A stretch of 64,000 nt of DNA from Mizuhopecten yessoensis (taxonomy: Eukaryota), in contig NW_018408610.1 of assembly GCF_002113885.1 (NCBI RefSeq), forward strand, positions 502,648 to 566,647, in the 5' to 3' direction. The notes below the pieces were generated by a model. It saw nothing but the letters and a program-made list of their open reading frames with translations, ran no database searches and had not been told where the DNA came from. How positions within the stretch are numbered: the stretch's first letter is position 1; each line of letters opens with the position of its first letter. Position numbers and translations under genes: made by a program. Shown one piece after another: positions 1-64,000 of the stretch.

Positions 1-2127
1 GTGATGCCGGTGATACTGCCGCCGGTGAAATTGATGCCGTTGGAGTTGTTGTCGATGTAGTTGTTGTCGGTATTGTTGATGTCGGTATTGTTGTGGTTGT
101 TGAAGTTGTCGTCGGTGTAGTTGTTGTCGGTGTAGTTGTCGTTGTTATAGTTGTCGTCGGTTCAGTTGTCGTTGGTGTAGTGGTCGTCGATGTAGTTGTC
201 GACTGTTTAGTTATCGCCGGTTCAGTTTTCGCTGTTGTAGTGGTCGTCGATGTAGTTGTCGTCGGTGTAGTTGTCGTCGATGTAGTTGTCGACGGTTTAG
301 TTATCGCCGGTTCAGTTTTCACTGGTGTACTGGTCGTTGATGAAGTTGTCGTCGGTGTAGTGGTCGTCGGTGTAGTGGTCGTCGGTGTAGTGTTCGTCGG
401 TGTAGTTGTCGTCGGTGTAGTTTTCGTCGGTGTAGTTGTCGGTGGTGTAGTTGTCGGCGGTGTAGTGGTCGTCGGTGTAGTTGTCGGCGGTGAAGTTGTC
501 GTTGGTGTAGTGGTCGTTGGTGTAGTTGTCGTTGGTATAGTTGTCGTCGGTGTATTGGCCGTCGATGAAGTTGTCGGTGTAGTTTTCGTCGGTGTAGTTG
601 TCGTTGGGGTAGTTGTCGTCGGTGTATTGGCCGTCGATGAAGTTGTCGGTGTAGTTTTCGTCGGTGTAGTTGTCGGTGGTGTAGTTGTCGGCGGTGTAGT
701 GGTCGTCGGTGTAGTGGTCGGCGGTGTAGTTGTCGTCGGTGTAGTTGTCGACGGTTTAGTTATCGCCGGTTCAGTTTTCACTGGTGTACTGGTCGGTGAT
801 GAAGTTGTCGTCGGTGTAGTGGTCGTCGGTGTATTGGCCGTCGATGTAGTTGTCGGTGGAGTTGTCGTCGGTGTAGTTGTCGTCGGTGGAGTTGTCGTTG
901 GTGTAGTTGTCGTCGGTGTATTGGCCGTCGGTGTAGTTGTCGGTGGTGTTCTCGTCGGTGTAGTTGTCAGTCTAGTTGTCGTCGGGGTAGTTGTCGTCGG
1001 TTTAGTAATCGTCGATTCAGTTGTCGGTGAAGTTGTCGTCGGTGTTGTTGTTGTCGGTTTAGTTGTCGTCGGTGTAGTGGTCGTCGATGAAGTTGTCGTC
1101 GGTGTAGTTGTCGTCGATGCAGTTGTCGACGGTTTAGTTATCGCCGGTTCAGTTTTCACTGGTGTACTGGTCGGTGATGAAGTTGTCGTCGGTGTAGTGG
1201 TCGTCGGTGTAGTTGTCGGCGGTGTAGTTGTCGTCGGTGTAGTTGTCGACGGTTTAGTTATCGCCGGTTCAGTTTTCACTGGTGTACTGGTCGGTGATGA
1301 AGTTGTCGTCGGTGTAGTGGTCGTCGGTGTAGTTGTCGGTGGTGTAGTTGTCGGCGGTGTAGTGGTCGTCGGTGTAGTGGTCGGCGGTGTAGTGGTCGGC
1401 GGTGTAGTTGTCGTCGGTGTAGTTGTCGACGGTTTAGTTATCGCCGGTTCAGTTTTCACTGGTGTACTGGTCGTTGATGAAGTTGTCGTCGGTGTAGTGG
1501 TCGTCGGTGTATTTGTCGTCGGTGTAGTGGTCGTCGGTGTATTTGTCGTCGGTGTAGTGGTCGTCGGTGTATTGGCCGTCGATGTAGTTGCCGGTGTAGT
1601 TTTCTTCGGTGTAGTTGTCGTTGGTGTAGTTGTCGGCGGTGTAGTGGTCGTCGGTGTAGTGGTCGTCGGTGTAGTGGTCGTCGGTGTATTGGCCGTCGAT
1701 GTAGTTGTCGGTGTAGTTGTCGTCGGTGTAGTTGTCAGTCTAGTTGTCGTCGGTGTAGTTGTCGTCGGTTTAGTAATCGTCGATTCAGTTGTCGGTGAAG
1801 TTGTCGTCGGTGTTGTTGTTGTCGGTTCAGTTGTCGTCGGTGTAGTGGTCGTCGATGTAGTTGTCGTCGGTGTAGTTGTCGTCGGTTCAGTTGTCGTTGG
1901 TGTAGTGGTCATCGACGTAATTGTCGTCGGTGTAGTTGTCGTTGGTAATGTTTGTGTCGTTAAATTTGTCGTCGGTGATGTTGTGTTCGTTAAGGTAGTC
2001 GTCAGTGTAGTTGACATTGTTGGTGGTGTAGACGTGGTCGTTGAACTTGCTGGTTGTGTAGTTGTTGTCGTTGAAGCTATCCTCGTTTCACTTCCTGTTG
2101 TCCAATCACTGCAATTGCAGTAACCTT
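1..2127 (-). CDS. Large PTS (Thr/Pro-rich) mucin exon; runs off the window's left edge
   Basis: The reverse complement reads (E)GYCNCSDWTTGSETRIASTTTTTQPASSTTTSTPPT..., then TTTTP repeats with a recurring STPVKTEPAITKPS cassette. Acceptor tattttcag| ends at 2128 (phase 1). The plus-strand 676-aa Val-rich ORF is its antisense shadow. Confidence 0.85.
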
Positions 2128-4631
2128 CTGAAAATAGATGTATGGAGCATGTACAGAATTGTCTAATCCAGGTTTTATTTTACTTTTATCATTTTACTAA
2201 ATCAATGACTTAAATAGTTGGAAAATGAACAGCACTTTATCGTAATAATTAATTATTTCCAACAAAAGTGTATCAATCAATGCCATGGACATATATAGTG
2301 TACAATTCTGTTATATACACATGTGGCCTAATATAATAAGTATTACTAATTGTGTAAGCAGTAGGTATCCTTAAAACAAGTGTGCTACGTTTTACTTATA
2401 AATGAAAATATTGTACAAAAAATAATATATGTGTTGATTGGCACGAGAACAATGCGGTAAAGTTTATGACATCAAAATATCATTCAATTATTTCAATTCA
2501 TTTGAAAATGAGAACCGAATAATTCATAATTTTGTAATGTCTTTGACCTTGGAAGTTTCCTCCAAAAAGTGCATAGTCCATTGTTTTAAAAGAAAATGTT
2601 AAGAATTTTAGACTGTGACATAGGACAGACCTCACGATGACCTCAAACATGTGACAGTTAACTAAATATGGGTAGCAAAGAGTATACATAAACATGATAA
2701 ATTTCTCAAATACATTTCAGAACAATAATTTAAAAAAAAAAAAATGCCAAAAAAAAAAGGAAATGTGAACTCTAGAAGAATTTATGCTGTACATATCACT
2801 CTGAAATTCGTCCGTTATTAAGCAGGTTATCTTATTTTCAAGTTTAAGACATTTCTATTAGAAATGAACCGATTAAGAAATACATAACACGTCATTGTAT
2901 TTAAATATAATTATTGGTTAAAACTGCACTGTTTATCCTCAGGACCTTTTTGTTATATGCCTATAAATGCTACAAACTAAATGAGTACTATATTGCCCAT
3001 AGAGTAGGGGTTTCCAGCAGACATCTTCTGCTTCCTTTTAATACACGATGCAATAAACATCCTCAATTATATATATCATTTTCTATGACGTTACTTGTTT
3101 AAACGCTAATGTCCACATGGTGCTACAACCTTCCTCAGCGAATCTGTTTTAATAATTTATCCATTAATTCAGAGCTTTTTTTGTGTTTATTTTTACAAAT
3201 ATCATCATTCCCAAACATTTGAACAGGCATCATACATGTCGCCCTGTAACGAAATAAACATACTTACTAGACAGGTTTTATTTTTGTACCCAACATTCTC
3301 CCTCGCGCCCTCCAATTTTCACATTATATCGTAACCTATACATATATACATACTACAATCTTTCCTATCGATGTTATTTGTTATCTAAACATTTTGCCAC
3401 AGAACTAAAAAACAAATCAATATACAAATAGATCATCAATTAAGTAGCAGTATGTTAGAAAGTCTGGAGAGGTGGAATGTCTTTCAGCAATCGTGTTATC
3501 AACGTATAATGGGGAGGCTGTGGTGAGTGAAATAACCATACACCGACGGAAAACACACAGAGCATTCCGAAGTTGAGTGGTAAATCAATGTTTAGATTCT
3601 GAGCTCATTCGTTGAGAGCAGAATGTTGATTTAATATCTATACGCCAAGATGTACATTTGTATAAGTTGCTAGTAACATAGAACTGTTTACTTAAATCAC
3701 TTATTTTAGCATTATAAATTGTTCTGTGGAAAGATATATTGTATAAATATTCTAACCATGTTTTGCGAAAACATTCTTATTTTAACAGATAAAAAAACAA
3801 AATGCTAAGGTATCATTTTAACGTAAGTCGGTGCCTTTTTTACATCAATATTTTGATGCAACGGTACCATTTATAATCTTATTTTCGCATTATGATTCAT
3901 TAACTGTACTTCTAAAATCAAAACAATACTTACAGATCAATCGATATAACATTGTTCCATCTATTCCGAGATTCTTAATGCATGCTTCATACTTACAGAC
4001 TTTTTTACATTTAGTATTACAAAAGCTTTTTTTAAAATAAGTAAGCCAATAAGCAATGCAAACAAGTAACGATTGACAGCACCAAATGCCACTTTGACAG
4101 TTTAGGATCGATCAGTAATCGTTCCAAATCATAACATTTTGAGCCAAACAGGGTAAAGCTACGTTTTAACACTTCAAAATGTAAAAAATACATAATAATT
4201 CTATGAAGTAATAAACTACGCCATAAGGTAATTTCAAAATCAACCTCTTAATCTCATAGATTTTAGATAAAATCAATCGAAACTAAAGGAGATTATTGGC
4301 GAGTGCTTAATCAATTACATTATGAGAAAAAGCGAAAAAAAATATACAAAAGAGATAATTGTCACATTATGAAACAATGTGCTATGAAAACTGATTAAAT
4401 TGTATTAGGATTACACTTACTACGTTTTATTAAAATATTGATGAAGTATTTTGATATGAATAATTGAGGTGGAAGGAAAAACTAATATTTCTCTGAGCTG
4501 ACAACAGTTAATAAATTAGAATATCAAAATGCCAACGGGTATATATCAAGTTATAGGCTATACAAGTACCCAACAAAGGATACATACATAAGGCAGTTTG
4601 ACAAAAAAAAACAAAGATTATATAAGCTTAC

Positions 4632-4711
4632 CCAGATCTTCAATCGTTGTGGCTTCCGTGACAATCAAGACTACCAGGCCTACAACTTGAAACAAAATTG
4701 ATTGATCTCAT
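4632..4711 (-). CDS. Candidate first (signal-peptide) exon of the left mucin, with an apparent 4-bp frameshift
   Basis: ATG at 4711. Removing one ATCA from ATCAATCA gives MRSILFQVVGLVVLIVTEATTIEDL, then a phase-1 donor G|GTAAGC that matches the phase-1 acceptor at 2127. A TATA-like CATAAAAG lies about 55 bp upstream. Confidence 0.45.
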
Positions 4712-7489
4712 CCGTATCATGACATCATATAATCCAATAGCTGGGATTGTGTAATGAAGGGCAAACTTTTATGCTGAAACAAAACTTTAACAATTTCAGA
4801 ATAGAATTGCAAGCTGAACACTTATAGCTGTTAAATGCATTGTCCATTGTTTACTGAAACAATAGCATTAGCCTAATACAGTAAAGGAAGGTATTACTTA
4901 TGTATTACAGGGGAGAGTGACAATCTCCAATGTTAACAATGTATTTCTCTTGTTTGTTAATATCGATTCTTTCCTTGAAAGTATTTTTATGGGAACACGC
5001 AATATATATTGAGTCCGAGCGCTAACTTTGTATCAGTTGTGTCACTGACTGGTAGAAGATTAGTAGCTATTTCTGTTAACACAATGATGCTTTATTGTGC
5101 AAACTACCATACCTTCCAATTTGTTAGCTCTGATATGGAGGGAATTGTGATATTGGTTTTACATTTGTCTTAGTGATCACGTGGTGTTGTCATTACGTAA
5201 GTGTAACGCAGATTTTCAAAATAAAATGAATTGATAAATATATAGTAAAATATATAAGAAATATTTATAAACTTTAATATAGATCATACGGTTAATTTCC
5301 ATGCTTCATATAAGGTTTATTGCATTGGTGGTTGCAAATGTCACACATGATTTACAGTTCGAAATCGAAAGAAGCAAGTTCTTATTGTAACGGGCATAGT
5401 TACAATAGTTTCCAATATATCCCCTGTAGTCACACATGATGCATCGAGAGGCTTTTGAAATGTCAAAATACATTTACATTATTTTTCTTAATAAAATCAG
5501 ACATATAGAGGGACCGATCATATGGAGTTGCGTTAATATTTGGTCGGTATATGTTTTTTAGAATATGTCCGGAAACTGTTTGGCGAGAGGAAAATAGCAA
5601 CAGGAAGAAAAAATGAAGAACATCAGTCATGTTTAGAAACGTACCAAGCAAATAGTTACCAAAGTTGTTTGAGGGACTTATTAAGTATTTAAAACATTAC
5701 TTACACATAAAATACAGCATTGCACGAAGTTGACCTAAAAAGATAATAACAAAACTTAATTAGATTAAATCTACAATAAATATGGAGTATAATTATTCAA
5801 CAACTTAATCATGACTCGCTAGCTATGGTTAAAACAACAATACTTAAGGCTGTAAAAGATGGTACCTGGTAATTAACAGTTAGCTGGTAACAGGTAAGAC
5901 GGTTTTGTTTACAATTTATTTGCAAGTAAAGTACTTATATATGTATGACCGTATATCTACACACGTGTCGATTGAGGTCGTTTCAAAACAGTTTGTGTTC
6001 GTAATGTTTCCATTACTGCTGGATAATTAGATAACCATGTGTATATATTGACCCGCCATTCCTTAAATATATATATGTATACAAACCTAGATACCTATAT
6101 CGAACAACTGTGCGATAGTTATCGCACAATTTTGCATATGCTATTAACGCACAGGTTTTCATCGTTTGCACATGGTGCACACACCGCACATCGTGTAACG
6201 TTGTGTGATCCCACAACTCTAGCTAGACATTCAGCATATCACCTCTTGGATACACATGTTCTTTTCTATATCCTACCCCAGAGAGGTGTGCGATATCCTT
6301 GCCTCACCCTAGTGTTTAGACGCAGTTATTCCCCAGTCATAACAATTGCATGACATGTCGTCATCAATACAATTATCTCACGTCATGATTGCATTAACGT
6401 CACTTCGAAAATACACTAAAGCAGTTGGGACAATGCTCCTTTTATGTATGAAATGATCGACAGTGTTAATAGAAATAACATTCACCCCTCGAGGTTTTAT
6501 TGGGTATCTCAATCCTCGGCAGAAGATTCCTAAGCGAGTTTCATGATTTATAACTTAAGTTTCTCTTGTAGATGTTTGCCTTAACTCTCCCTGAAGTGGA
6601 TAAAAGTTTCGACAAAACACTAGTATTCGTTAGAAATGAGACGAATACCGTCCATTAAGAAATGTTTTGTAAGACATTGAGTTCGAAAAGTTTTAATGTA
6701 TAGGTGAAACTCTTATCCCTAAAGAGCATTATCGATTTATATCTTTTATATCGGTTGCCCTTTGCTTATAGTTTCCTCTGTTCCTTTTTGTGCTATGTTT
6801 CATTGCCTTTTATCTTTAAATAAAACATTTAATCTTACGAACTGTCACCTTGAGTACAGATGTAGCGAAATTGAACTCGTCATGATAAAGATAAAAATAA
6901 GTTACTTTTCATTGCGAAGTCCTCCCGGTCAGTTCTGTTAATGGTGTAATATTCCTCGGAAATCGACTAAAAACACAAATACCTGTGAAATTTACCACTC
7001 TGTACGACAGTCTTGTTCAGATAAACGTATCGTCAAGATTTTATGAATCATATCTGTACTTGTTCGTTCATCGTTATCGGAGAGTAAAGCTTCCTCGAGG
7101 TACAAAACAGGGGAAATATACCGTGATATTAGTATGTTTGTGCAAATGCAACAAAATGGGGAATTATTCTCAAGCTTTTATAAAATGTATACCAAGATAT
7201 GAACAAAAAATTGAAAAAAGGTTATACTGATTATTGAACTAACTGTCTAAAATGTCGCTCTTACGGTAATGTAACATTGACAGTATACTACAATGCATTG
7301 TTGTATATATTATTTTCATATACATATAACGCCAATCATTAACAGTAAAACAAAATATATGCATGGTCCTATTTTTTGAATCAGCTAATTTTTCAATTGC
7401 ACCTACAAATTAATTGTATTAATGAGTTAAAACAAGTTAGTAACCAAAAGCCTTAGATAATGTGAAGTAGTTGGCTAATTACCCGCATT

Positions 7490-7955
7490 TATCAATTTGT
7501 CTGCAATCCTGTGAGAATTATAGGAGAATAACTTTCCAAAGAAGGCAGTTTAATACTTATATTTCCGTTTTTTATTTAGGTTTTTCTTATATTTCCAACC
7601 TGTTATCGCATTTCAAAGTCAAATTTCGCGCTGTCTGCCAATGGGAGCTGTTCTTGTGACGTCACGAGTACACGCGACCGTTCCCGGCAAAACATATACT
7701 TCGTGGAAATAAACACAAAATGATCAATTTAATTCCAAAAAATTAACCAATATATTCCACCGTGAGGATATTCACATTATATACAATATAACTACATACA
7801 TTGTTGCGAGTTACATTGATCAATTGGGGGTTTAATCCAGAAGCACGGATTGGTTACCCCGAGGAATACGTATTGCGACAATTGTTTTCGTGACGTCAAT
7901 AATACACTTAATATAGTGACGTCGGTCAAATCGACGTCATTTAGTCACGTCAAGA
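7490..7955. repeat. Dispersed repeat rich in TGACGTC(A) motifs; related copy at ~35560-35950
   Basis: gagaattataggagaataactttccaaagaaggcagtttaatactta matches 35897-35946 directly and 35798-35850 inverted. 7890-7950 is the reverse complement of 35685-35755. Confidence 0.65.
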
Positions 7956-9289
7956 AATTGTTCTTCATATCACTACACCAATGGGAATAATGTCAGAACA
8001 ATGATCTGATATCATTCTATTTTGTTTGGTAATGTTATACAGTGGTAATGCAGAGCAAATGGAAATATGAACATATCGTCTGTTTTGTAAGTATATTAAG
8101 TCTTGCACATTTTTTGAAGTAAAGTAAATATTTCTTGCATATTCTGTATATTGCTAATGGAAACTTGTAGATTTAAATCATACATTTTTCCATACAAGAA
8201 AGCATTTTATAAAACCATGTTTCCGTAATAAGAATGTTCTAGAAGATATCAATGTATATTTCTCTGATATGGAAACTGTGCATGATTACAATCCGATAAT
8301 TATTTACATGAGTTGACAACTGTATCTTAGATCGTTTATTCTAATATTTGATAGGACCCGTTTTGATAGGAGTTCTTGGTTGTGCAGGAAATATTTAGTC
8401 CTCAGAGCGCATGACTTTGGAATAAAAGATGTATCAAATTCTGCGTTTCAATTGTCAATGAAAATGAAGGTTGTTCTCTGGGAAAACAGTAATACCTGGT
8501 GGGTAATTAATGAATGATTTACGGTGTAGACAGATACCTGTGTACATCATCACACTCGCATGAAATCATCAGTTAAAAAAATATTATATCTGAATTATAT
8601 CATGCAGAGTCAATATAGTTGCATGGTTCCTTCCTCGTTTCGTTGCCAATATGTCGTAGGTATACATTAATTGGATCGCTATTGTCATTTCAAGTTGGCT
8701 CTCAGACTTGATTGTGTTCTTGTTTTTGACACTGTGGTATTTTTGTCGTATATATGTATAACCTCTACAATATCGATATTAATGTACATGGTTATGCGTT
8801 AATTCTGTAGCTAATGATAAATTTGCAATATCAATGTTTCTGATGCGAGAAATATCGTTGGCAGTTTTGATTGGATTCTTTCCCCGCTAAGAACCTCTTT
8901 GAAGTGTTGTATAACTACTTAATCAAAAGATAAGGTATCAACATACCTGCCCAGGTAAGGGCGTAGCTAACTTAAATATGATATGATACTCAGACAAGCT
9001 CATTGCGGAAGTCATTCATCCTTAGCACGGTGGGTACATGAAGTGCTTGTATATCGAAAACAACAGGTATTATATAGGAAAATTACATTTTCGATTCAGA
9101 TAAACATCAATATGTCTAATACACAGGTTCTTGATATACCAGATAGTGGGTTATCTACGCGGGTTTAAATTTTCGCGATTTTGACCCAAAATAAGAAAAT
9201 CAAATTTATACAAATAAATATTCCACGAACTAGACTTATGAATAAACTAATTTTCTCGGAAAGACGGGACAGTTGGCAAATGTCAAGCT

Positions 9290-9487
9290 GTCAAGTTGTC
9301 GTATGAGTAGGCTTTATAACGGGACAGTTGTCATATGAGTAGGCTTTATAACGGGACAGTTGTCATACGAATAGGCTTTATAACGGGACAGTTGTCATAT
9401 GAGTAGTCTTTATAACGGGACAGTTGTCATATGAGTAGGCTTTATAACGGGACAGTTGTCATATGAGTAGGCTTTATAACGGGACAT
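9290..9487 (+). repeat. 32-bp minisatellite, about 6 copies
   Basis: Unit gggacagttgtcatatgagtaggctttataac repeated at 32-bp spacing. Confidence 0.95.
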
Positions 9488-9528
9488 TGAGCAAAAATAA
9501 GTAAGTGAACTAATCATCAACAAAACTA

Positions 9529-11032
9529 CACTAGCGGAAAAAAGAAACTGTGCATGTGGAGAATTGTTATAGAACATGCATTACCAACTGTATATACATG
9601 AAAATTCACATACATGACCGAGTATGACACATACACACAATCCGTGTGTCATTGACAGTTTTTCCCGTGCAGTTTGCTCTCTATAGGCGTTGACCAGTTT
9701 GCACGTTTTTCTCGTCCAGCCATCCAATTCGAAAATGAAAGTTTGTTTTTCAACTGTTGGGTCACTCTGTTGAGACCAATGACCAGTAAAAACAGCATTA
9801 TAACGTTTTAATTTATGATTAATGCTATGCCGAAGCTCAATGAAAATGACCGCCTCTGGATTATTGGTATGCTTCAAGCTGGTATGGGCCAAGCCGTTGT
9901 CTCTACACGTTTCCATGTCCATCGAAACACAACCGGGATTTGTGGAGACGACATCAACAGTTTGGCCACGTCGGCGATCGACCTCGTGCGGGACGTCCAC
10001 GTGTGACGTCAACAGGACAACCATATTCGGCTTGTCCATTTGAAAAACCGCTTCCAAACGGCTAGTTTGACTGCACGGACAATCCCTGGGTTGCTACCAA
10101 TAAGCCCGATAACTGTACGGAACCGATTGCGTGAACGAGCTATCCGTCCGCGACATCCTACAATCCGCCTAGTTCTTCTGCCGCGTCATCGTGTAGCACG
10201 TCTGGACTGGTGCAGCAGGCATCTGCGATTTACCCGACGGGATTGGGCCGGCATTTTGTTTACGGACGAGTCGCGAGTCCACCTGGATAGAAGTGACGGC
10301 CGTTCCAGAGTGTATCGTCGCGTTGGAGAACGTTTCCGTGACGCGTGTGTGGTACAACGACGTTCCTTCGGCGGAGGCAGTGTTATGATTTGGGGCGGCA
10401 TCACAGCCAACGGGAGAACGCCTCTGGTGGTTGTTAACGGGAATTTGAACGCGCTACGTTACCGTGACGAGATCCTCCGGACCCACGTCGTTCCATTCGT
10501 GCAAGGGCAGCAACGTCACATTACGCTACAGCAGGACAACGCCAGGCCACACACAGCTCGTGTCGCTATGGAATTTCTGGCCCAGCAGAACGTTGACGTG
10601 TTGCCCTGGCCTGATGTATCCCCCGATCTGTTTCCCATTGAACACGTCTGGGATGAAATGAAGCGCAGATTATGGGCACTACCTAATCAACCGGTGACGT
10701 TGGCTGATTTGACTGCAGCGTTGGTATAGATCTGGAATGCCATCCGACAAGCATTCTTGAACCGTCTAATAGGCTCCATGCGTCGACGTTGCCAGGCTTG
10801 CATTTAGGCAAACGGTGGACATACGAGGTATTAACTTTGTAAACTCAGTATTGACCCCTGCTGTGTTTACGTCACTCCTGAGCGGAACTTATTGATTCCA
10901 TAACGTGGAAATGGAATGCAACTGTTAATAAATAACGAATAAATTGTCCCTAAAAACCTTGTTGTTCTACGTCATACACATTTATTTTTATAACACATTT
11001 TAGGCATGCACAGTTTCTTGTTTCCGCTAGTA
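9529..11032 (+). mobile_element. Tc1/mariner DNA transposon (DD34E), full length but decayed
   Basis: ~28-bp TIRs cactagcggaaaaaagaaactgtgcatg / catgcacagtttcttgtttccgctagta, with TA on both flanks (9527-28, 11033-34). Confidence 0.95.
9827..10834 (+). pseudogene. Tc1 transposase with a frameshift and in-frame stops
   Basis: N-terminus MPKLNENDRL..., then FTDESR, QQDNARPH and SPDLFPIEHVW (34 residues between the second D and the E), ending GGHTRY*. Frameshift near 9935; TAG stops at ~10727 and ~10805. Confidence 0.92.
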
Positions 11033-12103
11033 TATAAGCATGTGTGATAAAATACATTTTCAAATATCATTACTCTTTATGTATACGAATCTTCTCGTTA
11101 TTGACCCGCAAAATCATGAAAATATCGTCCCGGCGGAATTACCCTGTTATACGGTATGTCTTAAGTTTAACTGGTAAAGGACATGTTGTAATGTTTGTTT
11201 ATGTCACATAACTACGTAAATATCTACTCGACTTTTTAAATATGAGATTGCTCTATCTATCATGATATCAGACTCTTTCATTGTTTTTTTATCCTTAGTG
11301 ACGTAATAGTTTTAATTCGGTCGTTTTAAATAATAAGAAGAAATACGAAGTTAGAAACAATCCTTAGAACGTCGATGCAGAAAGTCAACAGTTAATGTTT
11401 TACTGCACAATATGGTCATTTCATCAATTCAGGAATCAGGGATACTAAACATCAAGGTTATAAAACCCACGTGTTCCGAGATACGTGTTAAAAATACACA
11501 GTAATCTAGTATCACGTGTGTATATTGAGATAGCGCTTGATTATCTTTATACTTTAATCTCATCATGCCTTTAAACAATTGGTGTTGCCATAAGAAATAT
11601 AAAACAACTAATTAATAACTTACATCCGATGACAGGCACTTGGTTCTATCATATTGCTATCCTCCCACCATTCCTAAGATCCTTTTAACTTTGATTTTAG
11701 TCTTTCCTGTTTTGCCCACATCATATTACTAGACATATGTAAGTATCACATTATACCTTCCCTACACCATATTACTAAAAAGGTATGATAATTACCATAT
11801 GCTTCGATTTACTTCTTATCTTTTTCTATCATCATATTACTAAAAATATAAAATAATCACATCCATAATTATACTTCGTATTTTTATCTTTAATATTACT
11901 AGGAATGTTAAATATCGGTGTTCACTTTTACGGTTTTAAAACCATAAATATTATCATGCTGTTTAACTCCAGATAGCTTCCATCCACACTACACAACTAT
12001 ATACATGTCTTTTTACGTAGGTAACACGCATATTCTGTACCTTTCTACCTTGACATTATCGACCTAATCAAGTAACAGATAACGCGGGTCATGACCATAA
12101 ACT

Positions 12104-12466
12104 GAGGCACGGTAGTCTAGTGGTAGGACGCCGGGCTCGTGACCGAAGGATTGCGAGTTAGAGTCACGGCACGGCACTGTGCTGTTTGTTTGAGCAAGAT
12201 ACTTAGCTCCTCTTGTTCCAGTCTGCTCAGCTGTAAATGAGTACGTAGTTGGGCAGTATTAGAATTGTAGAATGCTTGCTGTGAGCGCCGAAATGACAGC
12301 ACCGGATTTATGCTCCCCAGGGAGTTGAGAAAGATATTGGCTAGTTGCAAACGCCATATAACAACGTAATAATTTGTGAACCACTTTGAGACGACCTACA
12401 AACTAAGTTGTGATAAAGCGGTATATAAGAACCTCGAACTATTATTATTATTATTATTATTATTAT
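12104..12466 (+). mobile_element. tRNA-derived CORE-type SINE with (TTA)n tail
   Basis: tRNA-like head (ggtagtctagtggtagga...gagttagagtc), CORE-like segment ttgagcaagatacttagctcctcttgttccagtctgctcagctgtaaatgag, and a 3' (tta)n tail. Confidence 0.8.
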
Positions 12467-12599
12467 CACAGTCAACAGTAGTTGAGCTACACATTGTACA
12501 AATACGTGTCATATATTGAATACAGATGGGTCAGTGATAGATTTAGTTTTAATATGTTATGTTTTCAGTAGGGTTATATTAAGGTTTGGTGATATTTAG

Positions 12600-13020
12600 G
12601 TGTGGTTGTAGTTATAATTAATGTTGAGGGTGGATTAGTAATAATTAAGTTAAATAAGTACTAATTTATTTCCAAGAAAAAACCTGTTTTTACAATCACA
12701 CTGATTTAAGATCCATTCAATGTTTTAACGCTGGTCTATCATCTAGGAATTTTTTTTAGATAAAAGTCACAATCAAGCAAATGTTTATCATCAAGGATAA
12801 TCGTAGACATTACTCGACAGTAAATAGGTAATGCGTCGACCAATTTTTTGTTCAAGCCCGTATTATTTTCAAATACATTTAAGTCATTCCAGATAATGAA
12901 CTCTTATTTTTTTCATATTCCATTTTAACTATGTCTTTAATTTCGCTGTAAGGGATGGAACTAACAACATGTGTATCCAAATCATCTCGGTAATTGAAAT
13001 ATATCGTCACAAAATTTCTT
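12600..13020 (+). repeat. Left copy of a diverged direct repeat (right copy 45373-46015)
   Basis: Shared collinear blocks: gttgtagt..taatgttg..ggattagt; ctaatttattt/ctagtttattt; caatcaca; taagatccatt; gtaatgcg; gataatgaactcttat..tttcatattcca; taattgaaatatatcgtcaca. Confidence 0.8.
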
Positions 13021-13250
13021 GTATATAATTGATGTAATTTGAGTTTCAATTATAATGATTTAAATTATATAATCATTAGCAGTACCAAGAAAAAACATTT
13101 AAAAGAAAAAGTAACGTGACAAAAAGCCAAAAAATATTTTAACTGGCTAAAACCTTTAATATCTTGAAAAAGCAAAATAACAATTAATAGTGAAATAAAA
13201 CTAACAAAAATAGAGTAAGTATTACAGGTTACAATGCTACTGAATAGATG

Positions 13251-13541
13251 CAAAACTGTTCATTTACTGAGAATACTATCGTGGTGCAAGCAGTCGATAT
13301 CTATCGAATTTTCTACCGTAGCAAACTATCAAGACGTTGACAGGAACAGTTGTGGTATCACCATGTTACAAGATAAGCAGTGTGCGCACGGAACGTGAAC
13401 GATGTGGGCACGATGTACGCATAAGGTGTATGTGCGAACGATGAAATACATGCGATTCAATGTTCCGCACATCTTTTCACACGAAGAACGAACGGTGTGC
13501 GATGGTAACCGTGCTTGATATCAATACAGGAATGGCCTTAA
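13251..13541 (+). repeat. Dispersed ~290-bp repeat (probably a non-autonomous DNA transposon part ending ...ggaatggccTTAA); near-identical copy at 52309-52599
   Basis: Base-level match: caaaactgttcat.tactgagaatactatcgtggtgcaagcagtcgata...atacaggaat.gccttaa. A weaker inverted relative lies at ~6055-6210. Confidence 0.85.
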
Positions 13542-13854
13542 AGAGAAGTCATATGTTCATGACTGATATCTAGTAACATATACCAGAAGTGTCGCCTCAA
13601 GTATGCTATTTCACCAAAACCTTAGTTTCTACACAAAAGTAGAAATTCACTTTCTTATTAAAACTGCTCTTCATCGGCGACGACAAACTAAATATTTACA
13701 TGCAATAGAATCTCCGATGTTGGGCTAAAGGGATTTATATTACTCTGAACAGTATCATGATATATGTTCTCCATAAGTACGAATATTGGCCATCCGGGGT
13801 TTCAAAAATCAAAAAAATGAATTCGGAAGTTATCTTAAGTTACCATTTATTTTG

Positions 13855-15812
13855 TTTGGAAGTCATGTTCTGGTATCGTTAGCCTGTTTGGAGGTCATGT
13901 TCTAGACTGATTAGAGGTCATGTTCTAGGCTGATTGGAGGTCATGTTCTAGACTGATTGGAGGCAATGTTCTAGACTGATTGGAGGTCATGTTTTAGACT
14001 GTTTGGAGGTCATGTTCTAGACTGATTGGAGGTCATGTTCTAGACTGTTTGGAGGTCATGTTCTGTTATCGTTAGCCTGTTTGGAGGTAATGTTCTAGAC
14101 TGATTGGAGGTCATGTTCTAGACTGTTTGGAGGTCATGTTCTAGACTGATTGGAGGTAATGTTCTAGACTGATTGGAGGTCATGTTCCGGTAACATCAGA
14201 CTGTTTGGAGGTCGTGTTCTGGTAACAATAGACTGATTGGAGGTCATGTTCCGGTAACATTAGACTGTTTGGAGGTCATGTTCTGGTAATATTAGCCTGC
14301 TTGGAGGTCGTGTTCCGGTAACATTAGACTGTTTAGTGGTAATTGTCTGGTAACATCAGACTGTTTGGAGGTCGTGTTCTGGTAACATTATACTGTTTGG
14401 AGGTCATGGTCTGGTAACATCAGACTGTTTGGAGGTCGTGTTCAGGTAACATTTAACTGTTTGGAGGTCATGGTCTGGTAACATTAGACTGTTTTTAGGT
14501 CGTGTTCTGGTAACAATAGACTGTTTGGAGGTCATGTTCTGGTAACATCAGACTGTTTGGGGGTCATGTTCTGGTAGCATTAGACTGATTGGATGTCCTG
14601 TTTTGGTAACATTAGACTATTTGTAGGTCGTGTTCTGGTAACATTAGATTGATTGGAGGTCATGTTCTGGTAACATCAGACTGTTTGGGGGTCATGTTCT
14701 GGTAGCATTAGACTGATTGGATGTCCTGTTTTGATAACATTAGACTATTTGTAGGTCGTGTTCTGGTAACATTAGATTGATTGGAGGTCATGTTCTGGTA
14801 ACATCAGACTGTTTGGGGGTCATGTTCTGGTAGCATATTAGACTGATTGGATGTCCTGTTTTGGTAACATTAGACTATTTGTTGGTCGTGTTCTGGTAAC
14901 AATAGACTGATTGGAGGTCATGTTCTTGTAACATTAGACTGTTTGGAGGTCATGTTCTGGTAACATTAGACTGTTTGGAGGTCATGTTCTGGTAACATCA
15001 GACTGTTTGGAGGTCGTGTTCCGGTAACATTAGATTGATTGGAGGTCATGTTCCGGTAACGTTAGACTGTTTGGAGGTCATGTTTCGGTAACATTAGACT
15101 GTTTGGAGGTCATGTTCTGGTAACATTAGACTGTTTGGAGGTCATGTTCTGGTAACAATAGACTGATTGGAGGTCGTGTTCCGGTAACATTAGACTGTTT
15201 AGTGGTGATTGTCTGGTAACATCAGACTGTTTGGAGGTCGTGTTCTGGTAACATTAAACTGTTTGGAGGTCGTGTTCCGGTAACATTAGATCGGTTGGAG
15301 GTCATGTTCTGGTAACATCAGACTTTTTGGGGGTCATGTTCTGTAAGCATTAGACTGATTGGAGGTCATGTTTCGGTAACATTGGACTGTTTGGAGGTCA
15401 TGTTCTGGTAACATCAGACTGTTTGGAGGTCGTGTTCTGGTAACATTAGATTGATTGGAGGTCATGTTCTTATAACATTATACTGTTTGGAGGTCATGTT
15501 CCGGTATTATGACTGTTCAGAGGTCATGTTCTTGTAACATTAGACTGTTTGGAGGTCGTGTTCTGGTAACATTAGACTGTTTGAAGGTCATGGTCTGGTA
15601 ACATTAGACTGTTTGGAGGTCATGGTCTGGTAACATCAGACTGTTTGGAGGTCGTGTTCTGGTAACATTAGACTGTTTAGTGGTGATTGTCTGGTAACAT
15701 CAGACTGTTTGGAGGTCATATTCTGGTAACATCAGACTGATTGGAGGTCGTGTTCTGGTAACATCAGACTGATTGGAGGCCATGTTCTGGTAACATAAGA
15801 CTGTTTGGAGGT
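13855..15812 (+). repeat. Minisatellite array of 23-bp and ~32-bp units
   Basis: Units gactg(a/t)ttggaggtcatgttcta and gactgtttggaggtcatgttctggtaacatta, with higher-order blocks. Confidence 0.97.
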
Positions 15813-15979
15813 GGGCTAAAAAGTTGGTGTGAAGCATTCTAAAATGCTGGCATTTCACACATTTAGGTATCCTTTATCCAATAAATATTTAAGACCAAAT
15901 TTGATCAAAATCCACTCAGTCGTTCAGGACAAGTAGTCCTTTTGATCAGGTGAACAACATATTAATAGGGTACATAAGG

Positions 15980-16780
15980 ATATAACAAGGGTTCCCAGAG
16001 GGGTCTTGACGCCCACCATTGAATGATCTTTAATGGTTCTATGTAAGACTTTCCTCTTTTCCTCTTAATAATCTGATAACAAGGAAAACCTTCATATGCT
16101 AAGAAGAAATTGCTGAGAAATAGAGATAACAAACTTAAACCATCAAAATCCAAGATGGCTGCCTGTCAGCCATTTTGTTTTCCTGATCATATTCAAAATT
16201 AAATGGGCACAACTAGGGACCAGGGGGAACCTACATGTGAAGTTTGAGAAATATTCCTCCAGTACTTTCCAAGAAATACCGATAACAATTTTCAATTATC
16301 AAAATCCAAGATGGTCCCTGTCGGCCATGTCAGACCCAGCGTTGATACAAATTTACTTCCACTTCACCAAAGGATACTTTAGACCAAATATGGACTGATC
16401 CTGTCATTCCTACAGAAGAAAACAGATTTTAAAGCTATTTTTCTATTTTCCCTATTTTGCCCTGCCCCTCTGCCCCAGGGGGTTAAAAAACCCAGTTTAT
16501 ACAAAATTGGTTCCCCTTCACCCAAGGTTGTTTTTTTTCTCCAAATTTGGATAAAAATCCTTCATTCCTACAAAGAAGGATTTTGAAGAATTTGCTATGT
16601 TTCTCCTATTGGGCCCCGCCCCTCTGCCCCCAGGGGTCAGACCAAACATTTATACAAAATTGAGTCCCCTGCACCAAAGGATACACCAAATATGGACAAA
16701 ATCCTGTCATTCCTAGAGAAGAAGATAAAGAATATTAAAGAATTTGCTAGAAACAGAAACTATAAGTAGGACAAAAATAA
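15980..16780 (-). mobile_element. Helentron/HINE-like non-autonomous repeat fragments
   Basis: Terminal motif aacaagggttcccagaggggtcttgacgcccacc is repeated at 17863. Internal units (cctattgggccccgcccct...) are shared, inverted, with 35950-36900. Confidence 0.55.
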
Positions 16781-17109
16781 ATGTAAAGTGATGATAAATA
16801 TTTACATATACTCTTGTAATTTACATATCTGTCACCTTTAAGTTTAAAAAAACACATTCAAACCCTGACGCCATCTATCAACAACATATATATAGAAAAG
16901 GTTACATTGACTTTTTTATTTGTTAAAGTCATCTCTCTCTCCAAACAGATTATACAAATTTGGACCAATTCCTTTCATTCCTTCCCAAGATGAAGGATTT
17001 TTAAGAACTTGCGATATATTTCTGAAAAGAATGCTGTCTGTCAGACATTTTTTCCCCTTGATCTTCCTCAAAGATTGAACAGACAGACACACCTCTATTC
17101 AAAAGGCTA

Positions 17110-17772
17110 ATTATGACACACTGGCACTTTGTAGGTTTTTTTTTACAAAAATCCAAGGTATCACATGTGTATCAAACTTTTTTCGTGTCTCTACCTATCA
17201 ATAATATATCAAATGATTTTGCAACTGTGCATGTAATCCTGACTTGTCAAGATTATGTTTGGCAGCCAATTTTGTCTTGGTAAAAACAGTGAAATTCAAG
17301 AAAAGCCAAACAACAACAACGGTTTTATAGTCTAGTATGTCCTTCTGTGGAATCCGTATCTCCATCCAATCCTCGGCCAGTAGTAAGCAGTCATAGTCAG
17401 GGTCATACAAACAAACAAACACATACATGATCAATTGTTGCTGCAATTGTTGGAATCAAGAAATGTGATAATGTACTCTCATTCCTGTTAACCTGGGCAA
17501 ATCCATTAGTTATAGCTTCAGCCAAGATTTGCTCCACAACTTTTGATTCCAAAAGAACACTGTCATGTTTCTTGTTGGCTTTTACTTCAATACAAATATC
17601 ATCAGTGTTCTCTATTTCTACCTTTCTTTGTTTTCTTGCAGGTTCAACATCTGTATCTTAACTATCATCATCTTCATCCTCTTCACTGTTCTCAGTTTCT
17701 TCATTTCAAAGTGTCACAGCAATTCGTTGTTCAATATGATATCTACTCCGCCATGCCATGTTTTCTCTGATC
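17110..17772 (-). pseudogene. Paralog A exon 3: PD-(D/E)XK-like nuclease domain, disrupted
   Basis: Acceptor tcaaacag|. Reads SEKTWHGGVDIILN...DDICIEVKANKKHDSVLLESKVVEQILAEAITNGFAQVN...SHFLIPTI...CLYDPDYDCLL...VWLFLNFTVFTK...KSGLH, collinear with 42238-42896. It has frameshifts (~17725; GTTT duplication ~17410) and TGA/TAA stops. Confidence 0.88.
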
Positions 17773-18540
17773 CTGTTTGATAATATAAAAGTACAGTAAA
17801 TAAGCACTTTCGTGCTTTGAAAATGGTTGTCAATTTGAACAGTTCTATAGGAATCTAATTTAAACAAGAGATCCCAGAGGGATCTTGGCGCCCACCATTG
17901 AATTATCTTTATTGGTTCTATGCAAGACTGATCTTTTCTCTACTTTTACATTCTTTCCTCTTCATCATTTGATAACAGGGACAACCTTCTATGAAATAGT
18001 GAAAACTAGAACTGAAAGCCATATAGCTAACTAATAACCCCCACTACCCATCATAAATGACCATGGCAACCAAATGACATCTATTGTTTCGGAAAATAGC
18101 ACTATTTTACTTGCCATCTCTAAAAACCTGTACATACCAATTTTCAGCTTAATCAGACATTATCTCATTTTGGACCAATCAGAAGCCTCCATTATGTGTC
18201 CATAGTAATGGTTCTGGTCTTCAATTAATAAGTTACACCGCTTGACCAAGTTTGAAAACAAGAGGTCCAGAGTCCCTGCATCACTCACCTGGATATTTCA
18301 GTAATCATGGCAAAATACTCTCATTTTGAGTTGCCTCTCCCATAAATGGTTCAAACTAAATGTGCATTGACCAAATCCTATCATTCTTAAAGAAGAAGAA
18401 GAAGAAGGATTTTGAAGTTTTTTGCTCTATTTCCCTTATGGGCCCGGCCCTTCAGGCCCCAAGGGAGCCTATATAGCTAACCCTCACCTTATACAATCTG
18501 ATGATCGTGGACTATATATATAAATTTAAATGGTATCGAA

Positions 18541-19206
18541 CCATCCTTACCTGTGTCTCCTACACAGACTATATCTACTGAAGTGTCTCCTACACAGACT
18601 ATATCTACTGAAGTGTCTCCTACACAGACTATAGCTACTGAAGTGTCTCCTACACAGACTATATCTACTGAAGTGTCTCCTACACAGACTATATCTACTG
18701 AAGTGTCTCCTACACAGATCTTACCTACTAAAGTATCTCCTACACAAATCTTACCTACTGAAGTATCTCCTACACAGATATTACCTACTGAAGTATCTCC
18801 TACACAGATCTTCCCTACTGAAGTATCTCCTACACAGATCTTACCTACTGAAGTATCTCCTACACAAATCTTACCTACTTAAGTATCTCCTACACAAATC
18901 TTACCTACTGAAGTGTCTCCTACACAGATCTTACCTACTGAAGTATCTCCTACACAGACCCTACCTACTGAAGTGTCTCCTACACAGATCTGACCTACCG
19001 AAGTGTCTCCTACACAGATCTTACCTACTGAAGTATCTACTACACAGATCTTACCTACCGAAGTGTCTCCTACACAGATATTACCTACTGAAGTATCTCC
19101 TACCCAGATCTTACCTCCTGAAGTGTCTCCTACTCAGATCTTACCTACTGAAGGTTCTCCTACACAGACCTTACCTACTGAAGGGTCTCCTACACAGATC
19201 TTACCT
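18541..19206. repeat. 30-bp minisatellite, array 1 (about 22 units)
   Basis: Unit gaagtgtctcctacacagatcttacctact. Confidence 0.97.
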
Positions 19207-19919
19207 AGACTGTTTGGAGGTCATGTTCTAGACTGTTTGGATGTCATGTTCTAGGCTGATTGGAGGTCATGTTCTTGTAACATTAGACTGTTTGGAGGTC
19301 ATGTTCTGGTAACATTAGACTGTTTGGAGGTCATGTTCTAGACTGATTGGGGGTCTTTTTCTAGCCTTTTTGGATGTCATGTTCTAGGCTGATTGGAGGT
19401 CATGTTCTTGTAACATTAGACTGTTTGGAGGTCATGTTCTAGACTGATTGGGGGTCTTTTTCTAGCCTTTTTGGATGTCATGTTCTAGGCTGATTGGAGG
19501 TCATGTTCTAGACTGTTTGGATGTCATGTTCTAGGCTGATTGGAGGTCATGTTCTTGTAACATTAGACTGTTTGGAGGTCATGTTCTGGTAACATCAGAC
19601 TGTTTGGGGGTCATGTTCTGGTAGCATTAGACTGATTGGATGTCCTGTTTTGGTAACATTAGACTATTTGTAGGTCGTGTTCTGGTAACATTAGATTGAT
19701 TGGAGGTCATGTTCTTGTAACATTAGACTGTTTGGAGGTCATGTTCTGGTAACATTAGACTGTTTGGAGGTCATGTTCTGGTAACATCAGACTGTTTGGG
19801 GGTCATGTTCTGGTAGCATTAGACTGATTGGATGTCCTGTTTTGGTAACATTAGACTATTTGTTACCAAAACAGGACATCCAATCAGTCTAATGCTACCA
19901 GAACATGACCCCCAAACAG
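19207..19919. repeat. Second block of the 23/32-bp satellite; last ~58 bp inverted
   Basis: Same units as 13855-15812. 19862-19919 is the reverse complement of 19789-19850. Confidence 0.93.
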
Positions 19920-20370
19920 GTAGGTAAGATCTGTGTAGTAGATACTTCAGTAGGTAATATCTGTGTAGGAGATACTTCAGAAGGTAAGATCTGTGTAGGA
20001 AATACTTCAGTAGGTAAGATCTTACCTACTGAAGTGGCTCCTACACAGATCTTACCCACTGAAGTATCTCCTACACAGACCCTCCCTACTGAAGTGTCTC
20101 CTACAAAGATCTTACCTACTGAAGTTTCTCCTACACAGACCCTACCTACTGAAGTATCTCCTACACAGCCCCTACCTACTGAAGTGTCTCCTACACACAT
20201 CTTACCTACTGAAGTATTTCCTACACAGATCTTACCTTCTGAAGTATCTCCTACACAAATCTTACCTACTGAAGTGTCTCCTACACAGATCTTACCTACT
20301 GAAGTTTCTCCTACACAGACCTTACCTACTGAAGTGTCTCCTACACATATCTTACTGACCGAAGTGTTTC
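19920..20370. repeat. 30-bp minisatellite, array 2 (about 3 inverted plus 12 direct units), continuous with exon 2 of paralog A
   Basis: Orientation switches at the palindrome acttcagtaggtaAGATCTtacctactgaagt (centre 20019/20020). Confidence 0.95.
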
Positions 20371-20571
20371 CTTGGCAAATGTTCGCCATACAGTCACAGC
20401 CACATTTGTCTGGAAGTTGCTTTGCATGTTTATCAACCTCGTACTTCTTTCCTTGGATCAACTGGGAAAAGAAATGATGGGCCAATCCAACCATAATTTG
20501 TGTCTCCTTACTTCCATTTGTCGGAGCGTCTTTGGCAAGTTTCTTGATCGCCTCTTCATGTTTTCTTTGCT
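20356..20571 (-). pseudogene. Paralog A exon 2
   Basis: Acceptor ttttttcccag|. EQRKHEEAIKKLAKDAPTNGSKETQIMVGLAHHFFSQLIQGKKYEVDKHAKQLPDKCGCDCMANICQGNTSV aligns to 39577-39795. Donor GTAAGA at 20355. Confidence 0.88.
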
Positions 20572-21199
20572 CTGGGAAAAAATATCATACAGAGCAAACT
20601 GTGTAAGAGGATCAATGATTCACCGTTAAACCCCGTGTAATTTGTGCAGTTTTTTTGTACAGAAATAAATTTTAAAGTTGGGGGTGCGCAAATTACACAA
20701 GTAGCTCGACATTTCAAGTGTTTTTTTTACAGAAAAAAAAATCGTCAATTCTCAATGTCCGCCATCTTGGAAAAAGACGGAAATTCACGTTGCGAACTTA
20801 AAAGATTGATGAACATGCACTCAGCAATTTATTCTTGTTAAATGTATCAGATAATAGAATGATGCATAGGTAACATACTACATGTGTTGATATTTGAGTT
20901 AACTAGAACACTGACAGGTCAGCAAGGGCCCCGTCTTATGGTTATATACCCCCCTTAACCATCAAGAACTAGAAGCCATCTGCCCATATCGCTGAGGTTG
21001 ACGTTTGACATTTGGACTTTAAAAACAATCGCAAGGAAGCAAAATATACATTATACATGTGCTATGATGTGACTCTTGTTTTCATCCACCACCATATTTG
21101 CTGGGCTAACGGAGATGAAAATATTGGTATAAAACTCATTTATTAGCTTTGATTTGTTTTATTTAAACCTTACATACCTCTCCAACTAAGTGCCAGGGT

Positions 21200-21723
21200 C
21201 ATAGTCAGAGATCAAATTTGTCCTTGACCTATGAACCCAAATGACCTTGACCTTTGACCCAGTGACCGTGATCTTTGGTCAGTTGACTTCTTGTATAATT
21301 CCGACCAACTTTGCTTCATAATGTCATCACAAAATATTCATCAGTGAAAAGACACAAAATATGACCTTGACCTTTGACCCAGAGACCTTGACTTTTGGTC
21401 AGATGACTCCTTGTTTAATTCTGACCAACAATGCTTCATAGTAACATAACAAAATGTTCATCAGTAAAAAGATACAAAATTTGACCTTGACTTCTGACCT
21501 GAAGACCTTGACCTTTAGTCAGATGACTCCTTTCTGAATTCCAACTAGCTTTGCTACAATATGTCATAATAAAATGTTCATTAGTGAAAAGATACAAAAT
21601 TTGACCTTTGACCCAGTGACCTTGACCTTTGGTCAGTTGACTCCTTGCTAAATTCCGACCAACGTTGCGTCATCATGTCACAACAAACAAAAATACAATA
21701 TTTGACATTGACCTTTGACCTAG
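21200..21723. repeat. ~120-bp tandem repeat (tgaccttgacctttgaccc...), split by an insertion and resuming at 31521-31562
   Basis: Four to five units are visible. The interrupted unit rejoins exactly across the 21724-31520 insertion. Confidence 0.85.
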
Positions 21724-22796
21724 CAGGGCTTTATCAGGGAGTTTCGGGAATCGGTACCCTAGGTTCAAATTTGGAAAAAATGATCGACATTACAGCTACT
21801 TTGGGAAATTTGGACAAACATCATTATAACAACTAATTACATGACTTTCTTGTCTACATTTATTATTATGGCACAGTCAGCTATAATTTTTTTATACTTT
21901 AATTATCGATCGCTCAACAAAGTAATCGGAAGGAATATTTCATTTTGTCAGTGATTGATACTAACTTATTTTATCGGGTGGCCAGCAGGACGACCAGATA
22001 TTGTTTTCAGGTGGTCCTTCTCAATCATAAGTGGTCCTTCCATATTGACCAAGATTAAGAAATAACAATGAAAGTTTTATATATCTTTTGTCGATGTACA
22101 TCTCCATAAAAACGAGGAAATATCTCTGAGTTTTTGCAATGAAATCAGATAGATATTAAAAAGAACATCTAATAACAATGAATTTTACAACAACAAAAAA
22201 TAAAAATGATCATTTATAAACAATAACAAACACAGATTTTTTAAGATTTACAGATGTATTATAAAATAAATCACTAAGTATTTACATTACAAAACTGTTC
22301 TACACATAATATAATTTACATAGCATAGCAAACACATACTTAACTAGACAAAACATAGAACAAAATCAAACAAACAAATTGCATTTAGGGCTGTCTTGGC
22401 TGCTGCATATATATATTACAAAATTACCAGCATGAAGGAAGATAAATTCAAGATTCCCTACCAGGTGCAAGTCCTAATCCTATGAACAGGAAAAGGCGGT
22501 CCTGGTTAAGGGAAATGAGGTAAGTATTAAAGTTTAGAGCTGGTAGACAATGAACAAATGAAGAAATTGAAATTGAATGAGCAGGTTGTGGCCAGGCGAG
22601 GTCCTGAGTCCTCTTGGAGAACCAGGCGAAAGTCCTGTACCACAAAGACTGCTATCATACATAGTTTGGTTACATCGCCAGGCGAGTCCTGAGCCCTACT
22701 GAAGAACCAGGCGGAAAATGGTCCTGTACGATGTAAACTGTGTATGACATGTATATGAAATGAATGAAACCCCAATGACTTTGGGGCTAATGGACC

Positions 22797-23225
22797 NNNN
22801 NNNNNNNNNNNNNNNNNNNNNNNNNNNNNNNNNNNNNNNNNNNNNNNNNNNNNNNNNNNNNNNNNNNNNNNNNNNNNNNNNNNNNNNNNNNNNNNNNNNN
22901 NNNNNNNNNNNNNNNNNNNNNNNNNNNNNNNNNNNNNNNNNNNNNNNNNNNNNNNNNNNNNNNNNNNNNNNNNNNNNNNNNNNNNNNNNNNNNNNNNNNN
23001 NNNNNNNNNNNNNNNNNNNNNNNNNNNNNNNNNNNNNNNNNNNNNNNNNNNNNNNNNNNNNNNNNNNNNNNNNNNNNNNNNNNNNNNNNNNNNNNNNNNN
23101 NNNNNNNNNNNNNNNNNNNNNNNNNNNNNNNNNNNNNNNNNNNNNNNNNNNNNNNNNNNNNNNNNNNNNNNNNNNNNNNNNNNNNNNNNNNNNNNNNNNN
23201 NNNNNNNNNNNNNNNNNNNNNNNNN
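22797..23225. other. Assembly gap (N run) with duplicated flanks
   Basis: About 390 bp left of the gap (22408-22796) recurs almost identically right of it (23226-23613). Confidence 0.95.
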
Positions 23226-24077
23226 ATATATATTACAAAATTACCAGCATGAAGGAAGATAAATTCAAGATTCCCTACCAGGTGCAAGTCCTAATCCTAT
23301 GAACAGGAAAAGGCGGTCCTGGTTAAGGGAAATGAGGTAAGTATTAAAGTTTAGAGCTGGTAGACAATGAACAAATGAAGAAATTGAAATTGAATGAGCA
23401 GGTTGTGGCCAGGCGAGGTCCTGAGTCCTCTTGGAGAACCAGGCGAAAGTCCTGTACCACAAAGACTGCTATCATACATAGTTTGGTTACATCGCCAGGC
23501 GAGTCCTGAGCCCTACTGAAGAACCAGGCGGAAAATGGTCCTGTACGATGTAAACTGTGTATGACATGTATATGAAATGAATGAAACCCCAATGACTTTG
23601 GGGCTATTGGACCGAATTGATTATGCGCAGCATGAGAAAGCCCCAAATTGTATTAAACAAGTTATTCTTTTTTATATAACTGATTAACTAATTATATCAA
23701 ATAATGTTTGTGAATTTTTTTTCAGCTTGATGTAGGTTGTTACTGTGATATAACATTTGTTGAATGGTTAGATTTTGAGTGAAAAATGACTTTCAAGACC
23801 AACATGATGATGAATCTATAAATAGCAAATGGGACCATGCCACCAATACCATATCAAATCAAGAAGTAACTTATTTATAATTCCTTCAAGTGTTATGGGA
23901 GTTTTAAATCAAATAAACGATTGTCATTTCCATGTGTTATGTATACTGTATGCCTTCTAAAACTTGACACAAGCAGTGTGTTCCATTTAGCGGAACGTTC
24001 CGGTTGTGCCAACTTGGAACGGCTCCGCTAAATGGTACAGTACGTTCCAATCACGTTCCCCGCACGCTAGATCCAAC

Positions 24078-27000
24078 ATGGCGGATATCAGCACGATTGC
24101 TACAGCGTCTTATTCTTTTTTATCATTTTTTGATGATGAGGACGACGATATGTTAGAAACCGCAGCTGCTGTGTTTTGTATGACGCGATACCGAGTTCGC
24201 GTTCCGCTGTATGTTGAAAATGTTGTTACAAATTATGATGAAATTGAGTTCCGTTCTCAATTTAGAATGACACGGAGGTCGTTCAATTTATTAACAAACC
24301 TGATTTATGCCACTGATAAAGTTTCTACATATCATGATCAAGGTCGCGAACCTATTCAGCTAGAGAAACAGGTTTTGGTGACAGTTTGGTACCTGGCAAA
24401 CAAGGACTCACATCGGGAAATAGCCGATCGGTTTAATATAACAGTAAGCAGCGTCGCTAGGACGAAATCCCGTGTGATCGACGCTATCATGGCTTTGATG
24501 AAAGAATTCATCGTTTGGCCAACTGGTAATAACCGCACATTGTTCTTTAACAATTAATTACTTCATTTGGGGTTATAACATTTTGTTTAAGGTCCCTTCC
24601 ACTATGGACTTGACAATTTCATAAACATTCGGATAAATTCAGTTTAAAATCTACTTACATTCCAGTATCTTCCCGAATTCATAAGCAAGTTTGAAACTTA
24701 CAAGCCCTTGTGTTCACATAGCCTAGCTAGCAACGTGTAAGATATATACAATGGTGAACGAACGACGATTCTTTAAAATACTATATTCAGTACTTACTTC
24801 ATATGAGACGCATGTAACACTTGCAAACTACATTAAATCGCGTTTAAATCCCAATGACGAATTGCCACAATATTTCTGTCAACTTAAAACATGGCGCCGT
24901 TGAAAGTTCACACGAGCGACAACTCTTGCTGTTAGGTGCATTCGTTTGGCACATAAATACTAAACCTATTCGTTACAAATGTCTGAAATACACATATGCT
25001 TTACTGTGTTAACCTTTGTTACATAAACGTACCGTATTCTTCCTATTTCAATTAATTTCTTTCCTAATAGCATATCCTTCATATATATTTTACGTAAATT
25101 AGTCCACTAAGAATAACATTACCATCGTATATCAAGGAGCAAGACTACAACTGATACAGGAGCAGTTTCAGGCCGTCAATGGGTTCCCAGGAGTTGTTAG
25201 GGCTATAGACGGTACTCACATTCCAATTGCGGCTCCAAGTGACCACAAGTCCTCCTACCTAAACAGGAAAAAATACCATTCCTTGGTGCTCCAAGTAAGA
25301 GAAAAAAGTTTAAAATAATACAATTCCGAAGATTTACTACTTATCATGAGTTTTGACAGCGATAAGTAACATTTTATTTTATAGAAAGTATACAAAAGTA
25401 TAAATATCTACCTATCCGCGTTGTTTGTACCTTGAGGATAACGGATGTGCTCTATGTACTTTTTTAATAAGGCTTGTGCAATAATAAGTGAAATAAAGAC
25501 ACACCTTTTTGTTGAATGTAAATTCAGGCAGTGGCTGATCATTAAATGGGATTCACCGATGTATACGTTGGATGGCCAGGGTCTGTACATGATGCCAGGA
25601 TTTACACCAACAGTAGTGTCTGCCTTAAAGCATCGGAGCTTTTCCCGACACAGAGCCACTTGATTGGAGACGGGGCATATCCTCTTTCGAAGTATGTGTT
25701 TAATTAATGTTTTACACACTACTTGATTTGATAGAGCAGCTCTATTATTTCTTTCTATTTATTACTATTGACAACTAAACTTTTAGTGCCCTGTTAAATT
25801 AATAAGTTTCAATGTTACACTCAAGGGCAGAATGCATGTAAGAAATGCAAACACAGCGGACATTTTTGCTAACGATTACTAATCAATAAAAACATATTTC
25901 CGCCTCATCAAACGTAAGATTTGCCATAATTGCTGTGTGCTGTTCAGGTTTTGGCATTTAAAACATAGAGTGCAATATTCTTTGATTAATACTTGTGTTA
26001 ACGACACCGGATATTGCCTCCAAACAGGCGGTGATCACACGAGATGCAGTTGAAAGTGAGTTTTTCTTCTATATTTTCCTTAATTCAGGGGCTGTCATGT
26101 GCTCGAGGATTTTAGGATCAATACCTCACATTTTCAGCGTTTATATTATCCATAGAAAACGTCCATTAATGGGCCAATATGTCTTCCAGACTTACACACA
26201 CGTCGTGTGGTATCGGCGGAAACTTGCGAGCGATAACCATCACGTGTCTGAATTAATGTATTGTCTACAGCTAAATAAAGATGTATCTACATTACACACA
26301 TTCATTATGTCAGTGAAAGCATTGTATTATATGAAATATCGTCAAAAATATTTCGTCGAACTGTACGGCAACTTGAATGTTTGTTTTTAGATTACTGTAC
26401 GGCATCATGCAAATTGCAAGTCGCCGTACAATGCTATGCAATTATGTCAGCATATTTCTCATAATTTACGAGTTCGAAAATATGATAAATGTATACATTT
26501 TAATTAGTTTTAGGTAATGAAATTTGTTAAAAAACACACACCACTACAATACTAATTCAGACACGTGGTAAGTATCATTCGTGAGTTTTCGCCGATACCA
26601 GGCGGCGTGTTTGCAAGTCTAGAAGAAATATTGACCCATATAGGAACGTTCTCTGTGGTTTAAGCCATTGCTGAAAATGTGAGGAATTGATACAAAAAAG
26701 CCAAAGACCATACAAACCTCTGAAGTAAGGAAATTATAGGAAAAAAATCACCTGCAACAGAAGCCCACTTCGTGTGATCACCGCCTGCTTTGTACCAATA
26801 TCCGGTGTTGTTAACACAGTGATTATATGATGTGTTGTTTTTTGTATATGCGATGCTGCTAATTGTACTTACACCATTTCCCCTGCAAGCATCATACCTG
26901 GCAGGCACTGCCATATCTGTCAAGCATTCTATATCTGCCAACAGTGCGCCATACCCATACTTTCGGCTCAACACATTATAATTCCCCACTTATTTGATAC

Positions 27001-27401
27001 AGGGTGGGTATGGTAAAATTCTTACCTGTCTACTTAAAAATGAAAAAAATATATATTTCAGGACAATGATGACACCATATAGGGACAATGGCCATCTGTC
27101 ACCCAAGCAGCGAAACTACAATAGGAAGCATGCATCGACACGTGTCGTAGTGGAGAGGGCCTTTGGTCTTCTCAAAATAAAATGGCGACGTCTCCATCAT
27201 CTTGAGATGATAAATGTTGATAGCATGTGTAGGGTAATTTGTGCAAGCTGTGTCTTGCACAATTTCGTTTTAGCGGAGGACGGTCCAGATATGCTTCCAG
27301 AACCTGAGGTTGAGGAAGACGGAGATGATGAAACCCAGGCTGACAACATGAACACTACTGGTGTTCATAAGAGAGATTATATAGCTGATTTGCTGTTGTA
27401 A
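24078..27401 (+). pseudogene. Harbinger (HARBI1-like, DDE_Tnp_4-type) transposase, four exons (24078-24525, 25137-25294, 25528-25691, 27062-27401), one premature stop
   Basis: Phase-consistent GT-AG splicing. Motifs FRSQFRMTR, GFPGVVRAIDGTHI, YLNRKKYHSLVLQ, GWPGSVHDARI, LIGDGAYPL, RVVVERAFGLLK, CVLHNF. In-frame TAA at 25543-25545. Confidence 0.92.
25988..26825. mobile_element. Foldback MITE in transposase intron 3
   Basis: Long inverted arms: gtgttaacgacaccggatattg...ggcggtgatcacacgag versus 26768-26818, and 26159-26263 versus 26547-26650. Confidence 0.8.
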
Positions 27402-27452
27402 AAAAAAACTTTAATCACATTCTGGAGAAAGCATTTATTTCATCGATATAAG

Positions 27453-30295
27453 TTACTGTTCATTATTTCCTGGTACCATTCTTGAGAATATGTTTAAGAA
27501 TTTATTCATCACCTCCATTTTCTCCTCATGCTGCTTCTTCTTTTCCTCTCTCATTCCGCTCAAAAGCTCATACATGTTTTCTCTCTTTCTCTTCACTCCC
27601 TTACTTCCATTAGGCTTTTCACTCAAACTGTTACTATTTTCACACACACTATTCTCACCGACACATTCATCATTCATAGAACTGTAGGTGGCCATGGGAG
27701 TAATATTGGGATTACCCCCAATGGCCTCCTCCATTTCCCGTTCATATAAAAACTCTCTTCTTCCACTTCCACTCTTGCCATTCACTCTCTTGACATCCTT
27801 AAACTTTCTCTCAAGCTTTGCCCACTTTCCCTTTAGTTGACTCCAGTCAACGCTGGACTTGCACGTTTCAGAAAACTTATTGGCAATAATTTGCCAGACC
27901 TTTTTTTTGGTCAAGTTTGACCTGTCAAACATGGCTTGGTGGTCCTGCCTTAAGCTAATCAGAAGTCTTGTTGATTCGACTGTCCAGTTGAATTTGTCTG
28001 GGAAAAAAAGATGTTCAATACAAAGACATGTCATACATTACAGTTATATACTATAGCTTTGAGGTGAACCGTATGTTTTTAGAAATATTTTTTTTATCAC
28101 AAAATGACATTTGAATTTGTTCTATATGTAAAGATGTGGTATCTCAGCTTTAAGAAACAAATGTTATTAAAAAAAGTAAATTCGCTAAAAAAGAAGCCCA
28201 AAAGAATATCATTTACATGTCAGAGGCATTAGTAAGAAAAAATAAGTCAAATTATCTCCCTTTGATAAATTTGATATTAATTTGTAAGATGTGTAGATTC
28301 AACTTTTGTTCCATTTGCAAATAAAAGCAAAAGTTTTTAACAATACAGTAATGACATACATATGTGAGCTTGCATAAATTATAACAATATAAATATTTCT
28401 GACAGTCAATATCCATGAGCCAAGAAAACAGTAACGTAAAAATAACTGTAATACGACTGGGCCTGGAGTTAATGTCTGTGTTGGATGTTGTACACACCAA
28501 TGCAACAAAACTAATACACTTTTAAAAATTGGACAGAGCTTTGTATAACAATTTTATTAATTTAAAGGCAATAATCTCCCATTTTGATGGTGTGAAATTT
28601 AAATTTTTGGATAGCGTTTTAGGTAGGTATGAGCGTACTATTGGCAGAGGACAGGCCCCGAGTTTGACCTACATATATCATGTATTTTAGTTTTCATAAC
28701 CTCATATTTTATACAACTGTAAATCTGTATTTGAACTTAAAGGTACCCTTTACCTTAAATGGAGACATTAAAATGTGTTTCAATATATTCATTTAATACC
28801 AATAAACATAATTTTACCATCTGCTTCTGTACTTGCTTCATCTATTCCTAAAATAAAAATATGCTAGTAACATTCACAAATAATACATCAAATCATTTAT
28901 ATTACTATTTGAATAATTATAACAAATTGTGAAGTCATACCAGTGATAATCATGTATTGTCAACCAGTGATAATCATGTTTTGTCATTAATTATATAATT
29001 ATAAGCAGTGGTAGATGTTTAAATCATACAATCAAATTATTGATTAAATGATGTGTTTGAATAGAAATTGAAATCTGAATTGACCCTATTTAAAACAAAA
29101 GTTTTTAAAGAAAATGGTGGATTCCATCTTGGTCAATGTACCAATATTGAAATATAGATGTTCAATCCAGCATACTGTATATATTATATATTATACCATA
29201 TATGAAACTTTACCACTTACCTGTAACTTTATGGAGAGACTGGCTTCCTGTTGCCTCCTTTTCAGCACTGTTTGTGTCTGTGTCACCTTAATTACATAAT
29301 GTAATACTGGTTCATTAAGTTGACATTGATAAGATATTAGTTATATTAATTACTTCATCTTATATGTTTCACTGAGAAAATTACATGTAAAACGAAATAT
29401 AAAAAGTCCTTTTTCAAGCATGAATATATTCAATTCAACTGATATCAAATCAAATAAATATGGCAGGGATCTGGATTAGACTGGGGCCAATTTAGAAAGG
29501 TTATACTGTAATTATAGCATATTGTGAAATCATATAAGTGATAAGTTTCATGTTTTGTCATTAATTATATAATTATAAGCAGTGGTAGATGTTTAAATCA
29601 TACAATCAAATTATTGATTAAATGATGTATTTGAATAGAAATTGAAATCTGAATTGACCCTATTTAAAACAAGAGATTTTAAAGAAAATGGTGGATTCCA
29701 TATTGGTCAATGTACCAAACTACCAATATTGATGTTCAATCTAGCATACTGTATATATTATACCATATATAAAACTTTACCACTTACCTGTAGCTTTATG
29801 GACAGACTGGCTTCCTGTTGCCTCCTTTTCAGCATTGTTTGTGCCTGTGTCACCTTAATTACATACTGGTTCATTAACTTGACATTGATAATATTTCAGT
29901 CAATTATGTATGATATTCACCGTAAGAATATCTAGTATCAATTTGATGAGAAATATGCAGGTTAAATATTTTTGGAATTATTTTAACCTTGTATAAAACT
30001 ATTAAAACATTCATGGTTGACATTTTAAAGCCAAAATCTTCCAGGAGAACATGGAACCTTATAAACCAAACATGTTTTTGTACAGTTGTTTTGCCTGGCA
30101 CTTTTTGAAAATCAGTTCAGAATAGAAATCAGAACTCGAACAACTTAATAATGGACATACACAGATTAAAAATAAAATTTCAATAACGATTGAAAGAATT
30201 ACCTTCCACTTCCAACAGATATGGCCCAACCAGTATGGAGCTCAGGTCTTCTTTATGGGCCAACATTTGATAGGCCATATTTGGTAAGATGGGAT
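27453..30295 (-). CDS. Harbinger Myb/SANT-like (trihelix) DNA-binding protein; exons 30203-30295, 29788-29853, 29221-29286, 28818-28847, 27453-27997; probable first exon from the ATG at 31028
   Basis: Last exon FNWTVESTRLLISLR...KKVWQIIA...QLKGKWAKLERKFK plus a C-terminal coiled coil. Upstream exons are all phase 1-1 with canonical GT-AG. Linkage of the first exon is unresolved. Confidence 0.8.
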
Positions 30296-31597
30296 CTGCA
30301 GGTTCAATTAATTTGGAAACAAATTCATTGAATTATTATAAACCATGTACTATGCAGGGCTGGACAATAAGGGTAGCCTGCTGGCCTACGACTAGTGAAA
30401 CCTCCATCTCGACTACAGTACAGTAGTGGTTATAAAAACTACTAGACCATATAAATATATTGTCTAGTCAAAATTTGATATCAATTAACATGTTGAATAA
30501 TATTTGGTTCATTAATTTACACATGGAGTCATGACTAGTAAAATTGAAATCTACTTGCCAGACTGACTAGTGTTTTTTATTCATACTACACGCAACTATA
30601 TATGTAATTTGTTTCTTCACATGAACATTGATATACACTTTCTGATCAATTTTAGTCATTCATTAATCAAAATAGTCATTTTAACAAGTATTTTTCAGTT
30701 TAAATGTGATGAATATTATGTCGTCAAGCTACCATTTCCATGGGTTTTTTCATTTCATTTTTTTTAAATAAAATTTCAATTGAGTTCATGAGCAAATAAA
30801 AGAGGTAGACTGTTAAAATGTTCCATCTTTGGTAGGCGATTATAACCCCACACTACAAATATCTATATTACACTGATTCAGTCGAAAAAACTGCAAAAAC
30901 AATTAAGATTCTCGCAGTTGAAGTATGTAAATTATATGGAACCGCTGAAATAGTGTTTAACATATTATACATACATATATATCGCATTTGCTTGACATTG
31001 GAATTGGAAATCTTTCATTGACGGCCATATTGGATCCAACTTGGTACCCTCAAATGAAACGTTCTCGACGAACCGGTTCGTTTCGGCGGAACGTCGCGCA
31101 TTCCATTTAACGGAACGGATGGTACGTACCGGAACACCCGGAACGTTCCGCTAAATGGAACACGCTGAAGGATGTCTGTCATTAGCGTAGAAGCCTATGA
31201 AGCAAACTAGGGGAATTTCTGCTTTGTTAAGTCTCGATCACCCAGATAATTGCATTGACAGGGACGCTTAATATCAGTATCTCAAGCGTCTAACTGACTG
31301 AAATCCAAGTCAATCTTCTCAAAATGAATATGAAAGATGTTTTGGTAGCCTCCGGCCTCGGGACCACCGCTAGTTAAGTGTCGATCGCTGTTTGTACATT
31401 ATTTTTTTTAAATATCTGAATTGGGAATTTTAAAGTAGGAAATTGGGAAAAATCACACATATTTTTCATTTGGAATTGGATCCGTTTACCTGACCTAAAG
31501 AGATCGGTGATAAAGCCCTGCCTAGGTACCTTGACCTTTGGTCAGTTGACTCCTTGTTTAATTAGAAAGATAAAGGTAACAAAGGTAGAATAACTTT

Positions 31598-31912
31598 CAT
31601 ACAGAAATTCAAACAACGCCAAGAATGACTGATTAGAGGTAGGGTGTTTCTCAATCGCATCTACTCCATCCTTCAGTAATTCTTTGATAACATCTAAGGC
31701 TAAAATGTCCTTTGTGTAAACACATCCGCACTCTGGGCTGCGCATTAATTCATAGAAAAGTTTAAGACCGCTGAATAATCTTCCCGATTTAGCATTACTA
31801 CATTCAATAACTAAGTTGAGGAATGCAGGCAATATGCCATTATAATCACGGATAATATTCCTGAAAACACTTTGAACTACTTCTTCTTCTTCAGATGTAC
31901 AGAAGCCTTTAG
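31598..31912 (-). pseudogene. Paralog A exon 1
   Basis: EEEEVVQSVFRNII...PAFLNLVIECSNAKSG...PECGCVYTKDILALDVIKELLKDGVDAIEKHPTSNQSFLALFEFL aligns to 34700-35051. No clear ATG, and the donor is degenerate. Confidence 0.8.
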
Positions 31913-31954
31913 GTCAACCTGTTTGTAATAAGAAGCTACTAATTACAGCTCTGT

Positions 31955-31975
31955 AGAGCCCGACACAGCCCGGTA
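31955..31975 (-). promoter_or_regulatory. Conserved upstream motif of paralog A (TACCGGGCTGTGTCGGGCTCT)
   Basis: 18/21 match to 34589-34609 upstream of paralog B. Both are followed by TAATTAGTA. Confidence 0.5.
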
Positions 31976-32489
31976 GTGACGTATTGACCGACCGGGCGTT
32001 TGTTTCCACTTATACACCATAACAACTGTATATTTTGCATTGTTTGTAACAATATAAATGTAATGATCAAGAGGTTGTGAAAAAATCTTAACATTTGAGC
32101 GAGTTATGACAACAATTCTCGTACAACCAGTCAGCTGATAACCACTTCATATTACTACGCATAGTACCGTTTCTGAGAAGAGTTTTCTCCCCTCCTCCGA
32201 GATAATTGCGAGAAATATAAAAAAAAACATTACAAAAATCATAAATGGTGCACGATTGTACTTTTCTATTATTATTTGTTAATTCATTTTATTTTATTTA
32301 AAGATTAATCATTTTTTTCATAACATTGTTATCTTAAATACTGACTTCCATCTCGTAGGTAGCCAACACTTGTCGTCTGCTAGACTGTTAATTAGCTTAA
32401 GCTTAACCTAAACGCTGACGGACAGAGAGGGAAGCCCCCAGATAGCCTCATCAAGACGTAATCGGTATGGTGTCTTTCACATACCAGAT

Positions 32490-33962
32490 TTGTTAGAATT
32501 TTCTTCCGATGATGAATTGGAGAAAATATTACTCGAAATAGGTAAGTGTACCTCCGACACAGGAACGCCCGGTTTCACTGTTAACAATGCCGGAAGGAGA
32601 AACCCAGACCCCAGGGATAACTCATCCCAGGGGGTGTCCTATCCCCCTAGTGTGATGCTGGAAGGAGAAACCCCGACCCAACGGGAAATCAACACTGCTA
32701 CGCAGATGAATAACCCCTCCCAGGGGTGTCCTATCACCCTAGTGACAATACCGGAAGGAAAAACCCTGACCCCACCGGAAATCAACACTGCTACGCAGAT
32801 GAATAACCCTTCCCAGGGGTGTCCTATCCCCCTAGAGACAGTGCCGGAAGGAGAGGTTCCGACTCCAAGTGAAACCAATACCGCTACGCTGATGTATAAC
32901 TCGATCGAGGGGTGCCCTACCCCCTGGAGACAGTGCCAAAAGGAGAAACCCCGACCTCACGGGACAGCAGCGCTAACGTCACACAGGTAAATAAATAAAA
33001 CAATAATAAACACTAAAATTAAAAGTAACCTCGCAAAAAACTTATAAAGTTGCCTTTCTGTCTCGTGAAATTATAGGCGTTAAAAAACCCATTTCAAGTC
33101 GACTTGTGTTTCGAGTTTTAAGTTTTTTAGCATATGTTGAATAAAATTCATACAGAATACATCCACCCCACGGGGTATTCCAGTGCCACCCCCCGACAAA
33201 AAAAATATATATTTCTGTTGAGACACAGAAAATGCTAGAAGGGGCCAACCAATTTGCAATCTGCCTCCACTAAGAGAAATACTATCTGGGGATTACAAAT
33301 ATTCGAAGGTAAATAAATCATGTCAGCTATTAAACAGTTAAATGGATTAAAAGATCAGATTTGGAAATTGTTGAATTTTCGATCCGTGTAATTCGTTCTG
33401 TTATCTAGAACTGGTAAAATGAATCAGTAATTGATATAAAGTAATTATCTAACCATTTAAACCATCACACAAATGACGCTCTTTTTCCAAATCTATAGGC
33501 TAAAAGAGATATTTTTGTTTACATTTAGATTGGAACCAAGAGGTCTTTGGGACAGACTTGGACCTAGAGAGCGTTAGTGAGGAAGACCTCGCAGATGTCC
33601 TCGCCAAATTTTATTATGAGGCGAAGCCTAAAAACACACAAAGCAACGGGCAGAAACATGCCAGCGCACCAGGCCGAGGAATACCATAGAAATACACTTA
33701 TCAATATAAGAGGGGCTGTAAATCGTCATCTAGTAGATAAAGGTCGGAATATTGATACTGTTCGCGGGGTGAATTTCAAAAAAGCGAATCGTACACTAGA
33801 CGGCCTGTTAAAGGGGCGTTAGAGGACTGGGATGGCTCGTCCAACGACACACATGGACATTATATATATCGCCCCAACATTTAACAAAAATATCCACTTA
33901 CCTCCAAGGGGGACTATTCTCCCCTTACATCCTCCGACAGAACTTATGGTACAACGCTGTAT
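32490..33962 (+). mobile_element. Decayed, 3'-truncated Crypton-type tyrosine-recombinase element (N-terminal/core-binding part, KCTD1/ZMYM/QRICH1-like)
   Basis: Spliced ASTKRNTIWGLQIFE|DWNQEVFGTDLDLESVSEEDLADVLAKFYYEAKPK..EEYHRNTLINIRGAVNRHL..FKKANRTLDGLLK..SPYILRQNLWYN (intron 33309-33528). It has frameshifts and a stop, and ends before the catalytic Arg. The upstream ORF has ~105-bp repeats (32615-32950). Confidence 0.78.
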
Positions 33963-34007
33963 CATATACAAATATAACTTTTATGGTTCGAATTTCAAAT
34001 AAATGGA

Positions 34008-34148
34008 TGGTCGGAAGGAACAGTGGATATTGCACTTGCCTTTCACCAAGGCGGCCGGGGTTAGATTTCCCAATCGGACGTGAAAAGGTACGTGATTAGT
34101 TGTAAAACTTGTTTCATAATTGTTGTAAAATCAATAAAGTTTAAATAT
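34008..34148 (+). mobile_element. Internally deleted tRNA-SINE (same family as 45495)
   Basis: Head cagtggata.tgcacttgc.tttcaccaagg and tail ataattgttgtaaaat.aataaagttta are shared with 45495-45740; the middle is missing. Confidence 0.8.
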
Positions 34149-34588
34149 ACATGCGAAAAGACGTTACAAAAAAATACCTTTACATTTTTTTTTCAAACCG
34201 GTGTTGAAGATGTCGTAACTGTTCTATAAATTGTCTGGACCGCTCGCGATCGGAGCCTTCACCAAAACTTAACTTAAAACCGTTTAATAAATTGATATAC
34301 TACATATATGTTACTAATTTGATACACACAGATGTTACACCATAAACCGCATGGCAAAATATTAGAGCACCCAGAGACGTATATAACACAAATGGCTTTA
34401 TACGTCTCTGGAGCATCTAACAAATTGGTAATTGATATATGACAAGCCAACTTGAACTGGTTTCATGAGATTATGTAAAATATCTTATTCGTGTATAGAA
34501 ATTAAATGAGATATCCTTTATATAAAATTTATAATATGCATCTCATTTACTATATATAAGATGTCTCATTCTAATTTTAAATTTGTAT

Positions 34589-34609
34589 TACCGGGAAGTG
34601 CCGGGCTCT
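34589..34609 (+). promoter_or_regulatory. Conserved upstream motif of paralog B (TACCGGGAAGTGCCGGGCTCT)
   Basis: Matches the motif upstream of paralog A. Further TACCGG copies follow at ~34613 and ~34627. Confidence 0.5.
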
Positions 34610-34639
34610 TGTTACCGGACGGTACATACCGGGCTTTAA

Positions 34640-37600
34640 TTAGTATCACCGTACAGAAGGGCTAAAAAGGCCTCAAGTAGGCCTAGGCCTATTCTCGATG
34701 AATTCAGAGGGTCTAACGAGGAAGCATACTTGAAACGTATTTTTAAATGGCTTTTTACTGAACAGAATCACCCTGGATTTTTAAACTTAGTTATAAAGAA
34801 TAGCAACGCTGCTGAGGGAACGTGTTTCACCGATGCGTCGGTTTATCTGCGAGTAACTGCTGAGCAGCGAATCTATGCACTACGAGAAAACTACTGCGAG
34901 TCTGGCAGGCCAGAGTGTGGATTTCTTCACATGAAGGATATTTTAAATGCACATATTCTTGGGGAATTTTCAGCAGGTGGAGTAGATGCCATCGAGAAAT
35001 ACACCAGTTCTCATCAGCAAGCCTTCTTGGTGTTGATGGAATTCCTACGTGGTAAATTATTAGGATTTTACAGGTTAAGCTGACAGGGTTAAGCTTAACG
35101 TTAATTCTATAACTTGTTTGTACTATGTGTACCCAAAGGGCCAGTGAGCTCACGCCATGGTGCAGCGTCCATCGTCCTTCAACATTTCCTTTAAATCGCA
35201 ACTATAGTCCTGAACGACTGAATAGATTTTGATGAAATTTGGTCTGGAGCATGATTAGGCAAAGAAGATCCAATGTTGTATTAATTTCCATTTTCAATTG
35301 CTAGATGCATTGTCACTATGTAACCTTACCAAACAAAATAGGAAGTTATCATATCATAATTCTCACATATAATTCCTAATGGTATTTAAGGATTGGTATG
35401 ACAACCAATACTTATACATTTTATGTTAAACAACTTACAGTTCACGCAGAAATAAAGACATAATATTAGTCTGAACACATTTTAACGTCAGGGTAAATCC
35501 ATACAGCGAACAGCCACCAGTTGACAGTGGAGCAGTGCAATCTCCAATAGTACAGTTATGACGTCATTAGCATAGCGACGTCACAATGGCCCAATGTATG
35601 TTATACGGAAATAACATACATTGGGCCCAGTAGAAACATCTAGGCTCTGTGCAGTGGAAATGTAAATATAGTGAACAATGTGCGTGACGTCGTCACTAAA
35701 TGACGTCGTTTTGTCTGACGTCATTTTATTAAGTGTATTTTTGACGTCGCGAAAATGCGTGCTACCGGATTAAAAACTTAAATTTAAAACGGAAATATAA
35801 GTATTAAACTGCCTTCCTTGGAAAGTTATTGTCCTATAATACTCACAAGTTAATCATGATGCGCTATTGCACGTTATTAAATTTGTCTGCAATTTTATGA
35901 GAATTATAGGACAATAACTTGCCAAAGAAGACAGTTTAATGCTTAAATAAACGGAGGGTGTGGCTCCCCTGGGGCCGGAGGGTCATGGTGCAGGGCCCAA
36001 TAGGGGAAATAGAGGTAAATCATTTAAATCGCTGCTAGTTTGAACGACTGAATGGATTTTGATGAAATTAGGTCTGTAGCATTATTGGGCAAAGGAGATT
36101 CAATGTTGTATATGAGGAGTGTGGCTCCCCTGAGGCCGGAGTGAGGGGGCCCGATAGGGGAAATATAGCAAAAAACTTTAAAATCCTTCTTCTCTTTAAG
36201 AATGACAGGTTTTAGTCCGCATTTGGTTTGAACAATTGTTGGGAGAGGCAGCTCAAAAGTAGGAAAATATTTGTAATATAACTTATATGAGAGTGTTTTG
36301 CCATGTTTACTGAAATATCCAAGTGAATGATGCAGGCCCTCTGGGCCGCTTGTTAACTCACCTCGTCCGAAGGGCCGATGAGCTTATGCCATGGCACTGC
36401 GTCTGTCGTCCGTCCGTCGTCTGGCATCCGTCAGTCAACTTTTTCTAAAAATTGCTACTCATCATGAACAACTTAGCAGATTTTTACTAAACTTAGTCAG
36501 AAGCATCCTCGGGAGCAAATCTTGTATAAACGGTGGGTGTGGCCCCACCAGGGGCCTGAGAGGCGGGGCCTAATAGGGGAAATATAGCAAATTCTTTAAA
36601 ATCCTTCCTCTTCTGTATGAATCGGTCCATATTTGGTCTGTAGCATTCTTGGGTGAAGGGAAACAAATTTTGTATAAATGGTGGGTCTGGCCCCCCAGGG
36701 GCCTGAGGGGCGGGGCCCAATAGGGGAAATATAGCAAATTCTTTAAAATCCTTCTCCTTAATTCTGTAGGAATGAAAGGTATTGATCCATATTTGATCTT
36801 AAGCATCCTAGGGTAAATTAAAGGGGAACCAATTGTGTATAAACAGTTGGTCTGGCCCCCTAGGGGCTTGAGGGGAGGGGCCCAAAAGGGAAATACAGTC
36901 TGTCCGGCGTCAACTTTTCCATTTAAACAACTTCTCCTCACTAATCAAATCTCCGAGAGTCAGGATATTTGGCTGATTATAGGTTCCTCGGATGAGGCCC
37001 GTCAAAGTTTGCAAAAAGAAATAACCTTGACCCATATTCAAGGCCACAGGGATCGAATTTGTTAAAACCTTTAAACGAATTATTCTCAATAACCAAGAGC
37101 CCTAGAGTCATGATGTTAAGGAAGGTGAGCCAAGAAAGTGTTGTTATTTTACGGCCTCGTAAAAACTTTGACATGGCAGCCATTTTGTGACATGATTACG
37201 CAATCATGGTTTTCCTGTTTTAAACTTTTTCTCAAGTTCCACCAGTGTGATTCAGCAGTTACAAATGATCCTGAGATGGTCCTGACCAAGCGTTCAGGTC
37301 AGTCCAAAATCCAAGATGGCCGCCATGGCAGCCATCTTGAAAAACACATTCAAGTTCTACTGGGCCGATTGAACTGAAACTTAATAGTAATGATCGACTC
37401 ATAGTCCTGACAAAGTGTTGTTATTCTTTAGGTCGATCAGAAATCGAATTTGGCCGCCATTTTGAAAAAACAATTTCAAACTTAAAAACAAGTTCTAATA
37501 GGCCGATTTAACTGAAACTCAGTCAAGGAATGATCGACTCATGGTCCTGACAAACTTAAGTTAACGTTATACTTTACTATTTTATACTCATATTGGTACA

Positions 37601-40600
37601 TATTTCAACAACAAAAATAAATACTGTAGGACTCAGGTGACCATTAAGGCCTATGGGCCTCTTGTTGTATGTCAACATATATTACATTAAAGGCACACAA
37701 GTCTGAGGACCCAAGCTGCGAAAGGTAAGAAAGGTGGCGCTGCAGTTGCCAACTTAATTAGTCTATTTAAGGAATAAACACTGTTTCAATGTGTATTCCA
37801 TGCCAATACATTTATTTACGCTAAAAAAAAAAAAAAGTATCGTGGGTGGCCATGCAACACCTATTTTCAAAAATCTTCTTCTCAAGACCCAGATATGGTA
37901 GAATCAAATATTCTTCATAGATGGAATGTTCTTAAATATAAGGTGCTTTACCAAAATTGTGAATTTCATGACCCTGGGGTCTCACTTTTCCCTCAGAGGA
38001 GGGGGTAAAATTTGCTATAGTTTATATAAGAGAAATTACCTTTTTGAGCATCATTTGTTGAATTGTCATCAGAAATAATCAAAATTTGGTTAGATTTATT
38101 AGTATGGGATGGCAGTTTGATGGTATGCACATATTGGCCCTGACTAACCCCAAGGGGAAGATGAGCCCGGCGAGGCCAAAAGGGGTCAAATTGACTGAAA
38201 TATATTAGAACTCATGATCAGGTGACCGTTAAGGCCCCTCATGGGCATCTTTTATGAATGCAAATTGTTTTGCCATGGGCCTATGTGAACATTTCAGAGA
38301 ATAAACGTGAACTTGTATTAACCATATTCTGTTAATGAGGGGTGGAATTAAAAAGAGTGGAAGCGCACTGGTCCAACACATCGATCATGCAAGTGCTGCA
38401 TGAAGGCCCCTCGATCCGCTAGCAATAGCTATGGCTCAGTTTAGGGTGGTCCGGGGTATTTTCAAATCTAAAAGCTAGCTCTGCACACGGTGCAATCTGG
38501 TACATTTTGTGCTTAAAATAAAACTTTTCAAATCAGCTGAAAGTTAAGATAATTTAACAAAATTATAAGATAACGTCCGATTCCTGTATTTATACAATTG
38601 GGTTAAAAAACCCACTGGTCTACCTGAAAAACTATGGTCTCGGACGATTGGCTAATTCCACCCCTGTAACTAATAAGCTGAGCATTAGTAAGCAGTATTT
38701 GTTTGCATGGTTTGTCTCCCTGGTAACACAATATATTGTTGTTCAACCCATTTTATCCTGAATTCTTCTACAGTACAGTCGTAGTTCCCCATTGCATCCG
38801 TTATAGGACCTGGGTTATAGTTTAAGGTAATAGGATTGTGTCGTTATTTCTCAGTAGAATTTCTTCAAATTTTGTAATTATATTGCTTCGAAGTAAAGAA
38901 AAATTTCTGCCACAAAAAAAATATAGGTTGTCATAATTTTAAGGAATTTAAATTGGAAATTTATGTAAAAAGGGGTGACTTTTGAAAAAAAAATGAAAGA
39001 CACAATTTGTTGCAAAATAATGTCAGTAAAAATGATACTACCATAGATTAGTATTACATTAATGTATATCAATTTGCTAAATGCTGAAATTATGTCAAAT
39101 AAATGATCTTTAAAGGATAAAAAATTGACATTTTATGATAAAACCATATGCACATAGTTATTGTGGGTAAGAGTTATCTTTCTTGAAAAACTTTACAGTA
39201 GTGAAATAGGTAGCGGGTTTCCTGAAGTACAGAAAAATGGATACATGTGGCTCATTGATTAAAAAATACCTGAATTAATGCCTGCATTGCTTTGAAATAC
39301 TTTAATATTGAAAGAAAACACTGTTCTGTCAATAATAAACATACAACATTCATCAGTTTAATATTAAACATTCGAATATGCGGAAATTGTGATATGTACT
39401 GTCTCCCTACATTGGATTTTCAACTAGGGATGTACTTCCTACTTCCATTTATCAATACACTCCTATGACCTTTAAGACTTTTTTGGATACATCTCGTAGA
39501 AAAACAAGTAAAAGGTATCTAAGATATAACATGTATTTGATACAGAAAAATCATTACTTTTTTTTCTGTTTTCTAGAGCAAAAAAAACATGGAAAGGCAC
39601 TTCAAAAAGTTTTTCAAATGACTCCCTCAGCAAATGGAAGTAAAGAGACACAGGTTATGGCTGTGTTGGCTCATCACCTGTTTTCCCAGTTGGTGCCAGG
39701 CAAGAAGTATGAGGTAGATGAATTCGCAAAGCAAGTCCCAAAAGAATGCGGCTGTGGTTGTAAGGCTGATGTTTGTGGAGGAAATACTGCAGTAGGTAAG
39801 ATCAGTTATGTTTTTAGGTCATCTGACCCGAAGGGTCACCGGATGACCTCTAGCAATCCTGTTTTGTCTGCCGTTGTCCGTAAAATTTTCACATTTCAGA
39901 CCTTTCTTAAGGGATTCAGCTCAAACTTCTATGAAATGATCCTAAGATGGTCCTGGCCAAGTGTTGTTATATTTCGGGTCGGTCGAAGATCAAAGATGGC
40001 CGCCATCTTGGAAAAAAAACTATTTTGAACTTCTTCTCAATTTCCACCAGGGGGATTCGGGTCAAACTTGTCTGAAACATTCTTGAAAGTGTTGTTATTA
40101 GTCCCTCACTGGATTTTGATCAAACTTGATCGAGTTTCAGGGTTGTTGGGTCAAGGTAAAGGTCAAGGTCACCATAACTATTTTTTTAGAAAATCCTTGT
40201 CAGCACTCTTGCAGCTTCATTCCTTGAGGGATTTTGATCTGGGACAAATTCGAATTTCAGGGTTGTTCAAGGTCAAGGTCCACGTTACTTTTTAGGTCAT
40301 CTGACCCGAAGGGCTGACCCCGGCATTGTCCACCGTGCGTAAACTTTTCACATTTCAAACTTCTCCTCAAGTTCCACATATATAGGATTTAGCTCAAACT
40401 TACCTGAAATGATCCTGAGATGGTCCTGACCAAGTGTTGTTATTTTTCGGGTCAGTGCGAAATCCAAGATGGCCACCATCTTGAAAAACACATTTTAAAA
40501 TTCTTCTCCAATTTCACTGGTGCCATTGAGTTGGAAATTGGTGAGGATGTTAAGGAAAGGAAGCTGACAGAGTGTTGTTATTTTCTGGCCTGGTTAAAAC

Positions 40601-42896
40601 TTCGACACTGCAGCAAGGCTGCCATTTTGTAACATGATTGCGCAAACATGGTTTTCCTGAACAAAACCTATTTTAAACTTCTTCTCAAGTTCCACCTGTT
40701 GGATTCAGCTCTAACTTTCCTGAAATGGTCCTGACCAACTGTTGTTATTTTTCGGGTCGGTTCGAAATCCAAGATGGTCTACAGTTCAGTCAGATAATGT
40801 GTTATTTTCCTAATTTTTGGCATGGATGTTCTAACAAGGACAATATGGATTTAATTTGGGAAAATAATTCTTATTTTTGTAAATTTTGAACGTGTTTTGA
40901 ACTTATCTTTTCTATGGCAATTCCTCGGTTAAAGTTTTGGTGCAAGTTTCTTCAGTGGTCTACAGTTCAGTCAGATCATGTGGTAGTATTGTCCTTATTT
41001 TGGCATGGATGTTCATATGGGGTCTAATAAGGACAATATGGATTTGATTTGGGAAAATAATTCCTATTTCTGTAAATTTTGGACGTGTTTGGGACTTACC
41101 TTTTCTTGGGCAATTTCTCAGTTAAAGTTTTGGTGCAAGTTTCTTCAGTGATCTACAGTTCAGTCAGATCATGTGGTATTGTCCTAATTTTGTCCATGGA
41201 TGTTCACTAAGTGTGGGGTCTCACAAGGACAATATGGATTTAATTTGGGGAAATGATTTCTATTTTTGGACCACTTTTGGGTCTACTGAAACTGAAACTG
41301 ACAGACAGCATACAAATCGTTGGTGAGATCCGTCCTGGAATACAGCTGTACGATATGGGACCCTTACCTGTACCAACAAAACAACATCCACTCGCTGGAA
41401 AATGTACAACGCCGCGCTGCCCGATTTATAACATCAAACTATAGAAGGGACAGCAGTGTAACAGAAATAATGGGCACTCTAAAACTAACACCACTAAAGG
41501 ATCGCAGGAGAGACCATCGGCTTGCCCTCTTTTATAAGATCGTGAAGGGGCTGGTGGCCATACCTGTAGATCACATATTGGCTCCATCAAACACCCGTAC
41601 CAGATAAAAAAATAGTGAAAATTACCGACATTTCCAGTGTAATACGGACATTTTCATTTTTTCCTCGAACAACAACAGAGTGGAATAATCTACCAGAAGA
41701 CCTCGTCAAAATGCAAGAACTTAAAAGCTTCAAGACAGCACTTCAAACTGAAACAATATAAACTAAAAGCGCACTCCTCCAACCCTGGAATTTATACTCA
41801 AATTTGAGGTCTTCCAGTAATATACAGATACAGATACTGCATGCCCTGATAAAGAGGCATTATGCAGTACATTAGCAAAGAACCAATTACATTAAATGTT
41901 AATAGTATAGTGATGACTATCACTCTTGGTAACAAAAGCATCAGTGCAAGCATTTTAAAACAATCATTGGATAGGGTCAGACGGGTGATTATGCATCCGT
42001 TTGCGGTGCTCGTGTTTTTTTTGTTGCTTGAATATTCAGTTGAGCAATACAGGTGCACTGGGCCTCTTGTATTTCTTAGTTAAAAAAAAGAATATTTATT
42101 GTAAAAAGCAATAATTATCATAATATCAGATATCATAATATGTGATGGTTCCACTGTATAAGAATTGATCCTGGGGTCTGCCCCTTTTATGAATTCAAAT
42201 AAGGGGAATGGTACATTCATATTTATTGTCTCAACAGGGTCACCAGGAACATGGCATGGCAGAGTAGATATTTTGCTGAATCATACAATTGCTGTGACAG
42301 TTTTAAAGAAGCAAATTGTCAGCAAAGAGGAAGAGGAAGAAGACGTGGATGAAAATGAAGGTGAAACTGAATGGAAAAGAAGAAAGGTGGAGAGTTGTGA
42401 TATCTGTGTTGAAGAGAAAGCTGGCAAGAAGCATGACATTGTTCTCTTAGATCAGAAAGTCATTCAACAAATCTTGGCTGAAGCTATAACAAATGGCTTT
42501 GCTCAAGTTAACATGAATAGGGGCTCACTGTCACACTTCCTGATTCCGACGTTTGGAGCCACGCCAGAACATGTTACTATCTGTCTGTATGACCCTGAAA
42601 ATGACTACTTATTGCACATCCAGGAACAGCTTCCGTTATTTTTTCATTCAGGTCTGATCACAGACCAGCTAGATGAGGTTACTGTAATAATCATTTGGCT
42701 TTTCTTGAATTTCACTCTGTTTACTAAAGAAAATATTAGTTCTTTTATAGATCTTGAGAAGTCAGGATTACATAAAGATTTAGAGGAATTTCTGAAGTTT
42801 TACAAAAAGGCAGAAACAAGGATAAATTTTGTTTCACAGACATCTACCGCATCCTGTTTCCAATCTATCCGCACCAAGAAGTGTGTTGCCAAGTAA
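34640..42896 (+). CDS. Paralog B: uncharacterised three-exon gene with a C-terminal PD-(D/E)XK-like nuclease motif set; exons ~34640-35051, 39577-39795, 42238-42896
   Basis: Phase-1 GT-AG junctions give one open frame: ...FLR|EQKKHG...CGCGCKADVCGGNTAV|GSPGTWHGRVDILL...DICVEEK...QILAEAITNGF...FLIPTFG...LYDPENDYLL...*. The same exon structure occurs in paralog A. Start codon not identified. Confidence 0.82.
35110..38250 (+). mobile_element. Cluster of Helentron/HINE-like non-autonomous repeats with internal tandem units
   Basis: Starts such as ttaactcacctcgtccgaagggccgatgagcttatgccatgg followed by cgtc microsatellite; ends caggtgacc.ttaaggccc...gggcctcttgtt; ~150-bp ggggcccaataggggaaatatagcaaa units. 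Confidence 0.7.
38337..38666. mobile_element. Small hAT-like MITE
   Basis: TIR aggggtggaatta / taattccacccct. TSD not convincingly preserved. Confidence 0.55.
39810..42070 (+). mobile_element. HINE-like repeats in intron 2 of paralog B, including three ~185-bp tandem units (40785-41270)
   Basis: ttttaggtcatctgacccgaaggg starts at 39811 and 40290; gtctacagttcagtcagat units; end tacaggtgcactgggcctcttgt. Confidence 0.65.
41295..41840 (+). mobile_element. 5'-truncated CR1/L2-type LINE fragment (RT C-terminus and 3' tail)
   Basis: AYKSLVRSVLEYSCTIWDPY...LENVQRRAARFIT...SVTEIM...RRRDHRLALFYKI, followed by a (cagata)n tail. Confidence 0.85.
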
Positions 42897-43181
42897 ACTT
42901 GGCTGCAAATGATCTTTGAAACAATTATCTCTGTCAAATTTTGTACACATCGCCACTATAGTTGGCCATCTTCGATTTTAGGAGAAAGTCTATAAAGTAC
43001 TGGACAGATCTCAAATGTGTTTTGGTGAATGTAAATATAACTATGTATATATTACATTAAAGATAAAATAATATAAACACAATGTAATTTTATGGTTATT
43101 ATACAAATGAAATATGTATCATACAAATGAAATATGTAATATACAAATGAAATGAATATTATGTAATTCAGTCAATGTCAA

Positions 43182-44240
43182 TTTTTAGCTCATCTGCCCG
43201 AAGGGCTAGTGAGCTTATGCCATGGTACGGCGTCCGGCGCCCGCCATCAGCTTAATTTTGCTTTAAACAGCTTTTTCTCAAAAACCAAAAGCCCCAGAGA
43301 CCCGATATTGGGCCTGTAGCATGCTGGGGTGAAGGGCTACCACGCTTGTTCAAATGAATGACCTTGACCTACAATAAAGGTCACAGGGGTCAAATAGGCT
43401 AAACTATTTTAAAAAACTTCTTCTCAATAACCAAGAAGGCCAGAGACCCGATATTGGGCTTGTAGCATGCTTGGGTGAAGGACTACCAAGTTTATTCAAA
43501 TGAATGACCTTGACCTTCACTCAAGGTCACAGGGGTCAAATAGGCTCAAATCTTTAAATGACATTTCTCAATAACCAAGAGGCCCAGAGACCTGAATTTG
43601 GGCCTATATATATATATATATATATAGCATGCTTGGGTGAAGGGCTACCAAGTGTGTTCAAATGAATGACCTTGACCTACATTCAAGGTCACAGGGGTCA
43701 AATAGACTAAAATATTTAAACAACTTCTCAATGTAACCAAGAGGCCTAGAGACATGCTAATGGGCTTAACTTATAGCATGCTGGGGTGGAGGGCTACCAA
43801 CTTGTTCAAATGTATGACTTTGACCTATATTCAAGCTCACAGGGGTCAAATATGCTAAAATCTTTTAAACAACTTCTGGTTAATTACCAAGAGGCCCAGA
43901 TACCTGATATTGGGTTGTGGCATGCTGGGATGAAGGGCTACCGATTGCAAGTTTTGTTCAAATGAATAACATTGACCTACATTCAGGGTCACAGGAGTCA
44001 AAGGTGTTAAAATCTTTAAACAACAATTTCTTGATGAACACGAGACCAAGAGACCTAATATTGGGCCGGTAGTATGCTGGAATAAAGGGCTTCAAAATGT
44101 ATTTTAATGAATAAACCTAGACTACTCTGATATTTGAATGAAGTGGTAATCGGCTTAGTATCTGCATAAATGACCTATGTTAACTTCAAAAGTTGCATTA
44201 TAAACAGGTGAGCGATACAGGCCCATTTGGCCTCATGTGA
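43182..44240 (+). mobile_element. HINE-like element with ~120-bp internal tandem repeats
   Basis: Start ttttagctcatctgcccgaagggctagtgagcttatgccatgg; about 7 units of tgaccttgacctacattcaaggtcacaggggtcaaatag; end caggtgagcgatacaggcccatttggcctcatgt. Confidence 0.8.
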
Positions 44241-44698
44241 GAAAATCTTTGCCAGTGCTCTTATTAATCTAATCTAATTAAAAAAATTAAACCTACATTT
44301 TGACCTTTGACCTACATCAAAGAAAAAGCTTGTCTGGGCTGTTTCTACTTGTCACTGGAACTTCATAACTTGGGTCATGGGTTCACCTAGGTGATGCAGT
44401 GTACCAGCATACAAAGTGGATCCCTCTGACCTACATTTTGACATTTGACCTACATCAAAGGACAAATTCTTTGGGCTTGGTCTCCTGTCACTGGAACTTA
44501 TTACGTGGAGCAAGGGCTCACTTGCTTTGAACTTCTGATATTGCCTACTAAAATAAGTAATATTCCTGAATTCATTTACATTAAAACCACCAAATGCAAT
44601 TTGAATGCGATGGGTCTGTCAAACAATCAGTGTGAAGCATTGGTTCAGCATGATTTTTATCATCTTCGCATTCCTGGCATATAATTTCACATCCTATG

Positions 44699-45272
44699 CA
44701 GGGCTTTATCAGGGGACTGAATGTCGTATGTCGAGCTGGCTCAACATTCAAATTCTGAATGTTGAATGTCTTATGTCGAGTTGGAAAAACATTCAATTTC
44801 TGAATGTTGAATGTCGAATGTCAAGCTGGCACAAAATTCAAATTCTGAATGTTGAATGTTGAATGTTGTATGTCGAGTTGGCTCAATATTCAAATTCTGA
44901 ATGATGAATGTCGAATGTCGAGCTGGTTCAATATTAAAATTCTGAATGTTGAATTTTGTGTGTCAAGCTTGCTCAACATTCACATTCTGAATGTTAAATG
45001 TCATATGTCAATCTGGTTCAACATTCAAATTGTAAATGTTGAATGTCGTATGTCAAGCTGGCTAAATATTCAAATTCTGAATGTTGAACCAGCTGAACGC
45101 TCAAATTCTGAATGTTGAATGTCGAATGTCGAGCTGGTTCAATATTGAAATTCTGAATGTTGAATTTCGTGTGTCAAGCTGGCACAACATTCAAATTCTG
45201 AATGATGAATGTCGTGTGTCAAACTGGTTCAGCATTCAAATTCTGAATGTTAATTGTCGTATGTCGAGCTGG
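44699..45272 (+). repeat. 45-bp tandem array directly behind a CAGGGCTTTATCAGGG terminus
   Basis: Unit gaatgtcgtatgtcgagctggctcaacattcaaattctgaatgtt, about 12 copies. The first 16 nt are identical to the left end of the 21724 element. Confidence 0.9.
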
Positions 45273-45372
45273 ATTGGCCAGCCCGCTCGCCAAGAACGCT
45301 CCAGGAGCTGGGAACATATATTCACATATGCCCAAAAATAAAAGTGATCCTTAGCAAAATGTGAGTAGTTAT

Positions 45373-46015
45373 GTGTGGTTGTAATACAGGAAGTTGTAGT
45401 AATAATAATGTTGTGTGAGGATTAGTTGTAATGGAGTTTGTCAGCACTAGTTTATTTCGCAAGAATAGAACTTTCATTAGCAATCACATTTTGAGTGGTC
45501 GGTAGGTGCAGTGGATAGTGCACTTGCTTTTCACCAAGGTGCCGACTAGGGTTAGATTCCCCGATTAGACTTGAAAAAGGTATGGGGTCACCTGCCCGAC
45601 CACGTGAATTTTCTCCAGGTTATCCGGTTTCCTCCCACAGAAAGACCCCAGTAATATCCGAGTCAACAAGAGAGTTGTAAATATAGGTTGGAAAAGGTTG
45701 TTTTATAATTGTTGTAAAATGAATAAAGTTTATATATAAATAAGATCCATTTAATGTACAATTGCTTGGCTATCACCTTTAGATGGAAAAAGGCACATAC
45801 TAATCAATTAAAATGTTAATCATTACCGGACAGGATATAAGTAATGCGCCGAGGACAATTTTTTTAAAGCACGTATTGTTATCAAATACCTTCCGGATAA
45901 TGAACTCTTATATTTTCATATTCCAATTCCATTTTCAAATGTGTTTTAATTGCACTGTATAAATATTATCATCGGGATAAGCCAGTTAATTGAAATATAT
46001 CGTCACAGAGTTTCA
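45373..46015 (+). repeat. Right copy of the diverged direct repeat (left copy 12600-13020), interrupted by a SINE
   Basis: Collinear similarity resumes (taagatccatt) immediately after the SINE. Confidence 0.8.
45495..45740 (+). mobile_element. tRNA-derived V-type SINE
   Basis: tRNA-like head, V-domain-like ttctccaggttatccggtttcctcccaca, AATAAA tail. Absent from the homologous position at ~12700. Confidence 0.82.
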
Positions 46016-48269
46016 CAAATATTGGTAAACTGATAACCAAATTTCCCTATTTGAACTACACCTTTGACTCTCCAATAGCTTTAAGTCATGGCGCTATCTT
46101 GTCTTACTGTTTCTAACGACAAATTTGTCCTCATTAAGAGAAATGCGTGTGCCTCGTGAAATGACATGTTAGGTTAAGACAAAGACTGCTTATGGCTGAA
46201 CATACCAGTACCGTTATAGCGTTATTGTAGGTATAAAGGAGATTAAGCTCTGTATGTCAGACCGTCCGTTCAAGCGTCCACTAGAGACAGCATCTGATCA
46301 TAACGAACGTCTGTACGTTTAACAACATCATGACAAAAATAAACAAAACTGGAATATTTCATGAAAATGATTTTATTGCAATTTGAGTCTACATTAAATA
46401 ATCGCAGCAGTACAAAGTAAGGAGAGACATATTTCTTAAGCTGATGGAAAAGCCAGAAAGAAAGTTAATATGTACTGTACCATGTAGCTAAGTGTCCATT
46501 TAGATCTCAACAATGGTAATTAAGGTCAAAATCAGGAAAGTCAAGACAATTACTTTTAATTCACGTATCGGAAGGGAAAGACGATATATCAACAGATGTA
46601 TATCATCAAATAAAAAACATATATAAATTGACGTTAAATGTTTATTGACACAACTGATATGGTTATTCGTAAGTTAATAATAAATTAAAAACTTAACATA
46701 ATTTAGACTCATGCACATCTGAATGTGTGACGCTTTATATATCTAAGCACGATTGAGATTGATATTCATGTAGCAGTAACGAAAGACAACCCATTCAACG
46801 AAATGAGTACCCTTATATCATTGCAATATAAAACTATAACTATGCATGCCAATAGTTTTAATAAATCATTTCTGAAAAGAAAACCGGACCTTTAATTTTT
46901 ATTTAAGAAATCATGATAAAATAAACAAAAAGACAACTACAAACAACTGAGCTGCAATGGTCAACGGTAACCCTGTTGCGGTCGCGCTTCAAAAACGCCA
47001 AAGGCGAAACTAAGGGTGGAGTTCTTTAGAACTTGCTTGCAGTGGAACAGGCATCCTTAATGATACTTACTGAGTCCTTTCTGTCAATAACTGAAAATTG
47101 TATTACGTAGAAAATTGCATTATGAGATTATGCTATGCATCAGATCAAATAAGGATAAATCATGAACTTATATATCTAACATAACCAATACATGTTCCAA
47201 GTATATTTTGATAAACGCACAAGAATAAGATAAAAAAAGAGCAAAATGTCTCTAAAGAAAAAAATTATACAAAAATATTGAAAAGGCATAATTATAACAC
47301 ATTTTTTTCAAACAAGCATATTAAATCCACATCATGTCATTCATAATGATAAAATCGTCACAAAGTATTCAACAAATCAAATAAAAATTACTCATAACAT
47401 GTTGACGTACTTAAAAATCTCACAACATTTTCAACAAAACGTAAAAAGATTTTTAAAAATATTTACATACAACCATATAAAACACATAAACTAAATAGAA
47501 CTTGATAAAAGTACACATTTCTTAATGTTTTTATTTCTGTCATATACTCTTTCTACAATGCAAAACAATTTACAAATCACGTTTTGATATGTAACATATC
47601 ATTCCACCCACTACTTCACGTCACAAGAAGCAAAGCTATGACCTCACAACTCTTGGCAGATATTTGCTATATGTAATAATTTCGAGCAAAAAAAATGGTT
47701 ACAATGAATGAATCGACAATACATTTGCGACAATATTTCATATCATCAGTTTATCAAAACAAAAGTATTGAGTACTCATTTCATATTCCCGTCAGTTTTA
47801 GTTAGTAGCTTTATCTGAGATTGTTACTCCAAAATGTTACTCAACTGCAAATCGCTTTATTTTCACCAGAACTTTATTTTTGCATTGATATGCAAGCAAA
47901 GTAATTTGCTTAATTTAATTTTTCGCGCATCTGAATTTCAAACTTAATCCCTGGAAATATTTAAGTAGCATCCTCTCACTCGCAAATTAAAAAAAGCAAG
48001 CAAACTATTACGTCATAAGTTCAAGAAATAAAGTAACCGCAAAAATTAATTAATTGACAGTATACATGAACACAAAACGTCAATTCAGATCTTTACCTCA
48101 GAAGCAATTGAATTTAACACATTATACCCTTATCATATGCTGGAAATTGCATATCTATTATGTTAATCAATTCTCAATCCCAAATTGTATTATCATACTT
48201 AATTATCTCAGAACAGTTTTTCTATAACATTTCCAGGTAGTACACTGGTATCTGTGATGTCACTCTACT

Positions 48270-51200
48270 TCATCGGTATCTGAAAAAGTAATATATACCA
48301 CAATGTAAGTTTCATAACGTGATACATTATAAACTTTATCTGTCTTTTTTTGACCAAAACTATGAACATTTAACAACCTATATGATTCAAAGTCTTAACA
48401 ATATCCATCTCTAAGTAACCTAACTTGCGTAATCCGATATAAGTAATGATAGATACTCATACTGAGTTGAAATTTAATTTTACTATTTCTATCGTCTGAA
48501 ATTTTCTTATTTGCAAGTATGCATTACTGAATATTTCAGCAATTGTCGAAAGATTAAATTACATAATTAGCATTACAATGAAACAATTATCTAATTTATA
48601 ATGACAGATTATGCATTCATGGTTGTTTTATTAATTGATAAATGATAACAACTGACTAATAAACATGAAAACGATCACGATACCTTTTAATGTGTATTAT
48701 TGTATTGCTGCTTTAAGTTGTTTCAAAATCAATATTCAACAAAGAAAATACAGAAAAAAAGTAACTATTTATAATTATTAGTCAAAGATGACATAACAGG
48801 TATATTTTTGATTGATATAAACATCATGACATTGTCAGGGAAATTATTAGTAAACAGCGTAAAATATTTTTGAAATAAAAAAAAAACTTATATCATAATG
48901 GCTGCAAGAGATAGAAACTGCAAATAATTAAATTTCGTAAAATCCGTTAATCTGCGAATTTACATTTCCGCTTAATTTCTTGTGCTTTTTTGAAAATGAA
49001 GGTACTGTGGGGTTATTTGAAAACTTTAATCAGTTTCAGATGTGTATTGCATGAAAAGAAAAAGTGCCACGTAAACTAAACTATTCCCAAAATGTTCATT
49101 TGTTTGAAAATCCTAATTCAAGGAAACTTATAGATTTCACAATAACACAGGAAACTTACCGGTACGATGCGTGATACCTCTCACGATGTCAAAATCCAAA
49201 CAGGAAGAGTTATATACTTACCCATATGAGTTAACCGCATTTGTCATGAGCTGCGGCCGTCTGATTTCGTACTGAAATAAAACAAACGACTCATTTTAAA
49301 ACTTCCACAGCTACATCATCTCAAAATTAAACGCATATTAATTTAAAAAAGAGGAATGTAGTTTCAATTTTAAGCATGATTTTTTGTCTCGTAAAACTGA
49401 ACTTAAGGACAAGAAACGTCATTTGAAAATACATTCGTATTAATAAAACTACCGTGTTCATAACGTCTTTGAAAATTTTGAAAAATTAACCCTTTGAGAG
49501 AAATACGCCAACTGATCACAAGACTAGTATACAAATAAGAGTTGTATCCCATTGTTCTCAATACGAGCCTGAATAATTTCGCCGCAACTACATTCCTTTG
49601 TACCATCTGTTCGATCGCAGGGCATCTTTCATGCAGTGTGGTTATTTTGTACGGCATAGCCGTTTAATATTGGATTTGATGTTTACCGCGTTTAGTTGGG
49701 AAGGAAAACGGAATATCATATATTTACACAATGTAATATTGAATAATTAAAATCTTGTTAATTTAGATTCCCCATTAAGCATTTAGATACGAATGATATT
49801 TTTAAATCCATTTTGTATTACATATTCTTTACATTAATATTAATAATTAAGGTTTATAACTTCTAATTAAACTATTGTATTAATTTGTGTTACCGGCTGT
49901 TCTGTGTTGAGCATATCGTGAAAGGGCTGATGCTCCATCTCTTGTCTCCTATTATAAGGTTGCGGCTTGGACGCGAGATCATCAAACTTAGACATAGTTT
50001 CTGTTCTCTTTTCAGGACTCGACATGTTAGAGGGTTGGTACACCAATGCCTGAAATGAGTAATGTTAAACGTGATTTAGTAAATAGAAATATAGTTTCTG
50101 GCGTAAAAAAAAGAAGATATTATTGTTTGGTGAAAAATGTTCAAGGAATGTTGACACTAAGCCAATTATAGTTATATATAGCTATGTTGGCGCTCTTTGA
50201 TTCACTGAAGTTATAAAATATAACTACATATCTATTAAATTAAAATACTGAAAACCTTTAGAATTATTGAAAATATCTTCGTAATTTAATGGATAGGGCT
50301 CAAACTCAACATAATTACACAATTTTGCTTACTATAGCCAAGTATCAGTTCGAGTGGTTTGTTTTGATTCAACTATAAGATATATGTTGATCATTTTCAG
50401 AATGGATGAGTATCCGCAAACAGACTACAAATGTAATGGGCGGTCAGGGCAATGCCATTTGGAAATGGTATCATCAAAAATAAGTAAACAACTGACCTTT
50501 GACCTACTTTTCGGATCGTTGAGTACTCTGTAGTATCTTCCTTTATCATAAGCCAGCTCGTCCTCGTATATGTTATCCCTGTCCGAGCGTTCCCCGGGGT
50601 AGTAGTTACCGTGTCCTTCTTGCTGGTGGTTACTGATATGTGGACGGTACATCGGGTTAGTCTTCCCCATACCATCCATCGGCACGTTCTCGATCTGGGA
50701 GTTATCCTTCCTTATCTCTTCAGGGTCGGACAGCTTTTCACTTTGAAAAATACATGAATATCTTTAATAATGATTTTTTTCATTTAGTTCTAGCAACATC
50801 CCTTTCATTTCATCATATTTTTTGAATAAACAATAGGATTGAACAGCAGGCTAGGCCTATATAATTTCTCTCCTTAGGTTGACATGACAAAGACAAAGAT
50901 GAAACGGTTCGTAAACAAATATGGATGCAAATTATTAATTATAAGTAGCATAAATTCGCAGTCTATATATAGCAGAAGGTATAGGGGAGATAGCTCAAAG
51001 TATGTTTCGATTATATATAAATATTGAATTGATATCAGAATGTATTAGTAATAGGCAAGAAATGCCCTAATGCTATATTAAACAGAAATTGCTACGATTT
51101 AATTTTAATTTTTATGCAAGTCATTAATGCTCCCTGTGCATACCCTGCTGCTGTTACACGGAGTAGTTAAAAGTATAGAACCATGTAGTATTAATATATA

Positions 51201-54200
51201 TCATTGGTAGGAGTGATAAAAAGTAAGGGATACAACAACAACAAAATATAAAAACAAATGAGGCAATTCAGCTCGAAGAGTTTGAAAAATCCATGATTAT
51301 ATAGAACACTTAAAGCTGTCGACAGTGTGGGAAAAATGAAGTGGAATTTTTGGAGCAGTCCGCTACTCATTTTTTCAAGACATACAACAGACAGACAAAG
51401 ACAAACCATTCATTTCGAAATACACTCATTCAAATAAACCTATAAATTGTTGATAACAATTTGACGGGCTTTTCACAGAAGTCTAAATATAGAATACAAA
51501 CCTGCATTTTTTGTGTCTAAATATAAATCAAAGTACTGAGATTTCAGAGAAAACGGCAAAATCGCACAAAAGACAAACGGTATTTTACTTTCACTTTTAA
51601 AATTTTATTTAGAGTAGGTCAATGTCATTCTTTTGCACCAATTTTAAACAAGACAAATTAGAAGTCAGAAAAATGTGGTTTGCATATTTTTACATAAATG
51701 ACATCTGTGACCTTCAAGTCAATCAAGGTCAATCATGTTTTCAAGCTTGATAGCCAATTACCTGTCATGTATCATATATCAAGACTCTAGACATCGTGGA
51801 ACTTTAAAAGACATTTTGGAAGTTGTTACCTTGAAATAGCACCTATGAAATTTGACCCCTAAATAACTCAAAACTTGACCTGGTCAACTCAAAATGTGTT
51901 CTGCCAAACGTATGCGCATTGGCGTTGTCCACGTCATACCTGAATATAAAGTGAATCTATCGACCAATTTTCGAAATATGTTTGATTACAGATTTTTTTT
52001 TAAACATTTGTCGATTGTGACCTTGATAGTTGACTATGGTCAACCATTTGTTCAAACCTGATAGCTGAACATCTCAGCATATTAAATATCAAGACTCTAT
52101 ACCTTGTGGAACTGAAAGAAGTAGACTAATCGTCCAAAAAAAGCCCGCTACAACCATACCGTCCTAGCTATGAACAAAAGTATGGCAGTCACAGTTTTAA
52201 ATTATGATATGAGGTAGTATTATTGAATGGATTAAATTTTAAATTAATAGCTTAACAAAAAATAACCATACAGCAAGTATTAGAGGATACAATGTGGCTG
52301 AAAAGGTACAAAACTGTTCATATACTGAGAATACTATCGTGGTGCAAGCAGTCGATATTTATCGAATATTCTACCGTAGCAAACTATCAAGACGTTGGTA
52401 GGAACAGTTGTGGTATCACCATGTTACAAGATGTGCAGTGTGCGCACGGAGCGTGAACGATGTGGTCATGGTGTACGCATAAGGTGTATGTGCGAACGAT
52501 GAAATACATGCGATTCAATGTTCCGCAGATCTTTTCGCACGAAGAACGAACGGTGTGCGATAACAATCGTGCTTGATATATATACAGGAATTGCCTTAAA
52601 GAATAAAAACGATTTCATTTGAAAACTAAAGAATGATAAGTTTACGGTATGTTACAATATTTTAGCAAGATCGGTGTGTTATATCGTTCATTTTTTGTTC
52701 ATGTTTATCAATAACGGACATTGTATTAATCGACACTTGTAAATGCAAACATCGTTACGGTCTCGCTCATAAAAACGCACGTACATGTACCGGGGGGGGG
52801 GGGCGTTCCACGAGGTCTAGAGTGTCTGTGTCCGGCACAGGCCAGGCAAATATCCCGGTCACTCATCCAAAGGTTATTCACCTGTTCTGTAACCTGAAGT
52901 CAGGCCCCATTCTTGACATTTTTAATTCGCGTTGTAAACTTGGATATGATGCAAAATATACTTACCAGAAATGACATAAAACGATGCATCTTATATCAAA
53001 TCTTCCACATTTTTTTCATTTCGTAAAATTTATTAGCCATGCAATAGTACGATATCGCAAATATGTATTGACATAAGCGCACAACATTGTTGAAATGCAC
53101 GATTGTGAGCACAATGTGCGGACAATGTGCGCACGCTGTTTTTGGTGCATTGTGCGGTCATACAACTGTAACATGACTCAATGTCGTTTTCCATTTCGAA
53201 GATTAATAAAATGAAAAATCAATCATATAAAAAACTGGAAGTATCTTTTAGACAAATATAAAACAAAAATGTGTTTACGGGAACTGTTAAGTAAAATAAT
53301 AAACGATAACCACTGTTTCTATATACGTACTCAGTTGTTTTTGACGTTCGTTTTTCTCTCCATCTCACCACAAAGTAGATAACAAGTAGAAAGAGGAAAG
53401 CTATGGCCGCCCCAGCGCATGCACCTATGATGGTAGTGTTCTTACCGTTGAAGAATACCAAAACCTTGTCTTTACAAGTGTGACCGTTATAGACATAGGT
53501 AGAATCTTTTTTGCATCTGGGAAAAAGCAACAATTCAAAGTTAGACAAATATTGTTTTGAAGAGTGATGAAGTCTTTCCTTTGGTCAAAGCAATTATATA
53601 CATTTTTCATTTATCTTCAGATACGTCGTGAGATCTTGCAAGATTTTTTGCCAGTGACATACAGGGAAAAAATTAATATTAGAATATTTTATAATTTCTA
53701 TTAATCAATGTTTTGTTTATAAACTTTAAACTTTCACGAAGAGACATTATTTGTGAACTTATGAAGAGTTATGTGAATTTCCCACGATTGGAATAAGGTT
53801 AAATTTAGTCATTTCATATATATTTGTACATATTTACCGAATCTCTCAAGCAAATCACAAATCAAAATTACCAATCAGCGATTCTTAGACACGTGCTTGG
53901 AATATGATATATTTCAGGAGGATGATAAAACATGTATTAATCATAATATACATTTATCTTGCGATGTTATCAAAGATGTAAAAAAAAAAAAAAAAAAAAA
54001 AAAACCCCCTTTTTTTTGGGGAAANAATAACCCACTTTATTATGGGTAAGATGTTAACGTATTAGTTTTAATAAAGAATTTTAAGGAGCAAAATAAACTA
54101 TCTATTAAGTGATGTGCCATGTACAGTGATTGCAGAAATATCGGCATCGGTGAAATGAAGTTATCTTAAAATATTCAAAATTAGGCACTTTCGAACTTCA

Positions 54201-57200
54201 TCAATTATCCTTTCATCTTTAATGCACATGTTTTAAACAGAATTGCTATTTCACCCATTATGTTTTTTAAAAAAAATACGATATACCATAATGCTTTGCT
54301 TTTTTCGCTATTAGGTATTAAGATTATTTGATACATGCCCGTCACTGCGTGTGCTATAAGTGAATATTACAAGGAATATTGTGTTATGTTTTTCAACTTA
54401 AGAATTCTTCGTTAGTTAGTAAGTTATACAAAAAACAATATACATGAATATATCTCAATTTCATATTTTTTTTTAAAAAACATTTCAAATTATTGATAAT
54501 CATTACCTGCATTTCACATTCCCGTCTATGTGTACGTAGCACTCTCCGTTCTTTGAGCAGATGTTATTTGCATTACACTTATGTGTGCAAGTCAAAACCT
54601 GTTTATTTACTACACATACGGTATCATATGAACATACGTTTGACTTTATGCATGCTTTCTGCAAGACTTCCTCGAAATGGTTTTGTTCCAATGCTAAAAC
54701 ACCAACAAAAAGTCATTATAGTCGTACTGGATATATATTCAAGGTTACTCAATATACATAAGATATCAATTATACCTTAATAGGCAAAAGCAAGAAAAAT
54801 AGAAATTTCTAATGAAACAAAAGACGCTTGTTCTTCTGGAATACCTGGTCTCACTATCGATGAACTGTTTCAAAGCCGTCTATGTAAATATGTCCATTTT
54901 ACACATGTTGCATTAGTTTAAGTGACTTTTAGTAAGAATTAACGTCTACATATTAATATTATTAACTTTTCGAATGTTAGCCTCTAGCATGTATTCTCTG
55001 GCCTATAACTCATGTATTCCAATTTCCTTTTTAATGTTAACAATTATGTTTTTCAGATATGCAATGCTTGACTTAAAACATCAACTTGTATGTGTATTAT
55101 TATCTTTATTGATAATCAACCCCATTACGATTTTAAAACGTAATGGGAGAACCCTGATCCCTCTACGTACCTTGTTGAATTGCATTGTCCGTCTTATTAG
55201 TCTCAATGTAAAGAATGTCTTTGCCCGAGACATTAAATTGTGCGTTGGTATATCCCGCTTCCTTTATGGAATTAAGTAGTTGTGTTGTGTTTATTGGATT
55301 ACCATTACTTGGCGCTACCAACACCTCATACCTGCATCCAATGGAGCCATTGCTAAGATTGAAAAAAAAAGTGATTTATTAATAAACACGCGATACATGT
55401 CAAAATACACTTCATACATAATCATATTTGTTTAAAAACGTTTACATGATCACATGATTCTATATTATATATATCAAATGAACATACTAATTGGTATAAA
55501 CGCACACAATGTTTATCTCTTCATCATACAAGTTCGATATGATGCAGTATTTTATCGAATTTTGACACAATGACCAGTTTAAACACCATATGCATATCTG
55601 ACTGATTGTAGGTGTCTATTAATAACTGTGAAAAATGGCAAACAACGTTTCTGTCATCATTTTACGTGCTTGGCAGATTATATAATTGATCTGGTTTCTT
55701 TATAGCATATTTTATTTTTATGAAAGCATTAATTATAGAACATTTCTCAATAGTCACTGGTTCAGAATCATATGTGCTACAACCGGTACTGGGTCGGTCT
55801 CTTCTGACCCCAAATCTTAATATTATTTCAAAATGCTTATAATTGCCGTTATGAAGAATATAACTGAATTAATTATTTTTAAGCATTAGCCAGCATTTTG
55901 TTCCGTGTTATGGTCCTATAACACGGAAAAGGATTGCAAACAAAATGAATAACGTGCGTTAAAATGGGAAAGATGAAAATATACATGTATTAATTCTGCG
56001 AAATATTTCACGCCTCCCATAATCGGTTGTTTAAATAATAAACGACAAATAAAAAATCCTGAAATTATGTTAAAACGATAAGAGAATGTATGTTTACTCA
56101 CAAGAAACCGGTTATGTTGACACCTTGAAAATCAGTAATGCTACTGTAGAGGGCATAAAGCTATAATAAAGATAAATAATTAAATATGAACTCATTGCAA
56201 CCCAATCATATATGCATACATACTGGCAAACTGGAAAACTATGAACTATTTCATATAATTCAATATACAGCATAATTAGTGATGTTGGTCAAATCTCATC
56301 TCAAAACATGTTTCTATATATTACATCAATTCAAAAGAAGACATTTCACATGTTTACAATTTAAAGAGTTTTAAAAAATGGATGGAACTACGAATAAAAC
56401 AAAATACAGCTCATTTACTTTATTTATATATGGAGGCATTGCAGTTGAGAGAAAAACATATTTTCGGGGGAAATATGAAATTTCCGTTGGAGAATCTAGA
56501 CACAGCAAGACAACCAAAAAGTAGATCCATTTTCAAATTATTTTTTCAGAATGTTACACACAATTTGCTAATATCATTTGTTTTAAACAACTTGGCTTAT
56601 CTTTCTTTAACATGAATGCAATAATGCTAATGTTTAATTTAATCAGCGTAACAATTGTACACTTCACGGCTTCACGGTGGACGTTGCACAAAAACTGCAC
56701 ATTTATTGCGTACACATTGTAATGCCGTCCAACAATATATCAATACGTAATGTGATGAGGTCACTTATGTTATGAAAAATAATTGTCATTTTTGTCAATG
56801 GGTCCAGGTAACATAACGTAAATATAGAAGCATAATTCCCACCTACGATGATGAAAAAGTACGGAAACAATAATGAAAGTATTATTGTAAGGTATTGTAA
56901 GGTATGCTACCAATTGAAAGGAAAAATTGCGTTGAGTCTCACAAGTCCGACACAGTGCAAAGAGGAGGTTGTCCTCCTGCGGCTCCGTGCCGGTCATATT
57001 TGTCTTACTCATGCATATCTACTCAATAGGGGAGATCCACCTATACATAATTCACAGTTACAGTGGAGCTTTAGAGGTCCTAGTTTTACGACTAGCTGTC
57101 CAATTCAAACAAACATACTATTTCTGAGTGTCCTAATATTTATTACCAGGCTTTGAATAGACGACTATGAAATTTTGCGCCCTTTAAAAAGAATAACTTA

Positions 57201-60200
57201 ATTAAAGTTATCAAATTATACTTATTATAAACATACCATTGAGTAAACCACTTGATAAGTTACGTAAATAATGCATCTATAGAGAGGTTATTATGTCCCC
57301 CAAACGGAGTGGGGACATATTGGTGTAACTCTGTTCTTATTTCTTATTATTGAGTCCCCAAAACGAATTTATTCAGGGGGGGGGGGGGGGGGGGGGNCAC
57401 GTCTATTTTTTAACAGCTGCGCATCCAAGATGGCCACCACAGCCTCTGTCATTTAACATTAACTTTAATGTTAAATAAGGGTAATACAGCTTACTCGGTA
57501 TACTAAATTGATTTTAACTTAAGGCGGAAATAATATATATTAATCCATTTTTTTCCCTAGTAACTATAATGAATGACCTTAATATTATCTAGTTATGCGA
57601 CGTATATCTAAAACAAGTGCACTTTGTTTACGTTAATTATTTCCAAAAGATTTTCTGTCCCGAAAATGTTTGGGGGTATATTTTGCAAAACCCTGAAATC
57701 AAATCTTAATCGTTTCTTAAACGACATGGGATCACTGGAATTTTTTTTCCTCATCATAAAAATTGCAGTGCTAGGGAAATAAATATATATCAATTAAAGA
57801 AAACCATTGCTTGTTCAGATGTAAATATGGTTATATTTTAAACGATAGTGTCCGTGAACGGCATTTTTGTTGATTGTACTGAGACTGGGACAGGCAAATG
57901 ATACTTTTATTTCGCAATCATATGAATCATATCACTAAAGATGACTTATATATTAGTAAAAAATAGACACAAACGAAAACATATAATATGTAAAATCGAA
58001 ACACTTACTACAATTGTAAAGTCATAGCTATAGATTTGGTACATAGGTGACGTTGTATCATCTAACTCTTGCGAGTAGTTGCCGTTGACGAAAATTGTTA
58101 ATGGTATAGATAGGTTTGCTTGACCTGGAATTAAAACAAACTTATCATACTATGACTATAGTTTATGGTTAATTTCTTCCAATACACAACTTTTTAACTA
58201 TAATCAATATTATACATCTCAATCAATTTATACATCTAAAATTCAATGTCATATAATTACATAAAAGAATAAAAAAAATTCGGAATAGTCCCTATCAAAC
58301 GGATTATTCGTCCCTATATATATATTACTACTTTATACACAATACCTTAGAATTTAGGTAATATTCGACACAGTGCAATTGCAATGCAACAATAATTAAA
58401 TCGTAATTCCGAGATTCAAACCAACAAAGATATAATATCAAAGCAGTCTACAAAAGTCTGCAACCATCTGGATACAAAAAGTCATTGAATCGATTATTTT
58501 TCAGGTTTAAACAGAATACTAAAGTGAATACCAAAGTGTTAACAAAACCAAAAGTAGAACTAAACATTCATAACAGTAAGGGGAAGTTAGGAAAAAGGGA
58601 AAAAATAACATTTTGAAAATGCACAAGAAAAATAAGACGAAGTTGATCGACGATTCCCGCCATTACTCATGTAAATATTTACAAAAACATGTTAAATATT
58701 ATAATTCATCGTGTGATTTTCATATATTTGGGTAAATACACCCATATTTTCTTTTACCGTAACCGATAATGAATGGACGTTAGCCTTACACATTTATTAC
58801 GATGGAAACCATATATTAAGAACTACGACTGTGGTATAACAGACAAAAAAAAAAACACGTGTTTTTCTCAAAATTCGCAAAAGTGTTTTAACACGTGATT
58901 ATTTTTTTATTCATATGCATTTTTTCAAAGAAAGGAAAATATTGCTGCCAAGTTTTACAGATATAAAGAACTGAAGCCTGTCCAAAGATCCTACATGAAA
59001 CACCGTCCATGTGAAGGGTCGAAAGGTATCCAAGGTATTTCACTGTAATACTTAATTCCACAAAAGCAATATTATAAAAGTGTTTTTGAAGCAAGAGAAG
59101 GTAATGCAGACTGACCACCTACTCTATTCACCAGATCTAAATCCCTGTGGTTTCTGCCTGTTTTAGTCTTATTCATAATATGTTTTAGAAGATGGACTAT
59201 CTTCCTATTAACTTGTCCACTGGACAATCATCCCGTGTAGAGATTGATCATTTTAATTAAAAATCTGTTTCTCTATATCAAAACGACCTTTGAACGTGAT
59301 TTATACCTCAGACAAGTTCATTATTAAATACCAAATAATGAAAAAAAATCATCGTTTGTTTAGCAGAATAAACATTTTTCTTACCCCAATTTGGTTTATG
59401 TGAAGGATATAACGATGGCTGAGCTGTTGTTGATTTATGAGTCAATCCTGCTGGTGGCGTTGTTTTCCTTGGGACTCCTGTCGGTGCCGTTGAATTAGTT
59501 TTGCCTCCTGTGGGTGCCGATGACTTATTTGGGCTACCTGTCGGACCTCCTATGTTTGACAGTGGATCAGTTGGGCTTTCTTTGTTCGACCATGAAGTAG
59601 TTGGGCCTTTTGTGTTTGACGGGGAGTTAGTTGGGCCTCTTGTGTTTGACGGTGAATTAGTTGGGCCTTCTGTGTTTGACGGTGGATTAGTTGGGCCTTC
59701 TGTGTTTGACGGTGAATTAATTGGGCCTCCTATGTTTAACGGTGGATTAGTGGGGCCTTCTGTGTTTGACGGTGGATTAGTTTGGCCTTCTGTGTTTGAC
59801 GGTGAATTAATTTGGCCTCCTATGTTTAACGGTGGATTAGTTGGGCCTTCTGTGTTTGACGTTGGATTAGTTGGGCCTCCTATGTTTGACGATGGATTAG
59901 TTGGGCCTCCTATGTTTGACGATGGATTAGCTTGGCCTCCTATGTTTGACAGTGAATTAGTTAGGCCTTCTGTGTTTGACAGTGAATTAATTGGGCCTCC
60001 TATGTTTAAAGGTGGATTAGTTAGACCTCCCATGTTTGACGTTGGATTAGTTGGGCCTCCTATGTTTGACGATGGATTAGTTGGGCCTCCTGTGTTTGAA
60101 GGTGGATTAGTAAGGTCTCCTATGTTTGACAGTGAATTAGTTAGGCCTTCTGTGTTTGACAGTGAATTAGTTGAACCTCCTATGTTTGACAGTGAATTAG

Positions 60201-61539
60201 TTGGGCCTCCTATGTTTGACAGTGAATTAGTTGGGCCTCCTATGTTTGACGATTGATTAGCTTGGCCTCCTATGTTTGACAGTGAATTAGTTAGGCCTTC
60301 TGTGTTTGACAGTGAATTAATTGGGCCTCCTATGTTTAAAGGTGGGTTAGTTAGACCTCCCATGTTTGACGTTGGATTAGTTGGGCCTCCTATGTTTGAC
60401 GATGGATTAGTTGGGCCTCCTGTGTTTGAAGGTGGATTAGTAAGGTCTCCTATGTTTGACAGTGAATTAGTTAGGCCTTCTGTGTTTGACAGTGAATTAG
60501 TTGAACCTCCTATGTTTGACAGTGAATTAGTTGGGCCTCCTATGTTTGACAGTGAATTAGTTGGGCCTCCTGTGTTTGACAGTGAATTAGTTGGACCTTC
60601 TATGTTTGACGATGGATTAGTTGGGCCTTCTGTGTTTGACGGTGGATTAGTTGGGCCTTCTATGTTTGACGATGGATTAGTTGTGCCTCCTGTGTTTGAC
60701 GGTGGGTTAATAAGGCCTTCTGTATTTGACGGTGGATTAGTTAGGCCTTCTGTGTTTGACAGTGAATAAGTTGGGACTCCTATGTCTGACAGTGAATTAG
60801 TTGGGCCTCCTATGTTTGACAGTGAATTAGTTGTGCCTCCTGTGTTTGACGTTGAATTAGTTGGGCTTTCTTTGTTTGACGATAAAGTAGTTGGGCCTCC
60901 GGTCGATGCCAATGAGTTGGCTGGGCTGCCTGTATTTGACCGTGAATAAGTTGCGCTTACGGTTTTATCCGATGAATGGTTTGGGCCTCCTGTCTGTGCC
61001 GATGAATACGTTTGGCATCCTGTGTTTGCCGATACAGTTGTTGCGACCCTTGTTTGTTCTGATGCAACACTTGCGTCTTCTGTTTGTTTTAATGCAGTAG
61101 TTTTGCCCTCTGTTTGTATAGATGCGGTAGATTGGCCTCCTGATGAATCCACATGATAGGAGATACCTCCTGCTGATGTCGTAGTTTGATATTCTTAACC
61201 AAAATAAACAGTTAACGTTAAGATAAACTACGTCCTATTTGACTTTGCAATAATTTGAAACGTCATTATTTTATTCATGCGATGTCAAAAAGAGTTTTAA
61301 TATCCTAATGTTCCGAATAGCAGCCTGACTTAATACCGTGTTTATTTTGTACTTGTCTATTTAATCATACATAGTTTACTCAACGTTGATTTTCCTGATA
61401 TCAACTCTGTAATATATTCAATAAATAATGCAATATCGTCTTTTGAATGAGCAAAGCTGTAAACGGGGTGAAAATGGGAGAACAACCTTACCTGTCACCG
61501 ATGCTACTTTTTTAGCGCAGATATCCATTCTAACCATAA
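48270..61539 (-). CDS. Transmembrane mucin (PTS-SEA-EGF-like-TM-cytoplasmic tail); exons 61492-61539, 59385-61193, 58009-58124, 56102-56160, 55171-55352, 54507-54693, 53331-53516, 50497-50740, 49894-50049, 49222-49271, 48270-48279; 5' end not located
   Basis: All junctions are GT-AG and phase-consistent. SEA-like YSQELDDTTSPMY...GVNITGFFNGSIG; Cys-rich CSKNGECYVHIDGNVKCRCKK..YNGHTC; TM IIGACAGAAIAFLFLLVIYFVV then RWREKR; Tyr-rich tail. AATAAA near 46375. Confidence 0.88.
52309..52599 (+). repeat. Second copy of the ~290-bp dispersed repeat, in a mucin intron
   Basis: Matches 13251-13541. Confidence 0.85.
59530..60900 (-). repeat. Coding 30-bp VNTR of the mucin (SN[T/I][E/G]GPTN[P/S][P/L/S]) with a 330-bp higher-order duplication
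   Basis: Perfect 30-bp periodicity. The variant unit ...attagcttggcctcc recurs at 59921 and 60251. Confidence 0.95.
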
Positions 61540-64000
61540 CTAAAAATAGAAACAAATTATACAATGTGTTTAAGAATGAACAAAGCAAGATATTACGTGG
61601 TGTTATTTTTTTTTAAATATATACATTTAGCGAGTCACTGACACATCATCATCTCAGCTGAAAACAAACCCTGCCATTTCAAATGAAAAGCTGTCTGTAT
61701 TTATGACATCAGATAGAGGAACGTAACACACACATGGGATCGGACATATAAGAAAGTCAGCCAACAATGAATTACATTGCATAATACAGCTGTTTTCTCC
61801 TTCAAAGACTCATCAGAAAGGCTAGGGGCAAAGGGTCGGAAATCAACATTGTCTTAAGAACTGTAGAAACAGAAAGGCAGGTGTGTGAAAACCCTTATTT
61901 TATTAACTAAAACTTAAAGTAAGGCTTGTGCTCACACTCAAAAGTAACAGTTTCGCCTGTTTAAATGGACAGACAGACAATACAAAAGGGAGGAAAACAG
62001 ACAGAAAAGAACATGGAGTGATGCACGGTTATCAGTTTTGCCTAGTGAAGTGTTATGTAAGATTAAAACAAGCGAAACGGTTGCGCGTGAGAAAGATGTT
62101 GACTGAAGTCCGGTGAATGAGATTGGTAAAACGAGTGTTCATGTTGGATGTCTTCGTTTAAAATGTTTTGCAGTGTTGTCATTAAAACTGTAGAAACCAA
62201 CTGTATCTTCCTTCTGTTTACGGATACAACAGAGCAGTGAGATGCTCATTATTCTTATTTTTCTATTTTGTAATGTTTGTAACAGATTCTATCAAACTTT
62301 CTTGAATATGGCTTTTGTTTTGCTATTTTCATATTGTTTCCATTGTTATTCATGTTCATGTATTTTCAATTCCTTTTTTGATGAAGAACTAGCTATCGTG
62401 AACTAAATGGTTAAGCACAAATTAGTCTACTCTTACCATAACATGTCATTAAAACAAATTAGAAAAGCTAATCATTATAAAATATTTAGTTCAATTTGTC
62501 CAGAAATCACTGCTTGGAAGATTGTCTGTCATAATGCTTTTCCGGAATATATTTTTAAGTTACTTTCAGGAAAACATGTCAAGAGGATCACCATCAAACT
62601 GGCAAAGAAATTCCAACCAAATGGCTAGAACAAAGAAGGATATGACTGATGAAGAAATAAGTGGGGGGAGTGAAGAGTGAGGAGGGGCATCTCATAACGG
62701 ATATAACAAAAATGGCATTGACACATTTAACCACACGAGACAGAGGTAGAACTAATCATCAGAGGAAATGCAATCACTAAGGTATAACTATTCTAGTATA
62801 TATGCAAAGATTTACTCGAAACAACTCGAAGGAACATTGACCTTTTACAGAGAGCTGCTCCAGACAATTTGATGAAGAGACCTATATTCTGTCGAATTTG
62901 TCATTATGTGAAGAAATTGATGGACATACATGTTTGCCTTTCATTACTTTCATGAATTGTTAACCTCTTGCAAAAGGATAAATTGATAAATAAAACTGTA
63001 ACTATACAGTAGAAACAGAACTAACATGGGTTTTGAACTCATTACCGCCAAACTCATGACATTCAATTAATCTAGCAAGCTGAGCTACATTGCCAATTTG
63101 TCATAGTAATCATATTTGCCCAATCCAACTACAATCATATTTCTAACTAATTTCAGGGAGGATCGTTCAATTTCAGAAAAACTACGGTCGAATTATCTAG
63201 TGTTTTGCATTAGGCAGTACAAGGATCCGTACGGCTATTGATTTCATTGCGATTATTACCTCAGTTCAGTTGAAAATTGGGTTGTACAGGTTTTAAAGTA
63301 AAACCGGCATCAATTTGTTTTTGTAATTACCTGAATGCATATCAACATTTCTAAGTTGAACAAAATATAATGAATTCATAGATAAGTTTAATATATAATA
63401 GGTTAACATTTAACATTTGTGAAAAAACAAATGACTCCTTTTTTTAATTTGTTGATAAAAGCAGTGAAGTTGAGGAAAATGCAATTATAACACTTTTTAT
63501 GGCCCAATAGCAAGAAAACCGATCGAGATAGTTATATTTTTTTCCATCTTTTTCTATCAACTGATAATGCTGAATAATGAAAACTTGATTATAAACATCG
63601 TAATTAACAGAAAAGTACATTGATCTCATTGCCAAGTTACCAAGGCCTGATTTAACAGAAATTCTTATCGAAACATCTGTGATCAAAACCTACCGAGCTA
63701 GCTATTTGTATTGTTAAACCTCAATGTTCCTTTGCATTCTCAATGTTATTTGCTCGCGGACAATCTTTGATTTTTCATTGACCGTTACATTGATACTGTT
63801 TTGTATATACTTCCTGAATATATTTACTAGTACAAGACGTCCATGATCACAAGAAGTGATTGTTCGGACATAGGCAATATTTCAGCTTTCTACGATATTG
63901 ATACATCCCAGTTGGGATAAGAATACTAGCTGGAATCTCCAGTGTGATACGGACCACGGGGGAAACGTCACGCATCTTAGTAAAATCAGCAATTAGTCGA

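Follow-up and report, generated by a model that had tools for sequence, protein, structure and literature searches.

Restriction-endonuclease-like folds in described systems

The closest structural match to the core of the bivalve proteins described here (model residues 85–326) is the N-terminal nuclease domain of the type IIL/IIG restriction-modification enzymes, represented by DrdV (7LO5; Z 8.8, rmsd 2.8 Å over 133 residues) and BpuSI (3S1S; Z 8.4), and both groups present an Asp, an ExK motif and then a helix. In the type IIL/IIG nuclease domains about ten residues separate the Asp from the ExK motif, whereas the bivalve proteins place a loop of about 45 residues at this point and also carry a Cys knuckle. 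Unlike the restriction-modification enzymes they are not joined to methyltransferase or target-recognition domains, and they are encoded by spliced eukaryotic genes. MmeI_N clusters, together with PDDEXK_12 and HSDR_N, are also found among the ESM Atlas neighbours lying outside the family; MmeI_N itself (PF20464) has no match in the Mizuhopecten yessoensis genome or in the family.

A longer structural match, covering the N-terminal part as well as the core (Z 9.1–10.7, 190–210 residues, model residues 8–322), leads to ribosome chains '5' and 's', which we take to be mL37 (MRPL37) and mL65 (MRPS30), their residue numbering fitting 423 and 439 aa. These are animal proteins of similar size (about 420–440 aa), but they share only 8–10% identity with the bivalve family, and they are single-copy ribosome components, whereas the bivalve family is rapidly duplicating and contains an acidic/basic loop. 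Their restriction fold has been reviewed under the term 'repurposed endonucleases' (PMC8998825). The resemblance to the His-plus PD-(D/E)XK endonucleases, the cap-snatching enzymes of influenza PA and bunyavirus L, a first-helix His followed by an Asp and then an ExK, is one of pattern only, and the Hantaan L endonuclease aligns to the bivalve model at background level (Z 3.6). NucC (Z 6.1), Can2 (Z 4.1–4.7) and Hjc (Z 4.1–4.9) have the core fold in common with the model, the only similarity at sequence level being a weak PADLOC match of one member; PADLOC matches were confined to single members (Cas4, E 1.5e-4, one of 148; NucC, E 0.029).

A head-to-head pair of paralogs in the scallop genome

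The locus lies in a 64,000-nt stretch of M. yessoensis contig NW_018408610.1 (positions 502,648–566,647), referred to here as the window, whose internal numbering is used throughout (Table 1). A first-pass annotation of this DNA had described two head-to-head paralogs, A and B, on opposite strands, with a common three-exon structure and a spacing of 2.7 kb. Searching the window by tblastn with family proteins confirmed this layout, showing three homologous blocks of coding sequence per strand (A reverse, B forward) and first exons that point away from each other (31910 to 34643). Likeness between A and B is limited to exons, appearing as exon-level inverted repeats (194 nt at 74% and 172 nt at 76%), and the match between the two third exons (E = 1.6e-28) is far beyond chance. 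Every element of the motif series assigned to the pair was found in each paralog: the Cys cluster (CGCGCKADVC in exon 2 of B, CGCDCMANIC in A), the Asp motif (WHGRVDILL in B, WHGGVDIIL in A), an acidic loop followed by the ExK motif (ICVEEK in B, ICIEVK in A), QILAEAITNGF and FLIPT in both, and finally LYDPENDYLL in B or LYDPDYDCLL in A.

Table 1. Positions of the two paralogs, of residues of interest in B and of neighbouring elements in the window
Feature	Position	Strand	Evidence or remark
A exon 3 remnant	about 17144–17773	-	tblastn
30-nt minisatellite blocks, both orientations	18553..20372	.	A intron 2
A exon 2	20356..20571	-	open; AG acceptor and GT donor retained
Gap flanks, 388 nt each	22409–22796 and 23226–23613		387/388 identical
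Assembly gap, 429 N	22797..23225	.	inside A intron 1
Decayed PIF/Harbinger transposon	24006..28034	.	A intron 1; domain matches
A exon 1 remnant	31593..31910	-	open; tblastn
93-nt tandem repeat	32617–32964		
Extra 5' coding exon of B models OWF42426.1 (GenBank) and XP_021370048.1 (RefSeq)	32655..32987	+	
B exon 1, N-terminal domain	34640/34657..35051	+	tblastn, transcript contigs; frame open from 34640, RefSeq acceptor about 34657; donor G/GT at 35051/35052, phase 1
B exon 2	39577..39795	+	acceptor AG 39575–76, donor GT 39796–97
Second His of LAHHLF (B exon 2)	39675–39677	+	
B exon 3	42238..42896	+	stop at 42894–96
Asp of WHGRVD (B exon 3)	42267–42269	+	
Glu and Lys of ICVEEK (B exon 3)	42411–13 and 42417–19	+	
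Gln of QILAEAITNGFAQ (B exon 3)	42468–70	+	

Paralog B is transcribed and spliced. In transcript contigs of 1.0–1.4 kb, from four runs of four studies, splicing occurs precisely at the predicted GT-AG sites, so that the last 30 nt of exon 1 adjoin 39577 directly (four runs) and the stretch 39796–42237 (GT..AG) is omitted; both introns are GT-AG and phase 1. Exon 2 encodes a helix with the invariant His (in LAHHLF), the Cys cluster and GNTAVG, while exon 3 continues with WHGRVD, an acidic loop containing KRRK, the ICVEEK motif, QILAEAITNGFAQ, FLIPTFG, the LYDP motif and WLFLNF, and B retains the helix-1 His, the Asp, the Glu and the Lys. The gene is already annotated as LOC110461087 (OWF42426.1 / XP_021370048.1), named 'uncharacterized'. 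The extra 5' exon of these models falls within a tandem repeat and is missing from relatives and from the transcript contigs examined; the first 125 residues of the GenBank protein (P0008) form an extension of doubtful standing that derives from the repeat. B lacks the start codon typical of the family, reading 'KAS' where its relatives read 'MAS', and has no in-frame ATG upstream of 'MKDIL' (about 34931).

Paralog A is a pseudogene, as shown by frameshifts, in-frame stops, a lost splice donor and the lack of an ATG, and the contrast drawn earlier between an open B and a dead A stands, B being open in all three exons. Exon 1 of A has no ATG, is preceded by an in-frame TGA, carries an internal deletion relative to B, and reads AA at the position matching B's exon-1 GT donor. 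The exon 3 remnant is broken by two or more frameshifts and by no fewer than four in-frame stops, and still encodes the A versions of the motifs from WHGGVDIIL to LYDPDYDCLL. Since its flanks are 387/388 identical, the assembly gap reflects a contig overlap that was never merged or else a tandem duplicate; it touches no exon, and no A or B reading frame spans it. The PIF/Harbinger insertion, with pieces matching HTH_Tnp_4 and DDE_Tnp_4 on the forward strand and a Myb/SANT-like open reading frame on the reverse strand, is separate from the A/B gene family. The 30-nt minisatellite unit contains the end of exon 2 plus the 5' splice site of A (GTAGGTAAGATC), this donor region having been amplified into the minisatellite downstream. 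The window as a whole is rich in transposons, and a Tc1/mariner element is present at 10040–10729.

A large multigene family of bivalves

Relatives of B form a family of 527 representatives at 50% identity (E <= 1e-3), or 216 at E <= 1e-10, and the ESM Atlas adds two mollusc clusters of 167 and 458 members. Every named member among the best 150 of the 527 matches is a bivalve: scallops (Pectinidae), pearl oyster (Pinctada), mussels (Mytilus) and hard clam (Mercenaria). The description of the family as uncharacterised was apt: source names are all 'uncharacterized', Pfam and NCBIfam gave no consistent family match among 148 members (only Nse4_C and Upf2 match more than one of them among the first 25 of 96 Pfam families), and a PDB-sequence search with the family profile returned no chain at E <= 10, mitoribosome chains included. 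No sequence-profile link to any described PD-(D/E)XK family emerged from Pfam, NCBIfam, PADLOC or PDB sequences, the first 150 residues had no usable language-model look-alike, and no mention of the family turned up in the literature, whether searched by gene or protein identifier or for restriction-like folds among bivalves.

Within the M. yessoensis genome at least 40 exon-3 matches were detected, about half of them with stops and many locally clustered. No near-identical copies exist in the genome, the closest paralog showing 64–67% protein identity, and intact paralogs are separated by dS of 0.6–1.1 with dN/dS of 0.32–0.48. The proposed birth-and-death mode of evolution fits the number of copies, the share of them that is broken and these divergences. 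Intron positions, one following FLR and preceding E/D and the other following NTSxG, are common to the scallop family and a Mytilus gene, the second also to a Mercenaria gene. The best explanation of these data is an old multigene family, encoded by the host and spread across bivalves, whose proteins are about 400–440 aa long.

PD-(D/E)XK nucleases also occur in mobile elements, and the first-pass annotation had allowed for a mobile system. On that account the nuclease gene would belong to a transposon or virus, or would have been recently domesticated from one, and its copies would reflect mobility instead of gene duplication. Copies and fragments are indeed dispersed over the genome, and the window is populated by transposons, including the Harbinger element in an intron of A and the Tc1/mariner element. 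However, the divergence of even the closest paralogs, the restriction of A/B similarity to exons, and a three-exon structure with phase-1 intron positions common to mussel and clam genes all speak against such an origin. No transposase or viral domain is fused to the family or consistently adjacent to it, and the viral structure library gave no significant match, so that we consider this origin improbable.

Predicted fold of the family

When only exon 3 was modelled, together with 13 close relatives, the fold was unusable (pLDDT 41), while residues 126–504 of P0008, the GenBank model of B, with a 148-sequence alignment including exon 2, yielded an AlphaFold2 model with pLDDT 87.4 and pTM 0.86. 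An exhaustive VIA-align search with this model matched almost only PD-(D/E)XK proteins: most of the 50 matches listed are restriction enzymes, Holliday-junction resolvases or related nucleases of this type, and BbvCI, NgoMIV, McrC and lambda exonuclease are among further structural matches. The Z-scores of 8–10 are only moderately above the background stated for the search tool, and Foldseek found no significant match in the PDB or among viral structure models. Taken together, the AlphaFold model, the VIA-align matches and the Atlas neighbours support a PD-(D/E)XK (restriction-endonuclease-like) fold, upholding that proposal as a prediction; since the predicted fold is of this kind, the unrelated fold that would have told against it has not appeared.

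The model contains the alpha-beta-beta-beta-alpha-beta core of the superfamily, with a conserved Asp (D171) where the second core strand begins. Exon 1 would contribute an N-terminal alpha/beta-plus-helical part, and exons 2 and 3 the PD-(D/E)XK core. Two insertions would interrupt this core. The first, between strand 1 and the Asp strand, is the putative Cys knuckle, which reads CxCxC..C in scallops and CPxC elsewhere. The second is a predicted disordered acidic loop of about 45 residues, which would part the Asp strand from the 'hEhK' motif and the Gln-bearing helix, and which contains a conserved basic patch, EP..K(K/R).K, that by its sequence looks like a nuclear-localisation signal.

The fold also bears on the suggestion that these proteins are effectors, that is, secreted or injected toxin-type proteins with a restriction-fold killing domain, like those of Crinkler or RHS type. 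Such a role would agree with the fold and with a lineage-specific expansion, and with nothing further. Neither B nor 148 relatives carry a Crinkler or RHS header or another Pfam domain, the N-termini of relatives (e.g., P0009) are polar by eye, with no hydrophobic signal-like stretch, and the internal acidic loop includes a basic patch of nuclear type. The effector assignment is thus not sustained, and we regard it as very improbable indeed.

The candidate active site

It had been expected that the D, E and K residues would be conserved among homologs, and in the family alignment this expectation held for the Asp but only in part for the other two. Asp D171, in the motif WHGxxD-I between modelled strands 167–169 and 172–174, is kept in 112 of 121 representatives (93%), whereas E219 is kept in 92 of 122 (75%), with a further 12 having D (10%), and K221 in 76 of 121 (63%), being lost in 37%. 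Of the 91 sequences spanning these three positions, 53 (58%) retain all three residues, a share that is low for an enzyme family. Elsewhere in the alignment W166 and G168 are conserved at 100%, the helix-1 His at 94%, H167 at 92% and Q238 at 82%. A smaller comparison of 13 scallop sequences had made the ExK motif look unconserved, a view corrected by the 148-sequence alignment, where the Glu position is acidic in 85% and the Lys present in 63%.

We lean, at somewhat better than even confidence, towards the view that A and B represent a bivalve family of PD-(D/E)XK proteins that would work in the nucleus, cutting nucleic acid at a His-plus metal site. This site would be formed by the helix-1 His together with the Asp, the Glu and the Lys, and would carry out the cleavage; about four in ten members, having lost Lys or Glu, would be binders instead of enzymes. 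A different interpretation of the same family and fold, which we judge possible although on the whole unlikely, is a non-catalytic nucleic-acid-binding or scaffold protein resembling mL37/mL65, whose restriction fold was repurposed to hold rRNA. The conserved Asp, His and Cys would then serve structure, two invariant Cys and two His forming a Zn site, for instance, and hEhK would be a decaying relic. The best whole-protein structural matches are indeed mL37 and mL65, themselves non-catalytic ribosomal proteins, and the incomplete retention of the Lys and of the triad points the same way. So does the setting of the ExK segment (model residues 218–221): it comes after the loop of some 45 residues, scores a pLDDT of 47–67 and adopts no strand in the model, and the partner of the Asp strand (178–182, IAVTV) contains no acid-x-Lys. 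This segment also tolerates insertion, one paralog having a 7-residue unit repeated in frame about 45 times directly before the ExK, and the best-conserved residues are W166, G168, P264, Y278, D283 and W314 rather than the Glu or Lys. The missing sequence-profile link to nuclease families, the negative Foldseek result with only moderate Z-scores, and B's own lack of the usual start codon likewise count against the explanation that we favour.

Against a purely structural role, however, the Asp, the helix-1 His and the Gln are kept well beyond the needs of a hydrophobic core, and the ExK motif, still present in the majority, is typically I/V-E-V-K, the classical strand pattern. Nor do mL37 and mL65 show sequence similarity to the family in the Pfam and PDB-sequence searches, their own family PF07147 (PDCD9) not being among the first 25 of the 96 Pfam families matched by the 148 members. 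A bolder version of the catalytic reading, which we put forward as doubtful, is that these are undescribed, strongly expanded, bivalve-wide nuclear Zn-knuckle nucleases of His-plus PD-(D/E)XK type, whose role would lie in defending the genome from viruses or transposons or in the programmed processing of DNA or RNA. Given its likeness to mL37/mL65 over the whole protein, the family would then be a free-living relative, catalytic to this day, of the endonuclease that was repurposed for the animal mitoribosome.

Implications for bivalve biology

In bivalves, genes of immunity and stress have undergone well-known, very large lineage-specific expansions. The present family comprises several hundred sequence clusters that lack a name, a Pfam model or a mention in the literature searched, and yet are predicted with confidence to fold as a nuclease scaffold. 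If active, its members would constitute a new animal nuclease family of unusual layout, distinguished by a Cys knuckle and, within the catalytic hairpin, by a long, NLS-like acidic loop, and would be candidates for a part in defence against viruses or transposons in molluscs of commercial value. If inactive, they would provide a second case, after mL37/mL65, of animals repurposing the restriction fold as a binding module. A profile model of the family is merited either way, and with it hundreds of bivalve genes now called 'uncharacterized' could be labelled.

Organisation and state of the two copies

Family proteins mapped onto the window fall into three homologous coding blocks per strand, which bears out two opposed paralogs 2.7 kb apart, copy B (LOC110461087) and copy A, with their first exons facing away from each other; the motif series described in the first-pass annotation is found in both. 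DNA likeness between the copies is limited to the exons (74–76%), and both introns of B are GT-AG and of phase 1. Intron 1 of A contains a gap of 429 N, crossed by no reading frame of A or B, whose flanks of 388 nt each are identical at 387/388 positions, so that it represents either an unmerged contig-end overlap or one tandem-duplicate junction. An overlap of contig ends is the probable case, and the gap may then be absent from the real chromosome.

Positions of the paired genes and neighbouring features in the window (exons placed by mapped family proteins; last row, a paralog elsewhere in the genome)
Feature	Position	Strand	Remarks
B exon 1	frame open from 34640, end 35051	+	
B exon 2	39577-39795	+	
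B exon 3	42238-42896	+	
A exon 1	31593-31910	-	
A exon 2	20356-20571	-	
A exon 3	about 17144-17773	-	
Gap	22797-23225		
Gap flanks	22409-22796; 23226-23613		
30-nt minisatellite	18553-19207; 19920-20372	both orientations	intron 2 of A
93-nt tandem repeat	32617-32987		3.8 copies; spacer between A and B
Extra exon in models of B	32655-32987		within the 93-nt repeat
81-aa ORF	33577-33822		spacer between A and B; no significant Pfam match
Decayed PIF/Harbinger transposon	24006-28034	+ and -	HTH_Tnp_4 and DDE_Tnp_4 fragments (+); Myb/SANT-like (Myb_DNA-bind_4) ORF (-)
Tc1/mariner-type transposase remnant	10040-10729		DDE_3, HTH_Tnp_Tc3_2
Long open frame	93-2123		676 aa; no Pfam match
Long open frame	59308-61152		614 aa; no Pfam match
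DSCDTCV-repeat paralog	L008:1504-3012 = G000:C5551:1280739-1282250	-	exon 3 open for ~500 codons

Copy B is open and expressed. Transcript contigs of 1.0–1.4 kb (four runs, four studies) omit exactly 39796-42237 (GT..AG), and in these 39577 is directly preceded by the final 30 nt of exon 1. Their 5' reach extends only to 34670-34688, the first in-frame ATG ('MKDIL') lies near 34931, with none earlier, and B reads 'KAS' where its relatives start 'MAS'. Databases already list B as a hypothetical protein. The existing models (OWF42426.1, GenBank, 504 aa; XP_021370048.1, RefSeq, 534 aa) both take their start codon from a predicted extra exon that lacks a counterpart among relatives. The 93-nt repeat in which this exon sits is the source of the N-terminal 110 residues in these models.

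Copy A is a pseudogene: its exon 3 requires at least two frame changes and carries at least four in-frame stops, a TGA stands immediately upstream of exon 1 without an ATG, and the exon-1 donor position reads AA against GT in B. The initial description of B as open and A as dead was correct. The 30-nt minisatellite is an amplified donor region of A exon 2, its unit comprising the exon end and 5' splice site (compare GCAGTAG/GTAAGATC of B, 39790-39805), and it generates spurious long reading frames, SPTQILPTEV repeats among them.

Elsewhere in the window, the region of frame 93-2123 has 51% G+C and a strong GC skew (0.475), so that this frame is probably repeat-derived and not a gene. The 81-aa spacer ORF resembles, by eye, the N-terminal core-binding region of tyrosine-recombinase (Crypton-like) proteins.

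Predicted fold

Modelling of exon 3 by itself, with 13 relatives, gave no usable fold (pLDDT 41). The informative AlphaFold2 model, built with 148 sequences for residues 126–504 of database protein P0008, which is the GenBank model of B, reached pLDDT 87.4 and pTM 0.86. Foldseek returned no significant match to it. In an exhaustive structural search with VIA-align nearly all matches listed were PD-(D/E)XK proteins, including the DrdV nuclease domain (Z 8.8, rmsd 2.8 Å over 133 residues), BpuSI (Z 8.4), NucC (Z 6.1) and, at lower Z, BbvCI, TT1808, NgoMIV, Hjc, Can2, McrC, SgrAI and lambda exonuclease. ESM Atlas neighbours from outside the family belong to PDDEXK_12, MmeI_N and HSDR_N clusters. 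Since the structural matches are almost all PD-(D/E)XK proteins, the restriction-endonuclease-like fold proposed at first holds at model level, and a different fold, the outcome named as contrary to it, was not found. The top whole-protein matches were human mitoribosome chains 5 and s (Z 9.1–10.7, ~200 residues, model residues 8–322), which by residue numbering we take to be mL37 and mL65. This pair has been termed 'repurposed endonucleases' in a review (PMC8998825).

The bivalve family

Clustered at 50%, the family comprised 527 representatives in an exhaustive profile search at E ≤ 1e-3; tightening the threshold to E ≤ 1e-10 left 216. Full-length members span 400–440 aa. Among the matches listed, all named members are bivalve (Mizuhopecten, Pecten, Argopecten, Ylistrum, Pinctada, Mytilus spp., Mercenaria) and labelled 'uncharacterized', and two mollusc clusters of the same shape appear in the ESM Atlas (167 and 458 members). 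Pfam, NCBIfam, PADLOC and PDB-sequence searches of 148 members gave, among the matches listed, none consistent across the family, and a literature search found no paper on it; the label 'uncharacterised' was thus apt.

In the M. yessoensis genome (988 Mb, 82,659 contigs), exon 3 has at least 40 matches, of which roughly half contain stops and many are locally clustered, a pattern that fits the suggested birth-and-death evolution. Intact paralogs show dS of 0.6–1.1 and dN/dS of 0.32–0.48; a Mytilus gene shares both intron positions (between FLR and E/D, and after NTSxG), and a Mercenaria gene the latter. The family is old and belongs to the host, shaped by duplication and loss rather than by recent mobility. 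A transposon or virus origin, for which copy number is the sole evidence, is poorly supported. So is a secreted effector, as the matches listed for B and 148 relatives include no header domain and the relatives' N-termini are by eye polar, not signal-like; the earlier suggestion of an effector or mobile family was not supported. The family is unnamed and new, inside a well-known superfamily, and stands out by the unusual pattern of its insertions and by its striking expansion in bivalves.

Candidate active site and proposed function

In the 148-sequence alignment (model numbering), W166 and G168 are invariant (100% each), and high conservation extends to H167 (92%), D171 (93%), Q238 (82%), the second His of LAxHLF in helix 1 (94%) and the first Cys of the Cys knuckle (98%). 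For the predicted D/E/K set, conservation was upheld at D171 and largely at E219 (75%, plus 10% Asp), less so at K221 (63%); 53 of the 91 sequences covering all three positions retain Asp, Glu/Asp and Lys, and 19 have lost Lys alone. The commonest ExK form is I/V-E-V-K; A reads ICIEVK and B reads ICVEEK. A view of ExK as not conserved, formed from scallop sequences alone, proved too harsh against this alignment.

In the model, the strand pairing with the Asp strand is 178–182 (IAVTV), which lacks an acid-x-Lys, and the hEhK motif follows a disordered acidic loop of ~45 residues, with pLDDT 47–67 and no strand modelled. One paralog carries, directly before its ExK, ~45 in-frame copies of the 7-residue unit DSCDTCV, indicating that this segment tolerates very large insertions. 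The array is a coding minisatellite (21-nt unit, compare 'SCDICV' just before ExK) within the loop of the nuclease-like core.

The main rival reading, that all members are binding modules without catalysis, as are mL37/mL65, appears to us less likely than the one that follows. The family most likely comprises predicted nucleic-acid-handling proteins with a restriction-type core and a putative stabilising Cys/His metal site. A nuclear site of action is suggested by EP..K(K/R).K, a patch conserved within their acidic loop. The set of helix-1 His, Asp, ExK and Gln recalls His-plus PD-(D/E)XK endonucleases, and by this analogy B and the other members that retain it may be able to cleave DNA or RNA. 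Loss of the Lys or Glu would leave a protein that binds without cutting.

What the first reader, a model, noticed from the sequence alone, without database searches (positions are those of the whole stretch)
20021..20370. Minisatellite built from an exon-intron junction: a ladder of in-frame 5' splice sites
Seen: on the gene strand the 30-bp unit is TGTGTAGGAGACACTTCAGTAG|GTAAGATC. It corresponds to the single junction TGTGGAGGAAATACTGCAGTAG|GTAAGATC in paralog B. Twelve units follow at exact 30-nt spacing (20355 down to 20025), 11 keep the GT, all are in the same phase, and none contains a stop. Each donor choice would add one Cys-bearing GKICVGDTSV unit next to the Cys cluster. The first donor gives Arg where B has Gly; the repeats restore Gly. 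Inference: a way of creating length-graded isoforms, or the lesion that killed the gene. It also records the birth of a satellite from a splice site.
Basis: partly seen in the sequence, partly recalled or inferred. Interest (0 to 1): 0.7.

Follow-up and report, generated by a model that had tools for sequence, protein, structure and literature searches.

The report
Splice-donor minisatellite in scallop pseudogene
In a broken scallop gene the end of an exon with its splice signal is copied about 36 times into the next intron, but the assembled RNA is cut four bases before the first copy and skips them all, so this is likely a neutral example of a repeat type already known from human and lancelet genes, not a ladder of protein forms.

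Summary
The array is real: 12 units of 30 bp (20377-20018, minus strand), 11 with GT, no stop. Two other animals' DNA carries its start. Its unit is the exon 2/intron 2 junction of a scallop gene family. It stands once in 12 sister junctions and as an array only here. The ladder idea fails. RNA-like contigs join exon 2 to acceptor 17772 at TCG|GTCAGT (20359), 4 nt upstream of the first ladder donor and out of frame. This is seen directly in one run and inferred in two more. The gene is a transcribed pseudogene: frameshifts, stops, a lost exon-1 donor, and a 7.2-kb Harbinger element that supplies the upstream exon. Even a ladder product would stop 19 codons into exon 3. The type is known: human F7, CBS, 6-16 and lancelet 'mirages'. 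This scan noted it before on other DNA, twice in this genome. One oddity remains: the repeat resembles sister genes more than the host's own junction.

The parts
20348..20377 (-). Unit 1: the host gene's own exon 2/intron 2 junction, ancestral donor position 20355 (TCA|GTAAGA), 8 of 30 bases off the repeat consensus
20354..20362 (-). Donor actually used in RNA contigs, TCG|GTCAGT (intron starts at 20359), 4 nt upstream of the ancestral donor and out of frame
   Evidence: (X13 seen directly; X11 and X12 inferred from contig ends)
20018..20347 (-). Array 1: 11 further 30-bp junction copies, 10 with GT, in phase, no stop
19920..20021 (+). 3.4 inverted 30-bp units after a fold-back centred at 20019/20020; two of them match array-1 units 5-6 at 59 of 60 bases
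19861..19919 (+). 59-bp perfect inverted copy of the 32-bp satellite (partner arm 19792-19850)
19206..19851 (-). 32-bp/23-bp satellite array, unrelated to the junction; also at 13853-15812 and on contigs C207 and C4198
18553..19205 (-). Array 2: 21 whole 30-bp junction copies plus partial ends; 15 of 21 keep GT; in-frame stops at 19136 and 18881
20356..20571 (-). Exon 2 of pseudogene A (216 nt ancestral, 212 nt as spliced), with the CxCxC cluster
16944..17772 (-). Last exon of pseudogene A from acceptor 17772: -1 frameshift near 17729, stops in the ancestral frame at 17708 and 17660, +4 near 17420, stops at 17200 (not in X12, X13) and 17197; covered by RNA contigs without gaps
31594..31917 (-). 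First large coding exon of pseudogene A: 13-codon deletion against orthologs; ancestral GT donor lost
23974..31167 (.). PIF/Harbinger-type DNA transposon in the upstream intron (37-bp inverted ends, AAG duplication, DDE_Tnp_4 and Myb/SANT ORFs). It holds the exon ending at 24798 (GAA|GTAAGT) that is spliced to exon 2 in run X13
39774..39803 (+). Single-copy junction of paralog B (exon 39577-39795, next exon from 42238)

Best explanation
The 30-bp array is a tandem amplification of a gene family's exon 2/intron 2 junction inside the intron of a transcribed pseudogene, and the RNA contigs splice it out from a donor 4 nt upstream of the first copy, so it is likely neutral. Shown: the unit is the junction; there are about 36 copies in three blocks; the gene is broken; the splice used is 20360|17772. 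Inferred, birth: one junction was duplicated by slippage or unequal crossing-over, likely between the exon's AAGAT (Lys-Ile codons) and the donor's own AAGAT 30 nt downstream. That would set the period at 30 and explain why all donors are in phase without any selection. Inferred, growth: turnover homogenised the inner units and left unit 1 out, and template switches added the inversions and the 32-bp satellite. Inferred, donor choice: three base changes in unit 1 weakened the ancestral donor (5 of 9 U1 matches) and built a better one 4 nt upstream (6 of 9). The most upstream usable donor wins over the stronger copies downstream (6-8 of 9), as shown experimentally for human F7.
For: Unit equals the family junction: 12 of 14 family hits carry it once, 1-6 mismatches; one hit is the host gene and one has no match. 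Array only here. In run X13 one 507-nt contig covers 17507-17773 and 20359-20571, which gives a GT-AG intron 20359-17773. X12 has a contig of the same length with the same end. X11's contigs break at 20359 and carry 28 loose letters plus base 17773, as that junction predicts. Depth at 17720-17779 is fully accounted for by the listed contigs in X11, X12 and X13, so only one upstream partner is seen. No loose end is listed at donors 1-5. Lesions; no gaps in the RNA contigs over them. Best-matching proteins of two other scallops are whole, keep the invariant Gly and have no insert. No silent-change bias; stops in array 2. AAGAT at 30-nt spacing in 2 of 12 sister junctions, among them the one nearest the unit. 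Precedent: PMC1557585 (abstract and passages), PMC3087553 (passages), PMC3902484 (one passage).
Against: All RNA evidence is assembled contigs, which drop rare forms, and the runs are only guessed to be RNA. X11 has a minor contig reading through into units 1-4 (20264-20386, depth 5.2 against 26.5 spliced) and contigs over units 2-5. It also covers upstream intron, so unspliced RNA is the simpler reading, but rare ladder use is not excluded. Donors 6-12 and array 2 were tested only from the acceptor side. Loose-end and piece tables were cut (42 and 35 loose-end rows hidden). The 5-nt seed is weak: other spacings give runs of 5-6 too, and the host has AACAT. Unit 1 is an outlier (8 differences; Poisson P = 0.002 if all units were the same age), with 5 changes on unit 1 against 1 on the repeat by family polarity (P = 0.11), which fits self-origin only with edge exclusion. 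The U1 count is a crude score against a recalled consensus. The scaffold has a gap with a duplicated 388-bp flank nearby, so unit number and inversions may be misassembled.
Confidence: 0.82

Rival explanations
1. Isoform ladder: the in-phase donors are used alternately and give proteins with graded numbers of Cys-bearing 10-residue units.
For: In phase, stop-free in array 1, repeats restore the invariant Gly. Repeat donors score higher than the ancestral one. Human 6-16 and CBS use two downstream pseudo-sites (PMC1557585 passage). X11 has read-through contigs.
Against: The junction seen is out of frame and upstream of the ladder. Exon 3 stops 19 codons after any ladder junction, and the frameshift is in the RNA of three runs. 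The upstream exon brings an in-frame stop just before exon 2. No silent-change bias; stops in array 2.
Confidence: 0.03
2. The array killed the gene, by disturbing splicing of intron 2 or during the rearrangement that made it.
For: It is the only one of 13 family junctions examined with an array, and it sits in a dead copy. Orthologs in two other scallops are whole.
Against: The intron is spliced out efficiently. Such arrays are tolerated in working genes. The shift to donor 20359 follows from point changes in unit 1. Two other family copies also carry stops without any array (L040, L041). Six or more other lesions exist.
Confidence: 0.07
3. Same neutral fate, other origin: the unit was imported from a sister gene with a consensus-like junction (such as L011), by ectopic template switching into the host's donor, rather than copied from the host's own junction. 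This rivals only the origin step of the best explanation.
For: Repeat consensus is 1 base from L011 and 2 from the family consensus, but 8 from the host's unit 1. Three of the host-specific changes are silent third-position changes, as if old. L011 has the AAGAT seed and the host does not. The locus shows template-switch-like inversions and a captured second satellite.
Against: With 12 sisters at a median of 4 mismatches, one at 1 mismatch is expected by chance (my estimate). Edge units are known to escape homogenisation (PMC3087553 passage). No sister-intron sequence was found beside the array start; the matches to the unique intron begin about 100 bases in and recur at several loci, like dispersed repeats. 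Polarity 5:1 is not significant (P = 0.11).
Confidence: 0.25
4. Assembly artefact: a short-read gap filler produced the array or its inverted and second blocks.
For: Fold-backs sit on a palindromic AGATCT and on a perfect 59-bp inverted repeat. There is a gap with duplicated flanks 2.4 kb away.
Against: Units carry private variants. Independent DNA contigs of X1 and X3 run from exon 2 into units 2-4, and a unit contig is 12 times the flank depth. RNA run X11 also holds unit variants.
Confidence: 0.05

Closest known systems
Human F7 intron 7 37-bp VNTR (Borensztajn et al. 2006, PMC1557585; seen: abstract, outline, passages of introduction and discussion)
   Same: First unit spans the exon/intron boundary, so the donor is reiterated into the intron; the downstream copies look functional, yet only the most upstream site is used.
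   Different: F7 is a working gene and uses its authentic donor. Here the host is a pseudogene and uses a cryptic donor 4 nt upstream of the ancestral one. The unit is mostly exonic (22 of 30 nt), in phase, and broken up by inversions and a second satellite.
Human 6-16 (IFI6), CBS intron 13, lamin B2 and PDGF intron 4 minisatellites (seen only as cited in a passage of PMC1557585; Turri et al. 1995 was not held)
   Same: Arrays of 10-25 reiterated donors; only the authentic donor or the first two pseudo-sites are used.
   Different: 6-16 and CBS do use two downstream copies; no downstream copy was seen in use here.
Lancelet 'mirage' minisatellites: Adh3, troponin C, globins BflGb6/BflGb9, PGBD5 (PMC3087553 and PMC3902484; seen: passages)
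   Same: Invertebrate tandem copies of exon/intron boundaries that do not disturb splicing; concerted evolution inside, boundary units left out.
   Different: Scallop, pseudogene host; the repeat matches sister genes better than its own first unit; composite with inversions.
Minisatellite birth from 5-10-bp flanking direct repeats (Haber and Louis 1998; seen only as summarised in passages of PMC3389668)
   Same: A 5-bp AAGAT repeat at exactly the unit spacing exists in 2 of 12 sister junctions.
   Different: The seed is at the short limit, is imperfect in the host, and is not statistically exceptional.

Membership tests
Exon/intron-boundary minisatellite ('mirage', F7/CBS/6-16 type) | Tandem array whose first unit spans an exon/intron boundary | tested here: met
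   Unit 1 spans the family's conserved donor position 20356/20355; RNA ends exon 2 inside unit 1
Exon/intron-boundary minisatellite ('mirage', F7/CBS/6-16 type) | Splice signal reiterated in the following units | tested here: met
   GT in 11 of 12 units of array 1 and 15 of 21 of array 2
Exon/intron-boundary minisatellite ('mirage', F7/CBS/6-16 type) | Locus-specific: unit derived from the gene, not a dispersed satellite | tested here: met
   33 genome matches: 26 here, 7 single sister junctions, control 0; only the best candidates are scored in a large genome
Exon/intron-boundary minisatellite ('mirage', F7/CBS/6-16 type) | Most upstream donor used, downstream copies silent or minor | tested here: met
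   Junction 20360|17772 seen in X13, inferred in X11 and X12; X14 did not reach the junction; contigs only, rare forms invisible
Exon/intron-boundary minisatellite ('mirage', F7/CBS/6-16 type) | Length polymorphism between individuals | tested here: inconclusive
   Summed contig depth over the units differs several-fold between X1 and X3, but the tool says it is no copy number
Functional tandem-donor isoform ladder | Several in-phase donors used | tested here: not met
   One out-of-phase donor seen; no loose end listed at donors 1-5
Functional tandem-donor isoform ladder | Open frame after the junction | tested here: not met
   Stop 19 codons into exon 3 in the ancestral frame, 9 residues in as spliced
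Transcribed (unprocessed) pseudogene | Several disabling lesions against whole orthologs, introns kept | tested here: met
   orthologs P0015 and P0018 whole
Transcribed (unprocessed) pseudogene | Spliced RNA carrying the lesions | tested here: met
   Contigs match exon 3 with 0 gaps in 4 of 4 RNA-like runs laid, X14 over 191 nt only; RNA status is the tool's guess, backed by two GT-AG joins in X13
PD-(D/E)XK nuclease fold (the host family's protein) | Restriction-endonuclease-like core | tested here: inconclusive
   Model of P0002, mean pLDDT 66: DrdV Z 6.2 (rmsd 3.1, 124 aligned), BpuSI Z 5.6 (rmsd 4.2, 142 aligned), all under 8; no Pfam or Foldseek hit

The most novel reading that the evidence does not exclude
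A 'mirage' that jumped between paralogs: a splice-junction minisatellite seeded in one family member (L011-like, with the AAGAT seed) was pasted by template switching onto the homologous donor of another. In this mollusc a weak, out-of-frame upstream donor then beats some 25 equal or stronger donors downstream, a natural test that first-come 5' splice-site choice holds outside mammals.
Probability: 0.2. Interest if true: 0.4.

Novelty: new member of a known kind. Interest (0 to 1): 0.2.

Why it matters
Little on its own: it is one more exon-boundary minisatellite, in a dead gene. It has two modest uses. The source of the unit can be read from 12 single-copy sister junctions, so it is a clean record of minisatellite birth. 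And the RNA picks a weaker upstream donor over many stronger downstream copies, which agrees with the upstream-first rule shown for human F7 and would extend it to molluscs if raw reads confirm it.

Tried and rejected
Dispersed satellite that landed on the junction by chance: rejected. The one other array hit, L006, has a shorter unit of about 27 bp and 72% identity and no 30-mer within 11 mismatches of the unit. Other family members with the same amplification: none in the 13 other loci (about 3 kb each) or in 80 kb around three of them; the family list is a lower bound. Proteins carrying the repeat: none among 7 candidates of 101-322 aa or 117 of 323-2000 aa, which is weak evidence. No run was on record as RNA: no RNA holder listed; runs X11-X16 are guesses. 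The whole intron was never laid in one piece, because the tool turns away long repeats, so the junction was read from two sides. Pfam gave nothing at threshold for five exon translations or three whole homologs. Foldseek against PDB gave no match at E <= 0.001. Turri et al. 1995 was not held. The search scallop + minisatellite + pseudogene + splice gave 2 unrelated papers (listing only). With I saw no paper on this locus, within an open-access library only. No supplements were read. PMC10078293 (passages) did not bear on the case.

Full report
Observation. On the minus strand, 20377-20018 holds 12 units of 30 bp with donors at 20355, 20325 ... 20025. Eleven keep GT, and the exon-2 frame runs through without a stop. 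The consensus differs from paralog B's junction (39774-39803) at 4 of 30 bases. After unit 12 the strand folds back on the AGATCT palindrome of the donor (centre 20019/20020, arm 16). Then come 3.4 inverted units, a 59-bp inverted piece of a 32-bp satellite, a 32/23-bp array (19851-19206) and a second junction array of 21 whole units (19196-18567). In array 2, 15 of 21 units keep GT and two carry in-frame stops. In all there are 36 whole units, unit 1 included.

Is it real? DNA contigs from two other samples cross from exon 2 into the array: X3 over 20276-20928 with 2 differences, X1 over 20318-20928 with 1. A 59-nt unit contig in X1 has depth 92 against 7.5 for the flank. The start of the array is therefore not an assembly product. 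The far end and the inversions were not tested. The scaffold has a gap with a duplicated 388-bp flank at 22409-23613, so copy number and inversions remain uncertain.

Where the unit comes from. A search with B's exon 2 found 14 places in the genome. Twelve carry the junction once, 1-6 bases from the repeat consensus; one is the host, and one has no match. A 21-nt pattern gave 33 matches, 26 here and 7 at single sister junctions, with 0 for the control. So the satellite is made from this family's junction and is amplified only here. The family is unnamed. B is identical to a protein labelled Mizuhopecten yessoensis, and of the 22 hits 20 are from named scallops and 2 are unnamed. A model of a homolog shows a weak restriction-endonuclease-like fold (Z 6.2, rmsd 3.1, 124 aligned to DrdV), which is inconclusive.

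Why 30 bp and in phase. In 2 of 12 sister junctions the exon's Lys-Ile codons (AAGAT) lie exactly 30 nt before the donor's AAGAT. That fits duplication between short direct repeats (model summarised in PMC3389668, passages) and would give in-phase donors with no selection. The seed is weak evidence, since runs of 5-6 occur at other spacings and the host has AACAT. Variants among array-1 units are 4 silent and 9 missense, against 23 silent of 90 possible (P = 0.43). There is no sign of selection on the peptide.

The host gene is dead. Against whole best-matching proteins of Pecten maximus and Argopecten irradians (P0018, P0015; 75-77% identical over exon 2), gene A has these lesions:
- a 13-codon deletion in the first large exon and loss of its GT donor;
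- Arg for the invariant Gly at the junction;
- a -1 frameshift near 17729 and stops at 17708 and 17660;
- a +4 insertion near 17420 and stops at 17200 and 17197.
A 7.2-kb Harbinger-type transposon (23974-31167; 37-bp inverted ends, AAG duplication, DDE_Tnp_4 and Myb/SANT ORFs) lies in the upstream intron.

What the RNA does. Four RNA-like runs were laid on the acceptor side and two of them on the donor side. All four cover exon 3 without gaps (X14 over 191 nt only), so the -1 frameshift is shared by other animals. The +4 insertion is spanned in X12 and X13, which lack only the stop at 17200.
- X13: one 507-nt contig lies on 17507-17773 and on 20359-20571, and its last 29 letters match 24798-24826 inside the transposon, before a GTAAGT donor. 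The join is CACTTCG|GATCAG, a GT-AG intron from 20359 to 17773.
- X11: the exon-2 contig ends at 20359 and the exon-3 contig carries 28 loose letters plus base 17773, as a branch at this donor predicts. The other branch reads on into units 1-4 at depth 5.2 against 26.5. X11 also covers upstream intron, so this is likely unspliced RNA.
The depth next to the acceptor is fully explained by the listed contigs in these three runs, and no loose end is listed at donors 1-5. As spliced, the frame ends 9 residues into exon 3. Through any ladder donor it would end after 19 codons. Limits: these are contigs, which drop rare forms; RNA status is the tool's guess; the tables were cut.

Mechanism. Base changes in unit 1 lowered the ancestral donor to 5 of 9 matches to a recalled U1 consensus and raised the -4 site to 6 of 9. 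The repeat donors score 6-8 of 9 but were not seen in use. This is the pattern shown for the human F7 intron-7 VNTR, where functional downstream pseudo-sites do not compete with the most upstream site (PMC1557585, abstract and passages). The same paper cites 6-16 and CBS (two further copies used) and lamin B2 and PDGF (authentic site only). Lancelet 'mirages' likewise do not disturb splicing, and their boundary units escape homogenisation (PMC3087553 and PMC3902484, passages). That the same scanning operates in a scallop is inference.

The open oddity. Unit 1 differs from the repeat consensus at 8 of 30 bases, the other 35 units at a mean of 2.3 (Poisson P = 0.002). At 5 of the 8 positions the repeat has the family state and unit 1 the derived one; at 1 it is the reverse (P = 0.11). 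Sister L011 is 1 base from the consensus. Either unit 1 was left out of turnover, or the unit came from a sister gene. I favour the first, about 3 to 1, but lack ortholog DNA to decide.

Verdict. The array is real and junction-derived, a new member of a known kind. The isoform ladder is not supported, and killing of the gene by the array is not needed. Earlier notes of this scan report the same kind of array on other DNA (65 findings hold the search words, 8 shown; two such notes in this genome). They are unchecked; I used them only for the lead to the 'mirage' papers, which I read in passages. Interest 0.2.

Noticed in passing
window 23974-31167: PIF/Harbinger-type element with 37-bp inverted ends and AAG duplication in intron 1 of the pseudogene. 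A 601-bp internal stretch has other copies, the best at 93-100% identity. It donates a spliced exon (ends 24798, antisense to the transposase) to the pseudogene's RNA.
   Followed up: partly
window 13853-15812 and 19206-19919; G000:C207:123671-125499; G000:C4198:50379-52846: The 32-bp satellite occurs in arrays on three contigs, all three of which also carry this gene family within about 16 kb; the arrays on C207 and C4198 and the one inside this intron contain inverted blocks.
   Followed up: partly
window 22409-23613: 388-bp duplication at 99.7% identity on both sides of an N gap (22797-23225): likely a scaffolding artefact.
   Followed up: no
window 31917-17100 (minus) and 34640-42896 (plus): Paralogs A and B lie head to head. 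The database model of B (P0001) starts in a 93-bp repeat ORF at about 32650-32990 and omits the conserved start of exon 34640-35050, so its N-terminus is probably mis-annotated.
   Followed up: no
P0001-P0022: Scallop family of about 420 aa with no Pfam match in the three members scanned; CxCxC, TWHGRVD and AITNGFAQ motifs; weak restriction-endonuclease-like fold (best Z 6.7 and 6.2). Copies at L040 and L041 also carry stops.
   Followed up: partly
window 10007-10729 (+): Tc1/mariner-type transposase frame (DDE_3, E 6e-17).
   Followed up: no
window 59308-61194 (-) and 44-2075: 628-aa open frame of 10-residue Thr/Ser/Pro/Gly-rich repeats (30-bp unit, 45 copies), mucin-like; and a 15-bp array of about 129 copies at the window start.
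   Followed up: no
window 25987-26825: MITE-like inverted repeat (56-nt and 195-nt arms) nested inside the Harbinger element between its transposase pieces.
   Followed up: no
L006 1445-1795 (G000:C2307): Unrelated-looking array with a unit of about 27 bp that shares the ACTTCAGTAGGTA core with the 30-bp unit (72% identity); origin not examined.
   Followed up: no
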